IMG/VR virus record: IMGVR_UViG_3300031774_000005
Location: 1 to 64,000 of that record
Reading direction: 5' to 3' (one strand)
Source of the DNA: a virus
DNA: 64,000 nt
A model generated the notes under the pieces. That model did no database searches. It saw nothing but the letters and a program-made list of their open reading frames with translations, and was not told where the DNA came from. Below, one piece after another: positions 1 through 64,000 of this stretch. The position numbers and the translations under genes are program-made. Position 1 is the stretch's first letter. Each line of letters starts with the position of its first letter.

Positions 1-238
1 TCCTCAATTTGATGACGATTCTAAAAAGGCGGAGAAATCAAAGAGTAATTTGCCCGATGAAGCAATAGAAAAAGTCACTCAACAATTAAAAGATGCATTT
101 GAAGGAATAGACCATGAGTTAATGATTAGCATTATATCTCCAACAGGTATAAAACCTGCCATGACTCAAAAAGAATTAGTTGATAGACTAACTAAAGAAA
201 CCATAAACCGCCTTAAGTCCGATAGATTATACAAGTGA
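1..238 (+). CDS. Hypothetical protein, 5' end probably outside the window
   Basis: Frame of ORF 50..238 is open back to the window start; stop lies just before the next gene. Confidence 0.6.
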   Translation, partial: PQFDDDSKKAEKSKSNLPDEAIEKVTQQLKDAFEGIDHELMISIISPTGIKPAMTQKELVDRLTKETINRLKSDRLYK

Positions 239-243
239 TATTT

Positions 244-507
244 ATGTCAAGTTGGGAGGATTTTTTGAAAGCCCGTTATTATGACGGTGCTATGCAAACT
301 AATCCCGAATTGATAGCACAACAATTACGACAAGATTTTAGCAAAGCCCCTTCATTACACAAGGCACTTAGTAATTTTATTCCCATATTAGAAGAGTATG
401 CTCTTAAAGATAAAGCAAGAGCAAGCCAATATAGGCAAATTGCTGATAATCTAAGGAAGGTGGCTTCCGATATTAAACAAATGATAACCGAATATGAGAG
501 GTCTTGA
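244..507 (+). CDS. Small accessory protein with N-terminal WEDFLK-A tag
   Basis: MSSWEDFLKA; overlaps the next gene. Confidence 0.7.
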   Translation: MSSWEDFLKARYYDGAMQTNPELIAQQLRQDFSKAPSLHKALSNFIPILEEYALKDKARASQYRQIADNLRKVASDIKQMITEYERS

Positions 508-1876
508 TTTGTTTAAAGAAATGTCTAAAGAAGAACTCCAACAACTATGGAGCGAGACAATGGGAGATAAACCATTTCCTATGAACAGGTCGGAAAACTC
601 CCCTTTGGATTCTTTTTATCCGATTGATAATTTTATAGTTTTTATGAAAGAAGGCAAACCTATTTCCGGACTTGGTTATTCTACAAGAGATGGGTTTAGT
701 CTTAGGGGCGGAGCATTTACTATTCCCGAAGAAAGAAATTCGGGGGTTTATAAAAAAGTAGCAAGTGAAGCAGATAGAATAATCCCTACTCCTTCTATTG
801 CAGGTTTTTCTTCATCTAATATTGATTCGGAAGAATGGAATGAAAAGGCAAAAGGTAGGGGTTGGATGATTAAACCCACTGATGAAGAGTTAGGAGAGTA
901 TGCAGATAATCCAACAATTAAAGCATTCAAAGATTATTATGATAATCACCCAAAGGGGGCATCTTGGGGAGTCAAAGGATTATCTTTGAAAAAGTGGTTT
1001 AGTATTCTTAAGTCATATAGAATGGAAATGGGTTCAGCAGGGTTTAATGTTCTCGATGCTTCGGGTAAAGTTTTGAATTACAAAGGACTTAGCCGTTCAC
1101 AAGCAAAGACTTTTATTACAGAATTACAAGAAGGAAAAGATGTAAGCAGGTTCACTACAAAACCTCGTAAATCTATTAGGGGCAATTGGTTTAATCAATT
1201 GAAAAAAATTGACCCTAATAGTGGTGGTTATGTGAAGTTGCCAATGAGCGATATTGACGAACAACAGGTAGAAACTCCTTTTATGATTAACATAGTTGAT
1301 GGTGTTGCTATTCTTTTTAATGCTCATTATCATTATAGATATTCTCAAAGAAGAAATACCGGACTAACTATTATGGATAATACAATAGCAAGAAAATTTA
1401 TTGCTCTTGAGCCTGTTTTAGAAGGTTGGAGTTATATTGATGATGATTCTAAAAACCATTCTCATGTTATGTTTGATAGATTGAATAGCCCAACTGATGT
1501 TATTAAAAGAACTAATCCTAAAAAAACTATTGGCGACATAAGAAATCCCGAAACGGGAGAACCAATTACCGAAGCAGTTGTGTTTCATCATATTAATGAC
1601 GGCCATGATTCACCGGATAAAGAAAAGAAAAGAGATATATTTTATTTTAAGAATGAAGGTATTAAACCAAATCATAAGCAAAAGTTGGGTGTGTCTCAAA
1701 AGAAAAGAACAGATAAAGATAAGCCGAAAGAATTAGTTGTTAATCCTCGACAACCCAAAGAAGAAAAACCGAAAGAAGAAAAACCAAAGAAAGAATTAAC
1801 AGGAAAGCCACCCGAACAAAAACTTCCGCCTCCCCCTAAAAAGAAAAGAAGGCCAAATAGACAAAGAAGGTGGTAA
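494..1876 (+). CDS. Multidomain accessory protein: GNAT-like N-terminal domain, two internal WFxxLK motifs, K/P/R-rich tail
   Basis: GGAFTIPEERNSGVY resembles GNAT motif A; WFSILK at 995-1012 and WFNQLK at 1187-1204; PKEEK repeats. Confidence 0.6.
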   Translation: MRGLDLFKEMSKEELQQLWSETMGDKPFPMNRSENSPLDSFYPIDNFIVFMKEGKPISGLGYSTRDGFSLRGGAFTIPEERNSGVYKKVASEADRIIPTPSIAGFSSSNIDSEEWNEKAKGRGWMIKPTDEELGEYADNPTIKAFKDYYDNHPKGASWGVKGLSLKKWFSILKSYRMEMGSAGFNVLDASGKVLNYKGLSRSQAKTFITELQEGKDVSRFTTKPRKSIRGNWFNQLKKIDPNSGGYVKLPMSDIDEQQVETPFMINIVDGVAILFNAHYHYRYSQRRNTGLTIMDNTIARKFIALEPVLEGWSYIDDDSKNHSHVMFDRLNSPTDVIKRTNPKKTIGDIRNPETGEPITEAVVFHHINDGHDSPDKEKKRDIFYFKNEGIKPNHKQKLGVSQKKRTDKDKPKELVVNPRQPKEEKPKEEKPKKELTGKPPEQKLPPPPKKKRRPNRQRRW

Positions 1877-1878
1877 TT

Positions 1879-3312
1879 ATGGAAGAATTAGAAGCATTTA
1901 ATTTTGAACATGAAATGGATATGAAATTATCCAAAAACTCTTTTCCTTATTTTTTTCAAAATGTATTAGGTTTTGATTTTCCTCCATACATACAAGAATG
2001 GCATGAATTAATGAACTCTACTCAAAGAACTGTAATTATTTGTTCAAGAGACCACGGAAAATCTGTTTTTATGCATAGTTGGGTTGTTTGGAAATTAATC
2101 TTTGAAAAGCCACCATATCAAATGCTTTATATTTCTTCTAACCAAAAGCAGACTTTAGTTCACATGAGAGACATTGATAAGATGTTCACTCATCCTATGC
2201 TTAAAAAGTATAAACCCGCAAGAGGTTGGGCTATTGGTAATATTACTTTAACTAACGGTAATCAAATCTTAGAGCGTTCCGTTGGTTCACAGATTAGAGG
2301 ACTTCACCCTCAAGAGATTATTATTGACGACCCTTTGAAAGAGTTTAGTATGACAGGTATTCAAAAAGTCACAGATTGGTTTTATGGTGACATGATACCA
2401 ACACTTCACCACACCGCTTCTCTAAGAGTTATTGGAACTCCATTTAGTTATACAGATATATACCAACAGTTAGCAGAAAATCCTGCATATACTGTCAATA
2501 CTTATCCTTGTTTTAATGCGTTAAATGAACCCTTATGGCCGGAAAGATGGAACTATGATGCACTAATGGCTCGTAAAGCGGAAGTCGGTTCTTTGATGTT
2601 CACAAGAGAATATATGTGTGTTCCTATTTCAACGGGAACATCTTTGTTTAACCCCGAACATTTGGATAATGCCAAGAATAAAGACTTAATATTGAAGCCC
2701 TTAAAGAGAGAAGGCTACAAATACTTCGTCGGTGTAGACCCTGCTATTTCTACTGATGGAGATTACAATGTAATTACTGTAATAGAAATGGATGCAGAAG
2801 AAAATAAATCAATTATTTATATTGACCGAGCCAAGAATGTTCAATTTAGAGAAAACATACAGAAGGTCAAACTTATCGGTCAAATATTTAGACCCGAAGT
2901 TATTTTATTTGAAACAAACACATTCGCTAAGTCATTTACTCAAGAGTTGAGACAAGTGGCTGATTTAAATGTCCATGACTTTAATACAACAAGGAGAAAG
3001 AAGCAGGAGATTATTCTTAATCTACAAATGACTCTTGAAAATGGAAAACTAAATTTTCCTTATGGGAATGAAGAGAGCAGAAAAGTCTCTTCTATATTAA
3101 TTGAAGAACTGTCTATGTTTGCTATTACTGAAAGAGGCAAGTTTGAAGGAATAGGGGCGCACGACGATATGGTTATGAGTTTAGCATTAGCAAATGCCGC
3201 AACATACCAAGCCAACGATAACTTCATACTATTAGATGATTTAGGGCTATTTAATGAAACTCCTAATGATGGGAGAAAGCCTGTTAGAAATGCAATAGGA
3301 TTAAATTTTTGA
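1879..3312 (+). CDS. terL: Terminase large subunit
   Basis: SRDHGKS Walker A, IIIDD Walker B, GTP coupling motif, GVDPA and HDD nuclease motifs. Confidence 0.93.
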   Translation: MEELEAFNFEHEMDMKLSKNSFPYFFQNVLGFDFPPYIQEWHELMNSTQRTVIICSRDHGKSVFMHSWVVWKLIFEKPPYQMLYISSNQKQTLVHMRDIDKMFTHPMLKKYKPARGWAIGNITLTNGNQILERSVGSQIRGLHPQEIIIDDPLKEFSMTGIQKVTDWFYGDMIPTLHHTASLRVIGTPFSYTDIYQQLAENPAYTVNTYPCFNALNEPLWPERWNYDALMARKAEVGSLMFTREYMCVPISTGTSLFNPEHLDNAKNKDLILKPLKREGYKYFVGVDPAISTDGDYNVITVIEMDAEENKSIIYIDRAKNVQFRENIQKVKLIGQIFRPEVILFETNTFAKSFTQELRQVADLNVHDFNTTRRKKQEIILNLQMTLENGKLNFPYGNEESRKVSSILIEELSMFAITERGKFEGIGAHDDMVMSLALANAATYQANDNFILLDDLGLFNETPNDGRKPVRNAIGLNF

Positions 3313-3321
3313 GGTTTTATT

Positions 3322-3714
3322 ATGGGTTGGTTTAGTATTTTAAAAATAGGAAATACCTATCCTTCACCAAAATATACAACCTTTATGGTTCATGATAATG
3401 TTTGGAATAGTGCTAATATGATTAATAATGTTGGTGGTATTAGAGAATTAGAAATGTCTTTAGGTAGAGAATTAACCGAGAAAGATTTTACCGATGCTCC
3501 TGTTAATTGGTCTAATAAATATTGGAATGAATGGAGGGCAAAAAACGCTACTCCTGATGAAATAAATGCAGATAGTGATTCCATAAAAAGAAAAAAAGAA
3601 ATATTAGGCGAAGAAGGAAGAAAAAAATTAGCAAGAAGTTATTTGAATAACGATAGACCAAACAAATATCCGGATAGAATAAAAGAAGCAGAAAGAATAT
3701 TGGGGGTCGTGTGA
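3322..3714 (+). CDS. Accessory protein with WFSILK tag
   Basis: MGWFSILK; body MVHDNVW...LGRELTEKDFTDAPVN resembles a phage hypothetical family. Confidence 0.7.
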   Translation: MGWFSILKIGNTYPSPKYTTFMVHDNVWNSANMINNVGGIRELEMSLGRELTEKDFTDAPVNWSNKYWNEWRAKNATPDEINADSDSIKRKKEILGEEGRKKLARSYLNNDRPNKYPDRIKEAERILGVV

Positions 3715-3715
3715 A

Positions 3716-5092
3716 ATGTCGGAAGCAGGGGATAAAGTTAGAGAAACAATGAGGCAGATGGGAGAGTTAGCCAACATTGAAGATAAAAAAGCAAAGACAC
3801 AAGAAGAAATAAAAAGACTTAGTGCAGAAAAAAATGAAGAAGTGCAAGCAAGTCTCTTTACAAATACTCATGTTCTATCCGAGCATGAGGAAATAACAAA
3901 ACTTGCAGACCATCTTAACATAAATGCAACAGAAGCAAGAAAACAATTAGATAATTTTCCTAATGAATATTTAGTCCAAGAACATACTATTCCCGATGTA
4001 GTAAGAAAAATGAGAAAGGCTCGCAGGGCTTTGAAAGGTGAACAAAGAATCAAAATGTCAAAGGCGATTGATACAATGATTGATGCTTATGCCGACCATT
4101 TACAAAAGTGCATTGGGTCAATAACATGGTTAAACGATTATACAATTCCTTTATCTAAAATGAGATACAATGAAAAAGATTTAGTTAAACTAAATAAAAT
4201 GAAAAGTAGTGAATTAAGAAGAGAAACAATTGATGCTCTTTGTAAATATTGGGAAGCAGAATTAGAACAAAAAGATATGGCTTATGGTAAAGAATATAGC
4301 GATTTATTTAAGACAATGAAAACTGCAAAGAAACAATTTAGAAATACAATAAATAAAATAACTAATCAATCTATTTCTAAAAGTAAAAAACAAAGACAAG
4401 AAGATTTTATTTTAAAAACTGTATGCGAAAATCCGGGTATTTCTGCTAAAGGAATACATGAAAGAATGCCGTCTCAACTGTTTAAAATATCAAGTCCTAA
4501 TAATATATCTAAAGTAATTAAAAAATTAGATATTGCTTCAAATGAGGGTTCTTATTATAAGATGCCATCTATGATTAAAAAGAATATTTGGGCTTATACT
4601 GCGGCTTTCATTGACTCCGATGGATATATTACATTAGACCGTAATATGAATCCAAGAGTGGGTTTAGTTGCCACAGGTGAAAGAGGCAAGGTGTTTATGA
4701 AAGAAATGCACAAATCATTAGGATTTGGCCGTATGCACTTAGACCAAAAATCCCCACAACAAACCCGCTTAATTAACAGACTTAATTTTTATTCTCAAGC
4801 AGATGTTAGCCAACTATTAACTAAGTGCCTACCACATTTTAGATTAAAGAAAGGTAATGCTAAATTATTATTAGAATTAATTCGTATGAAAAAAGCACAC
4901 AAGAAGGCCGATTGGTATAAAGGAAGATGTGATGAGATATTTAAGTTAATGAAATGGGAAAACCATAAAGACCATGTGGGTTTCGATTGGTTGAAAGAGG
5001 GAATTTATCTTGACAATATACAGAAATACAAAGACAACTGCAAAATGTCAGTCATGGATAGTTTAGAAACAGTAGGCGGTATTCTTGTTTAG
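3716..5092 (+). CDS. Helical/wHTH protein with C-terminal LAGLIDADG domain
   Basis: YTAAFIDSDGYI LAGLIDADG helix followed by typical beta strands and LPHFRLKK; N-terminal ~290 aa helical, including a wHTH-like segment. Confidence 0.75.
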   Translation: MSEAGDKVRETMRQMGELANIEDKKAKTQEEIKRLSAEKNEEVQASLFTNTHVLSEHEEITKLADHLNINATEARKQLDNFPNEYLVQEHTIPDVVRKMRKARRALKGEQRIKMSKAIDTMIDAYADHLQKCIGSITWLNDYTIPLSKMRYNEKDLVKLNKMKSSELRRETIDALCKYWEAELEQKDMAYGKEYSDLFKTMKTAKKQFRNTINKITNQSISKSKKQRQEDFILKTVCENPGISAKGIHERMPSQLFKISSPNNISKVIKKLDIASNEGSYYKMPSMIKKNIWAYTAAFIDSDGYITLDRNMNPRVGLVATGERGKVFMKEMHKSLGFGRMHLDQKSPQQTRLINRLNFYSQADVSQLLTKCLPHFRLKKGNAKLLLELIRMKKAHKKADWYKGRCDEIFKLMKWENHKDHVGFDWLKEGIYLDNIQKYKDNCKMSVMDSLETVGGILV

Positions 5093-5201
5093 ATACTGCG
5101 GGGATTGCTATTCAACAGAAAAGGTTTATCCATTTGGGTTATGTAAAAAGTGCTGGATAAAGTATGGAAAACCTAAAGCCATGCAAGTAATAGAGGAATA
5201 A
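5085..5201 (+). CDS. 38-aa zinc-finger microprotein (not in ORF track)
   Basis: TTG start after AGGCGGT; MFRYCGDCYSTEKVYPFGLCKKCWIKYGKPKAMQVIEE. Confidence 0.6.
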   Translation: MFRYCGDCYSTEKVYPFGLCKKCWIKYGKPKAMQVIEE

Positions 5202-5203
5202 TT

Positions 5204-5452
5204 ATGATTATGAAAAGCATGTCTTGGCAAGAATTAAAAACAGGAATACTCAATGATGAGTTGCCTAAAGATAGAAGCAAATATGTTAGGTATAGCAATC
5301 TTGCTTCTATTAATAAAAAAATGGTTGTCTATTATCTACGCTCCGGTTTTAAGAAGCCCGAAAATAGAAGTAAATTCCTGCGTGGTATTTTAGATGAAAT
5401 GCTCCGTTCAAGTAATGAAAGGTATGACATTGAAGATGCTTCTAAACGGTGA
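5204..5452 (+). CDS. Hypothetical protein
   Basis: 82-aa ORF with GAGG RBS; N-terminus IMKSMSWQELK. Confidence 0.65.
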   Translation: MIMKSMSWQELKTGILNDELPKDRSKYVRYSNLASINKKMVVYYLRSGFKKPENRSKFLRGILDEMLRSSNERYDIEDASKR

Positions 5453-5506
5453 TAGCGAAGGCTTGATAACTGATAGGAGTCCTGCAATAATTCAAGGGGT
5501 ATAATT

Positions 5507-7147
5507 ATGGTTGAGCAAAAAAGAAGATTTAGCCTAACCAACCTGTTTAGGCGTTCTACTCCTAAACCTGCGGATAGAACCGTATTTAATATGGGAATCC
5601 AAGAAAGGGAAACACATCACATGATGAATGGCCCGATTATTTACAATATTGTTAATCAATCAGTTATTGCGAGAACCTGTATTACTCAATTGAAACAAGA
5701 AGTTTTTCGTAGAGGCTACATTTGGGAAAAAGCATTTGAAGCCCGATGTGAGGATTGTAAAAAGGAACATACAAGACCTGTTCAAGAATGCTCAAGATGC
5801 AAAAGCACAAACTTAACACTTCCTAATATAGAACAATTAGAGTATGCTGAAAAATTCTTAGAAGGATATGTCAATAAATCGGAACAACTTTTTATTGATG
5901 TATTGCAGGAATTAGAAGATGATTTGAATATTATGGATGATGCCTATATTGTTTTGGTAAAAGAATACTTTTTAGATGGTAATGGTAAAATTAGAATGCA
6001 CCGTATTAAAGAATTATATCGTGGCGACCCTGTGACTATGTTTATTTATTCCGATGAGTTAGGACAAAGGGGAACAAAAGGATTTACTTGCGTTAATCAT
6101 AGGCAGATGATTTACAAAGACCCACATGAACCTTGCGAGCATTGTGGAGCAAATACTTTTCCTGTGCATTATGTAAATAGAGTCAATGGAGAAGACCAAC
6201 ATTTCCTAAAAGGAGAAGTTTTGCATTTTAGTAAATACAGTCCATCAAGACTTTATGGTATGTCTCCTGTAATTACTTTATTTAATAATATTATGACTCT
6301 TATTGCTATGGAAAATTATGTCAATTCTTCATATACCAAGAGCAGAATGCCAAAAGGAATACTTGCAGTTCAAACAAGAAATATGGATTCAATGAAATCT
6401 TTTTGGAGAGCAGTAAAAGAAAAAATGGAAGCCGACCCACATTTTATTCCTGTTATGGGTATTGAAGCCGAGAATGGTAAAGGTGCGGTTGAGTGGGTTA
6501 AGTTTATGGATAGTCTAAAAGAAATGGATTATGTTTCTGTTAAAGATGATTTAAGAGATAGAATATCAGCCTTTTATGGAGTAAGTAAAGTTTTCATGGC
6601 TGATAATACTACAAGCGGTGGATTAAACAATGAAGGTATGCAAATACTTGTCACTAATAGAGCAGTTCAAAAAGCACAAACTGTCTATAATAATTATGTA
6701 TTCCCATTCCTCATAAAACAATTTGGAATTACTGATTGGAATTTAAAACTTCCACCAAGCGAAGAAGAAGATGAAATAGCAGTATTAAGGAAGAGAGAGT
6801 TAGAAGTAAATATTGCGGCCTCTACTAAAAATTTAGGATTTGAAGTTGATATGGATGAAGATGGAAACTTTACCTTTACTAAACCTGAACCGGAAGAATC
6901 AAAAGAAGGTGAAGGTGGAGAAGAACAAGTTGAAACAGACCCTTATGCCGGAACTAATATAGATGCCTCCCAATTAGGACAAATGCAGGAGCAAGCATTA
7001 CAGGGCGGAAGTAAGCCACAAGCAAATCCAGCAACAACAAGAAATAAACCATCTATGAATCAAGGGCCGGATAAAAGAATGTCAGGATTACCATTAGAAG
7101 CAGGAAACCAAAACAACGATAAAAGAACTGAAAGGAGGGTTAATTAA
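5507..7147 (+). CDS. Portal protein with two Zn-ribbon insertions
   Basis: Position after terL; HFSKYSPSRLYGMSPV, MPKG and RISAFYGV portal-like motifs; CEDC/CSRC and CVNH/CEHC. Confidence 0.85.
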   Translation: MVEQKRRFSLTNLFRRSTPKPADRTVFNMGIQERETHHMMNGPIIYNIVNQSVIARTCITQLKQEVFRRGYIWEKAFEARCEDCKKEHTRPVQECSRCKSTNLTLPNIEQLEYAEKFLEGYVNKSEQLFIDVLQELEDDLNIMDDAYIVLVKEYFLDGNGKIRMHRIKELYRGDPVTMFIYSDELGQRGTKGFTCVNHRQMIYKDPHEPCEHCGANTFPVHYVNRVNGEDQHFLKGEVLHFSKYSPSRLYGMSPVITLFNNIMTLIAMENYVNSSYTKSRMPKGILAVQTRNMDSMKSFWRAVKEKMEADPHFIPVMGIEAENGKGAVEWVKFMDSLKEMDYVSVKDDLRDRISAFYGVSKVFMADNTTSGGLNNEGMQILVTNRAVQKAQTVYNNYVFPFLIKQFGITDWNLKLPPSEEEDEIAVLRKRELEVNIAASTKNLGFEVDMDEDGNFTFTKPEPEESKEGEGGEEQVETDPYAGTNIDASQLGQMQEQALQGGSKPQANPATTRNKPSMNQGPDKRMSGLPLEAGNQNNDKRTERRVN

Positions 7148-7539
7148 TGAATTGGCTAAGTATTTTAAAGAATAAAAGAAGTTTCAAGGATTTGAGACAA
7201 TTAAGAGAAGAAGGCGTTAGAGAAGGAAAACAAAGAAGAAAGTCTCCAACTCCTATGTCGGGTGGCGACCCCCAACCAAATAAAAGGAGACATACTCAAG
7301 CAATAGCGGGAGGAACAGAAGGTGGATTTTATGGTGATGAAAAAGAACCGTTTGATGAAACCGAAGAAGATAGATACACAAGACAATCTTTAGCAAATTC
7401 AACTCTTTTTGACCTAAAAGATAAGGTTAGAAGTATGTTAGATAATTTAACGCAAGATGAACTGATTGATATTTTAATTGCTTCTCAAGGAGAAGTAGGA
7501 ATTTTGGGAATTAAACTCGCAAACAGGAGAGGAAAGTAA
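7147..7539 (+). CDS. Accessory protein with WLSILK tag
   Basis: MNWLSILK; TAATG overlap with portal. Confidence 0.7.
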   Translation: MNWLSILKNKRSFKDLRQLREEGVREGKQRRKSPTPMSGGDPQPNKRRHTQAIAGGTEGGFYGDEKEPFDETEEDRYTRQSLANSTLFDLKDKVRSMLDNLTQDELIDILIASQGEVGILGIKLANRRGK

Positions 7540-7763
7540 TGACAGAAGATTTAAGACAAAAACAAATAAGACTAACAAAGGAGTTAGCACAAGTAAAGGC
7601 ATTGACCGCACAAGAAAATAATAAAGTAAAAAAGAATAGGGATATGTCGGTAGGACTACCAACAGATACTACGCATAAAGCAAGGCCGGAATCAAACGGT
7701 AATCCCGATGTTATTTTGTTGCCTTCTAAGAAAAGAAAGAGTTCGGAAAACATTCCATTTTAA
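7539..7763 (+). CDS. Hypothetical head-module protein
   Basis: Coupled 74-aa ORF with GGAG RBS. Confidence 0.65.
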   Translation: MTEDLRQKQIRLTKELAQVKALTAQENNKVKKNRDMSVGLPTDTTHKARPESNGNPDVILLPSKKRKSSENIPF

Positions 7764-7772
7764 GGTGATTAA

Positions 7773-9401
7773 ATGATATTTGAATTATCTAAAGATAAGT
7801 CCTTGCTTCATGTATTAAGTAAGGTAGAGTTAGATGAAGACACTAAGGCTTTAGTGAAAGCAAAAGCGAGTCCTTCGGAAATAAAAAAATCTTTAGTTAA
7901 TAATCTTAATCCCTCTAATATGATTTCATATAGAAAATATATTAAAAAGGCAGAAGAAGAAGAGAAAGAAGACGACGACGAAACATACGGGTTCGCTGAT
8001 GATGAATCAGGAGAAGAAGAATCATTAGGAACTTCAAGTGAAGATTATCTAAGTAGTGAAGAAAGAGAGTCACGCTTAGAATCAGCAGAAATTGAATCCG
8101 ATATTCAATTGATGGAAGATGAAAAAGCCGCCTATAAATATTTAATTGAACTATCATCTAAACTTAAACCTCTTCAAGAAATAATGCAAAATGCAAGAGT
8201 TGAAGAACAAACTTTCAAGACGAGAAAGGCAGAAAAAAAGAAAGATGTCGTTGTTGGGGGAATGAAAAATTTCCTTAAAGTAAGTGGTAGCCAAGATAAC
8301 TCCATCAAAACACTACAAGATTTGAGAAGTATTAAAGCAGATAAAAATTATTTATTTACAGAATATGGTCGTTTATTGATTGAAGGTGTTCTAAAAGGAA
8401 AGGATTTCAAAAGAGACAAGGAAACTCGACAATTTGAAATTAAGTTAAATGAAAAGAAAAACATTGATGTAAAGCAATTACAAGATGATTTTGTTGCGCT
8501 ATTGTCTCAAGATATTGAAGGTAAAGATATTCTTGATATTATGAAAATGTTGCATCAACAACAATACGGTAGAACGCCAAAAACAATGCAGAATAGAGGC
8601 CAAAGAGCAAGAGAATTACGAGGCATGATGATGTTTGCTCAAGGAAAAAGCCAAAAAGTTCAAAGAGAATATAAGGCAATCAAAGATGATATAAAGGAAC
8701 TTAGAGACGAGGCAACTAAAATAAGAAATAAAAAAGAGTTTGTTGAAGAAACAATTCAAAAAATAGAAGAAATAATGCAAGACCCTGAAAAAATAGTTCT
8801 TGAGAAAATTAAAAGATTAAGACGGGGAATTATGACATTAATTAATTCCGCAGGAACAAAGCCTGAAGAAGTTAAAAAATTAATGGATAGAATTAAAGAA
8901 ATGGATAACAATAAAGAAAAATATATCAAAGAAGCCACAAGAGAAATCCAAGAAGATTTAGAGACTGAACAGGCTAAACTACAACACTACATGATTACTT
9001 TAAATGTGGCTGATAGACTCAAAGACCCTCTTAGTGGCTTTATAAGAATAGTTAATATGTTCCAAGAAAACGACCCAATAGACGCTCTTAAAAGAAAAAT
9101 AACAAGAGCCGGAAATATTGTTGTTAAATTATTTAACCAAGCAAAGGGGATAGAAATATTTGCTTCTCGTAAAGAAGATGGGATTGAGGGAGGCATAAGT
9201 GCCTATTTAACAGATAACCCCAAAGTCAAACTAACTCTTGATGCAGAAGGATTAGAGTTTGATGGCCTTCCAACAATTGATGCAGAAGCAGTTAGAAGAA
9301 TGGGAGAATTTGAAGATAAATTTAATGTTAAAGTTGATGAATTACAAGAGATTGTAAATCAACTAAATCACATGATAGACGGAAAGGGTGAAGAAGAATG
9401 A
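7773..9401 (+). CDS. Coiled-coil head-module protein (possible internal/core protein)
   Basis: 542 aa, K/E-rich helical with an acidic tract; AGGTGA RBS; LVKA, IKKS, IKKA motifs near N-terminus. Confidence 0.65.
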   Translation: MIFELSKDKSLLHVLSKVELDEDTKALVKAKASPSEIKKSLVNNLNPSNMISYRKYIKKAEEEEKEDDDETYGFADDESGEEESLGTSSEDYLSSEERESRLESAEIESDIQLMEDEKAAYKYLIELSSKLKPLQEIMQNARVEEQTFKTRKAEKKKDVVVGGMKNFLKVSGSQDNSIKTLQDLRSIKADKNYLFTEYGRLLIEGVLKGKDFKRDKETRQFEIKLNEKKNIDVKQLQDDFVALLSQDIEGKDILDIMKMLHQQQYGRTPKTMQNRGQRARELRGMMMFAQGKSQKVQREYKAIKDDIKELRDEATKIRNKKEFVEETIQKIEEIMQDPEKIVLEKIKRLRRGIMTLINSAGTKPEEVKKLMDRIKEMDNNKEKYIKEATREIQEDLETEQAKLQHYMITLNVADRLKDPLSGFIRIVNMFQENDPIDALKRKITRAGNIVVKLFNQAKGIEIFASRKEDGIEGGISAYLTDNPKVKLTLDAEGLEFDGLPTIDAEAVRRMGEFEDKFNVKVDELQEIVNQLNHMIDGKGEEE

Positions 9402-9766
9402 CATGGGATTTTTACGGTGAAGGAGAAGATTTTATCCTAAAGGCTGAAAAGCAAGAGCCAAAAGAAGTTCTTGATTCATTAGATTCTAAAGGCAGAAAGA
9501 AACTCAAAAAGACACTACAAGCGGCTGAACCAACAGAATTTTTTGGACAGGACTTTACTAAGTTAGGAGAATTAATTTCAACTCTTAGAGAATTAGATTT
9601 AACTAAGTCCGATAAAGTCTTAAACAAGAAAATGAAATCAATGGATGAGCGCAACATTGATATTGTGGCTACCGCTACCAAACTTCGTAAAGAGTATGAA
9701 CTTCTATATAGACAATTAAGAGACATTGTTTATCCAACAGGAGGAAAGAAGAATGACAAAAAATAA
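9398..9766 (+). CDS. Hypothetical head-module protein
   Basis: MTWDFYGEGEDFILKA; ATGA overlap. Confidence 0.7.
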   Translation: MTWDFYGEGEDFILKAEKQEPKEVLDSLDSKGRKKLKKTLQAAEPTEFFGQDFTKLGELISTLRELDLTKSDKVLNKKMKSMDERNIDIVATATKLRKEYELLYRQLRDIVYPTGGKKNDKK

Positions 9767-10007
9767 AACAATAAATGAAGAACTGCTAACAATAATTAAG
9801 GCTTTAACAAATAAAGTTGAAGAATTAGAAAGAACCGTATATTCAAAGGATAGTATTTTAAGAAAGGCCGGATTCGTTGTATCTAATAGCCCGACACCTG
9901 CTATTGATAATTCAATAGGTGGAGTTGGTGCATTACCAACAACAGATATTAGCAGCATGGATTGGTCGGAAATACACAAAATGGTAGAACAAGTGGAGGG
10001 AAACTAA
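9753..10007 (+). CDS. Mini-scaffold-like protein sharing the protease/scaffold C-terminal motif
   Basis: GGAGG RBS; N-terminal coiled coil; ends MDWSEIHKMV, compare MDWSDIHKMV of the protease. Confidence 0.7.
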   Translation: MTKNKTINEELLTIIKALTNKVEELERTVYSKDSILRKAGFVVSNSPTPAIDNSIGGVGALPTTDISSMDWSEIHKMVEQVEGN

Positions 10008-10568
10008 ATGCCGGAAAGAGTAACAAGAGAAGAAAGAATGATTAGTTTAACAATTGAAAAGGCTCGTAATGCGAAAGAACAACTTGCATTATCATTAGAA
10101 AATAATAGAAATCCAAGCAAAGATGAATCCGAAGCCGTTAAACTAAAGCGACCAAAGGCTGAAAAAGATACAACTAAATTTGATTCAAATGATGGGCCAA
10201 CTACATTACACGCTTATGCTGGCGATATTACAAAAGCAATTATGGTTCTTAAAAACATTAAAGAATCGGACTATATGACTAATCCCTTTTTAGATGAAGA
10301 AGATAGAAAGATGCTTACAGAAAGAATAGGAGAATTAGATAGAACAATAACTAATTTAGCAAGAGAATTTAAAGAAGGTGATGCTTCAAACAGAAGTCAA
10401 ATAAGTAGAATGATTACTTCTTTATCCGGTCTTGTTGGCGACCTTGAAAAAGAATTTAGAAGATTACCCGAACCAAAAGATGAAGAATCCGATGAAGCAT
10501 TAGACCCTGATTATGATAAGTTTATGCAACGACCCGAAACTGATTTTTCAGTTGAAGGAAAAAGATAA
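10008..10568 (+). CDS. Hypothetical head-module protein
   Basis: 186-aa ORF abutting the previous gene. Confidence 0.7.
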   Translation: MPERVTREERMISLTIEKARNAKEQLALSLENNRNPSKDESEAVKLKRPKAEKDTTKFDSNDGPTTLHAYAGDITKAIMVLKNIKESDYMTNPFLDEEDRKMLTERIGELDRTITNLAREFKEGDASNRSQISRMITSLSGLVGDLEKEFRRLPEPKDEESDEALDPDYDKFMQRPETDFSVEGKR

Positions 10569-10584
10569 TGTTGAAGGGGTTTAA

Positions 10585-13509
10585 ATGAAACTCGGCTCTA
10601 TTGAGAAGGATAAACAACCTTCTCAAGAAATATTAAGACTCTTTGAAAAAACAAGAGTTGCTTATTTATCAGCAGTTCACGACCCCGATGAATACGGAGG
10701 CCGTTGGAGAAAAGCGGTTGATTTAATCATAGAATCATATGAAGAATTAGATGCCGCAGGTAAAGAGTTAAGGAATTTTATTGATGAAGATGAAATAGAA
10801 GATAAAGAAGTTAAAAACCCAATATCAAGAGAAGCGAAAGACTTGTTTGAGAAAATAAAACTCATTAGATACTCTTCTAAAATAGTTGCTGACCCTTTTG
10901 CTGAAATGTTCAAAGGTAGTGTCCTTGAAGAATTGTTAGATAATCCCGAAACTATGGTGAAATTCATTCATTATGCACTAAGAGACGACAATAAAGCACT
11001 ATCTCCGGACATTTTAGCCATTAAAGGTATGCAACCCGACACAATAACGGAGGGTCTTGTTGGACTTGACCTTGAATCGGATGATATTGCCCTCTATATT
11101 ATAGAGCATTACGGTGATGGAAAAGACTCAAAGAAGGTTGAATCGAAAGTAAAGGCAGGAATGGAACTATTAGAACTTATTTTCTTTTCTCAACATGAAG
11201 AGAAAGAATGGACAGACTTAAAAGAAATAGAAGGATTAGAGAAATCACAAAAAGAATTAACAGAAAAGTCCATTTCTCAATTTATTGTTCCTAATAAACC
11301 AATGTATAGGATATTTGGGATAGACGACATTAATGAATTAAAAGGCTTTAGTGGTAATTGGTATGTCCAAGAGAAATATGACGGTATGAGAATACAGTTG
11401 CATAAAATAGATGGCTCGGTTAAAATTTATTCTTACAATGAAAAAGACATTACTGCTAAGTGCAAAGAACAGGTTGAAGAACTTAAGAAAAAAGAATACG
11501 GAGATTGTATTTTAGATGGAGAGTTAATTCTTTTTGATGGTGATGATGCACTACATAGAGCAGATACTATTGCTCATGTTTTCAAAGGCAAATACAAAGA
11601 CGCTAAATTAAAGTGTCATGTGTTTGATATTATTCGACATGAATCCCAAACATTAACAGATGAAGATTTAGAAGATAGAATGACTATTTTATTCAATAAT
11701 TATTCAGCAAAGTCTAATCAAGCAATTGCTTATCCTTCTAAAAAAGATACAAGACAGGCTGATAGTCTAAAAGATGTTGAAAAGTATGCGAAAGAAATGA
11801 TGGATATTCCCACTTCCGAAGGAGTTGTTATTAAAGATGCAACTTCAACATATTATATTGGAACTAAAAAGAACCCTAAATGGATTAAATGGAAGAAGTT
11901 TGTTGATTTAGATGTAATTGTTTTAGATAAGAAAAAGACGAAAAGCAATCTTTATTCATATACTGTGGGCGTTGGGCCAATTCCGGAAGATATGGAAGGA
12001 CAAGAAATTGATGGTAAAAAGTATCTTAGTGTTGGTAAAGCATTGAATACTAAAGTAGCCGTTAATGTTGGAGATATTGTTAGAGTCAAAGTTGATGAAG
12101 TTAAGAAAAAAGGAGATGGGTTTAGTTTATTTTCAGCAAAGGTAATTGAAATACCGGAAGTCGAACACCCCGATAAATTAGTCACTCTTGAACTTCTATC
12201 ACAAGATACCAAAAAATCACTTAACTATAATGTAGAAGCATTAACAAAGGGAATCAAAATAACTGATTATATACATGGTGAAACAAATGTAATCATGAAA
12301 TCGGATATGAATGGCTTTGTAATCTATGGTTTTGAAGAAGATAATCTAATGTCTAAGAATGCTTTGGCAGATTTGGATATGTGGAAAGCCCAAGCAGAAG
12401 AAATAATGAAAACTAAAGCAAGTCAATTAACGGTTGCTATTTTTCAGTATCTAAAAACAATGGGAGACAAGACAGTAAATGATGTTCATGACTTTTTGAA
12501 GGACAAACACAAAGATATTTATGAAGATGTATTAGAATCTAAAAAGACTAAATTGAAAGATTGGTCGGATAATAGAGACGGTATTTCATTCAAAGATAAG
12601 AAACTTCATGCTGATGATGATAAAATTATGCAAGAAGAAGAAATTATGAAATCACTTTTAATTAAAAATCAAAGACAAGAATTAATCCAAAGAATAAAAC
12701 AGGAACAGGAACAGGAACAAGGACAAGGACAAATCGCTATTGAAGCAGATATGTCGGGTGATTGTTGCACTCAATTAAAACATAAAATTATTGAAAATAG
12801 AAAACGCCAACTTGAATATTTAATGGGAAATAAATCTTGGGAAGAACTGAAAAATAACCCCCAATACAATTTATCATCTTTTGATAATTATAATTCTTTA
12901 GAAGAAACGATGGATTGGTATTCTAATTTTATAATGAATCGGGATTGTGAATGGTTAGCGACGGAATTTATTAGTGAAAAGAATAAAGAAGAGTGGAAGA
13001 GTGTAGAAGAATATAATGAATGTTTATATGGTGAAGGATTTTCCGATAAATACGCTATGTTAAAAGAATACAAAACCCCAAAAGAAAATAGAAAGGGTTT
13101 GTTTAAAATATATTCAAGAGAAGATGATAATATAACATTAGGTATTAAACTTGAAGATGAAAGTTTATTTTGGACTATTGACTTAGATAACCAAGAAGAA
13201 ATGTTTGATTTGTTTGGTGCGGCAGGAAAATATCCGGCAGAAGTGGCTAAAAATGTCGAAAGAGGAAAGGTAGTTGATGCAGGAGATATTGAGTTAGGTG
13301 TCCAAAAAGAAGGTTATCATGAATACTTCTTGAAAGGTAATAAATTTGAAACTAAGATGCATTTTAGAGTAATCAAGGTTGAAGGAAAAGAAATGTGGCT
13401 TGCATGGACAGGATATAAACAAGAACCTGCTGATACAGAAGGCGATAAAGGTTTATGGAATATATATGAAGATAAATACAGTAAATTGTCAATTCCGGCT
13501 AAAAATTAG
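10585..13509 (+). CDS. Multidomain ATP-dependent DNA ligase-like protein in the head module
   Basis: EKYDG, ILDGE, VFDII, EGVVIK, WIKWK motifs plus OB domain; long N- and C-terminal extensions. Confidence 0.85.
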   Translation: MKLGSIEKDKQPSQEILRLFEKTRVAYLSAVHDPDEYGGRWRKAVDLIIESYEELDAAGKELRNFIDEDEIEDKEVKNPISREAKDLFEKIKLIRYSSKIVADPFAEMFKGSVLEELLDNPETMVKFIHYALRDDNKALSPDILAIKGMQPDTITEGLVGLDLESDDIALYIIEHYGDGKDSKKVESKVKAGMELLELIFFSQHEEKEWTDLKEIEGLEKSQKELTEKSISQFIVPNKPMYRIFGIDDINELKGFSGNWYVQEKYDGMRIQLHKIDGSVKIYSYNEKDITAKCKEQVEELKKKEYGDCILDGELILFDGDDALHRADTIAHVFKGKYKDAKLKCHVFDIIRHESQTLTDEDLEDRMTILFNNYSAKSNQAIAYPSKKDTRQADSLKDVEKYAKEMMDIPTSEGVVIKDATSTYYIGTKKNPKWIKWKKFVDLDVIVLDKKKTKSNLYSYTVGVGPIPEDMEGQEIDGKKYLSVGKALNTKVAVNVGDIVRVKVDEVKKKGDGFSLFSAKVIEIPEVEHPDKLVTLELLSQDTKKSLNYNVEALTKGIKITDYIHGETNVIMKSDMNGFVIYGFEEDNLMSKNALADLDMWKAQAEEIMKTKASQLTVAIFQYLKTMGDKTVNDVHDFLKDKHKDIYEDVLESKKTKLKDWSDNRDGISFKDKKLHADDDKIMQEEEIMKSLLIKNQRQELIQRIKQEQEQEQGQGQIAIEADMSGDCCTQLKHKIIENRKRQLEYLMGNKSWEELKNNPQYNLSSFDNYNSLEETMDWYSNFIMNRDCEWLATEFISEKNKEEWKSVEEYNECLYGEGFSDKYAMLKEYKTPKENRKGLFKIYSREDDNITLGIKLEDESLFWTIDLDNQEEMFDLFGAAGKYPAEVAKNVERGKVVDAGDIELGVQKEGYHEYFLKGNKFETKMHFRVIKVEGKEMWLAWTGYKQEPADTEGDKGLWNIYEDKYSKLSIPAKN

Positions 13510-13515
13510 TTGTTC

Positions 13516-13523
13516 TTTATATA
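13516..13523 (+). promoter_or_regulatory. Putative archaeal TATA box for the protease-capsid operon
   Basis: TTTATATA in a short intergenic gap about 30 nt upstream of ATG 13553. Confidence 0.5.
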
Positions 13524-13552
13524 GTGGATAGTATAAGAAAGGGTTGAGAGGA

Positions 13553-14737
13553 ATGGTATCATCTGTAATGAATAGAAGCAGACACGATTTCAGGATTCTT
13601 AAAGCACAAGACGATTTAATGATTGGAGGATATGCAAGCATCGAAATCGTTGATAAACAAAATGACTTAATCACACTCAAAGCACTTAACGAAGCAGTTA
13701 AAAAATATATGGAGAACCCAAAGTTTAGAAATGTAATGACAAATCATTCTAATGTTCAAGTTGGAGAAGTAGTAAAATCATATAGAGACAAAGCAGGGAA
13801 GTTATGGAAAACCGAAGTTGATGATGTAGGATTCTTTGTAGTAATTAAGTTAAGAGACGATATAGAAAAAGCCAAAGAAATTAATAGAGGCATAAGAAAA
13901 GGTTCATTGAGGTCATTTAGTATTGGAGGACAGGCTTTAGAAAAAGTAAAGAAAAACCACCAAGAATTAGGAGATTACAATGAAATTAGCAAACTTGAAT
14001 TACATGAAGTAACAATATGTGAAAAAGGAATTAACCCCGAAGCAAGATTTGATATTTTAAAGCAAGAAAAAAACACAAAAAAGGAAGTGAAAAATATGAG
14101 CAAAATAGAAAAAGCACTTGAAGAGTTAGATGCGCTAATGGCAGAAGTCAATACTCTACGCAAGGAAGAAGAAGAAGAAAAAACAGAACCTTTGACCGAA
14201 GAAATGGATAAAGGCGAATACATGGACACCACAGAAGAGGAAGATTTAGACACCGAAGCAAAAGCGGTTCTAAATACTCTTGATGCTGGCGGAATAGAAA
14301 TAGGCGAACCTGCTGATAGAGTTGTTATTAGCGGTGGAAAGCCTAAAGCATCTGATTTGCCCGTTGTTAAAGCATTTGACAACAGCGAATTAGAAACTCT
14401 TGATTTGTCCGTTGGAAACATTGAGAAGGCTTACGAGGCTTTCCGTCAAGAACAACTTGAAAAGTTGGCTTACGATAACCTCCAAAAGTCATTTGAAACA
14501 AGATTTAACCACGAAGTTTCTGCAAAAGAATCTATTTTGGCAAAATCTCAATATGATGCGGCAAGTGAAATTGCATCTCTAAAGGATGAATTTACCGCAT
14601 TAAGAAAGTCTCTAACTGCTGAAAAGGAAACAATCCTAAAAGCACAAGAAGAGGCAACCGTTGAACTCCCATCTATGGATGAATTGGCCGAAATGGATTG
14701 GTCGGATATTCATAAAATGGTCGGAGGACTTAATTGA
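13553..14737 (+). CDS. Prohead protease fused to scaffold
   Basis: IGGYAS..VDKQND, NHS (His), SFSIGG (Ser), EVTIC..GINPEA; acidic coiled-coil C-terminus; directly upstream of MCP. Confidence 0.88.
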   Translation: MVSSVMNRSRHDFRILKAQDDLMIGGYASIEIVDKQNDLITLKALNEAVKKYMENPKFRNVMTNHSNVQVGEVVKSYRDKAGKLWKTEVDDVGFFVVIKLRDDIEKAKEINRGIRKGSLRSFSIGGQALEKVKKNHQELGDYNEISKLELHEVTICEKGINPEARFDILKQEKNTKKEVKNMSKIEKALEELDALMAEVNTLRKEEEEEKTEPLTEEMDKGEYMDTTEEEDLDTEAKAVLNTLDAGGIEIGEPADRVVISGGKPKASDLPVVKAFDNSELETLDLSVGNIEKAYEAFRQEQLEKLAYDNLQKSFETRFNHEVSAKESILAKSQYDAASEIASLKDEFTALRKSLTAEKETILKAQEEATVELPSMDELAEMDWSDIHKMVGGLN

Positions 14738-14749
14738 AGGTGATTTATT

Positions 14750-16102
14750 ATGACAGGATATATTAATACAATAGCAGACTTAGAAGCACAAACCTATGGA
14801 ACAGGCGCAACAGGCCATATTAGCAATCAATTGCTTAAGGCCGCAGGAACAGTAGCAGGTATTCATACTGCACACGATGGCTCGTTAAGCGCACCATCGG
14901 GCATTAACGCAAATCTTTACAACAAGATTTACGGCCAAAAAGTATGGTCTATGCTAAACCGAGAATGTAATGCACTATCGGTTATTTCAAAAAGACCTTA
15001 TTCATCAAGTGGTTGGAGAATTTTAAAGAAAAGACCTGCCGGTGGAGCAGGAAACCAATTAGATGTTTCTGCCGCTTCAAATACCGCATTAAGTGATGGA
15101 TTATATGGTGCTGATGCACTTAGAGCAGACCGTCTTGGTGGTGTTCCGGAAAATGCAAGTCTTGATTCAAATACAGATGGTTTGATTTCAATTGCACCGG
15201 AATATGATACACTATTTACAAGCCCTAAGATTATTGCACATCAATTCTCTTTCAGTGAATTGGCTATGGAAATGGCTTCTATTGATGATGGAATTGGCGA
15301 TATTAGAGCGCAACTAAGAGAAGATATGGGCAAGCATCACGCAGAAGTCCAAAACCAAATGCTTGTTATGCCTTTGGAAAACTATTCTCCAACAACTGCT
15401 TATGCTACCGCAAATGCCATTGATAGAGGATATACTTCTCTATTGAAGATTGTTTCTAACTCGGCTGAAATTACCGAATTAGCGGATAACTCCGGTGGAA
15501 ACCTTGTAGATGGTGCAACAGACCAAGCAATTGATACACTTTATGGAAAACTACGAAGTGCAGCAGGAAATGAATATCTTGATTCCGAAGTTTCTTTCGG
15601 TGATGGCTACCTTTCAGCAGAAGCACGACAATTAACTCTAACTGTTCTAAACGATATGATTAGAAGACTAAGAGTTGCCGGTGGTTCTCCAAAGGTTATT
15701 CTAACAGGATATGATACTCTACAAACTATCTCGGACTTGCTACAAGCCCAAGAAAGATTCATGGATAGAAAGGAAATTGTTCCAACTGTTAATGGAGTAA
15801 GAGGCGTAAAGGGTCAAGAAGTCGGATTTAGAGTTTCAACTTACTACGACATACCAATGATTCCGGTTGCTGCTATGACTTCAACAGGAACAAACTCTTC
15901 TTTGATTAGTGATATGCTTTTCCTTGATACAGACCATTTGTGGCTATCTGTTATGAAACCAACTCAATACTTTGAAGATGGTATTTCAAACGGAAACCCA
16001 TTCGGTGTCGGTTCTCTTGGAAACAAGGCTCTTTACCGAACAATGGGAGAAATGGGCTGTTCATACTTTAAGGGTCAAGGCAAAATTACAAACCTTCTGT
16101 GA
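14750..16102 (+). CDS. Major capsid protein (HK97 fold expected)
   Basis: 450 aa after the protease; AGGTGA RBS; YYDIPMIP and LFLDTD-type C-terminal motifs. Confidence 0.85.
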   Translation: MTGYINTIADLEAQTYGTGATGHISNQLLKAAGTVAGIHTAHDGSLSAPSGINANLYNKIYGQKVWSMLNRECNALSVISKRPYSSSGWRILKKRPAGGAGNQLDVSAASNTALSDGLYGADALRADRLGGVPENASLDSNTDGLISIAPEYDTLFTSPKIIAHQFSFSELAMEMASIDDGIGDIRAQLREDMGKHHAEVQNQMLVMPLENYSPTTAYATANAIDRGYTSLLKIVSNSAEITELADNSGGNLVDGATDQAIDTLYGKLRSAAGNEYLDSEVSFGDGYLSAEARQLTLTVLNDMIRRLRVAGGSPKVILTGYDTLQTISDLLQAQERFMDRKEIVPTVNGVRGVKGQEVGFRVSTYYDIPMIPVAAMTSTGTNSSLISDMLFLDTDHLWLSVMKPTQYFEDGISNGNPFGVGSLGNKALYRTMGEMGCSYFKGQGKITNLL

Positions 16103-16112
16103 GGCGATTTAA

Positions 16113-16448
16113 TTGACACACACAGTAAGTTTGTTAGCAGACCATAAAGGTTTTACAAAGCCTAAAGCAATTGGTGATGAGTATATGGTTGATGCCATTG
16201 TAAATATTACCGCTTATGTTCAAGGTGGAATAACTCTAACTGCTGCTTCTGTCGGATTGAGCCAAATAACTCAATTAATGGTGACAGGAGTTGAAGAAAT
16301 AGGGCAATCAGCAAGAGCAGTTGTTTCCAATACAGGGGCATATGAATCCATTAGTAGTGCTAAAATTATTCTTTCAACAGGTTCGGCTCAATTAGCCGGA
16401 ACTTCCGATGAAGGGATTGTTAGGATTAGAGTTTATGGATTGCTTTGA
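16113..16448 (+). CDS. Putative capsid decoration/minor head protein
   Basis: Beta-rich 111 aa right after MCP; TTG start after GAGGCGA. Confidence 0.5.
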   Translation: MTHTVSLLADHKGFTKPKAIGDEYMVDAIVNITAYVQGGITLTAASVGLSQITQLMVTGVEEIGQSARAVVSNTGAYESISSAKIILSTGSAQLAGTSDEGIVRIRVYGLL

Positions 16449-16459
16449 GGGTGATTTAG

Positions 16460-16780
16460 TTGGCAACAATTAAATTAGCCAAAGGAGCAAGGTCTAAGAC
16501 TTTGTTGATGTTTGGTGAAATACTAAATAGAGACGCTACCGTTGAAGTAGAGGCTATTGATGCTCTTAGAGTATATGGTGATTCTAACTTAGATATTTCT
16601 TTTACTGAAAGCGATAGGAAAGATTTGAAACAAATTGACCCTAAAATGCTTACAAGGCTAACTAAGGCTTTTGGTAAAGAAATAACTACGCACGATGAGA
16701 TGTGTAAGGAATTATTACCTGCTAAAACAAGAGCAAAGAAAGCCCCTGCTAAACCTAAAAAGGCTTCTTTAGAAGAATAA
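16460..16780 (+). CDS. Hypothetical protein with basic C-terminal tail
   Basis: GGGTGA RBS, TTG start. Confidence 0.65.
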   Translation: MATIKLAKGARSKTLLMFGEILNRDATVEVEAIDALRVYGDSNLDISFTESDRKDLKQIDPKMLTRLTKAFGKEITTHDEMCKELLPAKTRAKKAPAKPKKASLEE

Positions 16781-16837
16781 TAGACCCATAGCATTAATAG
16801 GGAAAGCCCCTGTTCATGGTTTGAAGGAGATAGAGAT

Positions 16838-17116
16838 ATGGCAAGTTGCAGAAGTAGCGGAGTATTGACCGGAAGCGCAGTAGTTTATTCCGGAAAGTGT
16901 AAATTGATTTCTATTCATGCTTGTGAGGTTGCAGGTTCAGCCGCAACTGTAAAAGTGTGGGATAATGCAAGTGCAGCAAGCGGTAAAGAATTAGCAAGGA
17001 TTGTTTTATCCGCTAATCAAACAATTGAATTTGATATGCATGGAGTAATCTGTTCAAATGGATTATTCTTTGAAGAAGATGCAGGTTCAGTTGCAGTTTC
17101 TATTGAATTTGCTTGA
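16838..17116 (+). CDS. Small beta-rich virion-type protein
   Basis: 92 aa, A/S/G/V rich; GGAG RBS. Confidence 0.6.
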   Translation: MASCRSSGVLTGSAVVYSGKCKLISIHACEVAGSAATVKVWDNASAASGKELARIVLSANQTIEFDMHGVICSNGLFFEEDAGSVAVSIEFA

Positions 17117-17125
17117 GGTTTTATT

Positions 17126-17509
17126 ATGCCAGCGTTAAGCCAAGATACCCGTTTAGTTATGACTATACTTTTTGTTGGAGCATTAAGTGGAACAAATGTT
17201 TGGGCGTATGCTCAATTCGGAACAGGATTTCCTTATGGAGCATTAGCACATTCGGTTTTATTTGGATTAGGAACAATAGGTGCAATCATGGTTATGAAGG
17301 CCGTTTTTGATTTAGTCTTAAATGACAAGATAGAAATGTGGCTTCTTGATAGAAAGATAGCGGCCTTTTGGGAAAGAAAAGCAAGAGACGAGCAACAAAG
17401 AAACAAGATGCGTGAAAGCGCAAGACAATACAATACTAATCTTTATCAAGGTATTCAAGAAGAAGAAGAGAATACTGTTGGTAATGAGTTCTTAGCCGCA
17501 TTACAATAG
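17126..17509 (+). CDS. Membrane protein (two TM helices plus coiled-coil tail)
   Basis: LVMTILFVGALSG and ALAHSVLFGLGTIGAIMVM hydrophobic segments; charged helical C-terminus. Confidence 0.75.
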   Translation: MPALSQDTRLVMTILFVGALSGTNVWAYAQFGTGFPYGALAHSVLFGLGTIGAIMVMKAVFDLVLNDKIEMWLLDRKIAAFWERKARDEQQRNKMRESARQYNTNLYQGIQEEEENTVGNEFLAALQ

Positions 17510-17520
17510 GCGGTGAAAGA

Positions 17521-17739
17521 ATGGTCTTTGGAGATTTAATGGGGTTCTCGGACTCCGATTATGCTTATAATCAAACAAGAGCGCATTCTGCCGATATTTT
17601 CTTTTTGAAAATGAGAGCATGGTTTTGGGGTTCTTGTGTAGGGCTATCCGCTTTTCTAATTGGAAACATAATGGGCGTATTTGATATTAATGTAATGGGT
17701 TGGATTATAGAAAAAGTATCGGGTTTATGGGGTCATTGA
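17521..17739 (+). CDS. Small membrane protein
   Basis: AWFWGSCVGLSAFLIGNIMGVF TM segment; GCGGTGA RBS. Confidence 0.75.
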   Translation: MVFGDLMGFSDSDYAYNQTRAHSADIFFLKMRAWFWGSCVGLSAFLIGNIMGVFDINVMGWIIEKVSGLWGH

Positions 17740-17740
17740 T

Positions 17741-18409
17741 ATGTCATTAATGACAGGCTTTGCTATATTAGTTGGTGAAGCAGTTATTGGTTTTTGGAAG
17801 AAAGTCCACGCTATTAATTTTGGAGTGTATGGAGCAACAATGGTTGGTAAAACAACACTAAGTCACCAATTAAGAACAAGGGGAGAAGTTCCTCAAATTA
17901 ATGAAAGAACAGTAGGACTACATAGAGCATCGAGAAAAAATGTAAAAATTGATGGTGATTCACATACAATAAAAAGTGCTGACATAGGAGGGGAAGCGAT
18001 TTATTGGAAAGAATGGGTCAAAGATATGCAAAAGCGTAGAGTAAAATATATTATTTTTATGATAGACCATAGGCATTTAGATAATGAAGCAAATTTAGAC
18101 CATCAAGTAGCATGGAAGTTTTTAGTTGATACCATTGTGTCGGATTTATGGCCAACAAATAGGAAAAAAAGAGAATCGGATTATCCTATGGCTATCGGAA
18201 TATGGGCTAACAAATATGACATATGGGGAGAAAAATATCCATTAGAAGAAGGCCAAACCATAGACAAACATAAAATATTTGAACCTTTTAAGTATGGAAT
18301 GAGGCAGTTGAACGACAAGGGAATACCTTGTTTCAAATATATAGTATCGGCAAAATCAGACCCCGAAATGGTATATAGAGGCGTAATGACGATGATAAAG
18401 GATTATTGA
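17741..18409 (+). CDS. Arf/Ras-like small GTPase
   Basis: G1 GATMVGKT, G2 RTVG, G3 DIGG, G4 NKYD, G5 SAK; hydrophobic/amphipathic N-terminal helix. Confidence 0.9.
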   Translation: MSLMTGFAILVGEAVIGFWKKVHAINFGVYGATMVGKTTLSHQLRTRGEVPQINERTVGLHRASRKNVKIDGDSHTIKSADIGGEAIYWKEWVKDMQKRRVKYIIFMIDHRHLDNEANLDHQVAWKFLVDTIVSDLWPTNRKKRESDYPMAIGIWANKYDIWGEKYPLEEGQTIDKHKIFEPFKYGMRQLNDKGIPCFKYIVSAKSDPEMVYRGVMTMIKDY

Positions 18410-18414
18410 TTATT

Positions 18415-18975
18415 ATGTGGTTTAATATCTTAAAAAGACAAACTAAATTATACAATTATGACCCAGATTTTTTAAATCCTTATGGCGAAGTGTCTCACTT
18501 TCATGGAAGCAGGGCATCAAAAGAAAAATTATTAGAAGAAGGATTAAAACCTCAAGGAAAATATATTAGTCATCCTAAAGGATATACAAAAGAACATTAT
18601 AGAGATTTAGTTAAACCCGATAATAAAAATAAAAAATCATTGATATGGGCGGCAGGAAAAGAACAAGGACTTCCCTTAGAATACGGAGAATCTAAAGAAA
18701 ATGTCAAAGAAACAAAAGTTGATTATAATTCTTTATTTGATGAAAGGGGAATGCTATTACCAAATCCTAAAATTCTTGAATCTAACAAAACTATAAGGAC
18801 AGAAGGAAATATAGTAGGCATTAGAGGAAAGGATATTGATTGGAACAGAAGCGAGTCACCTATTTACAAAATAGGAACAAAATGGTATATCCATAATAAA
18901 CCAATTGACCCAGATAGATTAGTATTTCTAACAATAGAACAATGGAAAAAATATTTAAACAAGAAAGGCGATTAA
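18415..18975 (+). CDS. WFNILK-tagged ADP-ribosyltransferase-fold protein
   Basis: FHGS..LLEEGLKP, LIWAA, WYIHNKPIDPDRL resemble Tpt1/PARP-like ART motifs. Confidence 0.55.
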   Translation: MWFNILKRQTKLYNYDPDFLNPYGEVSHFHGSRASKEKLLEEGLKPQGKYISHPKGYTKEHYRDLVKPDNKNKKSLIWAAGKEQGLPLEYGESKENVKETKVDYNSLFDERGMLLPNPKILESNKTIRTEGNIVGIRGKDIDWNRSESPIYKIGTKWYIHNKPIDPDRLVFLTIEQWKKYLNKKGD

Positions 18976-18976
18976 A

Positions 18977-19639
18977 ATGTATAACAACCAATTAATAGGA
19001 CAAACCGCACCGCAACAATTTAACCCTGCACTAAATCCCTTACAACAAGCAAGGGCAAGTGGGGTTGTTCAAGAATATAAGTTTATAACTTTTAAACCAA
19101 AGAAGCAACAAAAGGAACTTATTAATGTTTTAAAAGCAGAACCTAAAAAATTTATAGGAATTAAATATGGTAAAAAATTTAATTTAAAAGATAGGTGCGT
19201 TGTTTGCGGGTATCATCATATTTGGGAACAAGGAGATTATATGCGACCACCTATTCCTTTAGATGGAGTAATTAAAGGAAGACCACTAAGAGGAACATAT
19301 TGCCCTAAACACGCATCACATTATATGCAGTTAGAAATGCTACAACAACAGATACTTGCAGATAAACACGGATTAGATTTTAAAGCGTTTAAACCTAAGA
19401 TGCCAAAGATACTAAAAAGTGGCCCAATCAAAAGTTTAACAAGAGAAGATGTTTTGTCATTAACTAACGCAGGTTGGTTTATAACCCCGCCCGCTTTAGC
19501 AGATAACAAGACGGCTACTGATGAAGTAATACGATTAATCACAGAAATAAATATAATGACAGACAGAATGAATCATTTGATGTTAAAATACGAAATTAAG
19601 GCAACTAACGAAGAACCAATAGAAAATAAGGAGGACTAA
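18977..19639 (+). CDS. Zn-finger protein with Q/P-rich N-terminus
   Basis: CVVC...YCPKH; C-terminal coiled coil. Confidence 0.7.
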   Translation: MYNNQLIGQTAPQQFNPALNPLQQARASGVVQEYKFITFKPKKQQKELINVLKAEPKKFIGIKYGKKFNLKDRCVVCGYHHIWEQGDYMRPPIPLDGVIKGRPLRGTYCPKHASHYMQLEMLQQQILADKHGLDFKAFKPKMPKILKSGPIKSLTREDVLSLTNAGWFITPPALADNKTATDEVIRLITEINIMTDRMNHLMLKYEIKATNEEPIENKED

Positions 19640-19641
19640 TT

Positions 19642-20295
19642 ATGGGAATATTAGGAACAAGTAATGGAACAGTGATGAACGCAGTTCAAGCAACAAGCGA
19701 CCAACAATTTAAGAATGTAAATAATTTACTTTCTTTACAAGATAATCATGTTGAGGAATTTTTTCAATATCATGGTGAACAATTTTTATCGGCTCTTGAA
19801 AAACTAATGGAAGATGTAGTTCAACGAGTTGTTTCTCAAATGCTTAGTAAATTAGCATTTACATCTAACGGTGCTTCTATAACAATTAATGCTGATGCTA
19901 TGAGAGAATTTGAAAAAATTACTCAAGAGAATATTGATTTGGATATTCAAAAGTTGCTAAATTCAGCAATTAATACAGAAGTAGTTAATCAAAGAAAATT
20001 AGCCAAACAACAATATTTAGAATCTCAAGGATTTAGTGGCGGTGGACAAATGCAACAACCAAGCGCAGGTATGGCAGTAGCGGGATTAACAGGTAATACT
20101 CAACAATATCAACAAATGCAAGGTGCTATGAATAATGGAACAGGCTATCCTATTCCTCCTAATGGAACAGACGGATATGGTAGGCCATATTGGATTGATG
20201 CTCAAGGACAAATGAGTTATGAACCCCCACAAAGCGGTTTAGGATTAGGTTCAGCAATACAAAAAGGTGCGGCTTGGGCTAAATGGCTAATGTGA
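19642..20295 (+). CDS. Q/G/P-rich protein with amphipathic C-terminus
   Basis: Helical N-half, low-complexity Q/G region, ends GSAIQKGAAWAKWLM. Confidence 0.7.
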   Translation: MGILGTSNGTVMNAVQATSDQQFKNVNNLLSLQDNHVEEFFQYHGEQFLSALEKLMEDVVQRVVSQMLSKLAFTSNGASITINADAMREFEKITQENIDLDIQKLLNSAINTEVVNQRKLAKQQYLESQGFSGGGQMQQPSAGMAVAGLTGNTQQYQQMQGAMNNGTGYPIPPNGTDGYGRPYWIDAQGQMSYEPPQSGLGLGSAIQKGAAWAKWLM

Positions 20296-20308
20296 GGGGG
20301 AAATAAAT

Positions 20309-22018
20309 ATGGTCGCTTTTAGATGGGGTAATCAAAACTTATCCTTACCAAATTCCGCTAACTTTCTTAAGACGGAAATGAATGATTTTCTTAGCACAGG
20401 GGATAGAAGTTTTGTGGTTAAATTTAAGCGAGCAAAAGAAAGTGTTCAAGGTAGCAATTTAAATGAACAAGAGTTTATGGGTGAATTTAAAAAAATTTAT
20501 GAGGAAGTTTTACAACAACCTCTAAAACCACTTTTAGAAAATAAAGATGGTTGGAAACAATTTTCAAATATAAAGTCAGGTAAAAAGGGAACAATAACTA
20601 ATCAAGCCAATATTGATTTTATTGACGACCAAAAAATAGAAAATCTTACTGATGCTAAAGTATTAACAAGATTAAAAGGTGCAGGTGCGCTTGAATTTGC
20701 TAAAGAAGGTAAAGTTGAATTACCACCATTTCCTTTTGAAGAAGCATTTCCTAAGAGTGAGTTCACGCTTGGATATGGTCGGGATTTAGAAAAATTTATT
20801 GATGATGATGTTAGATTAAGAGTTAATTCACAAGGCGACGGTTGGAATTTAGCATACAAAAAAGAAAATGCAAGATTAGATGCACATATGCAAATAATTT
20901 TTCCTCCTATTGATGAAGGAAAAATAATGGCAGAAAAAGCCGATTATATTCTTGAAACAACAGGACAAAACGCTACTTTTAAATCGAAATCATCGCAGTT
21001 AAAGGTAGGAACTGAAATTATAGAGCATTCTTTTGATTTAACGGAAAAAGACCTAAAAAAGATAGGGGCTTTGTTTAAAGGAACACAATTAACACCAATG
21101 AAATTAGTTGATGATAAATTTGAAGTTGATGGGGAAAGACAACCAATTACTACCAAAATAGGTGGTGAAGGTTTAGAAAGTGAATTGGCTTTCTTAACTG
21201 CATTGAGCGATTTAGAAAGGACTCAAGAAATGTTAGATGAAGATATTGTTGTGTTAGGTGAACAATACTATTACTATAAGCAACCAAGCGGAACATTGGA
21301 TAATATAAATTTAGATTTACTTGATGAAGCAAAAGAATTTGTATTCGCAAATCAAGAACTACTCTTAAGAATATTAAAGCCGTATCTTGATGAACCAACG
21401 GCAGTATATACAGGAAAAATACTTGCTAACATTAAAACAAAACAAAAGCCTAAAGATACTTTTAGAGCCACCGCATTATCAACACAAACAAAAGACGCAA
21501 AATACTCAAAAACAAGATATGCTGAAAATAAAGAAAATCCGGAAGAAAGAATAACACCGGAAAAATACAAAGCCCTTCCTATTGAAGAAAGAAAAAAATA
21601 CAAATTAGTTTCTAAACCATTAACAGACGAAGAAATAATGGAATTAACAGAACAGGCATTTAAGCATAAAGAAACCGGAGAAACTATTTCCGAATTAGGC
21701 TATCAAGCACTATCTAATGAAGATAAAAAGAATTACAAGACTAATCTTCAAGTTCTTGAAACAAAAGAAGGAGTTTCGGGGGCTAATATAAGAGGCATGG
21801 AAACTTACGGTGGCCAAGAATACAAATATGATTCAATTAATTCACACAACGCAGAAGAATTGTTTGCGAATGCCTTTGTTGAATGTCAAATATATGTAAT
21901 CAACAATGGTGAATATAATTTGAATCCATTTAGAAGAGGGGCAGGTAATAGGGCTTTGTCTAAAGAAATTAACAAACTAAAAAGAAATGTTAGAAGATTA
22001 AAGAAAATATTTGGGTGA
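20309..22018 (+). CDS. Hypothetical protein with a short internal repeat
   Basis: 569 aa; ENKENPEERITPEKYKALPIEERKKY vs KHKETGETISELGYQALSNEDKKNY. Confidence 0.7.
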   Translation: MVAFRWGNQNLSLPNSANFLKTEMNDFLSTGDRSFVVKFKRAKESVQGSNLNEQEFMGEFKKIYEEVLQQPLKPLLENKDGWKQFSNIKSGKKGTITNQANIDFIDDQKIENLTDAKVLTRLKGAGALEFAKEGKVELPPFPFEEAFPKSEFTLGYGRDLEKFIDDDVRLRVNSQGDGWNLAYKKENARLDAHMQIIFPPIDEGKIMAEKADYILETTGQNATFKSKSSQLKVGTEIIEHSFDLTEKDLKKIGALFKGTQLTPMKLVDDKFEVDGERQPITTKIGGEGLESELAFLTALSDLERTQEMLDEDIVVLGEQYYYYKQPSGTLDNINLDLLDEAKEFVFANQELLLRILKPYLDEPTAVYTGKILANIKTKQKPKDTFRATALSTQTKDAKYSKTRYAENKENPEERITPEKYKALPIEERKKYKLVSKPLTDEEIMELTEQAFKHKETGETISELGYQALSNEDKKNYKTNLQVLETKEGVSGANIRGMETYGGQEYKYDSINSHNAEELFANAFVECQIYVINNGEYNLNPFRRGAGNRALSKEINKLKRNVRRLKKIFG

Positions 22019-22023
22019 TAACG

Positions 22024-23328
22024 ATGGGAACAACCATATCGCCAAGCGACTTTACTGAAATAAACCCTGACTATTCACAAGGCAGGGGATTTTATACTAA
22101 TGCAACAGAAGTCGCTAACCTATTACAAATACCTGCTTTTACAAATAGCACTTATCCAACAGTTGCTCAAGTTGGAAATATAATAAAAAGAGTTGAAGGA
22201 ATTATTGATGATAAAGTCAAGCGTTCCTTTAGACCAATTATTACTAAAGATGAATACCATAACTTTGAATTTTCAAGAAGGCCACATAAAACATATTTTG
22301 GTGGCCATGTTGGATTTGTTCAACTAAAACAAATGAAAGTTAGAAAAATAGTTTCCTTGTTAGTTTGGCAAGGAGGTTCATATGAAGAGTTAGCATCAGC
22401 GCAAGCAAAAATACATTTTCTTGAAAATTTTAGAGATTTAAATTCAATCATATTACAACTACCTAATAGCGGTGTATCTTTTGAGTTGTTATCGGAGAAT
22501 GACATAACTGATTTAGCAAATAGTGAATTTTGTAATACATTTGGATTAAAAACCACTAATGATGAGATTACTGCACTAATCAATGAATCTTTCCCTTCTG
22601 CTACATCTTCTTTTACCGGAGCAACTGCGCCAAAGGCTCTAACCTCTTCTAATCTATCCATTTCCGACTTTTTCTATGCCTCAAAAGATAAGAATAATGG
22701 CAAGCAACTTCTCATTTCCTCCCTACTTTCCGGTGATGATGGGGCAGATTGTGTATTAAAAGCAACCATAAAACAATCATGCACTACTGCTAACTCATCA
22801 ACTGCTCTTACTGTTGCGGATTCATCTAAATTAGGTGTTGGTATGACTGTTAGCGGAACAGGCATTACAGGAACAATTACTATTGCTTCAATTACAGATG
22901 GAACGCATGTTGTATTAAGTGCGCCAGCATCAGCAAGCGGAACAAATGTTCTTACTTTTACTGCAACAGATACAATACCAACAGTTTGTAATCTTGTTGA
23001 TTTTACAGACAAAGAAGATTTGAATAGGCTTGGTTCTTTTTGGACAATTGGTGAAGAAGGCCGAATATTCTTTTTCAACGATTACCCATTCCATGCTAAT
23101 AATTCTGTAATAGTTTCTTATGTTGCAGGTGATGGTAGAGTTCCTTCTGCTATACATGAAGCCGCTACAAAATTAGTTTCGGCTGAAATAATAAGGCACG
23201 ACGACCAAAGCATATTAATTGCAGAAACAGGAGCAAATATTTCTACTAAAGAAAAGTATGATATACTCCGAAAAGAGGGAATGGATATTCTAAAGGGTAA
23301 AGGCGACCTTGTATATTTCTTGGATTGA
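22024..23328 (+). CDS. Head-tail adaptor (neck) protein with inserted beta domain
   Basis: YTNATEVANLL N-terminus and VSYVAG..VPSAIHEAATKLV C-terminus typical of gp15/gp6-like adaptors; position before tail genes. Confidence 0.65.
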   Translation: MGTTISPSDFTEINPDYSQGRGFYTNATEVANLLQIPAFTNSTYPTVAQVGNIIKRVEGIIDDKVKRSFRPIITKDEYHNFEFSRRPHKTYFGGHVGFVQLKQMKVRKIVSLLVWQGGSYEELASAQAKIHFLENFRDLNSIILQLPNSGVSFELLSENDITDLANSEFCNTFGLKTTNDEITALINESFPSATSSFTGATAPKALTSSNLSISDFFYASKDKNNGKQLLISSLLSGDDGADCVLKATIKQSCTTANSSTALTVADSSKLGVGMTVSGTGITGTITIASITDGTHVVLSAPASASGTNVLTFTATDTIPTVCNLVDFTDKEDLNRLGSFWTIGEEGRIFFFNDYPFHANNSVIVSYVAGDGRVPSAIHEAATKLVSAEIIRHDDQSILIAETGANISTKEKYDILRKEGMDILKGKGDLVYFLD

Positions 23329-23333
23329 TTAAC

Positions 23334-23549
23334 ATGGCAGTTGAAATAAATGTTAAAAAACTCCATGAGTTATATGAAATAGAAAAGGAAAGACAACTTG
23401 CTATGAAAGAATTGTCCGAACAATTAGGTTATGATATTTCATTCAGCGATAATGAAGTAATGCAAAACGCCATACAGTCATATAATAAATATATTAACAA
23501 AACAATAGAACAGGAGGTATTATCATTGATGAAGTCTCTCTTCTTATAG
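23334..23549 (+). CDS. Hypothetical protein
   Basis: 71-aa ORF in the neck region. Confidence 0.6.
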   Translation: MAVEINVKKLHELYEIEKERQLAMKELSEQLGYDISFSDNEVMQNAIQSYNKYINKTIEQEVLSLMKSLFL

Positions 23550-24040
23550 ACCTATTATCAACTCAATGGTCGTCTAATGCTACGGCGTTAGTAAGTGCAG
23601 GAACAATTGGTGTTTCTCATGCTATTACTCCGGATTTTATTGATATTAGAACAATGTCGGCTAATAAAGGAGTTAGAGTTGATTTAAGCAGAACTCCTGC
23701 AACAATTGTTGTGTTTGAAGATTCACAAAATATTGAATATCCAACTGTGACTTATGATATTAGAAATGAATCATATACATTTACTTTACATATTAGAGTT
23801 TTACATGATGAAAGAGCAGGATTAGATGCTTCTTATGGCAAAGATAGGCTAAGGGCTATATACTTGATACTTCGTAGAGTGCTTGAAAGCAAGAGGCACG
23901 GTTATACTTCAAGTGACGGTTCTAAATTTCAACAATTATTTTTAGGTGCAAGAAGTGAAAGTAATGACCGAGCAAAACGGCTTTTCGGATATAAGATTAC
24001 ATTAGAAGCAAAAAGATATGCATTAAACATTCCCTCGTAA
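23525..24040 (+). CDS. Putative tail terminator/completion protein (probable ATT start)
   Basis: AGGAGGT RBS 6 nt upstream of in-frame ATT; frame open to ATG 23654; directly before the tail tube gene. Confidence 0.6.
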   Translation: MDEVSLLIDLLSTQWSSNATALVSAGTIGVSHAITPDFIDIRTMSANKGVRVDLSRTPATIVVFEDSQNIEYPTVTYDIRNESYTFTLHIRVLHDERAGLDASYGKDRLRAIYLILRRVLESKRHGYTSSDGSKFQQLFLGARSESNDRAKRLFGYKITLEAKRYALNIPS

Positions 24041-24066
24041 GTTAGTAAGGAAAGGGGAGCGATAAT

Positions 24067-25671
24067 ATGGTAAATAACGAAATTTTTTTAGGAAGCGGCT
24101 CAAGCACAACACTCATACCCGAACAGGATATTTATATTCCTCTTGACGGAACGGGTGGTGGAGTATCAACAGTCACAGTCACACCGGATAATGCTTTTGA
24201 TGCGGTTTTTAAATTTGTTCCTAATATTTACATTGGTTGTAATATTGATATTTATACTGCCGCTAATGCTCTAATTTCAAGCCATACTGTTGCTTCAAAT
24301 GCAGTAGATACCATTACTCTCTCAAGTAATGTTGGTTCGGGAACTCCTGCTTATGCACTATTAAGAGCATATGGTTCTCCTTCACCACACCCCGAAGTTG
24401 GCGGCAGACAATGTTTATTGGCTGATAATTACTTAGGATTGATGGAATCAGTCACATTTCCTAATTTAAGCCAAGAATTGAAACAAATGAATCTTGGTCT
24501 TGGTGGAACAAGAAACTTTACTTTCCAATACAAAGGAATTAGAACTGCTGATAATGGCTCTCTTGCTTTAGTCGCAAATACAGGTGCTTGGCTTTATTAC
24601 GCTTTTGGGGCTATGGATGCTATTACTTTTACCAGAAAAACACATCTAACAGTCACTTATCCTGCCGATACTGCGCCTCCAACCGGAACTGCTGATGCCA
24701 TTTATATTGAAGGAACAAATGTTGGAAATGACGGAACTGCAATAGTCACGGAAACAGGCCCACACTTTTATAGAACAGTAAAAGGCGGAACAACTCTTGT
24801 TCCTCCTGTTGATTTTACAGTTTTTCCTACATCAAATGCAAATAATCAAACCGTAGATTTTGATACAGATGGAAGGCCGAAAAACATTACTTATACAATT
24901 AAAGAACTTAATAGCGACCAATTGCCTTCATTTAGCCTTGAACAATCAATGGCTAAAGACCCTGCAAGTTTGACTACAAACGCAAATATTGGTGCAAGTC
25001 CAAACCCTCTTGATGAATCTAATAACTTTGTTAGAATCGCAAGAGGTTGCCGTGTTAATTCATTAACTATTGAAGCATCCGAAGGTGAAGAATTAAAAAT
25101 GAATATGGATATTAATGCAAGAGTAGTTGATAGTATTAGTGATTTATATGCTTCTGCCTCTTTACAAACAGATTATGTTTCAAGAGCAGGTCAAACAGAT
25201 AATGCTAATTTGTTTAACTTTAATGCAGGAACAAACCATGCTTCACCATTCTTTTTCTCTCAAGGAACATTTAGCGCATTTGGCCAACAATTTTTGAAAG
25301 TTAATTCAGTAAGTATTGCTATCAATAACAACTTGATGGATAAAAGATACATGGGCGGTCATAGAGATATGAAAGAGGGTATTCCTGCACAACGCTCATA
25401 TGAAATTACTTTTGAAGCAGTTGTGACTGACGATTTACTATTCAAAGAAATGCTTAATGAAACAGAAAACACAAGTGCAAATCGTGTGAGTTTTACTTTC
25501 ACAAAGCCCGATACAAGCGAAAGTATAAATTTAGTATTCAAAGATTATTTCCTTGACACAACAGAAATTACTATTCCTGACGATAAAGGGCCAATTAGTT
25601 TTAGCGCAACAATTAAGCCAAGAAATCTACATTCTTGTTCGATTATAACTGATTATGTCCTCATGGGGTGA
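24067..25671 (+). CDS. Major tail tube protein
   Basis: 534 aa; LPSFSLE, GCRVNSLTIEA, INNNL, QRSYEITF tube-like motifs; precedes chaperones and tape measure. Confidence 0.7.
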   Translation: MVNNEIFLGSGSSTTLIPEQDIYIPLDGTGGGVSTVTVTPDNAFDAVFKFVPNIYIGCNIDIYTAANALISSHTVASNAVDTITLSSNVGSGTPAYALLRAYGSPSPHPEVGGRQCLLADNYLGLMESVTFPNLSQELKQMNLGLGGTRNFTFQYKGIRTADNGSLALVANTGAWLYYAFGAMDAITFTRKTHLTVTYPADTAPPTGTADAIYIEGTNVGNDGTAIVTETGPHFYRTVKGGTTLVPPVDFTVFPTSNANNQTVDFDTDGRPKNITYTIKELNSDQLPSFSLEQSMAKDPASLTTNANIGASPNPLDESNNFVRIARGCRVNSLTIEASEGEELKMNMDINARVVDSISDLYASASLQTDYVSRAGQTDNANLFNFNAGTNHASPFFFSQGTFSAFGQQFLKVNSVSIAINNNLMDKRYMGGHRDMKEGIPAQRSYEITFEAVVTDDLLFKEMLNETENTSANRVSFTFTKPDTSESINLVFKDYFLDTTEITIPDDKGPISFSATIKPRNLHSCSIITDYVLMG

Positions 25672-25676
25672 TTATA

Positions 25677-25805
25677 ATGAGTTATACGAAAAACGAAAAA
25701 AGAGCATTAATGCTAAAAAAGAAGTTAGAGGCTGAATCAGCAAAAAAGAAGAAACCAAAGAAATCAAAGGCTATGGAAGAGACTACTACTGAATCAGCAG
25801 AATAA
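25677..25805 (+). CDS. 42-aa lysine-rich microprotein (not in ORF track)
   Basis: GGGGTGA RBS; MSYTKNEKRALMLKKKLEAESAKKKKPKK... Confidence 0.5.
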   Translation: MSYTKNEKRALMLKKKLEAESAKKKKPKKSKAMEETTTESAE

Positions 25806-25854
25806 TATTCCACCAACACCGTTTGTTTGTTTGTTGGTATAAAAGGTGGAGAAT

Positions 25855-26226
25855 ATGTTAGATGATAAAAAAATTGTAAAAGATAAAAGTGTATTATTTA
25901 CACTTACAGAACCGACGCTACATTATGTTAAAGTAGCACCCGAAAATGATGAATACCTCAAGGTATGGGTAAAAGAACCCTCATGGCTTGAAGTAGATAA
26001 GGCAGTAAATAGCCTTATGAAAATAAATCCTAACACACAAAGCATGGATATTGATTTGAATGCCATGTTTAGATATATGGTTGAAAACTTTATAGCAAAG
26101 ACTGAACCACATCTTAGTGTCGTAGATATTCTCCGATTAACTCCTTATGTGGGTAGTCAATTAAAAGAAGTATTACCAAATCCTCTTGAATCAATGTCGG
26201 GGGATGACGAAAAAAACGAAGATTGA
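25855..26226 (+). CDS. Tail assembly chaperone (gpG-like)
   Basis: Between tail tube and tape measure; ends at a slippery site. Confidence 0.75.
   Translation: MLDDKKIVKDKSVLFTLTEPTLHYVKVAPENDEYLKVWVKEPSWLEVDKAVNSLMKINPNTQSMDIDLNAMFRYMVENFIAKTEPHLSVVDILRLTPYVGSQLKEVLPNPLESMSGDDEKNED
26211..26217 (+). other. -1 programmed frameshift heptamer A AAA AAC
   Basis: X XXY YYZ in phase with the chaperone ORF; the -1 frame reads into ORF 26223..26429. Confidence 0.8.
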
Positions 26227-26429
26227 AGCGGGTAATGAGGGGAGGTAAAGCCGAACCAAAAGACGCTTCATTAATCGTTGTATATACATTAGCGAAAGCA
26301 TTATCTATAAGCCCCCTTGAAATATATAAAATGCCAGCAGGGTTAGTGATGGATTTGTTAGCCGTTCACAGCGCAGTTAAGGAAATAGAATCTGAAGAAA
26401 TGGATAAGCAAATGAAAAAACATAAGTGA
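26223..26429 (+). CDS. Tail assembly chaperone extension (gpT-like)
   Basis: In the -1 frame relative to the upstream ORF; LSISPLEIYKMP motif. Confidence 0.7.
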   Translation: MKRVMRGGKAEPKDASLIVVYTLAKALSISPLEIYKMPAGLVMDLLAVHSAVKEIESEEMDKQMKKHK

Positions 26430-26434
26430 TTAAT

Positions 26435-29029
26435 ATGTCCGAAATAGCCACTTTAAATAAATCAATACTTGGTTTAAGTGGTAATATTGAGGATTTTATT
26501 AAATCATTAGGCAACATGGAAACAAGAGCCACTACGGTTAATAAAAAAGTAAAAGAATTGACGAAGGCTCAAGACGCTTTAGGATTATCATATAGAGACA
26601 ATATTAAAGGCGAAAAGGAATTATTTAATAAAAAAACCAAACTTAGAGTAGATAGATTTGGGGCGGCACTTGGAGAAGCCGGAAAAAAAATGACTTCTTT
26701 TAACAAAAGAACAAGTATTATTAGTGAAAGCATAAAAGAATTAAATAAAACTAATGAAAGATTTAATTTAGGTTTTAAATCTTTTTCAACATATACAAAA
26801 ATGGGCGGAAATGCCTTTGAGTATTTGGCTGAATTTATATCAAGCGGTAGAGAAGAAATTACTATTTTTGGTGTTGAAGCGGCTAAAGCCCGTAAATTTT
26901 TATACGGATTTTTACCTGCCGGAGTATTTAGAATGCTAAATAAGTTTTCCTCAACCCTTCAATTAGTTGGAGGACAATATAGAAAATTGGTGACTGATTC
27001 AGGGGCGGCTAAAGAAGAAGTAGAGAAGTTAAAGATGGCAATTGAAAACTTTGATGGCGACCCCGATGAACTTAAAGGCTTAAAGAAAAGATTAGAAGAA
27101 TTAGAAGTTCCCGATGGTATCTTCTCAACAGTATTCAAGGGCTTCAAAAAAATGAAAAAATTTGTTTCTAAGCCACTACAATTAAATTTCGACCAAGAAG
27201 GCATTTATGAAATGGATTCCACTTTTAGAAAAACTACGCAGTTAATGAAAAAGAACTTCGGAATGACACTTACCGATGATGTAGATGGGAAAAGAGGAAC
27301 TAAGAGCGAAAGAAAATATTTAAAGGAAAGAAAAAGGTCTTTACTACAACAACAAAAAGGTTCAACAGGCGCAGATTTTGGTGTATTAACGAAAGAAATA
27401 AAAGCAGTAGAACAGAAAATAGCAGATATAGATGATAAAGCGATTCAAGGTATTAGAAAAAGATATAGAGATTTAGGCAAAGAAATGAAAGCATCAAAAA
27501 AATTATTTAAATTTGGTATGGATGCCGAAGAAGTAGTAAAAAACCAAGAAGCATTAGTTTCAATGAAAGATAATTTATCCGATGTTGAAAAGGGAATAAG
27601 ATTTGCACGACAACAAGCAGAAGCCTTTGAATCCGTAGCATTCTTAGGTGATGAAGAAGATGCAAAGAAAGCAATAGAGTTTCAACAACAGTTAGAAGAT
27701 TTATTAAAAGAACAATTAGAATTACAAAGAAATATTGCTGAAACCACTGTTCAAGAAAAAGGAATAAAAAAGGTCATGAAAGAAATAGATGAACAGGACA
27801 AATTGCTTAAGAAAAAAGAAGGTTATCTTGAATTAATGGATAAAGATATAAAGAAACTTGAATATACGCTTGAATTACTTGAAGCAGAACAAGATGCTTC
27901 TTTTGACCCACAAAAACAAATACAAATAGCGGGAGTGCAAGCAGAAATCGCACAAAAAGAGGGTCAAAAATTAGAAACAGAAGGTGCAATCACTAAAGAT
28001 AAAGAGTCCTTAGAAGCACTAAACGAACAAAAAGACTTGTTAAAAGAAATGAGAGAAAACTCAATAGATAAACTGTTAGAAAAACACCCATTCTTTAAAG
28101 GAATTAATAAGTTAAGAAAGGGATTAAAACAAGTAATTCCAGCGTTAAGAATGTTCCTAAAAGCATTTATGATGGGCTTTATGTATGTAAGTTTAGCCAT
28201 ATTAGGGATTTTAGCCTTAGTAAAGATATTCGGGCCAATTATTAAAGATACTATTGGAACTATAATAAAAGTCCTTGCTCCGATAATAGAATTTACAATG
28301 GGCGCAATCGGTTTAATCTTCGATGGTGTAAAACAAGTATTTGGTGCGTTTTTCGGTGATGGCACTTTTGAAGATGCTATTGATGGATTACTTAAGATAG
28401 GTGCAGGTATTCTTGGAGTAGTAGTATCATTAGCAATAGCGGCTTTAGTAGCACTTGGAACTTTAGTTGTAGCCGGAATAGGGCATGCAATTGTAAAAGT
28501 AAAAGGCTTCTTCAAAGAAATGTTTTCAAGTTGGAAAGGATTTTTGAAAAGTGTTGCAGTTATAATAGCGATAGCAGGAACTATTATTGCATTAATCATG
28601 GGTGCGCCTGTTTGGTTAGCACTTGTGATAGGTATTGCTTTGTTTAAGGGAGTTAAATTAATTATTAAGGGGATTAAGTGGCTTGCCGATAAAATAAATC
28701 CTAAAAAGAAAGTTAAAAAGTTCTTAGGCGGTATAAGAGATAAAGTGACGGGTAGAGCAACCGGAGGAACAGTTAGAGTTGGAGAAACAACTCTTGTTGG
28801 AGAAAATGGGCCGGAATTAGTTAAATTACCTGCGGGTTCAAGAGTTTTTACAAATGCACGAACAAGAAAAATGGCTAAAGGAACTGCAAATACTAACAAC
28901 AATACCATAAACATTACAATTAATGCCAAAGATACTTCCGATGCTGAAATGCGACGAATAGCAGAAAAGGTCGGAAGATTAGTAAATAGCAGTATTAATA
29001 GAAATACAGGAATGTCAGGGATAAGGTGA
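26435..29029 (+). CDS. Tape measure protein
   Basis: Long coiled coil, hydrophobic helical repeats, C-terminal RATGG..TLVGENGPELV motif. Confidence 0.85.
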   Translation: MSEIATLNKSILGLSGNIEDFIKSLGNMETRATTVNKKVKELTKAQDALGLSYRDNIKGEKELFNKKTKLRVDRFGAALGEAGKKMTSFNKRTSIISESIKELNKTNERFNLGFKSFSTYTKMGGNAFEYLAEFISSGREEITIFGVEAAKARKFLYGFLPAGVFRMLNKFSSTLQLVGGQYRKLVTDSGAAKEEVEKLKMAIENFDGDPDELKGLKKRLEELEVPDGIFSTVFKGFKKMKKFVSKPLQLNFDQEGIYEMDSTFRKTTQLMKKNFGMTLTDDVDGKRGTKSERKYLKERKRSLLQQQKGSTGADFGVLTKEIKAVEQKIADIDDKAIQGIRKRYRDLGKEMKASKKLFKFGMDAEEVVKNQEALVSMKDNLSDVEKGIRFARQQAEAFESVAFLGDEEDAKKAIEFQQQLEDLLKEQLELQRNIAETTVQEKGIKKVMKEIDEQDKLLKKKEGYLELMDKDIKKLEYTLELLEAEQDASFDPQKQIQIAGVQAEIAQKEGQKLETEGAITKDKESLEALNEQKDLLKEMRENSIDKLLEKHPFFKGINKLRKGLKQVIPALRMFLKAFMMGFMYVSLAILGILALVKIFGPIIKDTIGTIIKVLAPIIEFTMGAIGLIFDGVKQVFGAFFGDGTFEDAIDGLLKIGAGILGVVVSLAIAALVALGTLVVAGIGHAIVKVKGFFKEMFSSWKGFLKSVAVIIAIAGTIIALIMGAPVWLALVIGIALFKGVKLIIKGIKWLADKINPKKKVKKFLGGIRDKVTGRATGGTVRVGETTLVGENGPELVKLPAGSRVFTNARTRKMAKGTANTNNNTINITINAKDTSDAEMRRIAEKVGRLVNSSINRNTGMSGIR

Positions 29030-29033
29030 TGAA

Positions 29034-29684
29034 ATGCCAATAGATGTAGCAGATACAACACATAATGTTTTTTTGAAATTAAATGTTCATGGTAAAGAAA
29101 CTGCCAGTAATCAAGTTGATACTATTCCTCTTAAAGTGACTTCAATCGCTGTTGATGTTAGCAGAACAGTTCCGGCTATACCCGTTCCTCTTTCAAGCAT
29201 AGCAAGGGGTCAATCGGAAACAATAGCAGTTGATTTAGGAATGGCGAGTAAAAGTATAACAATACAAGGAGTAATCACAAGTGGTAGAATTAGAAGAAGC
29301 CATACAGGAACTTCACCGAACTTTACTGCAATAGATATGACCGCATCGGAATTGGCTCAATTAATTGCTTCGGGTGTTGATTCTTCGGGTTTGGCTCATT
29401 ATCAAAATTTTAATGAGTTAGTTTTCTTAATTGAGTCAAACATTGATGAAAATTATGTTGAAAGACAAAACGGAGTAGAAAGAATACCATTTACTTTTGC
29501 TTCAAGAGGCGCAGCATTAGAAAAAGATAATGCGAGAGTTCCATTACCTGCTAATTTTCCAGAAGACGCTACTTCCACAGGATTAACCGGATTTATTGAA
29601 CAGTTTGGCTTTACATTAGATGCAGAAGAACCATTAGAAGTCGCATTTAATATGAATTTTAGAGTGGCTACTATTTTCCCATGA
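29034..29684 (+). CDS. Putative distal tail protein
   Basis: 216 aa right after the tape measure gene. Confidence 0.5.
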   Translation: MPIDVADTTHNVFLKLNVHGKETASNQVDTIPLKVTSIAVDVSRTVPAIPVPLSSIARGQSETIAVDLGMASKSITIQGVITSGRIRRSHTGTSPNFTAIDMTASELAQLIASGVDSSGLAHYQNFNELVFLIESNIDENYVERQNGVERIPFTFASRGAALEKDNARVPLPANFPEDATSTGLTGFIEQFGFTLDAEEPLEVAFNMNFRVATIFP

Positions 29685-29694
29685 GGCGATTTAA

Positions 29695-30834
29695 ATGTAT
29701 GATATTTATGTAGGAAAGCAAAGAAGCATAGTGTTTCCCATTATGTGTAATGCTCATATAAATATTAGTTATGCAGATAACATTGTTGATTTTGCTAATA
29801 ACAACGATACAACAGATGATGTTCCTTACGGTTTATGGGGTCATAGCGGGTCTTTTACTTATGAAGCACTATTTACTCCATATGATATTAATGGAATGGG
29901 TGCAGGTGGTTTAAGAGGTCGCACCGCCCAACAAACAAGCGATTTTATAATGCCTCAAGGGGGAACAGGAAAAATAAGTGAACATTACTTACAACAAAGA
30001 TACGGACACCCTATGGTTCTTTTTTATAATCCTAACTTTCAAATTTATCTTCAAAATACTACAACCAATAATAATAACCAACCGGCTGAATATAAAATAG
30101 TCGTCTCTTTAAAAATAAATGGAGTTGTTCAATCTTTTGAGACAGGAACAGTTATTAGCGCAGTATCGGATAAAACTTGGTTAAAAGGTAATGTAAATAA
30201 TAATAGCAACTTTTCAGGATTTGATGCTAATGGTAAATTAAAATATGAAAGCGTAGCGGCTTTAAGTTCCGGATTTAGTGCAGGAGGAACAAGTTTAGCA
30301 CTAACTATAAATGGCACAAGAACTGCTTCGCATTTCTTTGAAGGACAAAAATTATTTGTTAGAGACGGTTTCAATTTTACTGAAATAGGAACAATAGCAA
30401 ATGGTGGAATTGGTAATCTTAGTAATAGCAATATTACATTAACTATTCCTGCCTATAATGCTGATATTGCTAATGGAAGCGAGATATATATTGAGCCTTT
30501 CAAAGAACCAAAGTATGTAAAAAACATGCATCATGTTGCCGTTGTATTTAATGCATTTAGTAATTCAGTGACTATTTTTTACAATGCTAATTTAGCCCAT
30601 TCATCTTCTCATAATACAAGTGGAACTTTTGAGTTTAGTAAGACAGATTGTTTGATTGGTAGGAATACTATTGATGGAACAGTTTCAGCAACAAACTCTT
30701 ATCAATATATGGGAGAAATACATGAAATGTCATTAGAAAAAGGAATAAAGAAAACTATATCTTACAGTAATACTTTATTTCCGTTTTTTGATAATACTTT
30801 GATGTATCTAAGATTTGAAGAGGTTGATGAATAA
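29695..30834 (+). CDS. Tail protein with LamG/concanavalin-like domain
   Basis: SFTYEALFTP...HHVAVVF...LIG...YMGEIHEM motifs. Confidence 0.6.
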   Translation: MYDIYVGKQRSIVFPIMCNAHINISYADNIVDFANNNDTTDDVPYGLWGHSGSFTYEALFTPYDINGMGAGGLRGRTAQQTSDFIMPQGGTGKISEHYLQQRYGHPMVLFYNPNFQIYLQNTTTNNNNQPAEYKIVVSLKINGVVQSFETGTVISAVSDKTWLKGNVNNNSNFSGFDANGKLKYESVAALSSGFSAGGTSLALTINGTRTASHFFEGQKLFVRDGFNFTEIGTIANGGIGNLSNSNITLTIPAYNADIANGSEIYIEPFKEPKYVKNMHHVAVVFNAFSNSVTIFYNANLAHSSSHNTSGTFEFSKTDCLIGRNTIDGTVSATNSYQYMGEIHEMSLEKGIKKTISYSNTLFPFFDNTLMYLRFEEVDE

Positions 30835-33800
30835 TGACAATAAGCATTGGCGGTGTTTCCTCTTCCTATAACACAACTCCGAATAATTTTTATGATGTTC
30901 CTACTAACCCTCGTATTTATACTGCGGGATATAATTTTTCAGCCGAAGATAAATTATTTACAATAATATATGAAGATGGAAGCATATCTAATGATACAAT
31001 GGAAAGACCTATTTCTTCCGGTAATATACATACTGAATATTCTAATTTACATAATACCGATGGTTTTTCAATTAGATGTTTTGATAGCCATTCAAATACA
31101 GGATTAGATTTATCAAGTATTAATTTAGCAAATAATGAATACTATGTATTAATAAATTCAGATAATATGCATTTGTATCACTTTGCTAAAATAACTAAAG
31201 TGGTAAGTGCTGATACTCAAGGAGATAAATTTGAATTTAGCCCAAGATTAGGTAATGAAGTGGCAAAAGGCGTTAAGTTTAAAGTTTTTAAAGGCCCATC
31301 TAATACTGATAAAATAGTTGCTATTTCAGCAGGAATAGACCAACAAATAGGAGATACAATCAACAATGTAGTATCTATGTTTAACATAGCAAGACCCTTC
31401 TTTTATTTTTATAACGATAAATTGGATAAAAAGAATGAATTAAATCATAATACTAAATATATGTTAAGAATGGGCGACACAAATAGTAATGTAAATTCAA
31501 TAACAATAAATACTCATAATTTTGCCTTTACTACTGTTGCCGACCATAGATATAAAATAATAGATTACAGCAAATTTACTTATAATATTAAATTAGAAGA
31601 TAAGTTGAAATTATTAGACGACCCTGATGCGGGAACAAGTAATGAAAGTAGCCTTCTTAATTCAACTTATACTACAACAACTGATTATAATAATTGTTTT
31701 ATTAATGCAAGAAGAGATGTTAATGACGACCCTTCTTCTTTAGATTTAACCGGCCCAAAAAGATATGTTTATTATAATTTTTCACCCGAAGATAATAATA
31801 GAATGCCAATTGTTTATGAGTGTAATATTGCAGATTCATTTGACGCTAAGGCCGGTTATGCTTCTCTTAAATTAATTGATGGCACTAAAAATTTATCAAA
31901 TAAAATTCTTAATAATGATAGGCTCATGGTTAATCAAAAATTAAGCGAAGAAGACTTGAATGATTGGGTTGAAGTTGGTGAAATTGAATCTAATGTAGGA
32001 CTACTTTATACATTAAGGGCTGATGTAGAAAGACCTAATTTATATTTTAGTGCAGGTAATGAAGTGTTAATAGGAAATATGATATGTATTGTTGATAGTG
32101 TTTCTGCTACAAGTCCATATAACCGAATTACTTTAAACACGGCAAATGGAACTGACCCAAGAGGAAGATTAAAAACAGACTCGGAATTTACCAGCCGTGT
32201 TGGTTTAGTTTTTGCAGAAGGAACAAAAGTGTATAGAAGAAGATTAAATCCTGTTGATAACACCTTTTTTACTGAAACAAATATATCAGGAAATAAATTA
32301 GAAAAACTAAATGCAGTAATTATTTCTAATCAATACAAAAACTTTTATTGCCATATGGGCAGTTTTATATCAAATGCTGATGAAGATTATGGCCTATTAA
32401 CTTTAACTTTTGAAAATAACCTAATGGATAATGAAACGGCTTTACGGTATGTCTTTGGTGAAATTTTGTTAAATTATCAAATATTCTTTGGGAAGGTTGA
32501 GTCTATAAATAAAACTTTAGAAAACCAACAAAGTATTTTTGAAGTGCAAGGAAGAAATACATTGTCTAAATTAGTTGATATTATTACTAACAAAGATACT
32601 TTATTTAGTGCTGATTTTATTACAACAGGGTTTAGTCCATATAATGATGTTTCTTTAGTTGGACAGGCCGTATGGGGTAATATTGGTGGAGCAGGTGGAG
32701 CAACAAATATTAATTTTACAAGTGGAGTGACTTTATCCGAAGGCGACCACTTATGGTCGAGTAGTGGATATATAGGGCAAGTTGTCGCAAGTGGTTCTAA
32801 TATAACGAATTATACTGTCATTAACGGCATTTCTCATGAAAACGGGCCAACTACTAACGATAAAAATGTCTATAAAGAAACAAATAAACATTATATTTTC
32901 GGAAAAGCGATGGCTTCTAATTCTTATACTAATTCAGTCACAAGTTTATCGGGAGCAAGTGATAAAGGTTTATTTTTTAATGATGGTGTAAAACTTAGTG
33001 GCACAAAAATGAATAATTTGGTTGAATCAACACCATTAGTCGGTTCTGCCGAAGATACTCACATAAAGGCTCAGGGTTTTAACATTAGTAAGACTGAAAA
33101 CCTGCTAAATGATTTACCATTTCAAGCGACCATTGATGGATTTACTGATGAAGTAATTAATACTTTGATTGATTTTACAGTTATTGAAGTTAGCAAAGAT
33201 AAATCATTAACAACTGTGAAACTTGCTCCTTATATGCCTTTAACTTTAGGAAGAGAGACAGTTAATTATTTAAATTTTGAAGCACCTTCATTAGCAGGTT
33301 TAGGTAGTTTTAGCAGTTATGTTGAAACAGATGCGACAAATGGAAATAGACATATTCTATTAACTACGGAAAGTTTTGGGTATTCAGCCCAAATGAACTA
33401 TTTATACTATTTACGAATTGGCGACCCTTTATTTTCTAACAATCAATTTATTGGTAGATTTACAGGCTATCAAACAAGGCAAGTTTCTGCAAACAACAAC
33501 ATAGGAAATGTAGCAGACTCTACTCGTATTTTTGTTGATAGACCCGTAAGTTTAACTGCGGGAGATACAATAAGTTGTTTATCAGGATATGGAAATAAAA
33601 ACATACCCTTGCATTTAGTAAATGGGGCGCACTTACACCTAAACAAAATGATAGGATTAATTGGACAAAGAGTAAATGGTAATACAAATAATGGAAGCAT
33701 TAGAAAATACAATTTTAATTTAGACTACCAAACCACAAGTCAGCAAATAGGACAAAATACTTATACAACCGAAGTAGATAATATAAAAAGATACTCCGAC

Positions 33801-36800
33801 CAATTTTACAGAATATTTAATTTAGAAAAAGGCCAAATAGGAGATAAAAAATACAATCTTGTTAATGTTCTTGAAGATACTATTGGAGGAAATTCTACAC
33901 CCCTAAAGGGAATAAATAAGCCATTTTATTCTTTCTCTTCTATTTTTAATTATTATGCTGATACATATAATAAGCACCCTTTATGGGCAGTTTCAAATAG
34001 GATTGAAAGCATTAGTCTAACCGAGAACTCAAGCCCTGTATTGAATAGGTCTTTGCCAATTGGCCAAAGAGGGGTTAGACCAATCACCTATTCTAATTTT
34101 GCCGATAAAAAGTTTATTCCTCCCATATCTAAAAGTTTGATAGGAACAACTCAACAAACCTGCACAACTACTAATGGAAGTCCTGATGTAGTTGTTCAAG
34201 ATTCATCTAATTTAGTTGTTGGAATGACTGTTGGTGGAGTTGGTGTTCCTTTGAATGGAAATTTTGCCGCTACTATTCAATCTATAAATGGTAATAATAC
34301 AACAGAAATAACTTTAGATACCAATGCTAATGTTAGTGCCACTAACATTTTAGTTTTTATTAAACAATACAAGGTCAATACCAAAGACAACACTTATCAA
34401 GTTCTTTTACCAAATACTCCGAGTAATATATATGGACACAAGCCAAAAGCGGGTTCAGCAATAGAAAGCATATTTAATCCTCTTTTGGTAAGGGATAAAT
34501 TACACCAAATTGATAATAAAGCCGCAAGGTTGTTTTTATATGGTAATAGAGATATAGAATTTTACAGTTCAAGAAGAACGGATAGTTTATTAAATAGTGC
34601 CACAAGAACATTAAATCTTTATGGATTATTTTCTATTGATTCTCCAATTCAGTCTTCCCATTCAGTAAATAAAAACGACACTTATGGAAATACTGTTTCA
34701 AGTATTTATACTGACATAAGTTATAAACATTCTAATATTATTAGCAGTAATAAAACTTTATCTAATCTTAAAAGGTTTTCATTAATGAGACTAACTGAAT
34801 GTGTTTATGATTCATTTTTTAATCCTATAAATCCTGAATTTGATGTTTTGGAGTCTGCTACCGTTGAATCAACAGTTATTAATTCTATAAAAGTGCATGA
34901 AACGCCCGAAACTATAACTGCAATACCCGCTATTGGCAGTAATGATATTATTTTATCTTCGCCACCAGCAGTAGGGTTTGGCGTTAATGATTTTATTTAT
35001 GACCGTTTAACTAATAAAATTGTAGGAAGAGTCACCGCAATAAATGGAGCAACAGTCACTTGTGGAGATGGTTTATTTTATACTCGTATAAATAACGGAG
35101 CAGGTGGCTCAACTGCAAATCAACACTATACTTCTACATCAGAAGTATTATCAGGATTTGCTTATGTTGCCGGAGATAATTTATTGTTTATTAAGAATGC
35201 AGATGTAATAAATCCCATAACTATTGGTGGAAGGGAAATTGGTTCAATACTGTATGAATATCCTATGGGTGTTAATAATTTTACAGATTTTAGATTTAAG
35301 GCAACTAATATTCATTTATTATATGGAACAATAATGAATCAAAACGACATATTTACAGGAAATAATGACCCTCTTGGACAAAGTAATGCAGATAACCGCA
35401 TAACTCCCTCAACTTGGAGTGATTATTATATTGAACAATCAACACCTGCGGCAGATTTTCCAACAGACATGAGAACTATAAGAAAAACTACTATTTATGA
35501 TAAGCAAAGCATATTACTTCCTTACGCCTTTTTTGGAGCAAATAATAACCACCCAACTAATGCTTCGGGAAGTCCTGCCCCTACAAATGCTTCCGCTTCC
35601 GACCCCGAAGGTTTTTGGAGAGTTGAAACAGTTGATGCTTCTTCTAATAATACTATTGAACATTGGGATTATTATGGAGATTATTTGTATAATCAACAAG
35701 GTCAGCAATTAAATCGTTTATTTAGAGACATAAATGATTTCGATATAGTTTGGTTTTTAGATAGATTAGAATTTAAGCAGGGAGCAAAAACAGATGATAA
35801 GTTAGTGTCGTCAATAAAAGTTGTTAATCTTAAACCAATAGGAACAGAAAGCCAACAGGCCGATATTAATTCACACATGGTAAGCCCATTTTGCACATAT
35901 GCTTCATTAGGTTATGTATTTAGACACGGTGATGTTGCTATTAACACAGGGCGCAGTATTGTTTATCCAATGCTCGGAACTACTACGGATGCTGGATTTG
36001 GAATACCAACAGAATCAGCAGATAAAGAAGCAACTACTATAAGTGGATATATGGGTATTAAATTTCATTTAGATATGACGAATCAACAAGGTCTGCCTAT
36101 TTCTTCAACCGGAGCAAATACTAATTTTAATCATCCAATTATAATGAATGAAGAAAACACTTTTTTGAAAAATGTTGATTTAACAGGTTGTTATCTTGTT
36201 CCCGTAGGAAAAGGAAAAAAATACAAACGAGGCGATGTTTCTTCATCTTCATCATTTTCTTCCGACCATGAATTAATGCACAACGATAATGAACTAATAT
36301 ATGTGGTTGCTCATGAAAATGATATGACTACGGAAGGTAATTTATCTGCGCCAACGGGATTTGTTTATGGTAATAGATGCCGTATTATAACAGATAAAGC
36401 ATTATCGGCACTAAAGTATAAAATTCTACAACCTAATCCTGTTTGTTTTTGGGATAAAACACCAAAAGAAATAAAACTTAATACATTAAGTTCTGCATAT
36501 ACAAAAAACATGGATAATGAAAATATGATTTCCGAACCGCCTTCATGGAGTAATTATCTAAATTCCGAAGGAGATGGAAATTCCTCTAAAGAAGGTGTTC
36601 AATCAATGTATGTAATAGCCGATTTAGATACTTTAGGAGGACAAGGTGATTTAGTGGTAAGAACAACTTCTGCTTTATCTGCTATTTTAAACAATTTAGA
36701 AGGTGAATTTTGTTTATCCGATGGAGATAATTCTTTAGTTTGTAATTTAAGAGGGATAGACCAAAACGATACTTTAGGATATTATTTAGAATTAGCAGAA

Positions 36801-37799
36801 ATAAAAAAATTAAATGGAATTATTTCTGTTTCCGAAATATTTGAATTAATAGTTAATGGCGACATAGATGAAAAAGCAACAAGAGCAGTAATAGGCACAA
36901 CTGTTGATATATGCAAGGAAATAGAGGAAAGTGTTGAAGAACTATTGATAGAAAATGATATTGATTTTGATTTAACAAAGGAAGATTATAAGTTATTCGC
37001 TTCGCCTGATTTTCAAGGAACTAATTTATTTAACTTACTTAATTATTTATTAAAATTAAAAGATAAAAAAATGGTTAATATAGCAGGTAAAATTAAAATA
37101 ATAAACTATGATGATTCCGATTATCAGGCTAAATACTCTTTTGATGATAATGATATAGTAGAAATCCAATTAACTAAATCTAATTTTAATTATTTTAATG
37201 AAGTAATAGTTTATGGAAGCAAGCATAAGGCTATTAGAAAAGACTTTAGAGAAATAAAGAAAAATGGAAAAAAGACATTAGAAATTTTTGAAGATAAATT
37301 AGGAACTAAAGAAGATGTAGAGAGAGAAGCACAAGAAAAATTGATTATGCATACTCAACTACAAGACCTAATTGAATGCAAACTACCTGTCTCTAAAGTA
37401 AAATGCTTGGATATAGGGGAAACCGTTATCATAGAATCTAAAGTGGCAGGTATAAAACCAAGACCTTTCTTGTTATTAGAGAAAATACAAACTTTTAGTG
37501 GGTTAGTCCAACTAAAATTAGGTAAATATATTAAGGGAATAGAAGACACCCTCGCTGATTTACTTCTTGATAATAAGAAAACTAAATCATATATAAGAAA
37601 AAAGAACTTCAATGTTAATGAAAACGCTTTTGATTTCTTTGACAGTATGAAAATAAATGAAATGCACTTGTTGATTAGAAAAAGGGAAACAGTAGGAAGC
37701 ACTTTAGGAATGCAGACACCGTTAAATACAAACACAAGCCAACTTGGTTTTAATGGCGGAAGCACTACTTACACTACTTTAAAGGAGGAAGATTTATGA
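30834..37799 (+). CDS. Giant tail tip/hub protein (2321 aa)
   Basis: N/T/S-rich beta protein; IFFGKVESI..VQGRN and FNEVIVYG hub-like motifs. Confidence 0.65.
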   Translation: MTISIGGVSSSYNTTPNNFYDVPTNPRIYTAGYNFSAEDKLFTIIYEDGSISNDTMERPISSGNIHTEYSNLHNTDGFSIRCFDSHSNTGLDLSSINLANNEYYVLINSDNMHLYHFAKITKVVSADTQGDKFEFSPRLGNEVAKGVKFKVFKGPSNTDKIVAISAGIDQQIGDTINNVVSMFNIARPFFYFYNDKLDKKNELNHNTKYMLRMGDTNSNVNSITINTHNFAFTTVADHRYKIIDYSKFTYNIKLEDKLKLLDDPDAGTSNESSLLNSTYTTTTDYNNCFINARRDVNDDPSSLDLTGPKRYVYYNFSPEDNNRMPIVYECNIADSFDAKAGYASLKLIDGTKNLSNKILNNDRLMVNQKLSEEDLNDWVEVGEIESNVGLLYTLRADVERPNLYFSAGNEVLIGNMICIVDSVSATSPYNRITLNTANGTDPRGRLKTDSEFTSRVGLVFAEGTKVYRRRLNPVDNTFFTETNISGNKLEKLNAVIISNQYKNFYCHMGSFISNADEDYGLLTLTFENNLMDNETALRYVFGEILLNYQIFFGKVESINKTLENQQSIFEVQGRNTLSKLVDIITNKDTLFSADFITTGFSPYNDVSLVGQAVWGNIGGAGGATNINFTSGVTLSEGDHLWSSSGYIGQVVASGSNITNYTVINGISHENGPTTNDKNVYKETNKHYIFGKAMASNSYTNSVTSLSGASDKGLFFNDGVKLSGTKMNNLVESTPLVGSAEDTHIKAQGFNISKTENLLNDLPFQATIDGFTDEVINTLIDFTVIEVSKDKSLTTVKLAPYMPLTLGRETVNYLNFEAPSLAGLGSFSSYVETDATNGNRHILLTTESFGYSAQMNYLYYLRIGDPLFSNNQFIGRFTGYQTRQVSANNNIGNVADSTRIFVDRPVSLTAGDTISCLSGYGNKNIPLHLVNGAHLHLNKMIGLIGQRVNGNTNNGSIRKYNFNLDYQTTSQQIGQNTYTTEVDNIKRYSDQFYRIFNLEKGQIGDKKYNLVNVLEDTIGGNSTPLKGINKPFYSFSSIFNYYADTYNKHPLWAVSNRIESISLTENSSPVLNRSLPIGQRGVRPITYSNFADKKFIPPISKSLIGTTQQTCTTTNGSPDVVVQDSSNLVVGMTVGGVGVPLNGNFAATIQSINGNNTTEITLDTNANVSATNILVFIKQYKVNTKDNTYQVLLPNTPSNIYGHKPKAGSAIESIFNPLLVRDKLHQIDNKAARLFLYGNRDIEFYSSRRTDSLLNSATRTLNLYGLFSIDSPIQSSHSVNKNDTYGNTVSSIYTDISYKHSNIISSNKTLSNLKRFSLMRLTECVYDSFFNPINPEFDVLESATVESTVINSIKVHETPETITAIPAIGSNDIILSSPPAVGFGVNDFIYDRLTNKIVGRVTAINGATVTCGDGLFYTRINNGAGGSTANQHYTSTSEVLSGFAYVAGDNLLFIKNADVINPITIGGREIGSILYEYPMGVNNFTDFRFKATNIHLLYGTIMNQNDIFTGNNDPLGQSNADNRITPSTWSDYYIEQSTPAADFPTDMRTIRKTTIYDKQSILLPYAFFGANNNHPTNASGSPAPTNASASDPEGFWRVETVDASSNNTIEHWDYYGDYLYNQQGQQLNRLFRDINDFDIVWFLDRLEFKQGAKTDDKLVSSIKVVNLKPIGTESQQADINSHMVSPFCTYASLGYVFRHGDVAINTGRSIVYPMLGTTTDAGFGIPTESADKEATTISGYMGIKFHLDMTNQQGLPISSTGANTNFNHPIIMNEENTFLKNVDLTGCYLVPVGKGKKYKRGDVSSSSSFSSDHELMHNDNELIYVVAHENDMTTEGNLSAPTGFVYGNRCRIITDKALSALKYKILQPNPVCFWDKTPKEIKLNTLSSAYTKNMDNENMISEPPSWSNYLNSEGDGNSSKEGVQSMYVIADLDTLGGQGDLVVRTTSALSAILNNLEGEFCLSDGDNSLVCNLRGIDQNDTLGYYLELAEIKKLNGIISVSEIFELIVNGDIDEKATRAVIGTTVDICKEIEESVEELLIENDIDFDLTKEDYKLFASPDFQGTNLFNLLNYLLKLKDKKMVNIAGKIKIINYDDSDYQAKYSFDDNDIVEIQLTKSNFNYFNEVIVYGSKHKAIRKDFREIKKNGKKTLEIFEDKLGTKEDVEREAQEKLIMHTQLQDLIECKLPVSKVKCLDIGETVIIESKVAGIKPRPFLLLEKIQTFSGLVQLKLGKYIKGIEDTLADLLLDNKKTKSYIRKKNFNVNENAFDFFDSMKINEMHLLIRKRETVGSTLGMQTPLNTNTSQLGFNGGSTTYTTLKEEDL

Positions 37800-38131
37800 T
37801 AACAGATAAACTAAAAGAAATATTAGCAACACGGATAAAAGACATTGTTGATGGAGGCAAGTTAGGATTGGGTGGAAATACTACAAGCCCCGTAGCACTT
37901 GACTTAGATGTGCCAATTACAGGAACGCCGACAATTAGTGTTGAAAAATCAAATGCTAATGTGGTTCAAATAATGGTTGAGGAAGTCGGGTCTAATATAA
38001 CAGGGAAACTGATAAGAGAGATGGCTTTTTTTGATGGAACAGATATGCTTGGCAGGGTCAATTTTGAAGCAGTTGGGCCATTTAGCGGAACAGAAAGAAT
38101 ACAGATTTTTTTAACAGTAGAGGTTGAGTAA
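37796..38131 (+). CDS. Small tail-tip protein
   Basis: 111 aa; IREMAFF motif; ATGA overlap. Confidence 0.55.
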   Translation: MITDKLKEILATRIKDIVDGGKLGLGGNTTSPVALDLDVPITGTPTISVEKSNANVVQIMVEEVGSNITGKLIREMAFFDGTDMLGRVNFEAVGPFSGTERIQIFLTVEVE

Positions 38132-38132
38132 T

Positions 38133-39959
38133 ATGAGTAAAGCAATTAATAATCCAAATTTTATAGCCACAAACGATAGTCCGGAGGGGTCTGCACCAAT
38201 AACAGGACAGATACTTGATGGGTTTGATTTTCCACATACAGGATTAATCAAAGTATTTAATTTAGCATGTGCGGGAAGTTATGCTATTCGTGGTTTTAAT
38301 GGAACAAATATTAACGCTACACAGGCTACATTTGCTGGCGGTGCTGTTTTCTTAAAAGGAACACTTACCCCAATAAGTGGGCCTACAACAGTGACAATTT
38401 CCGGTAATTCACCTAAAACTCATCATTTACTCGTAGCAAGAGCAGGTGCGATAGTTTTAATTCAAGGAACTGTTGATAATGAAGTTCCTCCTTTTGTTGA
38501 TGGAGATGTAATTATAGCCCTTCTAAAATATACAGGTAGCGACCCTATGCAAATACAATATTTAACTTTTAATCAAACCTATAAATCTTTAAGCATTGGT
38601 AGATTAGATACCAATACAAATCAGTATTTAGAAGGACTTAGTATCAAATCCACGCCAAGCGGGAATAGTATAGGAGATATTATAATAGAATCTTTTGAAC
38701 AGGATAAAGATATTGTTTTCAAAGTAAATGATGGAGGAAGCCCAAGTCAAGAAATTTTAAGAATTGATGCGAGCGATAAAGAGGTATATTTGGACAAGGG
38801 TTATCTTCATCTTAAAAGCGATGATGCCGGAGAAGCACCTAAACTTACCTTAGAAAACAGAAATAACGGAGTTGATGCAGGGGCTATTCATTTTCTTAAA
38901 GATGGAAGTTCACCCGCTAATAATGACAAAATAGGAACAATTATTTTTGAATCCGAAAGTGCGTTGAGTGCAGACCATACTTATGCTGATATAATGGTAT
39001 ATTCAAAAGACACAACAAATAGTGCAGAACACGGAAGAATGAATTTTCGTATATCAAAAGCAGGTAGTTTGGTAAGTGCATTAGACATAAATGATGATGA
39101 AATAGTAGTTAATGAAACTTCAAAAGATATAAATTTTAGAGTTGAAAGCGACACTAACCAAAATATGTTTGTTGTTGATGCTTCAACTGATAGAATAGGA
39201 ATAGGAACTGCAACACCTGTTGCGCCTCTTCATGTAATGACAAGTAATACAGATGAAACATTAAGGCTACAATCCGATGACGCTACCGCTACAACTGCAC
39301 CGGATTTAATATTTCATAGAAATTCTGCTTCTCCTGCGGCAAGTGATGGAATAGGCCACATTAAATTTTTAGGAAGAAATGCAGCCAATAATGCCGATAT
39401 AATGTATGCGGCCATGTATGCAAGTATTAGAGACACAACTGCAAATAATGAAGATGGGTCACTTATATTTACTACTGAAACTGCGGGTAATGATAAAAAT
39501 AGGATGGCTATAATGCCAACGGAAGTTAATATTAATGATAATGGGGAAGCATTAAATTTTAGAGTTGAAAGCGATAGTAATGTAAATATGTTATTTGTTG
39601 ATGGAACAAATAATAAAGTTGGAATTGGAACTAATACTCCATCTGCAACATTAGAAGTTGCTACCGGAGGAACTTTTAGAAGCCCAAGACTACCAATGGT
39701 TTCTGTTTCAGCCTCCACTACTTTAACAGAAGCAACTCACGCAGGAGCATATCTAAAATGTGCAGGAAATGTAACTTTACCTGCTACTTCTTCCGATGGG
39801 GAACATTATACTATTTTAAACACAACAAATGGTAATATTACTGTTGGAAGAAATGGTAATAATATTAATGGCGCAGGTTCGGATGCTACGGTTTCTACTT
39901 TTAATGCGGTGACTTGTATTGCTATTGGTAGTAATGATTGGATTGTATTAGGAGTTTGA
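38133..39959 (+). CDS. Tail fibre protein with tandem internal repeat
   Basis: Two NFRVESD..NM..VD....IGIGT.TP repeats. Confidence 0.75.
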   Translation: MSKAINNPNFIATNDSPEGSAPITGQILDGFDFPHTGLIKVFNLACAGSYAIRGFNGTNINATQATFAGGAVFLKGTLTPISGPTTVTISGNSPKTHHLLVARAGAIVLIQGTVDNEVPPFVDGDVIIALLKYTGSDPMQIQYLTFNQTYKSLSIGRLDTNTNQYLEGLSIKSTPSGNSIGDIIIESFEQDKDIVFKVNDGGSPSQEILRIDASDKEVYLDKGYLHLKSDDAGEAPKLTLENRNNGVDAGAIHFLKDGSSPANNDKIGTIIFESESALSADHTYADIMVYSKDTTNSAEHGRMNFRISKAGSLVSALDINDDEIVVNETSKDINFRVESDTNQNMFVVDASTDRIGIGTATPVAPLHVMTSNTDETLRLQSDDATATTAPDLIFHRNSASPAASDGIGHIKFLGRNAANNADIMYAAMYASIRDTTANNEDGSLIFTTETAGNDKNRMAIMPTEVNINDNGEALNFRVESDSNVNMLFVDGTNNKVGIGTNTPSATLEVATGGTFRSPRLPMVSVSASTTLTEATHAGAYLKCAGNVTLPATSSDGEHYTILNTTNGNITVGRNGNNINGAGSDATVSTFNAVTCIAIGSNDWIVLGV

Positions 39960-40771
39960 TTACTTTGTATAACGCTATTGCGGGTTCTTGTGCTGAACAA
40001 GAGGCTAATGCGGGTGGTGGTGGTTCTCCACCTGCGGGAATTACTTTAAATCAAATTTATTTTTCCGATAGCGCAACAGGGGGAGCAAGTGCAGGTAATA
40101 CTATTGAATTTTGGCAAAATAATATGTTTCTTCAAATTGGCACTCAACCTATTAACAGGTCATATGGTTCGGCACAGTCAATAGCACAGTTATTAAGCAC
40201 ACCTACTGTTTCTGCATTATCAGCAACAGAAACAAAAAGTGCATATACTCTACCTGCAAGCACATTAATTTCTTTTATGAATCTTGCAGTCACAGGGCAA
40301 ACAAGCCCATATACAAATAATAACGAACCAAGCCAAATACTCTTAAATATTGGTATGTTTTTACAAGCCCCTAACGGATTAAATAGTATTACTCAATATG
40401 AACTTGATAATATGACGATAGGTTGGGGTGGAGTTATCTCACAATTTCCGTTTATAGCGAATAATACTCCTAATTTTCCTCAACAAAATTCATTAGGACT
40501 TTCAACTGATTATCCATCAAATACTAATGTTAATTTTAATCCAGCAACAGGAAATAGCGGTGATTGGGGAATACTCGGTAATTCGGGCGTATTAACCTTA
40601 AATTTTTCAGCCAATTATGCAATTGATTTAGTATATATATTTGATATTCGGGCAAGGGGAGCGAGTCCATCAGCAGGACAAACGGCAACTTTTAGATATA
40701 AAGCAATAGCAGTTAATGGCGCAGGAGCAACGGAAACTGCATATCACACAGTAGAAATAACATTAACATGA
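39938..40771 (+). CDS. Putative receptor-binding/fibre-associated protein
   Basis: S/T/N/G-rich 277-aa ORF after the fibre; true start may be TTG ~39956. Confidence 0.55.
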   Translation: MDCIRSLITLYNAIAGSCAEQEANAGGGGSPPAGITLNQIYFSDSATGGASAGNTIEFWQNNMFLQIGTQPINRSYGSAQSIAQLLSTPTVSALSATETKSAYTLPASTLISFMNLAVTGQTSPYTNNNEPSQILLNIGMFLQAPNGLNSITQYELDNMTIGWGGVISQFPFIANNTPNFPQQNSLGLSTDYPSNTNVNFNPATGNSGDWGILGNSGVLTLNFSANYAIDLVYIFDIRARGASPSAGQTATFRYKAIAVNGAGATETAYHTVEITLT

Positions 40772-40780
40772 GGCGATAAA

Positions 40781-41290
40781 ATGTTAGGAATAAATATACC
40801 CGAAGATGAAAAAGGCAATTGGAAAATAGAAGTGGATAATGGGGAATGTTCATTAGTTAAATTAAGCATTGGTAATTCTATTATGAAAGACAGTCAATGG
40901 GAATATGATACACATAAATGGCTTTGGGATAATGCTACGGGGGATATATTAGTAGCGGGTTTAGGAATAGGTTTTCTAAATAAAGAATTAATTGATAATC
41001 ATAGTTTTAATTCAATTACTATTATAGAAAATTCACAAGATGTAATAGATATGGTTTGGCCTTATTGTGCAAAGGATAGTAGATTTACTTTAATTAAAGA
41101 AGATATAGAAACTTGGAATATCCCAGCAGGTTCACATTGGGATATTGGTTGGTTTGATTCTTGGATAGGAGATAATCCATTGTCTTATAATGGCTATATG
41201 GCCGCTATGAAACATAAATATGACTCTTATTGTGATAAAATAGGTTTTTGGAATGTTAGTGGTGAATTACTTAATCGCATTTTTCCTTAG
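40781..41290 (+). CDS. Class I SAM-dependent methyltransferase-like protein
   Basis: ILVAGLGIG, ITIIE, WDIGWFDSW motifs. Confidence 0.7.
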   Translation: MLGINIPEDEKGNWKIEVDNGECSLVKLSIGNSIMKDSQWEYDTHKWLWDNATGDILVAGLGIGFLNKELIDNHSFNSITIIENSQDVIDMVWPYCAKDSRFTLIKEDIETWNIPAGSHWDIGWFDSWIGDNPLSYNGYMAAMKHKYDSYCDKIGFWNVSGELLNRIFP

Positions 41291-41402
41291 TTTTATTTTT
41301 GGCTATTTTACTATGTCATTATTATTAAGCGATAATGAAAAAGTCGGAGTTATTTTTGTTCAAGAAAATGATTTTGATTTAGTCGAACAAGATTCAAAAT
41401 AA
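41253..41402 (+). CDS. Small single-TM protein (not in ORF track)
   Basis: MLVVNYLIAFFLSFIFGYFTMSLLL plus acidic tail. Confidence 0.45.
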   Translation: MLVVNYLIAFFLSFIFGYFTMSLLLSDNEKVGVIFVQENDFDLVEQDSK

Positions 41403-41433
41403 GCGAACAAAAAATCGTGATTTTTAAAAAACC

Positions 41434-41470
41434 AAAAAAAAAATGAGAGAGGCCGAAGCCCCCCTCATTT
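41434..41470 (-). terminator. Hairpin with C(UUCG)G loop plus U-tract at the convergence of the two arms
   Basis: Minus strand AAATGAGGGGGGC-TTCG-GCCTCTCTCATTT-TTTTTTT; G:U pairs form only on the minus strand. Confidence 0.8.
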
Positions 41471-41608
41471 AGTTTTATCCGACCATATTCCATTACAAGC
41501 CCTGCATTCCCACAATTTTACTTGTTCGGGAGAACCTACATAGAAACCTAATAGCCTTCTCGCTACTGTTTTTTCGCCACAGTAGCGACATTCTTGTTTT
41601 AAACTCAT
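41465..41608 (-). CDS. 47-aa TFIIS/TFS-like Zn-ribbon protein (not in ORF track)
   Basis: MSLKQECRYCGEKTVARRLLGFYVGSPEQVKLWECRACNGIWSDKTK: C-x2-C-x24-C-x2-C-x3-W. Confidence 0.65.
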   Translation of the reverse strand: MSLKQECRYCGEKTVARRLLGFYVGSPEQVKLWECRACNGIWSDKTK

Positions 41609-41612
41609 ACAA

Positions 41613-41762
41613 TCACTTGTTTTTGTTATCTTCGCTCATCAAACGCTTCATATATTCTTCGACGCTTTCATCGGTGATATTAGTTCCACCGAAAGCGGCA
41701 AAGAAAAGAAGCATAAGAATTACGACGAAAACAAACAAGCCAAACCATTCCCAGCCAGTCAT
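41613..41762 (-). CDS. 49-aa single-TM protein (not in ORF track)
   Basis: MTGWEWFGLFVFVVILMLLFFAAFGG...; GGAGG RBS. Confidence 0.65.
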   Translation of the reverse strand: MTGWEWFGLFVFVVILMLLFFAAFGGTNITDESVEEYMKRLMSEDNKNK

Positions 41763-42355
41763 CACCAATCAACCTCCAATTCTTTATGTTCTCCCTTTTC
41801 CATAGAAAAGGCTTTTACTATTCCATTATCTTGTCCATATTTCCAAAGGTCATAGACTAATTGTGTATCTTTCATGCAATACTCAACAACTTCATCATAT
41901 TGACCCATTTTCCATAATTTAGGTGCATCTGCACTATCCATTAGTTTTGCATCATTCATGGTGCATTTAACTAAATTTTTAAGTTGGAATCTTTCTTTAT
42001 GTTCTTTCATTAAGATGCGACTTGTATCTATAAATTTTTCTTCTTTTAAATACTTATTAATGCAATAAATATCCATAGAATCTCTCAATATAGGTAAATC
42101 AAAAGCCTTAATGTTATGCCCTAACAAAACCCCGCCTTTTTGTAAATGCTCATCTAAGTCGTATTTTAGTTCGGATAACGATTTAATAATATGGCCGGAT
42201 TTAGCAAAACTATCCATTTTCTCATCAACATAAACTGTTCCGGTTTTACCATCCCAAGTAGCAACAGTAGATACTTGGAACATATGGGTATTACCAAAAC
42301 CGCCTATGTCAAAAGACATATTTTTAGTTTCTAAGTCAATAGCCAATACTGACAT
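41762..42355 (-). CDS. DEDD/RNase H-like 3'-5' exonuclease
   Basis: IDLET, GHNIKAFDLP, YCMKD. Confidence 0.85.
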   Translation of the reverse strand: MSVLAIDLETKNMSFDIGGFGNTHMFQVSTVATWDGKTGTVYVDEKMDSFAKSGHIIKSLSELKYDLDEHLQKGGVLLGHNIKAFDLPILRDSMDIYCINKYLKEEKFIDTSRILMKEHKERFQLKNLVKCTMNDAKLMDSADAPKLWKMGQYDEVVEYCMKDTQLVYDLWKYGQDNGIVKAFSMEKGEHKELEVDW

Positions 42356-42357
42356 AC

Positions 42358-42588
42358 TTATTCACCAGCATTAGACCAAAGTTTGCTAATTTTTTCCTCT
42401 TCTTTATTTACTTTAGGTTTTTCATCTATGTCAGTTCTTCTTTTTAAGAAACAAACTATCTGTTTATTAGCCACAATTAGTTGAGAACAACATTCCCAAC
42501 CATCATCTCCATAAGTATTTAATGTGTCAATTATTACTTTTGGCCCTTTTTCTACTTGAAAAACTAAATATGTATTTTCCCATTTCAT
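42358..42588 (-). CDS. DUF4177-like small protein
   Basis: MKWE...LNTYGDDGWE pattern. Confidence 0.55.
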   Translation of the reverse strand: MKWENTYLVFQVEKGPKVIIDTLNTYGDDGWECCSQLIVANKQIVCFLKRRTDIDEKPKVNKEEEKISKLWSNAGE

Positions 42589-44048
42589 TCATCATCACCT
42601 TTTATCATTCTAATATATGTTGTTCTGCCTTCCTTCTTTTCTGCAAACTTATGTCTAATAACTTCATAATATCTGTAAATCTGCGCCCTTGACTTCTTTG
42701 CTTTGGTCTTGACTTCGGTTAAGAGGTTGGTCTTATTCACGAATCCCTCATCATCTTTATTTAACTTATCGTAGATTTCGACGAAAATCGGCTCTAAATT
42801 GTTTTCTGCGATGCTTCGCTTCTTCTGTCTCATGGTTCTTTCAAGCCAATCAACTAATGTCATGTAGCATTGTTTGATAATAGTTGCGGCTTGACGCACA
42901 TTATGTCCTGTCACTTTGAATCTATCTTCTTCATTGTTAATAGATGGTGCGGAAGCAACGCTACAAAGAACAGACATTTTATACAATATTTTCATTAAAC
43001 GAGTAGTAAAGTTTCCTGCAATAACCGCAACATCTTCTCTTGCATCTTGCATGATTTTTCTTAATGTTTCATATTCTAATGTTAAAACTTGGTTAAAGTC
43101 CGGAGTAAATGTCATTGTTTCAAGGGAGTTCTTATTCGCATCTTCCCATCTTTTCTTAGTCATGTTGTAAATAGTCATTAAAGCCTCAACATATTTATCA
43201 ATTGGTGCATTTACTTCTTCTATTGTTCCTGCTTTTGCTATTTGCTCAAGTCTCATTTTATGTTGGATAAATTCGGGAACTTCCCAACAATAAACAAGCA
43301 TTCTTTGTAATACTCCTTTTTCAGCCATTACTTGATTAAGATTACTTGGAGGGTAAGTCATAGCAATTACTGAACGCTCACAAAAACATTCCATAACCAT
43401 ACCACCAAAAGAAGTTAATGCTTTTGATATTATCCAAGAATTACCCGATAATGAGTTCATTAAAGTGTTTAGATAAACAATTGAATTTTCTTTATGTTGA
43501 GTTTGTTTAAAGATACCGGAGTATTCAAATTCATCCCAATGGGCTAAACCATTTCCTTCTAAAACGCCCGGATTTCTTTCATATACATTTTCTCCATCAT
43601 CATCTTGTTCTTTAGTAAAACCACCAATTAGAACAGAATCGGTATAATCAGTAATACCAAAAGTATCAAAGATTCTATTCATAGGTATATTGTTTTCATT
43701 TAAATATGGTGGGTGTGCGTTTTGTGCATTTATTCTCTTAAATACTCTATTAGCAACAGGGCCAACAAAATTCCATAGAGTTGATTTACCCGTTCCTGAA
43801 GTTTGAATCCAACAAAAGTGTATTCTTGTATCTTCATGGTTTCTTCCGTTAGGAATAGTAATAAAATCTTTACAAATCTGTCCTAAGATAGTAAAGAAAC
43901 TTATTGCGGCAGGTATCTCATTATAGTGTGATACTTCAATTGCTGATTTTTGAAAGTCTCTAACGACTCTCGGTAGGGCTTCACTGAAAACACCTGCATT
44001 AGTTTCAAGCATTTCCATATATTCTTCTTCATTATATTCTTCATTCAT
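42585..44048 (-). CDS. MCM-like AAA+ ATPase/helicase
   Basis: SGTGKS Walker A, PGVL..NGLAHWDEF Walker B, LQR arginine finger; next to nuclease and primase. Confidence 0.7.
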   Translation of the reverse strand: MNEEYNEEEYMEMLETNAGVFSEALPRVVRDFQKSAIEVSHYNEIPAAISFFTILGQICKDFITIPNGRNHEDTRIHFCWIQTSGTGKSTLWNFVGPVANRVFKRINAQNAHPPYLNENNIPMNRIFDTFGITDYTDSVLIGGFTKEQDDDGENVYERNPGVLEGNGLAHWDEFEYSGIFKQTQHKENSIVYLNTLMNSLSGNSWIISKALTSFGGMVMECFCERSVIAMTYPPSNLNQVMAEKGVLQRMLVYCWEVPEFIQHKMRLEQIAKAGTIEEVNAPIDKYVEALMTIYNMTKKRWEDANKNSLETMTFTPDFNQVLTLEYETLRKIMQDAREDVAVIAGNFTTRLMKILYKMSVLCSVASAPSINNEEDRFKVTGHNVRQAATIIKQCYMTLVDWLERTMRQKKRSIAENNLEPIFVEIYDKLNKDDEGFVNKTNLLTEVKTKAKKSRAQIYRYYEVIRHKFAEKKEGRTTYIRMIKGDDE

Positions 44049-44734
44049 ATTTTCACCTTCTCTTCCGAGTTTAATGTGGAGATTATTCTTTTGGCTAAGG
44101 TTTCCCCAATACCTTCAATTGCTTGCAGTTCAAAAACTGAACATTCACCAATTTCCATAATAGAGCCGAATTGCTTTATTAGTTCTTTTGCCTTTTTTAC
44201 TGATATTCCTTTAATACTTGTTAATAAATCTAATCTTAAATCATCTGTTGTTAATCTTTTAAATACTTGTGGTGCTATTGTTTCTCTTGTTCTTGGTTTC
44301 ATTTTACTTACTGCTGTTATTATTGATGCCGCTTCTTCTTCTGTTTTTACCCAAAAGGGTTTTATGTCCGTGTCTAATACTATTCTCCCTAATGCTCCAA
44401 GAAACTTATTGTTTAACATCACGCTTCTTGCGGCTACGGGCAATTTACTGCTGGAATGTTCAATTATATTTAGTATGGCCTCACTAAGCGAGCCATAGAT
44501 GATTACTACATTGGTTTGGTAATGTCTATCCATGTTATCAAGTTGAGTCCAAAGCCTTTTTGACATTACAGACCCGATGAAATCAATAGTGGATTTTGCT
44601 TCAAAGCAAACATCATCATAAACATAGTCGCCTATCTCAATCCATTTTTTCTCATGTGGAATGAATAGGGCTTTTGCCTTTTTCATTACTAAGTCGGCTA
44701 ACTTGGACTTTTCTCTTGAATCAATTATTAGCAT
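44045..44734 (-). CDS. ERCC4/XPF-family nuclease with HhH
   Basis: IDSRE, GDY, EAKS..DF..S...RL..QL; GIS/GIG HhH motifs. Confidence 0.88.
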   Translation of the reverse strand: MLIIDSREKSKLADLVMKKAKALFIPHEKKWIEIGDYVYDDVCFEAKSTIDFIGSVMSKRLWTQLDNMDRHYQTNVVIIYGSLSEAILNIIEHSSSKLPVAARSVMLNNKFLGALGRIVLDTDIKPFWVKTEEEAASIITAVSKMKPRTRETIAPQVFKRLTTDDLRLDLLTSIKGISVKKAKELIKQFGSIMEIGECSVFELQAIEGIGETLAKRIISTLNSEEKVKI

Positions 44735-45761
44735 TTGAATACCTCCAACATTTCCCAACACAAAACCCATCACTAATCAGTTTATCACAATGAGGGGTGT
44801 TGTAATTATTATATACAGTAAATTTAGAATGTTTGATAGTTTCACTTTTATCCCAATCCAACCATACTGAATCGGATTCAGCAAATACTCTTTCTAATTC
44901 TTCAACTACTAATTTATGCACTTGCGTTTTATCTGCTTGATTTACTAAATCAGTATAGCCCGATAATAAATCTCGATACCAAGATACCAAATATGCTCTT
45001 GCTAAATGCGTAGGATTTTCTACCATAACGGCATTATGCAAACAAGGCAACATAGGCAAATTACCAACTGTTGAAGGCACAGAAACCGAGCCTTCCATAG
45101 CCTCAATAGGGGGTGCTTCGGGGAAAACTACCTCTTTTTTCCCGCTTTTTTTGAACGGTAAAAGGCGTGGCTCAAGAGCCATTGTTAGTATTTCTTCAAT
45201 ATCTAATCGTAAGTCATCAATTGTTAAAGGTATGCAATACCGAGCATTTCCTTTACCATCGGAAGAGGACATATTAACAGTATTGGGAACTCTTCTCAAT
45301 CTTGTTTTCTGTCCAACTCTTTCATCTAATGAATTTTTCTTACCGACTTTTAAATCTAACAATTGTTTTATTTCTCTAAATAAGGTTTGAACATTTCTCA
45401 TGTTTTTTGTTGTCTTACCAAATAAGAATAAATGAAATCCACGACCTGAAAAAAATAAAGTATGTAAATAACTATTTTCAATAACCATTTCCATTACAAC
45501 CTTAACATCTCTCCAAGCCATATCTAAATTATCTTCATGAGCATCAAAATCTAAAAAGATTCTATCAATAATTACACTATCCTCAACAGGCATAGTTTCT
45601 GTAAAATGTTCAAAATCATAAACGGTAGTATATACATTAGTTCGGTTGTTATGAGATTTAACAAACTCAAAGTATTCATTCTTTGTTGTCATCTTTTTTC
45701 TTTTCATTTGCGGAGCGTTTTTTACTTGACTCCCCGCCCAAACCATTCTCGGAAACTTCAT
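44721..45761 (-). CDS. Archaeo-eukaryotic primase with PriL-like C-terminal domain
   Basis: FLDFD, SGRGFH, RLRRVPNT; C-terminal LPC..H.AR..L..PHC..C..C. Confidence 0.85.
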   Translation of the reverse strand: MKFPRMVWAGSQVKNAPQMKRKKMTTKNEYFEFVKSHNNRTNVYTTVYDFEHFTETMPVEDSVIIDRIFLDFDAHEDNLDMAWRDVKVVMEMVIENSYLHTLFFSGRGFHLFLFGKTTKNMRNVQTLFREIKQLLDLKVGKKNSLDERVGQKTRLRRVPNTVNMSSSDGKGNARYCIPLTIDDLRLDIEEILTMALEPRLLPFKKSGKKEVVFPEAPPIEAMEGSVSVPSTVGNLPMLPCLHNAVMVENPTHLARAYLVSWYRDLLSGYTDLVNQADKTQVHKLVVEELERVFAESDSVWLDWDKSETIKHSKFTVYNNYNTPHCDKLISDGFCVGKCWRYSNANN

Positions 45762-46047
45762 TGTTATTACCTCCAAAATTAACTGTTGCAGTATTAAGCA
45801 TCTGTTTAATTACTTCCGCTACATCTGCTTGTATTTGTATTAATCCAATATCTCTAAACATATCTTCGTAAGTTCTTCCTACCATATTTTCATTTATTCT
45901 AATATCTCTAATCAATTCAAATCTTTCTTGAAGAGACAATTCTATGTAAATATCATTGGCTAAAGAACCAATAGAAGTTGCTAAATCGCTAACTTCAACA
46001 AAAGACCATTGTTTAGATAAAACTTTTTTCTTAATTAGTTCTTTCAT
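45676..46047 (-). CDS. Hypothetical protein
   Basis: 123-aa coupled ORF. Confidence 0.6.
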   Translation of the reverse strand: MKELIKKKVLSKQWSFVEVSDLATSIGSLANDIYIELSLQERFELIRDIRINENMVGRTYEDMFRDIGLIQIQADVAEVIKQMLNTATVNFGGNNNEVSENGLGGESSKKRSANEKKKDDNKE

Positions 46048-46316
46048 TCTTCCCTCTCCTTTAATTGTTCATATGCTTGTAGTCTGCTTTGTTTTAATGA
46101 ATTAGCCATTTGTATAACTGATGCTATTATAGAACAAACTCCCTCATGGGCTTCACGGTCTAATCCTCTAAGTAATATTCTACTTGCAGTAACATAATCA
46201 TTACAGTCTCTACATACTCTATCTTCAAAATTCTCAAGAAGAGGTTGTGGATTATTACTTTCAAATTCCATCATTTTTTCATTACATAATTTACATTCTA
46301 TTACATTAGTATTCAT
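46044..46316 (-). CDS. Zn-finger protein
   Basis: CKLC...NNPQPL...CRDCN. Confidence 0.65.
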   Translation of the reverse strand: MNTNVIECKLCNEKMMEFESNNPQPLLENFEDRVCRDCNDYVTASRILLRGLDREAHEGVCSIIASVIQMANSLKQSRLQAYEQLKEREE

Positions 46317-46320
46317 TTTA

Positions 46321-47250
46321 TCAACCCCATGTGTCTTCTTGAGCCGCAGGACAAATACCAAAATAAGAGCATGAAGCACACATCTTGTAAAAGAAAGTTG
46401 GTGTAAATTCTTTTATTTCATATGCTTTTATCAGTTTAGCAATATTTAGTTTAACAGAAGTCATAGACCTTTTCTTTACTTCTTCAACTGTAATATGATT
46501 AGCCGCAGGATAATACCAACCCCAATGAGTGACCTTCATATCTTTGTTTAAACCATGTTTAGCCAAAACTTCTTCACTACAATTCTCTATCATTAGTTGA
46601 TAAAACGCCATTTCTTGACGCATAGAAGTTGTTTTGTAATCTTTCCAACCTCCTGTTTTATATTCAAAAGGAATTAAATTACCATTTTCTATAAATATTC
46701 TATCAATAATACCTTGAAGTCTAACCGTATATGGTCTGTTAAGAGTAAATTCTTGATAATTATTCCATGCTCCGCCTTTATATGGGCCAATTGGAATAAC
46801 TATTTCTGTATCAAACATTTCTTCATTAACAATAGGAAGAAACTCATGTAGTTTATCTTCAGATTTTGCTTCAATAAATCGTTGTGCTTCAAATGCCGCC
46901 ACATTTAATGTAATGTCAAAATAATCATCAACGGGCATTAAACTTGTGCAATATTCTAAGACTTCACTATTATTCATATTCTCGGCTTTTTTAATATCAA
47001 AATCATTAAAGAAATCTTCACGATGATTATGTAATACCGTTCCTTTACGCATGGCTTCGGTTTGGTCTTGTGGCCTTCTCTCAATATAATTAAATTGATA
47101 CTTTTTAGGACACCAATTAAATGAACCTAAAGAAGATTTACTAATCTTCAATATTGGTTTAGATGGGTCATCAAAATTTTCCCATTCCCATTTATATGTA
47201 AAATCCTGCATGCTTGCTATTCTTGCTTTATATTTCTCATCTGTATTCAT
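46321..47250 (-). CDS. Cas4-like PD-(D/E)XK nuclease
   Basis: SKSSL..WCP, GIIDR, EYKTG, Q..FY, C-terminal CASC..C. Confidence 0.85.
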   Translation of the reverse strand: MNTDEKYKARIASMQDFTYKWEWENFDDPSKPILKISKSSLGSFNWCPKKYQFNYIERRPQDQTEAMRKGTVLHNHREDFFNDFDIKKAENMNNSEVLEYCTSLMPVDDYFDITLNVAAFEAQRFIEAKSEDKLHEFLPIVNEEMFDTEIVIPIGPYKGGAWNNYQEFTLNRPYTVRLQGIIDRIFIENGNLIPFEYKTGGWKDYKTTSMRQEMAFYQLMIENCSEEVLAKHGLNKDMKVTHWGWYYPAANHITVEEVKKRSMTSVKLNIAKLIKAYEIKEFTPTFFYKMCASCSYFGICPAAQEDTWG

Positions 47251-47254
47251 ATTA

Positions 47255-47467
47255 TCACCTGTCTATTTGTAATTGTTTAATTTCTTGAAATGACGCTCTT
47301 AATTCAGCGCACATATGGTCGTATAAAAAAACTAAATACTCTTCAAAAGTATAATCTCTAAACTGTTCATAATCGTCTTTTTCGGATTTATAATCTAAAT
47401 ATAAACCGTCTCTTACCTCTTCTAATCTTTCTCTTTCTAATAATATTTCATCTTCTCTCAAAACCAT
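47255..47467 (-). CDS. Small acidic hypothetical protein
   Basis: GGAGG before ATG 47467. Confidence 0.55.
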   Translation of the reverse strand: MVLREDEILLERERLEEVRDGLYLDYKSEKDDYEQFRDYTFEEYLVFLYDHMCAELRASFQEIKQLQIDR

Positions 47468-48348
47468 TCCTCCAAACTTCTTTGTATTGTTCCCGTTCTT
47501 ATTGATGTTAAATCCCATGCCATCGCACTAAAAATAGGCTCGGCCTTCTTTACTACTTGTTCGGCATAGTGCTTGAGGTCGGGATTACAACCCTCAAACT
47601 CCTTCGCAGTTGTGCATGATACATACTCAACTACTTTTCTTTCCTTTGTTAAAGGGTGAATATAATACTCACTATTGTTTAATACTTTCATAAAGATATA
47701 TGAATCATCAAATTCAGTATCTTTACTCCAAGCATAAATAACTCCTGCGATACCCGAACCTATTGTCGGTTTTTTACCTTCAAGAGTTGTGAATTTCTTT
47801 GTATGTGTAGCGCATTTACTACATACAGAATGCTCTAATTCTAAACATTCTTTTAGATGATATTTAGCATTACAATCCGGACATTTAACCATGAGCCTAT
47901 TAGTTCTTAATCTACTTCTTTTAATAAGAGGCGTTAGTCCTAACTTTCCATCTAAAACATCGGCATACTTAGAGTAAAGAAATTGCACTATTTCTGCTTG
48001 TGACTTTTGATTTACCCACATTTTCAATACATCTGTTTGAACTTCTTTAGCCAACTTAGTTTCACTAACTCTTTTGGCAGTAAATCCGGTCATGCTGAAT
48101 TTAGGCTCATCAAGCCATTCTCCATCTTCCCAAGACACCAAACCCGCATTTCTATTTCTAACAGTTCCGACACCTAATGCTGAAAAATACTTTTCAAACT
48201 CTAATACTACGGGGTGTTCATCTAATCCCATTACATTTGGAAAGTGTTCTCTTACGCTTTCTTCTATCTCCTTGATAGCCGTCTGCGCTTTTTCAACAGA
48301 ATCTATTTGAACATAAATAGAATCAGTATGTCCATAAACTACTTTCAT
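47458..48348 (-). CDS. polB: Family B DNA polymerase, C-terminal subunit
   Basis: Starts MKVVYGHTDSIYV (motif C); LEFEK; Zn finger CPDC/CSKC; PIP box QRSLEEWF. Confidence 0.9.
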   Translation of the reverse strand: MKVVYGHTDSIYVQIDSVEKAQTAIKEIEESVREHFPNVMGLDEHPVVLEFEKYFSALGVGTVRNRNAGLVSWEDGEWLDEPKFSMTGFTAKRVSETKLAKEVQTDVLKMWVNQKSQAEIVQFLYSKYADVLDGKLGLTPLIKRSRLRTNRLMVKCPDCNAKYHLKECLELEHSVCSKCATHTKKFTTLEGKKPTIGSGIAGVIYAWSKDTEFDDSYIFMKVLNNSEYYIHPLTKERKVVEYVSCTTAKEFEGCNPDLKHYAEQVVKKAEPIFSAMAWDLTSIRTGTIQRSLEEWF

Positions 48349-48554
48349 TATTTCATACCCACCCTTGTTGGTGCATTTATCTTATTAATAACATAAAAGT
48401 CTCTATTTTCTCCAAGATATTCTTGCATTTCGCATACTGCTCGTTCTAACTTAGCAGTATTTATTTCAAATAATACATCTAAGTCTTTTTGTAAGCCCTT
48501 GATTGTCTTTTTTAATCCTTCTATTTCTTTTTGTAATTTATCTATATCATTCAT
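48348..48554 (-). CDS. Small coiled-coil protein
   Basis: 68-aa ORF coupled to polB-C. Confidence 0.6.
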   Translation of the reverse strand: MNDIDKLQKEIEGLKKTIKGLQKDLDVLFEINTAKLERAVCEMQEYLGENRDFYVINKINAPTRVGMK

Positions 48555-48682
48555 ACTATCACCGTCATAATTGTTATAATGGTCGCTATGTTCACGATAT
48601 TTACCATCATTAATATCTTATTTGATTTTGCTATCATAGCCAGCAATTCTTCTAATAATTCATTTGTTTTGTCCATCATCAT
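48551..48682 (-). CDS. 43-aa tail-anchored membrane microprotein (not in ORF track)
   Basis: MMMDKTNELLEELLAMIAKSNKILMMVNIVNIATIITIMTVIV. Confidence 0.55.
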   Translation of the reverse strand: MMMDKTNELLEELLAMIAKSNKILMMVNIVNIATIITIMTVIV

Positions 48683-48833
48683 TTTTATTCGCTCCTTGCT
48701 CAATATCAATAATGACCGCATTACGCTTTAAATTATTCATCATTTGAAATATCTCCTTTACTTCTTTTAAAGTAATATCCCATGTTTCTTCGGTATCATA
48801 CGATACCTTTACACTTACAATTTTAGTTCTCAT
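48660..48833 (-). CDS. Hypothetical protein
   Basis: GGAGG RBS before MRTKIV. Confidence 0.6.
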   Translation of the reverse strand: MRTKIVSVKVSYDTEETWDITLKEVKEIFQMMNNLKRNAVIIDIEQGANKNDDGQNK

Positions 48834-49050
48834 GTTTAATCCTCCTGTAAATCTTTCTTCCTTTAGATGTTTTAATAGGCTCAACATATTTTTGTCTATT
48901 CAAATACCAACCAATAGCGGCATTATCACAAACAAATGTTGTTCCTCTTGTTTCAATTAGTTTTTCTTTTATTGACATAGCGAAAAATTCTTCGCCAATA
49001 TCAAGGGATAAAACTAATTCATCTATCCATCTTTTAATGTGTGTGTTCAT
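48823..49050 (-). CDS. Small wHTH-like protein
   Basis: 75 aa; helices then a terminal hairpin (GRKIYRRI). Confidence 0.5.
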   Translation of the reverse strand: MNTHIKRWIDELVLSLDIGEEFFAMSIKEKLIETRGTTFVCDNAAIGWYLNRQKYVEPIKTSKGRKIYRRIKHEN

Positions 49051-49054
49051 ATTA

Positions 49055-49177
49055 TCATCTCTTATCTATTAAATCCAAGAACTTTTCAGCCTCAATTCTT
49101 GCTTCTTCGGCACATCTTTTACAATGGTATTTGCCTTCAAATTCCGGCCTACATCTTAGTGGTGTTTTACATTTCAT
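49055..49177 (-). CDS. 40-aa Cys-rich microprotein (not in ORF track)
   Basis: MKCKTPLRCRPEFEGKYHCKRC...; ATGA overlap. Confidence 0.55.
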   Translation of the reverse strand: MKCKTPLRCRPEFEGKYHCKRCAEEARIEAEKFLDLIDKR

Positions 49178-49611
49178 ACTTCTAACTCCTTATTTTTATT
49201 TTGTGCGTATTTTAGTGCTTGGATTTGAGAACTAAAAAACTTAAACAAACCATTTTGCCGAGTTCTTTTACCGCACTTTTCACAAGGCGATGATTGAAAA
49301 ATACCATTTTTTAATTTATGTTCACCATGCTTAGTGGACATAATATTATATTGACCGCAACCTTCTTTTGGTGTTCTACCAGCAGGTTTTAACTTATTAT
49401 CTTCTAATTGAACAGGGCATTTCCAAACCACCCAATTTCTTGAATGAATAGGAGATTGTTTTATTTCTTTCTCTAAAATATGGGAATGCCCTTCTCTAAC
49501 TTCTTTATATTTTAAAAGAACGAGGGCTTCTTTTTCTGTAAAACTTAATGCTTCACTCATGGGTAATAAGTCCTTAATTAAAATATAAGTCCTTAAAGTT
49601 ATACCACTCAT
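49174..49611 (-). CDS. Zn-binding hypothetical protein
   Basis: WKCP..GCG..PCEKCG. Confidence 0.6.
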   Translation of the reverse strand: MSGITLRTYILIKDLLPMSEALSFTEKEALVLLKYKEVREGHSHILEKEIKQSPIHSRNWVVWKCPVQLEDNKLKPAGRTPKEGCGQYNIMSTKHGEHKLKNGIFQSSPCEKCGKRTRQNGLFKFFSSQIQALKYAQNKNKELEV

Positions 49612-51263
49612 ATTTCCATCTCCTTCGCCTTAAATGCGGCTAATCTAATAGCCTCTCTTGCACTTGCCGTTATAGAAGCCGCTAAATTAACATTAGCCCA
49701 ACCAAATCCTTGAAAGGCAATAATTCCGTAAAATGAAGCCATTAAACGCTTTACTGCCATTTGATTATTATGCCATTTTTGATACTCGCCACTATCATTA
49801 GAGGCTTTCATTCTTTTCTTATAGTCATTTCTTAACTCTTTTAATTCTAATACTGCTCTTGGTAATAGTCCTAATTCATCTGTTTTAAAATACAACATAT
49901 GTTTCTTTTCAACGGGGCTAAAATCTCTTGGTGTTAGAATATTAACTGCAAATTCTGTTGGTTCTTCACTAATGGTTTCCCAAGATATATTTCTTGCTAT
50001 CATCATTGAAGGATATAGACCTGCAAAATCAAAAGCCGCAACATTAAGATGTAATCCTTGAGTTTGTTCACTTAAAGGGTCATATATCATAGCCCCTTCA
50101 TAAGTTTCTCTTTTCTCTACTTTACTTCCTGTCTTGCATTTCCACCAAGCATTTCTCATAAAGTAAATAGAACCCATGTGAGAAGCGTAGAAACAAGCAT
50201 CAAATGGTGCTTTTAGTAATCTTTGTAGTGATAATATTGCTTCACTACAATAGTTTGATTCATCTATCTCGACTATCAACTTTACATCTTGTATAGCATA
50301 GTCAAGATAAGTTTGAGTATCTTCTAACCAAGCCCTGCGATAAAATTCATTTGTATCGGGAAACTTCTCCGAGACAAGTTTCTTCTTGTTTAGAACTGTT
50401 TCACCAATATAATCAAGAGACAAAGAAGGTAATGTTCCTCTTTGTGAATCATTCCATTGTCTTTCAAATGCTAAATCTAAAGATAAAGTAATTCTTCCAT
50501 TAATAGGTTGTTCAATAGGGCTAAAACCCTTTTCACCATATGCAAAGGAAAAACTATCTTTCTTTTTCTTTATACCTTTAATGTGTCCTGTTGGCGACAT
50601 TATTTGTGGATTAAGACCAAGAGCGCAGGTTCTTTCTAATAACTTAGGTATATCTGCAAAATGACCGAACCATGCAATTAACATATCGGGGTCTTTTACA
50701 ACCATTGTTGTCATAAAGTTTTCAAGCATGTCTTTTTCATTAGTGAATATTTTAGCATTCCCAAGAGGATAAGTGTGCATAATTTTACGCATTGCCTTTT
50801 CAGGAAACCATACCCATTGATGATACTTCTCTTCATAATTATCATACACTACAATAGTAGTAATACAATCGTGATATTCTCCGCCTTGTTGCCATTCCAT
50901 ATCCCAATACCATTTACGCATTTTATACTCCGGCATTTCTTTTACTTCATCAACTGCATATCTAAAGTGAAAAGGCACATCAGCCTCATAGGTTTTCTTG
51001 AACATATCTTTAGCCTTTCTAATATCAAAAGAAGTATCAACTACAACTTTCTTTAACGGCTCATTATCAATATTAACCCAATCACCACGAATATACTCAA
51101 AGTCTCTATCAATATACTTTGATGCCTTATACTTGGAAGGTTCTTTCTCATCTTCTTTAACATAAAAATAAGGTTTAACTTCCACCATTTCAAACTTCTT
51201 TTCACCGTTCTCTCTCCAAGATTTATAGATTCTTTTACCATCATTCATCTTACTTATTATCAT
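49608..51263 (-). CDS. polB: Family B DNA polymerase, N-terminal subunit (exonuclease, motifs A and B)
   Basis: YEADV, WDME (ExoI), YAIQD (ExoIII), FDFAGLYPS, KRLMASFYG. Confidence 0.92.
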   Translation of the reverse strand: MIISKMNDGKRIYKSWRENGEKKFEMVEVKPYFYVKEDEKEPSKYKASKYIDRDFEYIRGDWVNIDNEPLKKVVVDTSFDIRKAKDMFKKTYEADVPFHFRYAVDEVKEMPEYKMRKWYWDMEWQQGGEYHDCITTIVVYDNYEEKYHQWVWFPEKAMRKIMHTYPLGNAKIFTNEKDMLENFMTTMVVKDPDMLIAWFGHFADIPKLLERTCALGLNPQIMSPTGHIKGIKKKKDSFSFAYGEKGFSPIEQPINGRITLSLDLAFERQWNDSQRGTLPSLSLDYIGETVLNKKKLVSEKFPDTNEFYRRAWLEDTQTYLDYAIQDVKLIVEIDESNYCSEAILSLQRLLKAPFDACFYASHMGSIYFMRNAWWKCKTGSKVEKRETYEGAMIYDPLSEQTQGLHLNVAAFDFAGLYPSMMIARNISWETISEEPTEFAVNILTPRDFSPVEKKHMLYFKTDELGLLPRAVLELKELRNDYKKRMKASNDSGEYQKWHNNQMAVKRLMASFYGIIAFQGFGWANVNLAASITASAREAIRLAAFKAKEMEI

Positions 51264-51269
51264 TAATAT

Positions 51270-52043
51270 TCACGCACCTATATGTGGTGCTTTCAATAGT
51301 ATTCTATCATTAGCCACTATCAAAAGCGGAAATTCATCTTTCATGTATATGTTTAACATTTGGTCTTTCTCAAAGAAAGCATAAAGAGGGCTACTAAATT
51401 CAATAGTTGCCCCTTCATTTGGATTAGTAATAAACAACGGAGTTAGCGTTTCTTCATACTTGTTAGTAATGCTTTGTCTTGTTGAAAGTGTTATTGTTTC
51501 ATTCTTATCTAACTTGTATATGCCACTCTTAACCAATTCACATGCTTTAAGTGCATTCTGTAATTGTGCGTGTGTAATAGTAAATGCAGTTTCAAATTGT
51601 CCTTTGCCGAAAGTCCATAGTCTATTCGGATTTACTTCATATCTAACATGACTTAGCATTCCCTTAATTCTTGTTAATGGTTGAATTTGAGGGTGATTGA
51701 CAACTAAAGGTATTGAAGCCTTCTTTGAATCACCACTTGTAATGGTAATAAAATCACCAACTGAAAATGTTATCTCATTAGAAAATGATTTCAAATAAGG
51801 AAGAACATTTGCGCTATCAAGACAGCAAATGCCTTCTTCGGATTCACCTTCTAATGGAATAGTTAGTGATACAAAGAAAGTTTGGTTTCCATTCCAAATA
51901 CTCAAATTATTATCTTTAACTTCTAAAAGAGCGTATGTTCCAAGATTGGTATTACCAAATCCATTATTAGTTGTTCCCTTTCCTTTAACTTGGACACTCT
52001 CTAATCCGTTCTTTAGTTCATTTGTTTCTATTGTAAATTTCAA
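51270..52043 (-). CDS. Sliding clamp (PCNA-like)
   Basis: ~257 aa with a two-fold clamp-like strand/helix pattern; upstream of polB; PIP boxes and RFC are present. Confidence 0.65.
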   Translation of the reverse strand: MKFTIETNELKNGLESVQVKGKGTTNNGFGNTNLGTYALLEVKDNNLSIWNGNQTFFVSLTIPLEGESEEGICCLDSANVLPYLKSFSNEITFSVGDFITITSGDSKKASIPLVVNHPQIQPLTRIKGMLSHVRYEVNPNRLWTFGKGQFETAFTITHAQLQNALKACELVKSGIYKLDKNETITLSTRQSITNKYEETLTPLFITNPNEGATIEFSSPLYAFFEKDQMLNIYMKDEFPLLIVANDRILLKAPHIGA

Positions 52044-52861
52044 ATCAATCCCTCTCGCAATTCGGGAATACCTGTCCAAGAAACTTTACCTGTTCCGACA
52101 GTTAATGATTCCCAAGTTTTACCGACAAGTGCAGTATTGGTTTTACTACTTAGTAATTCAGCCTTATACACTACATCGTTTTTCTTGCGAGTTCTTCTTG
52201 TTGAAATAATTTGGAACATATAATCTCCCCAATTGTGCCAATTAGGTTTAGAACCAATTACTTCTCCTGTTGCTCCATAATCTGCTTTAGCATGAGTAAT
52301 GTAGATTTGGTCGCAATCTAAATTCTTACACATCATCAATAGAGAATAAAATGGTGCATTTCTTTTGCCCCATTCAAACTTCATCTTTTGTGGTTTGCCG
52401 ATTTTAGAACTTCCGGTCACATTTAATGTGCAACAGTCAAGCCACTTATCTACTCCATCAAATACAAACAAAACATCTTCTCCTTCTGCTATTTTAGACT
52501 TAACGAATAAAACAAAATCTTCGGAATTTGCTTCCGACTTTTGAATATCTAATTCGCCATTTTCATTTCTTACTTCGGGATTCCACAAAGTAATTCTTTC
52601 AGTCATCTCATGGTTTTGTCTCCATGTAGGTTCGCAACCATTATCCCAATCTAAAACATAAATTTGTTTATTAGGGAAATCAAGGGCTAATCCACTTTTG
52701 ACTGTTTTGGGTTCTCCCCAAATACCACAAACTAAACGATTACTTCTTGCTAATCTACCTTCTGTTTGTTTCTTTAATTTATCCTGAAATGCGACAACTC
52801 TTTGGTTCTCTATCATTTCATTCGCTACTGCCGGTTGTTTATTCTTACTTGTTAAACTCAT
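52040..52861 (-). CDS. RecA-superfamily (AAA_24/Sak4-like) ATPase
   Basis: GEPKTVKS, VLDWD, FVFDG, IYITH. Confidence 0.7.
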   Translation of the reverse strand: MSLTSKNKQPAVANEMIENQRVVAFQDKLKKQTEGRLARSNRLVCGIWGEPKTVKSGLALDFPNKQIYVLDWDNGCEPTWRQNHEMTERITLWNPEVRNENGELDIQKSEANSEDFVLFVKSKIAEGEDVLFVFDGVDKWLDCCTLNVTGSSKIGKPQKMKFEWGKRNAPFYSLLMMCKNLDCDQIYITHAKADYGATGEVIGSKPNWHNWGDYMFQIISTRRTRKKNDVVYKAELLSSKTNTALVGKTWESLTVGTGKVSWTGIPELREGLI

Positions 52862-52865
52862 TATA

Positions 52866-53123
52866 TCACCATTCCTCTATTATATCTTCATCTTCTATAT
52901 TTATTTTCTTTCCATTAAGTTTAGACCATGTTTCCAATACTGTTTTTAAATCTTCAATATTATTACAAACATATCTTGCTTCTTTAGTTCCAATATGGAA
53001 CTTAGCCCAATAGGTATTTTCTTTCTTGTCATTTTCTTTCCAAGTAATAAAATCTACTTTAGACAAGTCAATCATATAACTATTGGTCTTTATTAAATAC
53101 TTATCTTCTTTTAGTTCATTCAT
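52866..53123 (-). CDS. Small hypothetical protein
   Basis: 85 aa; IDLSKVDFITW. Confidence 0.65.
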   Translation of the reverse strand: MNELKEDKYLIKTNSYMIDLSKVDFITWKENDKKENTYWAKFHIGTKEARYVCNNIEDLKTVLETWSKLNGKKINIEDEDIIEEW

Positions 53124-53340
53124 AGGTAAATCCCCCTACTCCTAACCAATCACGAACATAAGAATCTAAAAACCTTTCAAGGTCTTCAAGTTCTAAATAT
53201 TGGATTATTGTTCCTGCGCTTGAATACACTTTCAATTCCATACCTAACACTCCATTTGAGTTCCATGAAATGTGTTGGATTTTATCGTAGTGAATAAACG
53301 CTCTATCTGTTTTTAGTGCATTTTTAAAAATTCTTATCAT
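53116..53340 (-). CDS. Small hypothetical protein, possible paralogue of its neighbour
   Basis: 74 aa; IHYDKIQHISW. Confidence 0.6.
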   Translation of the reverse strand: MIRIFKNALKTDRAFIHYDKIQHISWNSNGVLGMELKVYSSAGTIIQYLELEDLERFLDSYVRDWLGVGGFTYE

Positions 53341-53356
53341 AATAATTTCTCCTTAA

Positions 53357-53377
53357 ATATAGGCTTCGCACCTATAT
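53357..53377. other. Intergenic inverted repeat downstream of the SSB gene
   Basis: ATATAGG-CTTCGCA-CCTATAT. Confidence 0.5.
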
Positions 53378-53421
53378 GACCGTCATTAACGCCAACGACT
53401 ACACAATGATTGAATAATCAA

Positions 53422-54645
53422 TCAAAACCAATCAAAGTTATCCTCAACGGGTTGGGAAACTTCAACGGCTGAACCATGCTTTAGGGTGCAATAAATACCC
53501 GAAGCATTAATTGTTGTTGGTTCAACTCCTTCATCGGTTGTTCTTTGGCTTGTTCGGCCAACAATAATAACTGATGATTGAATACCGAAATCAATATTCA
53601 AATGTGGGGGAATCCAACAAGTGACAATTCCCGAACCATCGGAATAATCCAATTCATAATCAATATCTGTTATATTGATAATTCTATTACCGTTCTTTGT
53701 TGGAGTCATATTCATATTAGTGACTGTTCCATCTGTAATTACAAATCTTTCTTTAGAAGGTAATTCCTGTCTTTGAATATGCGCTCTATCTAATTCCATA
53801 AGTGGAGTTAGATGAGAACCAAAGTTATTTCTTAGACAATCTTCAAAGTCAAAGTTAGACATATCCCTAAATAATTCATTGTCCGGACTCATTTCACTAT
53901 TTAATGAAAGGCTATTGAATGTTAAATCTTTAGCCCCATAAATATCTGTTCCTGCATCATTAGCAACACAAAGGAAATGCACCCATTCAAATGTATTAGG
54001 TGCAAAATCTACTCCGCCTTGATTCTTATAAGAAAAGAAATAAGGTTTCATTTCACTTGTTCCAACAGAACCATAAAATATACCGCTTCTTCTCATTTGT
54101 TGTGGTGGTAGTGGTTTTCCGTATTGTGCATTCTTTCCGCCATTCATATAAACGGGCGTGTTATCTAAAGGAACATAATATCGGCCATCTTCTGTTTCTT
54201 CTGCTCCCGCAGGTAGAGATGAAATGGTTTTTTCTTCATATTCTCCATGTTGATAACGGGAAATAACCCACTTACCTAAAGCGTTTTCATTTGCTATTGC
54301 TACAATTCCTTTTTCAAGGGCATTATCAGCATCACGCATAAACTCTTCTTTTGCTTTCATTCTGTTCCACGCCATCATATCTCTTGGTTCTTCTAAAGCA
54401 ACAAAGAATCCAAATGCTGCCTTGTAAAAAGAATCATTACTGTTGTTATTGTTATTATTTGAATCTCCCTCTTGGGTTCTTCTAACATTCGCAACATAGT
54501 TTCTCCATACACCTTTAGCAATTGGGGCGGTTGTTTCAATTCCGTTTTCTTCGCAAACTTCAACGAATTTTGCTAACGCTTCTTCTTCGCTCAAACCAAT
54601 ATATTGTGCGCTTTTAATCACTTCTGCTTTCATATCTTCATTCAT
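53422..54645 (-). CDS. OB-fold ssDNA-binding protein (RPA-like)
   Basis: C-terminal OB-like strands (GTVTNM..IINITD..VIIVGRT); acidic aromatic tail EDNFDWF. Confidence 0.65.
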   Translation of the reverse strand: MNEDMKAEVIKSAQYIGLSEEEALAKFVEVCEENGIETTAPIAKGVWRNYVANVRRTQEGDSNNNNNNSNDSFYKAAFGFFVALEEPRDMMAWNRMKAKEEFMRDADNALEKGIVAIANENALGKWVISRYQHGEYEEKTISSLPAGAEETEDGRYYVPLDNTPVYMNGGKNAQYGKPLPPQQMRRSGIFYGSVGTSEMKPYFFSYKNQGGVDFAPNTFEWVHFLCVANDAGTDIYGAKDLTFNSLSLNSEMSPDNELFRDMSNFDFEDCLRNNFGSHLTPLMELDRAHIQRQELPSKERFVITDGTVTNMNMTPTKNGNRIINITDIDYELDYSDGSGIVTCWIPPHLNIDFGIQSSVIIVGRTSQRTTDEGVEPTTINASGIYCTLKHGSAVEVSQPVEDNFDWF

Positions 54646-54695
54646 ATTTTTCACTTTCCTATTTTTTGTTTTTTTGTTTTTGTTTTTGTTCAATT

Positions 54696-55604
54696 CTATG
54701 ATAGTTGGCCAATTAACCATGAGGCTAATACTTTAGGAGTCATAGTGGTTGAACGCCATTCACTTTCTCCTATCGTTCTAAGGACTTTAAATTTCAAATT
54801 GCTATCTAATTCAGCAATTAATACTGCGTCATGCAAGCCAATACAAATTTCACGGATAGTATATCCATCGTAAAGTAAGTTATGTATTGCCTGTAAAGAA
54901 TCTGCCTGTTTATCAATTATTTTCATTAGTATTTTGCTATATTCATCTAAACTGTTATCCACCTGTGCCTTGAGGGAAGAATCACTTGCTTTTGCGGCCT
55001 GTAATTCTGTAATCGCCCTCCGCATATCACCGTTCATAGCATATATAAAGGAGTTCAAATCATTGGTTTCAAAACGAGTTATACCTTCTTTTTGAAGAAT
55101 TGATTGTATTACTTCCAATAATGATTCATTACTCAATGGCTTAAAATGATAGTTGGCACATCTACTTTGTAATGCAAAGATAATCTTATTTCTATCATTA
55201 CAAGTAATAATAAATCTTATATTACTTGAATATCTTTCCATAATTCTTTTCAATGCATTTTGAGCATCATTAGTCATTCCATCCATTTCATCTAATAATA
55301 CGATTCTAAATGGTGCATCACCTATTGTTGCACTTTGAGCAATATTCTTTATTGTTGTTCTTACTGTTTCTAATCTTCTATCATCGGAAGCATTTACTTC
55401 TATATAATTATCAATAAAAGATTCACCAAGTATTTCTTTGGCTAATACTAAAGAAGCACTTGTTTTCCCATTTCCCGGATTTCCATGAATTAAAACATTA
55501 GGCATGTTTCTTTCTTCTATCCATGTTTTAGCGTCTAAACTAAAGTGTTCTTGTCCTATTAAGTCATTTAACTTATTTGGCCTGTATTTTTCTGTCCATA
55601 ACAT
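54696..55604 (-). CDS. rfcS: Replication factor C small subunit (clamp loader)
   Basis: WTEKYRP, GNPGNGKT, NASD, LDEMD, LQSRC, GDMR. Confidence 0.93.
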   Translation of the reverse strand: MLWTEKYRPNKLNDLIGQEHFSLDAKTWIEERNMPNVLIHGNPGNGKTSASLVLAKEILGESFIDNYIEVNASDDRRLETVRTTIKNIAQSATIGDAPFRIVLLDEMDGMTNDAQNALKRIMERYSSNIRFIITCNDRNKIIFALQSRCANYHFKPLSNESLLEVIQSILQKEGITRFETNDLNSFIYAMNGDMRRAITELQAAKASDSSLKAQVDNSLDEYSKILMKIIDKQADSLQAIHNLLYDGYTIREICIGLHDAVLIAELDSNLKFKVLRTIGESEWRSTTMTPKVLASWLIGQLS

Positions 55605-55833
55605 TTTTATTCCTCCATATATTAACATCTTTTATTTTACATTTTCCAATCTTTTCAAATCTTTTATTTCTAAGTAGTTGTGCAATTTGATTTGAGGTAA
55701 ATGAATATGACCTATTGGAAGAACTGCGCTTCCTTGAATTTTCTTTATTTAATTCATCCATTATCTGCCTACAAGTCATTTCTTTATCTTGTAAAACAGA
55801 TTCTATTCTATAAATTAATTTTCTTGTTTTCAT
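55573..55833 (-). CDS. Small wHTH-like protein
   Basis: MTCRQIMDEL..TSNQIAQLLR pattern. Confidence 0.55.
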   Translation of the reverse strand: MKTRKLIYRIESVLQDKEMTCRQIMDELNKENSRKRSSSNRSYSFTSNQIAQLLRNKRFEKIGKCKIKDVNIWRNKNVMDRKIQAK

Positions 55834-56672
55834 AAATAGTCCTCCAAAGAGGTTTGTTTTGCTCTTATCGGGTCTGTCTTTTTTCTTTTTCTTTTTTCAC
55901 CTAAACCTAAAAGACGACATTCCCCGTTGTTTAGTTTCTTTTTGAATTGTGAAACAACTATTTCATCCTTACAAAGTTGCTTTAATAATCTTGGATTTCT
56001 TACTCCAAGCCTTCTTGCTAACTTAGGTAATACCGAATACTTTCTTCTTTTAGGCATATTTAATCTATCAAAAGAACCGCCTTCATGTGCATAGGCTAAC
56101 ATTTGATAAAAATAGTCTTGACTCCATCTTCTCTTTACTACACCATCAACAAAGATTAATCTATGCGGGTGCATATTTTCACTTAACCAAGATACTATTT
56201 GAGTGTCCGGAGGTTTGTTATAAACTAATAACTTAGCAACTAAATCTCTATCTCTCTCCTTCAGGTAGCCCCTTACGAGGGAATAGGTATCTCTTTCAAA
56301 AGAAAACGGTTTTTCTGAATTAGGGGCAATTGATTTAATTGACTCTTCAAGAAAGTTATAAGAACCTGCCCGTTTTATACGACACATATCTTTTATTTCT
56401 TTGGGAACGGATTTCTCATTAATAGAAGTTAATACAATTTGTCCTCTATAATTCCTTAAAATAAATAGAATTGCTTGTTTATCAGGTTTATAGTGAACAT
56501 CTTCTATGATAATACCATTTTCCATAGGAAAAGAACCTACATCAATATTAATATCATTAGCAAAAACAATCATTGGTTCTTTTACTAATGTTAATGCTTG
56601 AGTTGATTTTCCTGTTCCTATTTTGCCTGTTATTAAAATTGCTCTATTTTGATTCATTGTTGTTAATCCCAT
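55830..56672 (-). CDS. Reduced RFC large subunit-like ATPase
   Basis: GKIGTGKS, IIEDV; C-terminal PIP box KQTSLEDYL. Confidence 0.65.
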   Translation of the reverse strand: MGLTTMNQNRAILITGKIGTGKSTQALTLVKEPMIVFANDINIDVGSFPMENGIIIEDVHYKPDKQAILFILRNYRGQIVLTSINEKSVPKEIKDMCRIKRAGSYNFLEESIKSIAPNSEKPFSFERDTYSLVRGYLKERDRDLVAKLLVYNKPPDTQIVSWLSENMHPHRLIFVDGVVKRRWSQDYFYQMLAYAHEGGSFDRLNMPKRRKYSVLPKLARRLGVRNPRLLKQLCKDEIVVSQFKKKLNNGECRLLGLGEKRKRKKTDPIRAKQTSLEDYL

Positions 56673-57070
56673 TAAATTACCCCTTTTAATTCTAATAATT
56701 TATCTAATCCTTTTTGTGTCAAATGTTCTTTGTTCACCAACATTTTAACTACCGTATCAACCGTAGTCCACTCTCCTTGACGACTTTCTAAATTGTCGGG
56801 AATGTTATTTATTACTTTCTCAAGATTCCTTATCCCGCTAATATACATTATTGGTTTTGGTCTTGAAGAGGATTCTTCGTTGTGATAAGAAGAATATACT
56901 CCCCAATGCAACAAAGACCGTTGCACACCATGTAGAAACTTAGCCTTTCCTCTTATGGCCAAACCTATTATTGGTTTGTAGCCAATCTTTAATTCATCTG
57001 TTCTAATAATCTTGAACTGAACTTTTGCACATGATAATAAAATTCCTACTAACATATCTTTACTAAACAT
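56672..57070 (-). CDS. Degenerate LAGLIDADG-fold protein
   Basis: IGYKP..ISG..NL..HLTQKGLDKLLELK; LAGLIDADG helix lacks the acidic residue. Confidence 0.6.
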   Translation of the reverse strand: MFSKDMLVGILLSCAKVQFKIIRTDELKIGYKPIIGLAIRGKAKFLHGVQRSLLHWGVYSSYHNEESSSRPKPIMYISGIRNLEKVINNIPDNLESRQGEWTTVDTVVKMLVNKEHLTQKGLDKLLELKGVI

Positions 57071-57428
57071 AATTCTCACTTACTTTTATTCCTAAGTATT
57101 CGCATTTGTATCTAAGAAAATTTAGCCCATCTAAGATTATTCCTTTGATGGTATTTTCTGTTTCCGAAGCGTCTCCTGCAAAGATAAACGCTAAACTTGT
57201 TCCTTGATAAGTATTCCAAGCAACCGCTTGCTTCTCATCTATTGGGTCAAAAAATACTGCCATTTCCGAGTATTTCTTAATCTGTTGAAGATGAATAACT
57301 ACTCCCTTAATCAACAGTTCCACTTCTTCTTCTTTCAAATCCCCAAATACTACAAATGTAAAACTCGTAGCCGTTCCATGACTTTCTATCCATTCTTGAA
57401 TATGAAGGTCATTGAACATAATAATCAT
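57063..57428 (-). CDS. Hypothetical protein
   Basis: 121-aa coupled ORF. Confidence 0.6.
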   Translation of the reverse strand: MIIMFNDLHIQEWIESHGTATSFTFVVFGDLKEEEVELLIKGVVIHLQQIKKYSEMAVFFDPIDEKQAVAWNTYQGTSLAFIFAGDASETENTIKGIILDGLNFLRYKCEYLGIKVSENYV

Positions 57429-57874
57429 TCCTTCATGTATTCCATGTTTGACGGCCAATATCCATTAGGTGCAGTATTTGTTTCTAACCAAAAGAAATGT
57501 GCAGCAGTTATTCGACTATCGCCCCTGCTTATAGCATTTTCTTCTGCGTTGGCTATTAAGTTGCATAAAGCCGTTTCAACCCATTCACCCACGAAATACC
57601 TTGCTTGATTAGAAACTTGTAAATCTGTATTTTCCTTAAACAGTTTTGTTATATTCACCTTTGTTTTTGGTTTATGTTTTGGTATTTGTGGTTTCTCCGG
57701 AATAACAATTGCATTATCTTTGATATAAGGACAATACTTCTGTAATACTAATTTAGGTCTGCCTTGCTCATGTAATATATTTTTAAGATGAGCATAACCT
57801 TCTTTATCAATTTTAATACATCTATAAGTTATGGTATCAATAATTGTCATTTCTCCTGCTTGAATCATAATCAT
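57425..57874 (-). CDS. Protein with C-terminal histone fold
   Basis: ITKLFK..LQVSNQA..VE..LIANAEENAISRGDSRITAAHF. Confidence 0.65.
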   Translation of the reverse strand: MIMIQAGEMTIIDTITYRCIKIDKEGYAHLKNILHEQGRPKLVLQKYCPYIKDNAIVIPEKPQIPKHKPKTKVNITKLFKENTDLQVSNQARYFVGEWVETALCNLIANAEENAISRGDSRITAAHFFWLETNTAPNGYWPSNMEYMKE

Positions 57875-58260
57875 TCCTCTTCCATTGGTTCTAACGCCTG
57901 TTGTAATACTGCTTTAATTAAGCCAATATCATCATTTCCATTCTCTATAAAATTAAGAGCAGTTAGTATGATGTGCTTATGTCTTTGGTCGTCAAGAGCG
58001 TATTTATCATTCTCAAGCATACCTAAAGTTTGAGCAATCTTCTTTTTGGCATCTTTTCTTTGATAGTTTGTTTCGCCTTGTTGATGTAAAAGAATAAATC
58101 TTCTTTGATATAAACCAAGAAGATGAACATATTGAGTTCTTATTCTTCTCATGATATTCCTAATTTCACGATTAGTTTGGTTCATTGATAAATCACTTAT
58201 CTTTATACTTCTACCAAATATATCTGTCATGTATTTAGTATTCCATGATGCACCTTTCAT
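57871..58260 (-). CDS. Hypothetical protein
   Basis: 129-aa coupled ORF. Confidence 0.6.
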   Translation of the reverse strand: MKGASWNTKYMTDIFGRSIKISDLSMNQTNREIRNIMRRIRTQYVHLLGLYQRRFILLHQQGETNYQRKDAKKKIAQTLGMLENDKYALDDQRHKHIILTALNFIENGNDDIGLIKAVLQQALEPMEEE

Positions 58261-59792
58261 TCTAATCTCTCCACATCTTCTAAGGTATTAATATCCGCAA
58301 CAAACTTATCATCTCTAATTCTAACACATCTTGGGAATCTTAAGCCTAAGTTGTCCTTTTCATCTCTTGAAACTAAATCAGCCTTAACTTCTAAAACTAC
58401 AACAGGTGAAACAAAGAACTGCCCATTCTCAAATTTCTCAACATTTCTTCTTAGCGTATTTGTTAGTGTGATTAAATCCTCATCGGAAAAACCACTACCA
58501 CACCAACCAACGCTTTGATAACCATTGTCGGACTTTACTCCTAATTCAAATGTGCCGAATACATTTGCTCTTTTACCTTCTCCATACTTAGTAGATAATA
58601 TAACTACATCAAGATTAATTTGTGGTGGTTTGTATTTAGCCCAACCAACACTTCTTTTCCCTGCTTCATAAGCCATTGAAGAATCTTTGACGATAATACC
58701 TTCAAAACCATCATTAATTGCTTGATGATAAAAAGCCATAATATCGCCTTCTGTTATTCGGTGCGCTTGATTCGGTAAATCTTTCATCTTCTCAAGCCTT
58801 TCATTGTATGGTAAATCCATAATAGTTTCATCGTTTAGCATAAGACAATCAAAGATAACCCATTCAACCTTTACCTTTTCTGCCGCTTCTAAATGATTCT
58901 TAGAATGAACTCTTGTAGCCATTAGTTTATGTGGTGCAGGTGTTCCATCATCTTTTATTGGATATATTTCACCATCAAGTATTGCGTTCTTAATATCATA
59001 CTTTGCACATAATAAAACAATATCGGGGAATTGAACTGTTACCAATTTACCCTTACGATTAAAAATCATTACCTTGCCATCTTCAATATGAATTTGATAC
59101 CTATTACCATCATACTTGTAATCAACAACAAAGTTAGTTGGCCACTTATTCATAGGCACTTCTTTTGCTAACATAGGTGCTACAAACTTTCCGTGTGTTA
59201 AATTACATGGAGGTTCTATTCCTCTTTCATAGGCAGAACAAACTACTTCAATAGAATTAAAGTTCAAGTGTTTCTTAACCTCTTTAACTTTCTTCTTGTA
59301 GTAATGAGCCATAATTTTCGTGACTGTTCCTCTATTGATACCGTTTCTTGGTGTTCTTAGAAGATACCTAATGAACCATCTTCGGCCATTAGCAGACATA
59401 CCGACTAAAGCCGTTTCTACATTTGTAAAAACATCGGAATCAATTTTACCACAATTAAATTCCAATATTAGTTTAGCACTTAGTAAAGGCATACCGTCTT
59501 TTATTTCTGTTTCTGCTGAAACATCAAGATAATATATCGCATCTCCTAAATCATTATGAGCCGCTAACAGTCCATCTATTTCACTTTCAAATACATCAAA
59601 TATCTTCGCTAACCATTTCTTAGCCTTTGCTAAACCTAAGTTATTAGCAGTAAGGTTATCTTTATCTAAAATAGATAATACTAATCCTTTATTTTCAAAA
59701 TTCTCAAGAGCGTTTCCTATCATTTTTATCTGTTGCGTTGGTGTTAGAGTATCGCTCGCTTCTAATAACCTTGCCATTCGTTCCCATGTCAT
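58257..59792 (-). CDS. lig: ATP-dependent DNA ligase
   Basis: PMLA, YKYDGNR, LDGE, FDCL, EGIIVK, WAKYK, LRFPR..RIRDDK. Confidence 0.95.
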   Translation of the reverse strand: MTWERMARLLEASDTLTPTQQIKMIGNALENFENKGLVLSILDKDNLTANNLGLAKAKKWLAKIFDVFESEIDGLLAAHNDLGDAIYYLDVSAETEIKDGMPLLSAKLILEFNCGKIDSDVFTNVETALVGMSANGRRWFIRYLLRTPRNGINRGTVTKIMAHYYKKKVKEVKKHLNFNSIEVVCSAYERGIEPPCNLTHGKFVAPMLAKEVPMNKWPTNFVVDYKYDGNRYQIHIEDGKVMIFNRKGKLVTVQFPDIVLLCAKYDIKNAILDGEIYPIKDDGTPAPHKLMATRVHSKNHLEAAEKVKVEWVIFDCLMLNDETIMDLPYNERLEKMKDLPNQAHRITEGDIMAFYHQAINDGFEGIIVKDSSMAYEAGKRSVGWAKYKPPQINLDVVILSTKYGEGKRANVFGTFELGVKSDNGYQSVGWCGSGFSDEDLITLTNTLRRNVEKFENGQFFVSPVVVLEVKADLVSRDEKDNLGLRFPRCVRIRDDKFVADINTLEDVERLE

Positions 59793-59937
59793 CTATAATC
59801 ACTTCCATATTTTCATTTATATTTTTTATCAGTTCTTTTAACAGGCTACTGATTTTCCCGTCATGCTTTTCAGCATATGTCCACATAGCATTTGCTAAGT
59901 AAATCCATTCATTCTTCTTCATTTGATTCTTCCCCAT
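59704..59937 (-). CDS. Hypothetical protein
   Basis: 77-aa ORF overlapping neighbours. Confidence 0.45.
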   Translation of the reverse strand: MGKNQMKKNEWIYLANAMWTYAEKHDGKISSLLKELIKNINENMEVIIDDMGTNGKVIRSERYSNTNATDKNDRKRS

Positions 59938-60274
59938 CTAATCTTTGAAGCAATCTCAAGAAGTTAGCCATGATTTGTTGTATAGTATGTATTTCTTCTT
60001 GGTTGCCTCTTTCAATAAAGCGGTGCATCATATGAATAAAAGTTGCTTGAGTAATAGCAGGTGCTAATCTTGCTAAATCGTTATGGGAATAAATCTCCCA
60101 ATAACAAACAAAAGAGGCTCTTGCTAAGTAATTACCTTTAGCGATACCTGCATATCCCATATTAAAATGTTCTAATTCAACATCATTAAGTGCTTTCTTT
60201 TGTTTCTTAGCCCATTCATCAAACTTCTTATCATTTGTTGTTATTAAAAATAATTTATTGTTCATCTTCTTCAA
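59909..60274 (-). CDS. Hypothetical protein
   Basis: 121-aa ORF. Confidence 0.6.
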   Translation of the reverse strand: MKKMNNKLFLITTNDKKFDEWAKKQKKALNDVELEHFNMGYAGIAKGNYLARASFVCYWEIYSHNDLARLAPAITQATFIHMMHRFIERGNQEEIHTIQQIMANFLRLLQRLDGEESNEEE

Positions 60275-60527
60275 CTCCTTTATCCATAAAATCTCTTAAT
60301 GTTTTGTAAAATCTACTGTATGCTAATTCAACATGAAGTCTTTGAACTCTACTTCCTGCCCCTTTTCTTGGTGGAACAGTCATTTGACTTTCCAAATACT
60401 GTGCAAATAAATCCATTAAATCTGCTGAACAGTTAATGAATAAATCTACTGAACCATGTCCATACTGTCTATCTTCGTTTGCTTTCTTCAAACTCTTTTT
60501 GGCTTGAACTACGCTTATTCTTTTCAT
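60255..60527 (-). CDS. Putative histone-fold protein
   Basis: ISVVQAKKSLKK (a1), long central helix, GSRVQRLHVELA (L2-a3). Confidence 0.5.
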   Translation of the reverse strand: MKRISVVQAKKSLKKANEDRQYGHGSVDLFINCSADLMDLFAQYLESQMTVPPRKGAGSRVQRLHVELAYSRFYKTLRDFMDKGVEEDEQ

Positions 60528-60733
60528 TCTATCTCTCTCCCTAATATTTGTAATAATAATTTTGCTTCTTCCATGTTCACCCGAACACCTTTCATTGTTG
60601 GTAAATTATCTTTAAACCAGCGAATATCCAAGACTTCAATATTCCTGTATTTACCTCTTTTAATTTTACATTCCATGCTATCATCACGGATAATAGTTCC
60701 AATAACTTCTAATCCATCTGTCATGTTAGCCAC
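60524..60733 (-). CDS. PC4-like ssDNA-binding protein
   Basis: YRNIEVLDIRWF...PTMKGVRV. Confidence 0.75.
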   Translation of the reverse strand: MANMTDGLEVIGTIIRDDSMECKIKRGKYRNIEVLDIRWFKDNLPTMKGVRVNMEEAKLLLQILGREIE

Positions 60734-61119
60734 CCCTGTTTGAATTTATCTAAATCCTGTCTTGATGTAAAGTATCTTGGTGTATCTAATTCATCAATAC
60801 GATTAACTATCCAACATGCGCCTCCTAATGAAGAAACTTGAACCACTTCATATTGACCGCTATTTACTTCTATAACTTCTTTAGTATTTATTTTAGGAAC
60901 TAATCCCCACTTAAGAGTTAATTCTTGAGCAACTTCATGTATGTTTTCAGCAACATATTTTATGATATGCGCTCTTTGAATAGGTATTTTAGGAGCAACT
61001 TCTATTGCTAATTCACCTGTCATTTTACAGACATTACATTTGTTTCCTAAACAAATAGGACACTTTACTCTTGCTTTATGCGGAGCAGGTAAATTAACTG
61101 TTATTGCTTTCTTTTTCAT
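60721..61119 (-). CDS. Zn-finger protein (DnaJ-type CxxCxG repeats)
   Basis: CPICLGNKCNVCKMTG. Confidence 0.6.
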   Translation of the reverse strand: MKKKAITVNLPAPHKARVKCPICLGNKCNVCKMTGELAIEVAPKIPIQRAHIIKYVAENIHEVAQELTLKWGLVPKINTKEVIEVNSGQYEVVQVSSLGGACWIVNRIDELDTPRYFTSRQDLDKFKQGWLT

Positions 61120-61217
61120 TTTCTCATCACCTTTATGCACTTCTCACATACACCGTATCGTCTTACATAATAAGCATCTGTTGGTCTTATACGCCTTTTA
61201 CATCTTGAACAGTCCAT
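61116..61217 (-). CDS. 33-aa Zn-finger microprotein (not in ORF track)
   Basis: MDCSRCKRRIRPTDAYYVRRYGVCEKCIKVMRK; GGAGG RBS; overlaps at both ends. Confidence 0.55.
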   Translation of the reverse strand: MDCSRCKRRIRPTDAYYVRRYGVCEKCIKVMRK

Positions 61218-61321
61218 TATTTGTTCCTCCGTTCAATTCTAAATACATTCCCGTCTTTAACAAGAATAATCATTGAACCATCGGAATAAACAGTTGTCAT
61301 TCTTACGATTTCTTTTTCCAT
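61217..61321 (-). CDS. 34-aa microprotein (not in ORF track)
   Basis: MEKEIVRMTTVYSDGSMIILVKDGNVFRIERRNK; GGAGG RBS. Confidence 0.5.
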   Translation of the reverse strand: MEKEIVRMTTVYSDGSMIILVKDGNVFRIERRNK

Positions 61322-61323
61322 AA

Positions 61324-61521
61324 TCAAGCCTCCGACAATAACGCCCATTCAATTTTATCTTTCAAATCAACACCGAATCTGTGTTCATATGCCATAAGAA
61401 AATCAACTACGGTTTCAATACAACCTACCTGTTCTACCATATCTTCTATATCTTGCTTATCCCAATCATAAATATTAGTAGCAATATAACACGCTAAGTT
61501 TTTCATTTCTCTATATCCCAT
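61324..61521 (-). CDS. Hypothetical protein
   Basis: 65-aa ORF with GGAGG RBS. Confidence 0.6.
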   Translation of the reverse strand: MGYREMKNLACYIATNIYDWDKQDIEDMVEQVGCIETVVDFLMAYEHRFGVDLKDKIEWALLSEA

Positions 61522-61523
61522 AC

Positions 61524-63038
61524 TTAAGCCTCCGGCAATAATACTGCTACATCTGTTGAGTAGAATAAAGATGCTATTGATAATGCCGCCAAGAAACTAT
61601 TCTTAACTACCTTATATGGGTCAAAGACTCCTGCTTCTTCTAAGTTTTCTATCTTATTAGTAAGAGCATTGTAGCCCATACCGGAAGAAACATCAATTTC
61701 TAATTTTGATGAAACATCACCGCTATTTTCAATCAATGTTAGCATTGGTTGTTTTAAAGAATATGTGAACCACTTCGGTAAAGTATCGTCTTTTGCTAAT
61801 TTAGCATATAATGTTCCTCCACCAACTACAATTCCTTCTTCTAATGCGGCCTTTGTTGCATGTAAAGCATCATCAAGTCTTTCTTTAGTTTCTCGCATTT
61901 CAATAGATGAAGAAGCACCAATTCTAATTGTGGCAACTCCCCCGCTAAGTTTTGCTATTCTGTTTTTGATTCTTGCTACTTGATGTCCTTTAGTATCTTT
62001 AGCCTGTTTCTTAAGCGTTTCAATTCTACTTAGAATCTCATATTCTTTTTCTTCATTTGTTCCAATAAAGGTAGTTGATTCTTTGGTAATAGATACTTTC
62101 TTACAAGTTCCTAAATCTAAAAGAGTGAAAACTTTAGGGTCGTCTTTGCTTTCTTCAACAAAAACTCTTCCACCTAATGCACAAGCCATATCTCCTAATT
62201 CATTTATTTGTTCATCACCAAAATTAGGTGAAAGGACAACTGCACATTGAATAGTCTTTTGTAAAAGATTCATAACTAAATTATTCATGGCTGAACCATC
62301 AAACCCTTTACAGAAAATAACAAGAGGCCGGTTGTTTGCTGAACTAAATTCTAATAGTGGCATAATATCGCTAAACTTTCTAATAGAAACATTAGACATA
62401 AACACCAATGGATTATCAAACTCAACACGGCCATTTTCAGTATTGCACATCAAATGACTTAGATAGCCTTCATTGATTTCCATACCTTTTCTAATCTCAA
62501 TTTCTGTATTATAATTATTAGATTCTTCAACGGTGATAATACCGTCTCTTCCTACTTCATCAATTGCTCCTTTAATTAGACTACCAAGATGCCTGTCATT
62601 GTTTGCCGCTATTGTAGCAACATTAAGAACATCGTCGTTTTCTACTTCAACAACATAAGTATCTAAATAATTAATCATCGTATCTCTTAAATCGCTAATT
62701 AAGTTATTAAAATCATGAATTGACATATCTTCTCCAAAATCAACTAAATTATTACAAAAAGCCTGTGCTAAAATACAAGCGGTAGTTGTTCCATCGCCCG
62801 AATTATCTTGTGCTTTACTTGCTAAGTTTTGAACTAATTGTATTCCCATTTGAACATACGGGTCTTCATGAGAAATATACTTTGTAATGGTAACTCCGTC
62901 ATTAATAATAATGGGTGGATTACCTTGCAGTATAACTGTTTTGGCTTGTGGGCCAAGTGTAGGTTTTACTGTATTAGCAACTAAATTAATTCCTTCTAAC
63001 AATTTCTTTTTAACTTCTATTCTATCATTCAGTATCAT
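61524..63038 (-). CDS. groEL: Group I chaperonin (GroEL-like)
   Basis: TLGP, NDGVTI, GDGTTT, RIAKLSGGVA, DDALHATKAALEEGIVVGGG, GVFDP. Confidence 0.93.
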   Translation of the reverse strand: MILNDRIEVKKKLLEGINLVANTVKPTLGPQAKTVILQGNPPIIINDGVTITKYISHEDPYVQMGIQLVQNLASKAQDNSGDGTTTACILAQAFCNNLVDFGEDMSIHDFNNLISDLRDTMINYLDTYVVEVENDDVLNVATIAANNDRHLGSLIKGAIDEVGRDGIITVEESNNYNTEIEIRKGMEINEGYLSHLMCNTENGRVEFDNPLVFMSNVSIRKFSDIMPLLEFSSANNRPLVIFCKGFDGSAMNNLVMNLLQKTIQCAVVLSPNFGDEQINELGDMACALGGRVFVEESKDDPKVFTLLDLGTCKKVSITKESTTFIGTNEEKEYEILSRIETLKKQAKDTKGHQVARIKNRIAKLSGGVATIRIGASSSIEMRETKERLDDALHATKAALEEGIVVGGGTLYAKLAKDDTLPKWFTYSLKQPMLTLIENSGDVSSKLEIDVSSGMGYNALTNKIENLEEAGVFDPYKVVKNSFLAALSIASLFYSTDVAVLLPEA

Positions 63039-63192
63039 TCTTTCCTCTCCTATATTGTGTTTCTTTAATTCCTTCTTGTAGTAAATAAACAAGAATCTCA
63101 TTTGTTGTCATATTTAGGTCGTCTCTCATCTTCATTATGAAACTCCATTGTTGTTCCGTAAATGGTAATGAATTAATATTTATTTCCTTCAT
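63025..63192 (-). CDS. 55-aa ribbon-helix-helix-like protein (not in ORF track)
   Basis: MKEININSLPFTEQQWSFIMKMRDDLNMTTNEILVYLLQEG; overlaps groES stop and groEL start. Confidence 0.5.
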   Translation of the reverse strand: MKEININSLPFTEQQWSFIMKMRDDLNMTTNEILVYLLQEGIKETQYRRGKNDTE

Positions 63193-63437
63193 TCTTTCAC
63201 CAACTTAGTTTGTTTTGTTTTAGAAAATACTCCCAACAAGTTTTCTGTTGGAACAAAAATCATATCTTCATGTGTTGGGAATCTATGTCTATCATCAAAT
63301 AGAACTTCTTGTCCTTCTAATTCGGGATATTTAGGACATGAAACAACAAGCCCTCTTCCATCAGTTTTAATTTGAATACCACTTGAAGAAGTTGAGTTCT
63401 CAAGTTTAATTATGCAATAATCTCCAATAGCCCTCAT
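63189..63437 (-). CDS. groES: GroES-like co-chaperonin
   Basis: MRAIGDYCIIK..SSSGIQI..GLVVS..GQEVLF..NLLGV; GGAGG-type RBS; near groEL. Confidence 0.7.
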   Translation of the reverse strand: MRAIGDYCIIKLENSTSSSGIQIKTDGRGLVVSCPKYPELEGQEVLFDDRHRFPTHEDMIFVPTENLLGVFSKTKQTKLVKE

Positions 63438-63706
63438 TACTCTTCCTCCGATGGTAAAGCAACCCAACCTCTTGCAGTTTCGGAAACCCATACTGATGTA
63501 TGAGTTTTGTAAAACTGTTTCAGTCTTTTGTCTCTTTCTGTTTCTTTAGACCAAGTAATGCCTCTATCTTCCCTTCTAATGTTTTTATCATTAGGGTGTC
63601 TTTCTTGATGCCTTCTTTGTCTTTCAAGAAGAGTTTTAGGTTCTTCATCTACAATGACTTCTCCATATTCTCTTTTCTTTTGTTTTCTTTTATTATACAT
63701 ATTCAT
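63437..63706 (-). CDS. Basic hypothetical protein
   Basis: 89 aa, R/K-rich. Confidence 0.55.
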   Translation of the reverse strand: MNMYNKRKQKKREYGEVIVDEEPKTLLERQRRHQERHPNDKNIRREDRGITWSKETERDKRLKQFYKTHTSVWVSETARGWVALPSEEE

Positions 63707-64000
63707 TCCTCTTCATTTCCATATTGATTCCATGTTTGGGTTCTTTCTAATTCGTGATTAACATAAATATCTAATTGTTTAGGTTTATCGTTTTCCCAAA
63801 AACCATAGTGGCCTTTGCCACCTAAAACATAAGCAGTTTCCATCAATGGTTGCCAAATAGATACTGTGCTAATATCTGTTCCACTAAAATAAGCACTACC
63901 GAATGGGTGTGTATGAATCCAACATCTAACAGGCATTTTCATTCCTTTAGGAACAGAACCAAAATCAACAAAACCGGATGAACCGGATGAAACATAACAA
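63703..64000 (-). CDS. JAMM/MPN+ metalloprotease (5' end probably outside the window)
   Basis: WIHTHPFGSAYFSGTD = HxH-x7-S-x2-D. Confidence 0.8.
   Translation of the reverse strand, partial: CYVSSGSSGFVDFGSVPKGMKMPVRCWIHTHPFGSAYFSGTDISTVSIWQPLMETAYVLGGKGHYGFWENDKPKQLDIYVNHELERTQTWNQYGNEEE

What the first reader, a model, noticed from the sequence alone, without database searches (positions are those of the whole stretch)
244..18975. Recurrent W-x-x-[IFQ]-L-K tag on unrelated accessory proteins: candidate capsid-targeting signal for injected effectors
Seen: unrelated ORFs interspersed among head genes begin with the same peptide: MSSWEDFLK-A (244), MGWFSILK (3322), MNWLSILK (7147), MWFNILK (18415). 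Weaker variants are MSWQELK (5204) and MTWDF..FILK-A (9398). The motif also occurs twice inside 494..1876. The bodies differ (GNAT-like, ART-like, unknown), synonymous codons vary between copies, and I saw no such tag in the - strand arm. The tag ends in [IL]-L-K like the apparent protease sites (ILK-A in the protease, LLK-A in MCP). Known: T4 internal proteins carry a short N-terminal capsid-targeting sequence that the prohead protease removes, and they are injected as variable anti-defence effectors. Inference: a plug-and-play tag that loads interchangeable enzymes into the archaeal virus head.
Basis: partly seen in the sequence, partly recalled or inferred. Interest (0 to 1): 0.88.

Follow-up and report, generated by a model that had tools for sequence, protein, structure and literature searches.

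The report
Shared head-address tag, magrovirus proteins
Several unrelated small genes beside the capsid genes of this uncultured ocean archaeal virus (a magrovirus) begin with the same eight-residue peptide, which copies the tail of the virus's own capsid protease/scaffold; it is therefore most likely a portable label that loads a fast-changing set of soluble proteins into the virus head, but neither loading nor clipping has been measured.

Summary
Four window ORFs (244, 3322, 7147, 18415) begin with M-x(0-2)-W-x-x-[IF]-L-K, where chance predicts 0.03. Two conserved variants lie at 5219 and 9398, and two conserved internal copies lie in ORF 494-1876.

In 161 related IMG/VR loci the motif starts 417 head-strand ORFs, against 0-8 for control motifs, and sits on about 164 unrelated protein bodies. 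All six Leu codons are used, so selection acts on the peptide. In four genomes, 47 of 251 head-strand ORFs carry the tag and 0 of 247 replication-strand ORFs do (p = 1e-15).

The tag resembles the C-terminal tail (M-D-W-S-D-I-H-K) of the Peptidase_S78 protease/scaffold fusion and of a mini-protein. It ends in hydrophobic-hydrophobic-Lys, as do conserved sites at the protease domain borders and near the capsid protein N-terminus. The family's type enzyme, from phage HK97, cuts after Lys103.

Best reading, at about 0.55: a capsid-loading tag that works like the phage T4 capsid targeting sequence and is clipped after Lys. It is analogous to that system, not homologous to it. Loading, cleavage and injection are all untested.

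The GNAT-like fold is supported; the ART-like claim is not. This scan has reported the same tag more than 12 times on other magrovirus genomes. I found no mention of it in the magrovirus papers held.

The parts
244..507 (+). 87-aa tagged ORF. Its tag MSSWEDFLK lies at 244-270.
   Evidence: Eight distinct relatives were found. Some are truly tagless and start at or near the K (L101 reads MKKARYYD...).
494..1876 (+). 460-aa multi-module protein: a GNAT-fold module (about aa 1-160), then internal tag WFSILK (995-1012), a small module, internal tag WFNQLK (1187-1204), a His-rich module and a basic tail.
   Evidence: W168, F169 and K173 are invariant or nearly so across 11 homologues of 21-64% identity. 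In the AF2 model both internal tags are short helices between modules. All top Foldseek hits to the PDB are GNAT acetyltransferases, with E about 2e-4 and target TM about 0.5.
3322..3714 (+). 130-aa tagged ORF. Its tag MGWFSILK lies at 3322-3345.
   Evidence: Residues 20-66 match phrog_6053. The same small domain lies inside a larger, untagged Rhizobium phage protein.
5204..5452 (+). 82-aa ORF just upstream of the portal gene, with the one-residue-shorter variant tag MSWQELK at 5219-5239.
   Evidence: The W-x-x-L-K variant is kept in 48 homologues, 32 of them distinct. The start codon is ambiguous: 5204 by ribosome-binding site, 5219 by tag register.
7147..7539 (+). 130-aa basic tagged ORF directly downstream of the portal gene. 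Its tag MNWLSILK lies at 7147-7170.
   Evidence: A syntenic tagged gene is present in related genomes. 22 homologues were found, 15 of them distinct, down to 26% identity.
9398..9766 (+). 122-aa core head-module ORF with a split variant: MTWD at 9398-9409 and FILK-A at 9431-9442.
   Evidence: The N-terminus is conserved in 108 homologues.
9753..10007 (+). 84-aa mini-protein whose C-terminal tail MDWSEIHKMV (9957-9986) matches the protease/scaffold tail.
   Evidence: With a tag-derived scoring matrix this tail ranks 5th of 23,059 eight-residue windows in the genome.
13553..14737 (+). Prohead protease (Peptidase_S78) fused to a scaffold-like C-terminal domain. Candidate cut sites are FRILK (13589-13603), FDILK at the protease/scaffold junction (14048-14062) and TILK (14630-14641). 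The tail MDWSDIHKMV lies at 14693-14722.
   Evidence: Pfam PF04586, E 6e-10, residues 23-180. The sites and the tail are conserved in relatives and in representatives down to about 35-40% identity. The tail ranks 3rd of 23,059 windows under the tag scoring matrix.
14750..16102 (+). Major capsid protein, with NQLLK-A at 14825-14839 (K30) as a candidate maturation site.
   Evidence: Pfam SU10_MCP. L28, L29 and K30 are invariant in 27 capsid proteins of 69-96% identity.
18415..18975 (+). 186-aa tagged ORF (tag MWFNILK at 18415-18435) sitting in a swap slot between the GTPase-like gene and 18977-19639.
   Evidence: In relatives the slot is either empty or holds one of five unrelated tagged bodies. 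Only two homologues exist in 5.8 billion proteins.

Best explanation
The peptide M-x-W-x-x-[IV]-[LI]-K is a portable address tag for the assembling capsid.

Inferred mechanism:
1. The tag is a short amphipathic helix that imitates the C-terminal tail (M-[SD]-W-x-[DE]-[IV]-H) of the virus's own protease/scaffold fusion and of a mini-scaffold protein. In related tailed-virus systems such tails hold internal proteins to the inner capsid shell during assembly.
2. Any soluble protein that carries the tag would therefore be co-assembled into the procapsid.
3. The tag ends in hydrophobic-hydrophobic-Lys, the same ending as conserved sites at the borders of the protease domain, about 35 residues before the scaffold's C-terminus (just ahead of the tail), and near the capsid protein N-terminus. 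The Peptidase_S78 protease would cut after this Lys and free the cargo inside the head.
4. Internal copies in multi-module proteins would let one address carry several modules that are then cut apart.

Shown: the tag exists, it is selected as a peptide, it is restricted to the head strand, it is modular and its bodies are swapped, it resembles the tail, and the protease belongs to a family whose type member cuts after Lys.

Inferred: binding to the capsid shell, cleavage, retention in virions and delivery into the next host.
For: - Enrichment. 417 N-terminal occurrences on the head strand in 161 related loci. Controls gave 1 (reversed motif), 0 (Tyr in place of Trp) and 8 (Phe in place of Trp).
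- Peptide-level selection. All six Leu codons are used.
- Strand restriction. 47 of 251 head-strand ORFs carry the tag and 0 of 247 replication-strand ORFs do, in four genomes (Fisher p = 1.4e-15). A DNA-pattern scan of five complete genomes gave 11-17 matches on the head strand, 0-3 on the other strand and 0-2 for the control pattern.
- Cargo diversity. About 164 unrelated body clusters. Only 3 of 150 representatives match any Pfam family.
- Solubility. 0.6% of tagged proteins have a predicted transmembrane segment, against 7.6-11% of untagged head-strand proteins.
- Conservation. In 10 of 11 families the fixed tag positions are better conserved than the body.
- Cassette swap. One slot is empty or holds one of five unrelated tagged bodies.
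- Tagless orthologues. Six of eight start within six residues of the K.
- Tail resemblance. The protease/scaffold tail and the mini-protein tail rank 3rd and 5th of 23,059 windows under a tag-derived scoring matrix. The tail core M-S-W-x-[DE]-[IVL]-H is kept in divergent protease/scaffold proteins.
- Protease family. Peptidase_S78. HK97 gp4 is in the same family. Solved mature HK97 capsid chains begin at residue 104, and residue 103 is Lys.
- Known precedent. The T4 capsid targeting sequence is a 10-19-residue N-terminal peptide with separate targeting and processing residues, shared by otherwise diverse internal proteins (PMC9026906, PMC3012670, PMC7411985).
Against: - There are no virion, proteomic or biochemical data for any magrovirus. 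Binding, cleavage and packaging are all inferred.
- The residue after the K is variable in tags (K 26%, A 15%, then E, R, N), whereas the core sites have A, S or Q there.
- The hydrophobic-hydrophobic-Lys motifs at the edges of the protease domain also occur in HK97 gp4. They may be structural strands of the fold rather than cut sites.
- Many related lineages keep the tail on the protease/scaffold but have no N-terminal tags within 10 kb. The tail therefore does not by itself imply a cargo system.
- In complete genomes most tagged genes lie in a block upstream of the terminase. Their expression time is unknown.
- Thirteen to seventeen cargo species per genome, some over 650 aa, would have to fit in a head of unknown size.
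Confidence: 0.55

Rival explanations
1. The tag is only a recognition and cleavage site for the prohead protease, or for another Lys-specific protease. It would time the activation or inactivation of accessory proteins late in infection, without packaging them.
For: The tag ends in the same I/L-L-K as conserved sites in the protease and the capsid protein. The S78 type enzyme cuts after Lys. Internal copies lie between modules.
Against: This does not explain the invariant Trp or the resemblance to the non-cleavage tail W-S-D-I-H-K. In characterised systems prohead proteases act inside the procapsid, so a substrate would have to be inside anyway (established knowledge of HK97 and T4).
Confidence: 0.12
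2. The tag is a docking motif for a different hub. Candidates are the virus's GroEL-type chaperonin (61524-63101), a host factor, or the virus's putative ubiquitin-like conjugation system, with the invariant Lys as acceptor.
For: A short amphipathic helix with W, I and L on one face is a typical linear binding motif. The Lys is invariant in tags but not in tails of other lineages, so Lys has a role beyond tail mimicry. The genome encodes a chaperonin. An earlier, unchecked note (e1-6103316) reports Ubl, E1 and JAB genes.
Against: The only other carriers of the motif are two head-assembly proteins. All tagged genes are on the head strand, while the chaperonin and the Ubl genes are on the replication strand. 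Nothing links the tag to those systems.
Confidence: 0.15
3. Tagged proteins are recruited to the procapsid but are transient. They would act as fillers, assembly helpers or outer decoration that leave or are degraded at maturation, like scaffold, rather than being delivered as cargo.
For: The tag copies the scaffold tail. Three tagged families (5204, 7147, 9398) are conserved core genes of the head module rather than variable accessories.
Against: The extreme diversity and turnover of the other bodies, with about 164 clusters, swap slots and 98% lacking any Pfam family, is unlike assembly helpers and resembles arms-race genes.
Confidence: 0.12
4. The shared sequence is a nucleic-acid signal, such as a translation-start enhancer or a recombination linker for gene cassettes, and the peptide is a by-product.
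For: A ribosome-binding site of the type GGNGA is also conserved upstream. Bodies are exchanged exactly at the tag.
Against: Synonymous positions are free: six Leu codons from two codon families, three Ile codons and both Lys codons. The motif also occurs internally and, as the tail, at C-termini.
Confidence: 0.03

Closest known systems
Capsid targeting sequence (CTS) of phage T4 internal proteins IPI-III and Alt, removed by prohead protease gp21 (PMC9026906, PMC3012670, PMC7411985)
   Same: A short N-terminal peptide shared by otherwise unrelated, fast-evolving proteins. It has separate targeting and processing determinants within about 10 residues, and its end coincides with the head protease's site motif. 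The cargo set differs between related viruses.
   Different: - The host is an archaeon.
- The protease is Peptidase_S78 (HK97 type, presumed Lys at P1), not the gp21 type with Glu at P1.
- The tag mimics the scaffold's own C-terminal tail.
- There are 12-17 tagged genes per genome and about 164 body families in the lineage sample.
- Copies also occur internally between modules.
- Nothing has been measured.
C-terminal capsid-binding tails of protease/scaffold proteins. Examples: the HK97 gp4 tail (Duda, Oh and Hendrix 2013, J Mol Biol 425:2765, title cited in PMC12749128; content from my own knowledge), herpesvirus pUL26 with release and maturation sites, and the SPN3US gp245 C-terminal propeptide (PMC7411985)
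   Same: The protease is followed by a scaffold-like region ending in a short conserved tail. A candidate cut site lies at the protease/scaffold junction (FDILK) and another about 35 residues before the C-terminus, just ahead of the tail (TILK).
   Different: Here the tail motif has been copied onto the N-termini of many non-structural proteins. Binding of the tail to the capsid protein is assumed, not shown.
N-terminal propeptides of ejection proteins in giant phages (SPN3US and phiKZ-like; PMC7411985, PMC10052503)
   Same: Multiple head-internal proteins are processed by the prohead protease at one motif. The propeptides are proposed to target the proteins to the prohead.
   Different: Those propeptides are long (111-130 residues) and not a shared octapeptide. 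The protease family and site motif differ.

Membership tests
T4-type capsid targeting sequence system | One short N-terminal peptide shared by otherwise unrelated proteins of the same virus | tested here: met
   Four strict and two variant tags in the window. 12-17 tags per complete relative and about 164 body clusters.
T4-type capsid targeting sequence system | The peptide is sufficient to load a foreign protein into the prohead | not testable with these tools
   This needs an experiment.
T4-type capsid targeting sequence system | The peptide is removed by the prohead protease at its consensus site | not testable with these tools
   Only indirect evidence: the tag ends like conserved I/L-L-K sites, and the S78 type enzyme cuts after Lys.
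T4-type capsid targeting sequence system | A gp21-type prohead protease (homology with the T4 system) | tested here: not met
   The Pfam scan of the protease returns only Peptidase_S78 and S78_2. The system is therefore an analogue, not a member.
Peptidase_S78 prohead protease (HK97 gp4 family) | Significant match to PF04586 over the catalytic domain | tested here: met
   E 6e-10, residues 23-180, profile positions 12-164 of 165. HK97 gp4 scores E 4.9e-30 against the same model.
Peptidase_S78 prohead protease (HK97 gp4 family) | Cleavage of the capsid protein after Lys | tested here: inconclusive
   Verified for HK97 only: mature chains start at residue 104 and residue 103 is K. For the magrovirus there is only a conserved L-L-K30-A.
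GNAT acetyltransferase (N-terminal module of 494-1876) | GNAT fold | tested here: met
   AF2 model with pLDDT of mostly 63-86 per 10-residue block over aa 1-220 (one block at 51). All top Foldseek PDB hits are GNAT enzymes, with E about 2e-4 and target TM about 0.5.
GNAT acetyltransferase (N-terminal module of 494-1876) | Sequence-level family match and acetyl-CoA-binding motif | tested here: not met
   No Pfam family at E <= 0.1. The Atlas gave only weak leads of 0.82-0.85. The motif was not examined.
ADP-ribosyltransferase (18415-18975) | ART fold or family match | tested here: inconclusive
   No Pfam or PHROG family. The AF2 model is poor, with pLDDT 41.5. A profile search against PDB sequences found no ART. 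The only lead is one Atlas cluster in which 16% of members carry PARP.

The most novel reading that the evidence does not exclude
Magrovirus heads are protein-delivery vehicles. By copying the scaffold's capsid-binding tail onto the N-terminus of any soluble protein, these abundant ocean archaeal viruses load a rapidly exchanged arsenal of more than 150 protein families. The arsenal includes a soluble PAP2-type phosphatase, a pentapeptide-repeat protein that may mimic DNA, and GNAT modules. A Lys-specific S78 protease releases the cargo inside the head, and the cargo is injected with the DNA to disarm Poseidoniales hosts. This would be the first capsid-cargo addressing system in an archaeal virus, evolved independently of the T4 system.
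Probability: 0.3. Interest if true: 0.85.

Novelty: new variant of a known kind. Interest (0 to 1): 0.7.

Why it matters
Magroviruses are among the most abundant archaeal viruses in the surface ocean, and most of their genes have no known function.

A single address label would give a common role, capsid cargo, to 12-17 genes per complete genome in the sample studied here (4 in this incomplete record). It would mark those genes as the likely virus-host arms-race set.

It would also show that the T4-style solution for loading interchangeable proteins arose independently in an archaeal virus that uses an HK97-type protease.

Finally, it would provide an eight-residue tag for loading proteins into HK97-fold shells. 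The hypothesis can be tested directly with recombinant procapsids even though the virus is uncultured.

Tried and rejected
- **Tail/tag co-variation test.** Protease/scaffold representatives with Tyr in place of Trp in the tail (P0138, P0214) were not found in IMG/VR. An alignment-based scan returned only Trp-tail lineages. The test could not be done.
- **RNA evidence.** No RNA holder was listed.
- **18415-18975.** The AF2 model was too poor for a fold search. The PDB profile search gave only chance-level hits.
- **Closest cultured relatives.** These are haloviruses HVTV-1 and HCTV-1 (31% identity to the protease). They show no Trp tag and no comparable tail, so they give no experimental anchor.
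- **Host-genome check.** A check of motif frequency in host genomes was not possible because the chaperonin query found no genome locus.
- **SWEELK inside the head-module ligase.** It lies in a variable insertion and is not conserved, so it was rejected as a tag.
- **In-frame extension 'MNWLKWIG...' upstream of some capsid genes.** I judged this a start-calling artefact.
- **Capsid protein profile against PDB sequences.** No match.
- **Nucleotide-level explanation.** Rejected on codon usage.

Full report
**What the window is**

The window is the first 64 kb of a 75.5-kb IMG/VR virus record judged 80% complete.
- The + arm (1-41.3 kb) holds a terminase (1870-3312), a portal (5507-7147), a Peptidase_S78 prohead protease fused to a scaffold-like domain (13553-14737) and the major capsid protein (14750-16102).
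- The - arm holds replication genes: a PD-(D/E)XK nuclease, family B DNA polymerase, a clamp loader, a ligase and a GroEL-type chaperonin.
- Relatives are 90-97-kb marine contigs.
- The closest cultured viruses are the haloarchaeal siphoviruses HVTV-1 and HCTV-1, at 31% identity to the protease.

All of this matches the published description of magroviruses (PMC5434244).

The four strict tags, the two variants and the two internal copies are at the stated coordinates.
- From the window's own amino-acid composition, 0.034 N-terminal matches are expected and 4 are seen.
- In 161 related loci, W-x-x-[ILFQMV]-L-K lies within eight residues of the first ATG of 417 head-strand ORFs and of no opposite-strand ORF. 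The reversed motif, the Tyr version and the Phe version give 1, 0 and 8.
- The start Met sits two residues before the Trp in 308 of 414 distinct contexts.

**Selection acts on the peptide**

The Leu position uses all six codons from both codon families. Ile uses three codons and Lys uses both. A nucleic-acid signal is therefore not the explanation, although a GGNGA ribosome-binding site precedes most tags.

**The tag is confined to the head strand**

- In five complete 94-97-kb relatives the tag's DNA pattern occurs 11-17 times on the head strand, 0-3 times on the other strand and 0-2 times for a control pattern. The matches cluster in about 25 kb.
- With a simple gene caller, 47 of 251 head-strand ORFs and 0 of 247 replication-strand ORFs in four genomes carry the tag (p = 1.4e-15).
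- In complete genomes most tagged genes form a block just upstream of the terminase. They are tightly packed with untagged large proteins and a GNAT protein. The window's truncated record lacks that block, which is why it shows only four strict tags.

**The tag is modular and its bodies turn over**

- The tagged bodies fall into about 164 BLAST clusters. Only 3 of 150 representatives match any Pfam family: a soluble PAP2-type phosphatase with intact motifs, a pentapeptide-repeat protein and an HTH protein.
- Tagged proteins almost never have a hydrophobic segment: 0.6% against 7.6-11% of untagged head-strand proteins.
- In 10 of 11 families the fixed tag positions are better conserved than the body.
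- The slot between the GTPase-like gene (17741-18409) and 18977-19639 is empty in one relative. In others it holds one of five unrelated bodies, each with the tag. The window's occupant, 18415-18975, has only two homologues in 5.8 billion proteins.
- True tagless orthologues exist, and six of eight start within six residues of the K. For example, the relative of ORF 244-507 in L101 starts M-K-K-A-R-Y-Y-D.
- Three families are core genes rather than accessories: the ORFs before and after the portal (5204, 7147) and 9398.

**Link to head assembly**

- The protease/scaffold ends in M-D-W-S-D-I-H-K-M-V, and so does the 84-aa mini-protein 9753-10007.
- A scoring matrix built from 129 tag clusters ranks these two tails 3rd and 5th of 23,059 eight-residue windows in the genome. 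Only the two internal tags, and one other window between the two tails, score higher.
- A search of 1.8 billion representative proteins shows that the tail core M-[SD]-W-x-[DE]-[IVL]-H is kept in protease/scaffold fusions down to about 40% identity. Two lineages have Tyr in place of Trp.
- Many IMG/VR lineages have the tail on both proteins but no N-terminal tags within 10 kb. The tail is therefore the older element, and the tags are a later expansion that copies it.

**Candidate cleavage sites**

- The protease/scaffold has conserved F-R-I-L-K before the catalytic domain, F-D-I-L-K exactly at the protease/scaffold junction, and T-I-L-K about 35 residues before the C-terminus, just ahead of the tail. 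The first two are kept in distant representatives.
- The capsid protein has an invariant L-L-K30-A.
- The magrovirus protease and HK97 gp4 both match PF04586. Solved mature HK97 capsid chains start at residue 104, and residue 103 of the precursor is Lys. Lys at P1 therefore fits the family.
- Caveat: HK97 gp4 also has a hydrophobic-hydrophobic-Lys at the end of its catalytic domain. Those two motifs may be strands of the fold rather than cut sites.
- Caveat: the residue after the K is variable in tags.

**The multi-module protein 494-1876**

- Its two internal tags are the best-conserved columns across homologues of 21-64% identity.
- They are modelled as short helices between modules.
- Its first module has a GNAT fold by Foldseek, although no Pfam match.

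This fits a polyprotein whose modules share one address and are cut apart. That is inference.

**How it most likely works**

The tag is a mimic of the scaffold tail. It co-assembles tagged soluble proteins into the procapsid, and the S78 protease clips it off after Lys.

It works like the T4 capsid targeting sequence. That sequence is a 10-19-residue N-terminal peptide with targeting residues (4 and 7) and processing residues (8 and 10). It is shared by diverse internal proteins and can load foreign proteins (PMC9026906; PMC3012670; PMC7411985).

The magrovirus system is not a member of the T4 system, because the protease family is different. I put this reading at about 0.55. The further claim that the cargo is injected as anti-defence effectors I put at about 0.3.

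**Distribution and novelty**

The 80 loci listed hold 270 tags, and most resemble the magrovirus set.
- Three magrovirus papers do not mention an N-terminal motif. A text search found no capsid targeting signal described for an archaeal virus.
- This scan has already reported the same tag on more than a dozen other magrovirus genomes, with the same reading and the same gap in evidence.
- The additions here are: the Lys anchor from solved HK97 chains, the matrix rank of the tails, the tail-without-tags lineages, the swap slot, and the tagless orthologues that start at the K.

**Limits**

The co-variation test between tail and tag could not be run. No RNA run was listed. The 'ART-like' claim for 18415-18975 remains unverified.

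Noticed in passing
window 9957-9986 and 14693-14722: Near-identical C-terminal decapeptides (MDWSEIHKMV and MDWSDIHKMV) end an 84-aa mini-protein and the protease/scaffold fusion. The pairing is kept in distant lineages that lack N-terminal tags (for example L225, L208 and L193, where a 112-118-aa protein ends in ...[DE]IH[DE][LM]A...).
   Followed up: yes
window 10585-13509: A second ATP-dependent DNA ligase (PF01068, E 3.8e-30) lies in the head module directly upstream of the protease. Relatives are 820-998 aa long, and the difference is a variable insertion near residue 730-775.
   Followed up: partly
window 47458-48348 and 49608-51263 (- strand): Family B DNA polymerase appears split over two ORFs. 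They cover Pfam profile positions 36-193 and 222-347, with small ORFs between them. This could be a split gene, an intein or a mobile insertion.
   Followed up: no
window 17741-18409 to 18977-19639: There is a cargo swap slot downstream of a weakly GTPase-like gene (MMR_HSR1, E 0.0024). In relatives it is empty or holds one of five unrelated tagged genes.
   Followed up: yes
window 3716-5092: A 458-aa ORF between terminase and portal reads by eye like a LAGLIDADG homing endonuclease (one ...IDSDGY... motif), but no Pfam family matched at E <= 0.01.
   Followed up: partly
L093:7896-8471 (relative G004): A tagged 191-aa protein is a soluble PAP2-type phosphatase (PF01569, E 1e-11). Its KxxxxxxRP, PSGH and SRxxxxxHxxxD motifs are intact and it has no hydrophobic segment. 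One other tagged family is a pentapeptide-repeat protein.
   Followed up: partly
L093:1995-4220 (G004 19291-21516) and G003 46843-49143: Large proteins of 741-766 aa in the block upstream of the terminase start with the variant tag M-N-W-F-x-V-V-K. Other variants seen are I-V-[KR], E-I-K, and I-L-H-K or I-L-Q-K. The strict pattern therefore undercounts tags.
   Followed up: partly
window 61524-63101 (- strand): The chaperonin is of the GroEL type (Cpn60_TCP1, E 2.9e-42; GDGTTT and EEGIV.GGG motifs). Per PMC5434244 this points to magrovirus group B, B1 or C rather than group A.
   Followed up: no
L379 (phage HK97) 3348-4025: HK97 gp4 also has a hydrophobic-hydrophobic-Lys at the end of its S78 domain (A-A-M-K-S) and an I-K about ten residues before its GYAS motif. 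This parallels the magrovirus F-D-I-L-K and F-R-I-L-K. It is either a shared self-cleavage logic or a structural feature of the fold.
   Followed up: no

Follow-up and report, generated by a model that had tools for sequence, protein, structure and literature searches.

Does a tailed virus of archaea carry its own GTP-driven switch for acting on the membrane of its host, and could such a switch let its progeny out? This question is raised by a compact gene cassette in the window analyzed here, a 64,000-nucleotide stretch from a magrovirus, a tailed virus whose host is marine group II archaea. Magroviruses reportedly occur widely and in large numbers, infecting one of the most abundant groups of microbes in the surface ocean (PMC5434244); none has ever been grown in culture. 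In the magrovirus papers that were searched, the order Magrovirales is assigned no genes for lysis or egress, and holins have been proposed only for a separate order (PMC11706807).

The cassette is encoded on the plus strand, and the five open reading frames (ORFs) listed in the original prediction are all present where it placed them. The first two are p17126 (17126..17509, 127 aa), a small membrane protein defined by its ORF and hydropathy that occupies a position referred to as TM1, and p17521 (17521..17739, 72 aa), a single-pass membrane protein in the TM2 position. They are followed by a 222-aa small GTPase of the Ras superfamily (17741..18409), its Arf/Sar/SRbeta/ArvA-like architecture identified from the G1–G5 motifs and the fold; by its conserved downstream partner p18977, or X (18977..19639, 220 aa); and by p19642, or Q (19642..20295, 217 aa), which consists of a helical N-terminal domain, a Gln/Gly/Pro-rich linker, and a C-terminal helix. 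The predicted tight packing is borne out, with ORFs 1–13 nt apart or overlapping; the stop codon of p17521, for example, lies 1 nt ahead of the GTPase start. The count of five genes needs correction, however, because the span 17126–20295 also contains a sixth ORF on the same strand (18406..18975, 189 aa), which lies outside the core cassette. The MCP gene is located upstream, as proposed, and tail tube and tape measure genes are confirmed downstream, but no neck genes were identified immediately downstream. Another neighboring gene, p16838, was dropped as a cassette member because its conservation is confined to the lineage of this virus (lineage A). Within the 42-gene late module, strongly hydrophobic segments are limited to three consecutive proteins, p17126, p17521, and the GTPase, and to the tape measure protein; p17126 and p17521 are the sole small membrane proteins of the module. 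Pieces of 151 nt identical to 17356–17485 and 19320–19470 occur in an oligo-dT library and possibly reflect DNA carry-over. The RNA-labeled data comprise three runs with short contigs only, and no claim about transcription is drawn from them.

The GTPase and the membrane genes are conserved together. Of 80 close loci, 79 preserve the order of the cassette, as do three more lineages, a result that leaves standing the predicted co-conservation on which the original proposal could have foundered. The GTPase-X-Q order, behind a hairpin and a single-pass membrane protein, is common to four deeply diverged magrovirus-like lineages (A–D), even though the GTPase of this lineage is only 30–40% identical to those of the other three. 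The flanks differ by lineage and can be the MCP gene, a gene for a 2,300-aa protein, a thermosome gene, or glycosyltransferase-like genes. The cassette thus behaves as a self-contained, autonomous module of magroviruses. It is also under strong purifying conservation, with mean identities within the lineage of 89% for the GTPase, 83% for Q (67 loci), 82.5% for TM1, 78% for TM2, and 76% for X, compared to 79% for MCP, 52–60% for the flanking small head genes, and 38% for p20309. Phage lysis genes are usually poorly conserved. Unlike typical lysis genes, the cassette GTPase is better conserved than the capsid gene, which counts against a role in egress. Searches with tblastn using the GTPase, X, Q, and the lineage-B GTPase yielded no match in 50,697 GenBank phage records, a collection that may leave out records close to the window, and no description of this cassette was found in the searchable literature.

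Both small membrane proteins are nearly universal among the related loci (79 of 80 in each case; identity of p17126, 65–100%). p17126 had been described as a two-pass protein. Its segment 38–66 is strong (KD 1.73), but segment 10–28 is borderline (KD 1.48); together they form a hydrophobic hairpin that precedes a charged helical C-terminal tail. As anticipated, p17521 has a single transmembrane segment by hydropathy (residues 35–63). Across lineages, p17126 is alike in position and topology to the TM1 proteins of B, C, and D, with HHalign values of only 1–12%. p17521 has a positional analogue in each of these lineages, and sequence homology of TM2 is evident only between B and D (HHalign, 93%). 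Homology of TM1 and TM2 of this lineage to those of the others is therefore not demonstrable by HHalign, a further point against egress. p17126 belongs to no Pfam or PHROG family, and searches of Pfam and PHROGs with both proteins hit no holin family, giving nothing beyond insignificant matches to families whose function is not known. Their small size, transmembrane segments, and charged tail are generic holin-like traits that define no family. The pair nevertheless resembles phage holin/antiholin cassettes in combining two small membrane proteins, a hairpin with a charged C-terminal tail and a single-pass protein, that would be expressed late. In contrast to such cassettes, it lacks holin-family homology in Pfam and PHROGs and is unusually well conserved, and no endolysin was noted among the viral proteins scanned. 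We know of no lysis cassette that includes a GTPase.

The GTPase itself is genuine, with all five predicted G motifs intact. G1–G5 are invariant in 18 homologues; among 147 unique GTPase sequences, G1, G4, and G5 are kept in all and G3 in 143. This motif set and the small-GTPase alpha/beta fold place the protein in the Ras superfamily (TRAFAC). Fold searches ranked Arf, Arl, SRbeta, Sar1, and Rag chains at the top, with Rab and Ras only ~1 Z unit lower. Consequently, the HMM and structure searches proposed for 17741..18409 support a Ras-superfamily fold and a very divergent Arf-like architecture but not strict membership of the Arf family, given the missed Pfam Arf threshold, the altered catalytic residue, and the narrow fold margin. 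The window GTPase reaches no Pfam GTPase-family threshold, which also weighs against the egress reading: Pfam Arf (PF00025) gives no match at E up to 1, and SRbeta (SRPRB, PF09439) stays below threshold at E 0.035. A close relative, P0121, scores 16.8 bits against the Arf cut-off of 22.3, which is passed only by two distant relatives, P0170 and P0165. These two were rejected as a bridge to a cellular family, as they are singletons from contigs of ~1.6 kb, neither occurs in the viral contig collection, and P0170 is without any relatives. Among PDB sequences, a single-sequence phmmer search with the GTPase found nothing, whereas the family profile did match.

Two features of the GTPase bear on how it might work. 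In switch II, A-D-I-G-G-E replaces the W-D-x-G-G-Q of Arf, with Glu85 at the position of the catalytic Gln. All 24 unique sequences of lineage A have Glu here, lineage B mostly has Gln, and lineage C has His, so the mechanism of hydrolysis may differ, which does not favor egress either. The second feature is an N-terminal helix found in all lineages (H3–22 in the model; hydrophobic residues about 2–20) and strongly hydrophobic in this one. It had been likened to the membrane-inserting helix of Arf; the hydrophobic helix is there, but clear amphipathicity is not. Because its hydrophobicity is high (mean H 0.69; 0.28 in lineage B) and its moment is low (muH 0.18; 0.31 in lineage B), the helix appears anchor-like rather than clearly amphipathic, a further point against egress. 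The mechanism that defines Arf proteins is nucleotide-dependent release of the helix via an interswitch toggle (10.1101/2024.02.28.582541).

Downstream of the GTPase, X has a Gln/Pro/Asn-rich N-terminus, a helix of basic character, and a core of conserved Cys and His residues. It had been described as a Q/P-rich zinc-finger protein, but the CxxC motif varies between lineages, and zinc binding by X is thus putative. The only residues conserved across lineages are C74, G78, the invariant T107-Y-C-P110, and the nearly invariant H112. X is homologous across lineages (HHalign, 93–96.5% for the window protein vs. B, C, and D, and 100% among these three). It falls in no Pfam, PHROG, NCBIfam, or Atlas family, its Atlas scores (≤0.79) being at noise level, and its AF2 model, built from a 13-sequence cross-lineage alignment, is unusable (pLDDT 45). 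In Q, the linker (residues 130–200) contains 15% Gln, 21% Gly, and 10% Pro, and the C-terminal helix is short and rich in Gly, Ala, and Trp. HHalign links Q to its counterparts in lineages C (76%) and B (60%), and B to D (96%); the motif I-T-Q-E-N-I-D is common to the window protein and the lineage-C counterpart. Matches of Q to PHROGs are faint and non-significant, one being to a 'virion structural protein' family (E 0.019).

The sixth ORF (18406–18975) interrupts the cassette as an insert missing from 80 of 80 related loci, and family searches, including Pfam and PHROG, returned no match for it. Its start codon is probably the ATG at 18415, giving an N-terminal M-W-F-N-I-L-K tag. At other loci, this junction or the one between TM2 and the GTPase is occupied by different genes whose products begin with the same tag.

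The closest functional analogue of the viral cassette is the ArvA-ArvB-ArvC vesiculation operon (OapABC) of Haloferax volcanii, many Euryarchaeota, and DPANN (PMC10927574). In archaea, the Arf-like GTPase ArvA, which has an N-terminal helix, drives vesicle budding with two operon partners, one of them a Zn-ribbon protein, and its overexpression alone raises vesicle output 3.5-fold (PMC10927574). In both systems, a small Arf-like GTPase of ~215–225 aa with an N-terminal helix precedes two conserved partner genes, one of which is Cys-rich. ArvABC acts on the cytoplasmic membrane, and the viral cassette may do so too. Among 351 sampled Thermoplasmatota genomes, ArvA is the sole GTPase reached by the viral profile (84 genomes, E 8e-6 to 9e-4), through weak matches to the P-loop region only. 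All 12 matched loci inspected are ArvA operons, with an ArvB-like gene in 12 and an ArvC-like Zn-ribbon gene downstream in 11. HHalign of the viral GTPase with ArvA gives 96% (E 3.5e-9) over a stretch of just 65 columns that runs from the N-terminus as far as G3, a likeness that might be common to any two TRAFAC GTPases and to that extent counts against egress. The similarity ends at G3, which is D-T-P-G-I in ArvA, unlike in the viral GTPase. The partners differ as well. Neither X nor Q is related to ArvB (DUF2073) or ArvC (DUF2072; HHalign <1%), another point against egress. The ArvB profile (PF09846) matches Haloferax and Methanosarcina controls but nothing in the virus record, and HHalign of ArvB with X, Q, TM1, and TM2 gives at most 0.1%. 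Similarly, the ArvC Zn-ribbon has no Pfam match in p18977 or p19642 (HHalign, 0.1–0.6%). ArvABC as described also lacks the two upstream membrane proteins of the viral cassette (PMC10927574).

Other small GTPases are more distant in kind. Relative to the Arf family (Arf1, Arf6, Arl1, Arl2, Arl8, and Sar1), the viral protein has no Pfam Arf match, carries Glu in place of the catalytic Gln, lacks the Trp before G3, and has a hydrophobic rather than clearly amphipathic helix, and Rab and Ras chains score just ~1 Z lower in fold searches. The same differences separate it from the Asgard ArfR proteins GerdArfR1 (PDB 8OUN, 8OUM) and HodArfR1 (8OUK). It differs from SRbeta in its sub-threshold SRPRB score, its viral context, and the fact that no SRalpha-like partner was noted. 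A precedent for a virus-encoded small GTPase is the Mimivirus Rab GTPase (PDB 5XC5), which, by its entry title, is a recognizable Rab from a giant virus of a eukaryote; here, a tailed archaeal virus encodes a GTPase that reaches no curated family threshold and is accompanied by a dedicated membrane-protein cassette.

We favor, tentatively and at somewhat less than even odds, the reading that this cassette, with its GTPase core of the Arf/Sar/SRbeta/ArvA type, reshapes or breaches the host membrane for virus release. The GTPase would be held at the cytoplasmic side of the host membrane by its N-terminal hydrophobic helix, next to the two small integral membrane proteins whose genes directly precede its own. 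It would alternate between GTP and GDP states and in one of them engage X, which has the Cys/His core, and the Gln/Gly-rich Q, with its short hydrophobic C-terminal helix. By analogy with Arf, Sar1, and archaeal ArvA, the GTP switch could be coupled to membrane deformation. The cassette would act late and on the host cytoplasmic membrane, as suggested by its co-orientation and tight packing with the late structural genes. Release is argued for by a real GTPase with invariant G1–G5 motifs and a Ras-superfamily fold; by an N-terminal helix that every lineage has and that is strongly hydrophobic here; by a gene order kept in four lineages despite differing flanks; by the island of conservation that the cassette forms against its flanking genes; by the restriction of strong hydrophobicity in the late module to three cassette proteins and the tape measure; and by the ArvA precedent, together with ArvA being the sole Thermoplasmatota GTPase matched. 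The more specific proposition, that a GTP-switched viral machine frees the progeny by deforming or rupturing the cytoplasmic membrane of the archaeal cell, is possible but doubtful.

The location of the cassette would also suit a role in building the particle. Here its genes form one tightly packed, co-oriented block between MCP and the tail tube, and this position within the head-to-tail genes, which fits morphogenesis as well, speaks against egress, as does conservation equal to or above that of the capsid gene. The proteins would then be assembly factors or virion components, such as ejection or channel proteins with membrane-inserting segments, and the GTPase a chaperone or checkpoint; the faint match of Q to virion structural proteins points the same way but, like its other PHROG matches, is not significant. 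The order of head and neck genes is normally fixed, however, and the neighbors of the cassette change between lineages, from the giant protein to the thermosome and glycosyltransferase-like genes. Moreover, the phage records searched contain no homologue, and to our knowledge no small GTPase takes part in tailed-virus particles or assembly pathways. We consider this role unlikely.

Equally improbable, in our assessment, is that the viral counterpart of ArvA manipulates the host for ends other than exit, by redirecting or blocking vesicles, shedding receptors (superinfection exclusion), or building a membrane-bound assembly site. In favor are that ArvA is the nearest relative in the host phylum, that overexpressing it alone increases vesicle output, and that the cassette behaves autonomously; on the other hand, the likeness to ArvA is confined to the N-terminal third, and the virus record lacks both ArvB and ArvC, to which X and Q show no relationship. 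Least credible by far is a purely conjectural SRbeta-like targeting system, in which the anchored GTPase and its transmembrane partners would receive or insert viral proteins tagged M-W-x-x-[IV]-[LI]-K, the genes of which are inserted in the cassette. The strict tag occurs just once in the window, none of the genes examined stood out as an SRalpha, SRX, or SRP component, and the tag is equally well or better read as a capsid-targeting or prohead-protease signal or a recombination scar.

In the cassette, the only small membrane proteins of the late module stand beside a GTPase of a type that, in eukaryotes and archaea, drives membrane budding. If the GTP-switched release machine outlined above is real, it would be the first egress system identified in tailed viruses of archaea and, for viruses of any kind, the first means of release centered on an Arf/ArvA-like small GTPase of their own. 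It would also extend small-GTPase membrane switches to prokaryotic tailed viruses. The finding bears on the evolutionary spread of Arf/ArvA-type GTPases beyond eukaryotes and Asgard archaea, and it offers a concrete, clonable candidate for probing how magroviruses act on the membrane of their host and, perhaps, exit from it.

The window virus is a magrovirus; its record is a linear viral contig of 75 kb, and one homologue of its GTPase is a protein annotated as hypothetical in Poseidoniales virus YSH_150918. Genes for the terminase, the portal, the prohead protease, the MCP, the tail tube and the tape measure lie in the + strand module of the record. Six tightly packed + strand ORFs separate the MCP block from the tail genes: TM1 (p17126, 127 aa), TM2 (p17521, 72 aa), the GTPase (17741-18409, 222 aa), ORF 18406-18975 (189 aa), X (p18977, 220 aa) and Q (p19642, 217 aa). 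The original prediction described a packed cluster of five genes, all of which are present, but overlooked the sixth, ORF 18406-18975. Of the products of the 42 late-module genes, strongly hydrophobic segments occur only in the tape measure and in three cassette proteins encoded in a row. The window's only other small membrane-protein candidates are two putative tiny ORFs on the replication-module strand, 41613-41768 (-; 51 aa) and 48551-48721 (-; 56 aa), each containing a single strongly hydrophobic segment.

The cassette formed by TM1, TM2, the GTPase, X and Q is a real, strongly constrained, mobile unit in which membrane-protein neighbours accompany a small GTPase whose N-terminus is hydrophobic. 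Among 80 close loci on viral contigs, p16838, p17126 and p17521 lie directly upstream of the GTPase in 79. X could be located in 76 and Q in 73, and many of the loci stop short of these two genes; ORF 18406 occurs in none. An exhaustive representative search recovered three further lineages, B (80 loci, with a tblastn identity of about 30-34% for the GTPase), C (4 loci) and D (11 metagenome loci), which share the order hairpin membrane protein, single-pass membrane protein, GTPase, X and Gln/Gly-rich protein. The proposed association of the GTPase with membrane genes is thus upheld by synteny, both in 79/80 close loci of the window's own lineage, A, and in B, C and D. Flanking genes are unlike in every lineage, which indicates that the unit moves as a block: MCP and small head genes in A, a ~2,300-aa protein upstream and a homologue of the window TerL (ORF 1870-3312) ~7 kb downstream in B, a thermosome gene in C, and glycosyltransferase-like genes in D. 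The lineage C gene (locus L161:5250-6782), which codes for a viral group II chaperonin and lies shortly before the cassette, matches Pfam Cpn60_TCP1 at 5.5e-133; window ORF 61524-63101 (-), 525 aa, appears thermosome-like, judged from its N-terminal sequence only. In 67 lineage A loci with all six compared genes, mean identity to the window was 89% for the GTPase, 83% for Q, 82.5% for TM1, 79% for MCP, 78% for TM2 and 76% for X; the flanking small head genes reached 52-60% and p20309 38%.

Profile-profile comparisons, with cross-class controls at 0.1-10%, show X to be homologous across all four lineages (93-100%) and link Q transitively (A-C 76%, A-B 60%, B-D 96%). TM1 is homologous between B and C and between B and D (98%), as is TM2 between B and D (93%). 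The window TM1 and TM2 score at most 15% against the other lineages, a likeness in position and topology only. In lineages B and D the Gln/Gly-rich gene is directly followed by one more gene, for a small 2-TM protein (L085:10201-10458, L181:12229-12552, L190:12221-12532), which brings the unit to six genes; this protein is matched between B and D (HHalign 90%), and lineage A lacks an equivalent.

More than 400 homologues of the GTPase share at least 70% identity. All five G motifs are invariant among the homologues aligned, G1, G4 and G5 are retained in 147/147 unique sequences from the four lineages, and an AF2 model (pLDDT 72) has a small-GTPase fold with an additional N-terminal helix (residues 3-22), bearing out the predicted viral small GTPase. 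The best Foldseek matches to the model were mixed (Rab33, K-Ras, G-alpha). An unbiased comparison with 48,161 representative chains was headed by an Asgard RagA-like GTPase (Z 14.7), Arf6 (14.7, 14.5), SRbeta (14.3) and Arl2 (14.3), with mimivirus Rab (13.9) and Sar1 (13.6) lower; because rows less than 1 Z apart count as ties, the modelled fold leans towards the Arf/Sar/SRbeta/Rag side without deciding. Sequence comparison leans in that direction too. Among PDB sequences, a profile built from 11 divergent members matched 8oun_A (full-length Asgard GerdArfR1-GDP) best (E 8e-9); the aligned stretch begins where the N-terminal helix ends, takes in G1, switch I, G3 and the switch-II Trp, and runs on into strand 4. 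Two distant members pass Pfam Arf, and Arf is also carried by the nearest Atlas clusters that have a name.

The window's GTPase nevertheless falls outside the curated Arf family. As a single sequence, it gave only sub-threshold Pfam/NCBIfam matches (MMR_HSR1, Roc, SRPRB, Ras, small_GTP), and Pfam Arf did not match it at all. Whereas Arf and Ras proteins have a catalytic Gln in switch II, the corresponding residue 85 after D-x-G-G (window about 17993-17995) is Glu in 24/24 unique lineage A sequences; lineage B (L081-L160) has Gln in 26, Glu in 7, Asp in 2 and His in 1, and lineage C (L161, L164) has His. Sar1 also has His at this position. The N-terminal helix is hydrophobic (mean H 0.69), has a low moment (muH 0.18) and is followed by Lys-Lys; it looks more like a membrane anchor, which also speaks against strict Arf membership.

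By analogy, the closest functional analogue of the cassette is ArvA-ArvB-ArvC, in which an archaeal Arf-like GTPase with an N-terminal helix, ArvA, is followed by ArvB (DUF2073) and the Zn-ribbon protein ArvC (DUF2072); extracellular vesicle production falls about 3-fold on ArvA deletion and rises on its overexpression (PMC10927574). Run against 351 genomes of the host phylum, Thermoplasmatota, the viral GTPase profile gave one weak match in each of 84 (two in one genome), at E 8e-6 to 9e-4 and confined to the P-loop region. All 12 inspected loci (L169-L180; genomes G279, G282, G231, G181 and others) are ArvA operons, with an ArvB-like gene downstream in 12/12 and an ArvC-like Zn-ribbon gene in 11/12. 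Judged from these 12, operons of this type occur in at least 84 of the 351 sampled genomes; a term search of the ArvA paper's main text found no mention of Thermoplasmatota (PMC10927574). The viral GTPase family matches these ArvA proteins with an HHalign probability of 96%, yet over only 65 columns (N-terminus to G3), ArvB and ArvC match viral X and Q with a probability of <1%, and a search of the virus record with PF09846, the ArvB family, found nothing. In its architecture the cassette therefore works like a membrane switch of the ArvABC or Arf type, though it is no ArvABC copy. None of the magrovirus and archaeal-tailed-virus papers searched mentions a GTPase.

Two cassette junctions are insertion hot-spots, TM2-GTPase (13/79 loci) and GTPase-X (13/76 loci). 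Nearly every longer junction ORF encodes a different protein, yet they share the N-terminal heptapeptide M-W-x-x-[IV]-[LI]-K; the untagged exceptions are three short ORFs, each overlapping tagged ones. Tagged inserts include window ORF 18406-18975 (probable start ATG 18415), L002:5445-5996, L011:3300-3590, L027:6666-6965, L030:6675-7133, L035:4685-5149, L057:5056-5999, L068:6666-7133 and their equivalents in L073-L079. ORF 18406-18975 is the one place in the window with the strict motif, and the reversed-sequence control gave none. Several lineage B genes just upstream of the cassette (L155:2628-6901, L128:3748-7105) have a looser aromatic-x-x-[IL]-L-K a few residues from the N-terminus, spotted by eye only. 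The heptapeptide may represent a signal for capsid targeting or for a protease, a scar left by recombination, or a targeting tag; that the cassette is an SRbeta-like device for targeting the tagged accessory proteins seems very improbable.

Beyond the tag, a morphogenetic or virion role would suit the head-gene flanks of lineage A, which the other lineages do not repeat, and is unlikely; host manipulation unconnected with egress is similarly doubtful. That the cassette is so unusually well conserved suits a machine with several partners. Such conservation is untypical of phage lysis genes, which tempers the egress reading; the specific reading as an egress or membrane-remodelling system is a tentative one. 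We consider it highly probable, in general terms, that the cassette is an autonomous membrane-associated GTP-switch module. Its proteins would act jointly at the host membrane late in infection, and this joint action may remodel or breach that membrane.

Follow-up and report, generated by a model that had tools for sequence, protein, structure and literature searches.

Two divergent proteins with predicted histone folds in the replication block of a magrovirus

Main Finding and Genomic Context

The 64-kb stretch of viral DNA analyzed here (in the following, the window) encodes two divergent proteins with predicted histone folds, as the first-pass annotation had proposed, one of them (P1) recognizable by sequence profile as well as predicted structure and the other (P2) by predicted structure only. 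P1 is predicted to begin with a KOW/SH3-like barrel that a basic linker connects to an acidic histone fold of the H2B/NF-YB type, and P2 is predicted to be a minimal, basic and highly divergent histone fold that comes nearest in shape to CENP-X, CENP-W and H4. Both genes belong to the conserved core of the replication block of magroviruses, and both are single-copy and virus-restricted (cellular genomes were searched for P1). With a probability of roughly 0.55, we consider it most likely that the two proteins form histone-fold dimers with a DNA-architectural or replisome-accessory role on intracellular viral DNA. The features on which this account draws are as follows:

57425..57874, minus strand: P1, KOW-like/histone-fold fusion protein of 149 aa (open reading frame; 64 homolog clusters; AF2 pLDDT 81)
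57701..57868, minus strand: SH3/KOW-like beta barrel of P1, residues 3-58 (2-60 as delimited in the AF2 model, with six strands over residues 9-57)
57659..57700, minus strand: basic, K/P-rich linker of P1, residues 59-72 (PEKPQIPKHKPKTK, net charge +4, variable in sequence)
57428..57658, minus strand: predicted histone-fold domain of P1, residues 73-149 (family profile, PF00808 in relatives, AF2 model)
58257..59792, minus strand: ATP-dependent DNA ligase (PF01068, E 2e-39), located between P2 and P1 with conserved synteny
60255..60527, minus strand: P2, predicted divergent minimal histone-fold protein of 90 aa (AF2 model, structure searches)
60524..60733, minus strand: PC4-like putative ssDNA-binding protein of 69 aa (PF02229, E 4e-4, 20.2 bits against a cut-off of 25 bits)

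The window represents the replication arm of a magrovirus, i.e., of a tailed virus associated with archaea of Marine Group II (Poseidoniales), and this virus probably belongs to group B1. Pfam matches in the block comprise an RFC-like clamp loader, an ATP-dependent ligase, a Cpn60 chaperonin and a split PolB, such that archaeal-type replisome genes and a GroEL-type chaperonin are united in a single block, the arrangement that marks the replication module of the order Magrovirales. The published description of magroviruses agrees with this gene context, including a PolB that is split in group B1 (PMC5434244), and relatives were found on IMG/VR contigs of 92-97 kb.

Both reading frames lie on the minus strand exactly as first annotated. 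They had been assigned to an "early arm", a label that is an inference; their location is the replication block. Three or four other genes separate P1 and P2. Genes in the neighborhood have DNA-handling functions, namely the ligase and the gene for the PC4-like protein, the stop codon of which overlaps the P2 start (ATGA) and a homolog of which occupies the same position in locus L085.

P1 Is Predicted to Fuse a KOW-Like Barrel to a Histone Fold

The true start of P1 is likely the second ATG at 57868 (MIQAGEMT...), the equivalent of which serves as start in 61 of 68 P1 homologs. An N-terminal beta domain followed by a K/P linker had been proposed for this protein, and both elements are indeed present. 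Cys19 and Cys48 of the barrel are invariant in the family alignment. In VIA-align, the barrel superposes on the KOW5 domain of Spt5 (6ir9_W, Z 6.0, rmsd 2.7 over 54 residues), on KOW6-7 of human DSIF (5ohq_A, Z 5.6) and on Spt5 from M. jannaschii (4zn3_A, Z 5.5). Neither P1 nor any of 23 relatives matches Pfam KOW (PF00467) at E ≤ 1, so that the barrel is KOW-like by fold only, and Tudor and other SH3-like barrels match as well. Model confidence falls to a pLDDT of 69 at the linker.

The translation of P1 contains NITKLFKENTDLQVSNQARYFVGEWVETALCNLIANAEENAISRGDSRITAAHFFWLETN. The archaeal-histone-like motif that had been noted in its C-terminal part is indeed present, but the spacing given for it was off: five rather than four residues lie between ITKLFK and QVSNQA, and eight rather than seven between QVSNQA and the following Glu. 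Judged from profile searches, the resemblance of P1 to histones exceeds chance. PF00808 matches 21 of 24 P1 relatives (best E 2e-5) and an ortholog with 73% identity clears the curated cut-off of this family at 24.3 bits; the P1 protein from the window itself does not match PF00808 and yields DUF1931 as its only Pfam hit (E 0.15). Some P1 homolog clusters carry the JGI name "histone H3/H4" and a PF00808 annotation. When the P1 family profile was compared with the PDB, matches were obtained with HmvA (8bdk, E 3.6e-4) and NF-YB (E 2e-3), the alignment with the latter extending through alpha3 and alphaC and including the Trp residue in alpha3. Searches of GenBank phage records with P1 by tblastn gave no match, and the same records returned distant ligase matches only.

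In the AF2 model, helix alpha1 (residues 75-82), loop L1 (83-88), alpha2 (89-117), L2 (118-122) and a short alpha3 are followed by a C-terminal helix (141-148), the C-terminal part being characterized by a conserved W-L-E-T-N...G-Y-W motif. The alpha3/alphaC region is modeled with low confidence (pLDDT 56-76). The predicted fold is acidic with a pI of 4.8. All of its top Foldseek matches are histone folds, and VIA-align superposes it on ORP1 (Z 6.8), NF-YB3 (Z 6.2), CHRAC (Z 6.2), NC2beta (Z 6.0) and HPhA (Z 6.0, rmsd 1.7 over 59 residues).

P2 Is Predicted to Be a Minimal Histone Fold

The AF2 model of P2 (pLDDT 90.5, pTM 0.72) consists of alpha1 (residues 6-16), L1 (17-25), alpha2 (26-47), L2 (48-62, PP..GRGxR) and alpha3 (63-89) and adopts an open histone conformation rather than a bundle. 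It had been stated that the protein ends at GSRVQRLHVELA; this stretch corresponds to residues 58-69, and the 21 residues beyond it are predicted to belong to a long alpha3. P2 is basic overall, with a pI of 9.6 for residues 1-62 and an acidic tail. The family comprises 35 representative clusters retrieved by HMM search; P0098 is a spurious repeat protein. Two relatives (P0073 and P0074) bear C-terminal coiled-coil extensions.

Top Foldseek matches for the P2 model were HapE, Asgard HHoB and TAF12 (probability 0.98-1.0). Independently of Foldseek, a wide VIA search of 48,161 chains returned histone folds as 47 of the 50 best matches, among them CENP-X (3b0b_C, Z 7.2, rmsd 2.4 over 72 of 75 residues), CENP-W (3b0c_W, Z 7.0) and H4 (2yfv_B, Z 7.0, rmsd 2.1 over 71 residues), and 846 of the 998 best Foldseek chains scored Z ≥ 5 when rerun with VIA. 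These Z values are around 7 and all below 8, and they do not reach the level that the tool notes call safe for helical proteins. Sequence searches with P2 returned nothing significant in Pfam (7 and 29 members), in PDB profile searches, in PHROGs or in the ESM Atlas, and the viral structure library BFVD gave weak matches only, mostly to unnamed proteins. The distant family member P0102 aligns over its full length and in register with Histone and CBFD_NFYB_HMF at sub-threshold E values of 0.018 and 0.036. No published description of P2 was found in the literature open to search.

A 223-nt contig identical to positions 60230-60452, and thus overlapping P2, is present in a marine RNA-seq library prepared with oligo-dT and provides a weak hint of expression; coverage of this kind consists of short contigs from three RNA-labeled runs, in which uncovered parts carry no meaning for expression.

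A Shared Motif Replaces the Canonical RKT Site

A check named at the outset, modeling of each protein alone with AF2, gave a three-helix histone topology in both cases, and both models retrieved histone-fold chains almost exclusively. The so-called universal histone signature consists of the "RV" Arg in L1 and "RKTV" in L2, with an R-D clamp between residues seven positions apart (PMC13260811). Neither P1 nor P2 carries this signature of nucleosomal histones. As first annotated, SR[IV]xxxH takes the place of the RKT clamp in both proteins, and the replacement, in the form [SC]-R-[IV]-x3-H at the canonical RKT-[IV]-x3-D site, is conserved throughout both families. Arg121 and His126 of P1 are retained in 66 and 65 of 68 sequences, respectively, and the corresponding residues of P2 in 44 (Arg60) and 42 (His65) of 45. 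P1 reads G-D-S-R-I-T-A-A-H where the canonical sequence is G-R-K-T-I-x-x-x-D, the R-D clamp is absent (D119...H126) and the position of the L1 Arg is occupied by Gln86. P2 reads G-x-G-[SC]-R-V-Q-x-x-H without Asp and retains the L1 Arg (Arg20, kept in 42 of 45 sequences), which is near-invariant together with Asn17. Basic residues are thus conserved at alpha1, L1 and L2 positions. Comparison of the P1 fold with P2 by hhalign, performed with respect to possible paralogy, placed the two in the expected register without reaching significance (probability about 1%, P 0.04-0.07).

Occurrence and Synteny

Every one of the approximately 55 IMG/VR loci that extend at least 3.4 kb upstream of P1 also contains P2, which is located on the same strand at an upstream distance of 2.3-3.7 kb, and complete genomes contain one copy of each gene. 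P1 relatives were not detected in any of 185,579 species-representative cellular genomes. A single lineage (L082 and L083/L084) has P2 but lacks P1; the record containing L083/L084 (G001, 77.5 kb, 83% complete) gave no match to the P1 family at E ≤ 10 in a search whose positive control worked. In a mirror-tree analysis of 49 non-identical loci, the partial Mantel correlation between P1 fold and P2 given the ligase was -0.05 (permutation p 0.71). Fused P1-P2 (Rosetta-stone) forms were not present among P2 relatives of at least 196 aa, which constitutes weak evidence.

Possible Function and Alternative Explanations

If the preferred reading of architectural or replisome-accessory dimers is correct, P1 and P2 would each form a handshake dimer, the pairing being P1-P2, P1-P1 or P2-P2, and these dimers would bind double-stranded DNA without sequence specificity. 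Likely points of contact would be the paired-loop sites (Arg20 and Arg60 of P2, Arg121 and K/R80/92 of P1), the lysine-rich linker and the barrel. The dimers would serve during intracellular replication of the viral DNA, for which Dpb3-Dpb4 on Pol epsilon and MHF1-MHF2 with FANCM may be the nearest analogies. The coiled-coil variants among the P2 relatives recall the bridging histones reported earlier (PMC11390915) and were counted in favor of this reading. Counted against it were the acidic P1 fold with its missing L1 Arg and R-D clamp as well as, for P2, the want of a significant sequence match to histone families, the Z values of about 7, the short alpha2 (22 residues) and the long L2 (15 residues). 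It also has to be taken into account as an argument against a DNA-related role that histone folds can serve protein-protein assembly alone, e.g., in TAFs and SAGA. The first-pass annotation had suggested that the proteins chromatinize viral DNA. This is possible within the cell and unlikely in the capsid of a tailed virus; P1 and P2 are not seen as packaging DNA into the capsid.

An obligate P1-P2 heterodimer, in which P1 would be the larger, H2B/NF-YB-like subunit with alphaC and P2 its minimal partner, is a possibility to which we assign clearly less weight. It is consistent with the co-occurrence and synteny of the two genes in every P1-bearing locus of sufficient length, the pairing of an acidic P1 fold with a basic P2, the motif common to both families and the expected register of the profile-profile alignment. 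Their best structural matches are moreover complementary (NC2beta, NF-YB and CENP-S-type proteins for P1, CENP-X and CENP-W for P2), and a larger partner with alphaC next to a minimal one would follow the pattern of NF-YB/NF-YC, CENP-S/X, CENP-T/W and Dpb4/Dpb3. On the other hand, one lineage has P2 but no P1, P1 and P2 distances do not co-vary beyond phylogeny, the similarity in hhalign falls short of significance (P 0.04), no fusion of the two proteins was found and three or four genes intervene between them. Even more tentatively, P1 and P2 may constitute a two-component magrovirus system, in which a KOW-tethered, acidic NF-YB/H2B-like subunit and a basic CENP-X/H4-like subunit would act on replicating viral DNA either as virus-specific chromatin or as a replisome clamp similar to Dpb3/4 or MHF, the host lineage being one without canonical histones.

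It appears unlikely that P2 is a generic helix-loop-helix-loop-helix protein that matches histones through a common helical arrangement or predictor bias. The absence of significant sequence or profile matches to histone families or PDB chains, Z values that remain below 8 where the tool notes advise caution for helical proteins, the short alpha2 and long L2 and the empty ESM Atlas search all point in this direction. They are opposed by the predominance of histone folds among the best matches to 48,161 chains with almost whole-chain coverage as for CENP-X, by a confidently predicted monomer that is open and not bundled, by conserved Arg residues in L1 and L2 where they are expected, and by the in-register, albeit sub-threshold, Pfam histone matches of P0102.

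A role in transcription, with the viral proteins acting as a regulator of the NC2/NF-Y type, seems more doubtful still. Here, a histone-fold dimer would occupy promoter DNA or TBP-DNA, the KOW-like barrel would touch RNA polymerase, Spt4/5 partners or nascent RNA, and the effect would be a switch between viral gene classes or a shut-off of host transcription. NC2beta (1jfi_B) ranks among the best structural matches to both models; it matches P1 with 23% identity, the highest among the matches listed, and P2 with Z 7.1, though at an rmsd of 8.6; the P1 profile matches NF-YB, the barrel resembles Spt5 KOW domains and a link to transcription has likewise been proposed for the related viral proteins discussed below (PMC13681535). 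However, the Z scores for NC2beta are level with those for many other histone folds, both a KOW sequence motif and a Pfam KOW match are missing from the barrel, and P1 and P2 are situated among replication rather than transcription genes.

That the viral folds poison host histone dimers or hypernucleosomes, as also suggested in the first-pass annotation, is very improbable, the sole point in favor being that pairing of the acidic P1 fold with a histone-fold protein of the host is conceivable. Most Thermoplasmatota are reportedly devoid of histones, and the only histone-like protein reported for Poseidoniales, the presumed hosts, is atypical, acidic and four-fold, an "acidic quadruplet" in which most histone signatures are missing and which possibly does not bind DNA (PMC13260811); hypernucleosome antagonism is thus unlikely because there is no known hypernucleosome to disrupt.

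Since the presumed hosts reportedly lack canonical histones, P1 and P2 are unlikely to be simple copies of host proteins. To our knowledge, recognition of histone-fold proteins in prokaryotic tailed viruses dates back no further than 2024-2025, and no such protein has been characterized. Our analysis places the KOW plus histone-fold class in an abundant virus group, the magroviruses of Marine Group II, and in the replication block, where P1 is accompanied by a second conserved protein with a predicted histone fold that HMM-based surveys would miss. The two proteins may exemplify reuse of the histone fold for viral DNA replication or transcription control. Should the two-component reading hold true, it would be the first report of histone-based DNA organization in a tailed virus of archaea, with P2 representing a new histone-fold family. 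Two proteins of such small size form a clear and cheap test set.

Comparison With Known Systems

The "viral KOW histone-fold proteins" (VKHFP), described for Caudoviricetes on the basis of IMG/VR mining (hLife 2025, PMC13681535), resemble P1 in architecture, i.e., a small KOW-like barrel, a long loop and a histone fold, as judged for P1 from the predicted structure. The likeness to KOW6 of DSIF (PDB 5OHQ; Z 5.6 for P1) and the source, IMG/VR contigs of Caudoviricetes, are also shared. By architecture and predicted fold P1 fits this class and is thus of a kind known since 2025; the VKHFP paper makes no mention of magroviruses, Poseidoniales hosts, a replication-block context or a second histone-fold gene.

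Residues 73-149 of P1 superpose with Z 5.6-6.8 on the H2B-like, alphaC-bearing subunits NF-YB, NC2beta, CHRAC-14/Dpb4 and CENP-S/MHF1, from which P1 differs by the additional barrel and linker, its acidic character, the missing RKT/D clamp and the low confidence of alpha3/alphaC. The P2 model superposes on nearly the whole chains of CENP-X/MHF2, CENP-W and H4; sequence homology is not detectable at the 7-13% identity observed, alpha2 of P2 is shorter, L2 is long and rich in Pro and Gly, and alpha3 is long with an acidic tail. Archaeal histones provided the best profile match to P1 (HmvA/MJ1647) and, with HPhA, a superposition at 1.7 rmsd. Compared to the archaeal nucleosomal histones HMfB and HTk, RKTV...D is replaced by [SC]R[IV]...H in both P1 and P2, and P1 in addition has Gln in place of the L1 Arg and an acidic fold. 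Finally, "phage histones" and coiled-coil DNA-bridging histones were described by Schwab et al. (2024; PMC11390915). As in the present case, phage histones are histone folds encoded by tailed viruses, and the predicted bridging histones have a C-terminal coiled coil as do some P2 relatives. In phage histones alpha3 is truncated and a C-terminal tetramerization helix is present, whereas in P2 from the window alpha3 is long and no extension follows; P1 differs from phage histones by a full-length alpha2.

Genomic Context and Distribution

The genes for P1 and P2 belong to the window's minus-strand arm, where co-directional genes are tightly packed and overlap by 4 nt (ATGA):

47458-48348 and 49608-51263, minus-strand arm, B-family DNA polymerase split in two genes (Pfam)
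54696-55628, minus-strand arm, RFC-type clamp loader (Pfam)
57425-57874, minus strand, P1 (149 aa), KOW-like/histone-fold fusion ORF
57871-58260, minus strand, 129-aa gene between ligase and P1, weak PHROG HTH match (E 0.016)
58257-59792, minus-strand arm, ATP-dependent DNA ligase (PF01068, E 2e-39)
60255-60527, minus strand, P2 (90 aa), divergent family, histone fold by predicted structure
60524-60733, minus strand, PC4-like (transcriptional coactivator p15) putative ssDNA-binding protein, 69 aa (PF02229, E 4e-4, 20.2 bits, below the 25-bit cut-off)
61524-63101, minus-strand arm, Cpn60 chaperonin (Pfam)

This arm matches the replicative block of magroviruses, which includes the group B1 split polymerase and a GroEL-type chaperonin (PMC5434244). 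The source IMG/VR record comprises 75.5 kb and relatives reside on 92-97 kb contigs.

P1 was recovered at 80 IMG/VR loci. Wherever such a locus extends at least about 3.4 kb upstream, it also has a P2 homolog in the same orientation, 2.3-3.7 kb upstream of P1, and the ligase gene lies between them; P1 is single-copy in complete genomes. Both genes are again present in two loci reached from divergent P2 representatives (L081 and L085). Neither of these has the 129-aa gene, a lineage-specific insertion, and in both the stop of the ligase gene directly overlaps the start of P1. The PC4-like gene, directly upstream of and overlapping P2, has a homolog at the same position in L085. A magrovirus-like lineage (L082, L083 and L084, records of 9.7, 77.5 and 56.4 kb) has retained P2, the ligase and a neighbouring gene of 116-124 aa. 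P1 is missing from the syntenic site in this lineage, and the whole 77.5-kb record, which is 83% complete, gave no P1 match; the positive control was detected in four of four genomes. A search of 185,579 species-representative prokaryotic genomes detected no relative of P1. None of the magrovirus-mentioning papers in the searchable literature discusses magrovirus histones and, as far as that literature shows, the conserved joint placement of P1 and P2 in the replication block of magroviruses had not been described before.

Acidic tails (..EEE, ..NEEE, ..EEDEQ) end many genes of the arm (57871-57900, 59909-60274, 63437-63942), and EEE also terminates most P2 homologs in the family alignment. 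The tail codons upstream of P1, GAA GAG GAA TGA, supply both the Shine-Dalgarno-like site GGAAGAGGA and the ATGA in which the stop overlaps the start of the following gene, so that the acidic C-termini appear to be a side effect of signals for translational coupling. An oligo-dT RNA-seq marine library (run X24) contains a 223-nt contig that is identical to 60230-60452, inside P2, and further contigs over 57966-58513 occur in two runs labelled metagenomic RNA-seq. We take these as a hint of transcription and not as proof.

P1 Combines a KOW-Like Barrel with a Histone Fold

The P1 sequence quoted in the first-pass annotation is present, apart from two trivial spacing miscounts, and its proposed histone fold is supported by relatives, profile and model alike. 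The 64 homolog clusters returned by a word-indexed search all come from marine metagenomes, and several are annotated with PF00808 or named "histone H3/H4" by JGI. In a Pfam scan of 24 diverse members, CBFD_NFYB_HMF matched 21 (best E 2e-5) and Histone nine; the window's own P1 hit DUF1931 alone (E 0.15), which we take to be likewise a histone-fold family. A 73%-identical ortholog from a complete 96-kb genome scores 24.3 bits, above the curated PF00808 cut-off. With the family profile, matches were obtained to HmvA/MJ1647, an archaeal histone variant (8bdk, E 3.6e-4), and to NF-YB chains from plants (E 2e-3); the NF-YB alignment spans alpha3 and reaches into the C-terminal helix.

In the structure that AF2 predicts from the family alignment (pLDDT 81), a six-stranded beta domain (residues 9-57) and a linker are followed by alpha1 (75-82), a 29-residue alpha2 (89-117), an alpha3 that is very short and, after a stretch of low confidence, a terminal helix (141-148). 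The best Foldseek matches in the PDB are all histone folds (CHRAC, H2A, HmvA; probability 0.94-1.0, E about 0.1). VIA-align, which is independent of Foldseek, placed residues 73-149 with ORP1, NF-YB3, CHRAC, NC2beta, Dpb4, H2B and archaeal HPhA (Z 5.6-6.8; HPhA rmsd 1.7 over 59), and residues 2-60 with Spt5 KOW5 (Z 6.0), DSIF KOW6-7 (5ohq, Z 5.6) and M. jannaschii Spt5 (Z 5.5). As the barrel has no KOW sequence motif, the term KOW-like refers to the fold only. "Viral KOW histone-fold proteins", defined by KOW-barrel/histone-fold architecture and comparison with 5OHQ, were reported in 2025 from IMG/VR Caudoviricetes (PMC13681535). P1 has both the architecture and the 5OHQ likeness, and by this fold comparison appears to be a member of the class already reported, which that study does not link to magroviruses.

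Within the barrel (57701-57868, minus strand), all 68 sequences keep C19 and C48, 59 keep H29 and 60 keep H35; these residues could form a metal site or a disulfide. After alpha3 follows a strongly conserved aromatic motif, F-[FY]-W-L-E-T-N-x2-P-x-G-Y-W-x2-N-x2-Y (residues 127-146; 57428-57500, minus strand), with W129, E131, G138 and W140 invariant. The motif, which is modelled with low confidence (pLDDT 56-76), resembles a surface for binding a partner or for folding upon binding.

P2 Represents a Divergent Family with a Predicted Histone Fold

For P2, sequence methods were unsuccessful: neither Pfam nor PHROGs nor PDB profile searches produced a significant match. Six close relatives from a word search and 35 representative clusters from an exhaustive HMM search nevertheless show the family to be real, with the consensus RIS..QAKK.L.KAN..RQ......F...S..L.DLFA...E..M..PP..GRG.RVQ..HV. 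The AF2 model (29 sequences, pLDDT 90.5, pTM 0.72) consists of alpha1 (6-16), alpha2 (26-47) and alpha3 (63-89), and Foldseek ranked HapE/NF-YC, the Asgard histone HHoB, HapC and TAF12 among the best PDB matches (probability 0.98-1.0, TM up to 0.62/0.73). In an independent VIA search of 48,161 chains the best match was CENP-X (Z 7.2, rmsd 2.4 over 72/75 residues), with further matches to CENP-W (Z 6.8), H3.V, TAFs, H4 and archaeal HPhA, all Z scores being below 8, a level that common helical arrangements can produce according to the tool's notes. We give the structural match more weight because the list is homogeneous, 47 of the best 50 VIA matches being histone folds as judged from their descriptions, and because nearly the whole chain is covered; 846 of Foldseek's top 998 chains reach Z of at least 5. 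A distant family member, P0102, shows full-length, in-register, sub-threshold matches to both Pfam histone models. The histone fold suggested earlier for P2 is thus quite likely on structural prediction, and P2 would represent a previously unrecognised, divergent histone-fold family, differing from canonical folds in a shorter alpha2, a Pro/Gly-rich L2 of 15 residues and a long alpha3 ending in an acidic tail.

Some homologs (P0073, P0074; loci L038, L048, L055) measure 130-175 aa and are extended at the C-terminus by what reads as charged, heptad-type sequence of coiled-coil character, recalling predicted DNA-bridging coiled-coil and phage histones.

Shared Motif and the Question of Pairing

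The first-pass annotation noted an altered clamp motif in the two proteins. Both families replace the canonical R-K-T-[IV]-x-x-x-D at the L2/alpha3 junction by a conserved [SC]-R-[IV]-x-x-x-H and therefore lack the R-D clamp (P1: R121 in 66/68, H126 in 65/68 sequences; P2: R60 in 44/45, H65 in 42/45). The L1 arginine position is Gln in P1 and Arg in P2 (R20, 42/45), where alpha1 is basic. In P1, an acidic histone fold (pI 4.8) follows a basic linker (net +4), and in P2 the first 62 residues are basic (pI 9.6). Profile-profile comparison of P1 and P2 returned exactly the register proposed earlier, but not significantly.

A P1-P2 heterodimer would agree with gene co-occurrence, complementary charges and the common variant motif, and would join a large partner bearing an alphaC helix to a minimal one, as in NF-YB/YC, CENP-S/X, CENP-T/W and Dpb4/3. 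An obligate pair is opposed by the P2-only lineage, by the partial Mantel correlation of P1-fold and P2 distances (-0.05, p 0.71, ligase distances controlled) and by the lack of any fused P1-P2 form among our finds; overall, we regard heterodimerization as doubtful.

Possible Function

We favor a DNA-architectural or replisome-accessory role, in which P1 and P2 would act on intracellular viral DNA; including the fold assignments, its probability is about 0.55. It is suggested by the position among replication genes beside the PC4-like putative ssDNA-binding protein and by the conserved basic loop residues and lysine-rich linker. The main functional rival, an NC2/NF-Y-like transcriptional role using the KOW-like barrel, appears improbable. 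Tailed viruses pump naked DNA through the portal, so capsid chromatin is unlikely. Antagonism of host hypernucleosomes is likewise unlikely, because the one histone-like protein reported for the presumed hosts, Poseidoniales, is of an atypical, acidic, four-fold type and may be unable to bind DNA, and because histones are absent from most Thermoplasmatota (PMC13260811); of the original interpretation, the histone-fold calls are supported and this antagonism is not. For the proposed architectural or replisome-accessory role, the closest analogies are Dpb3-Dpb4 and MHF.
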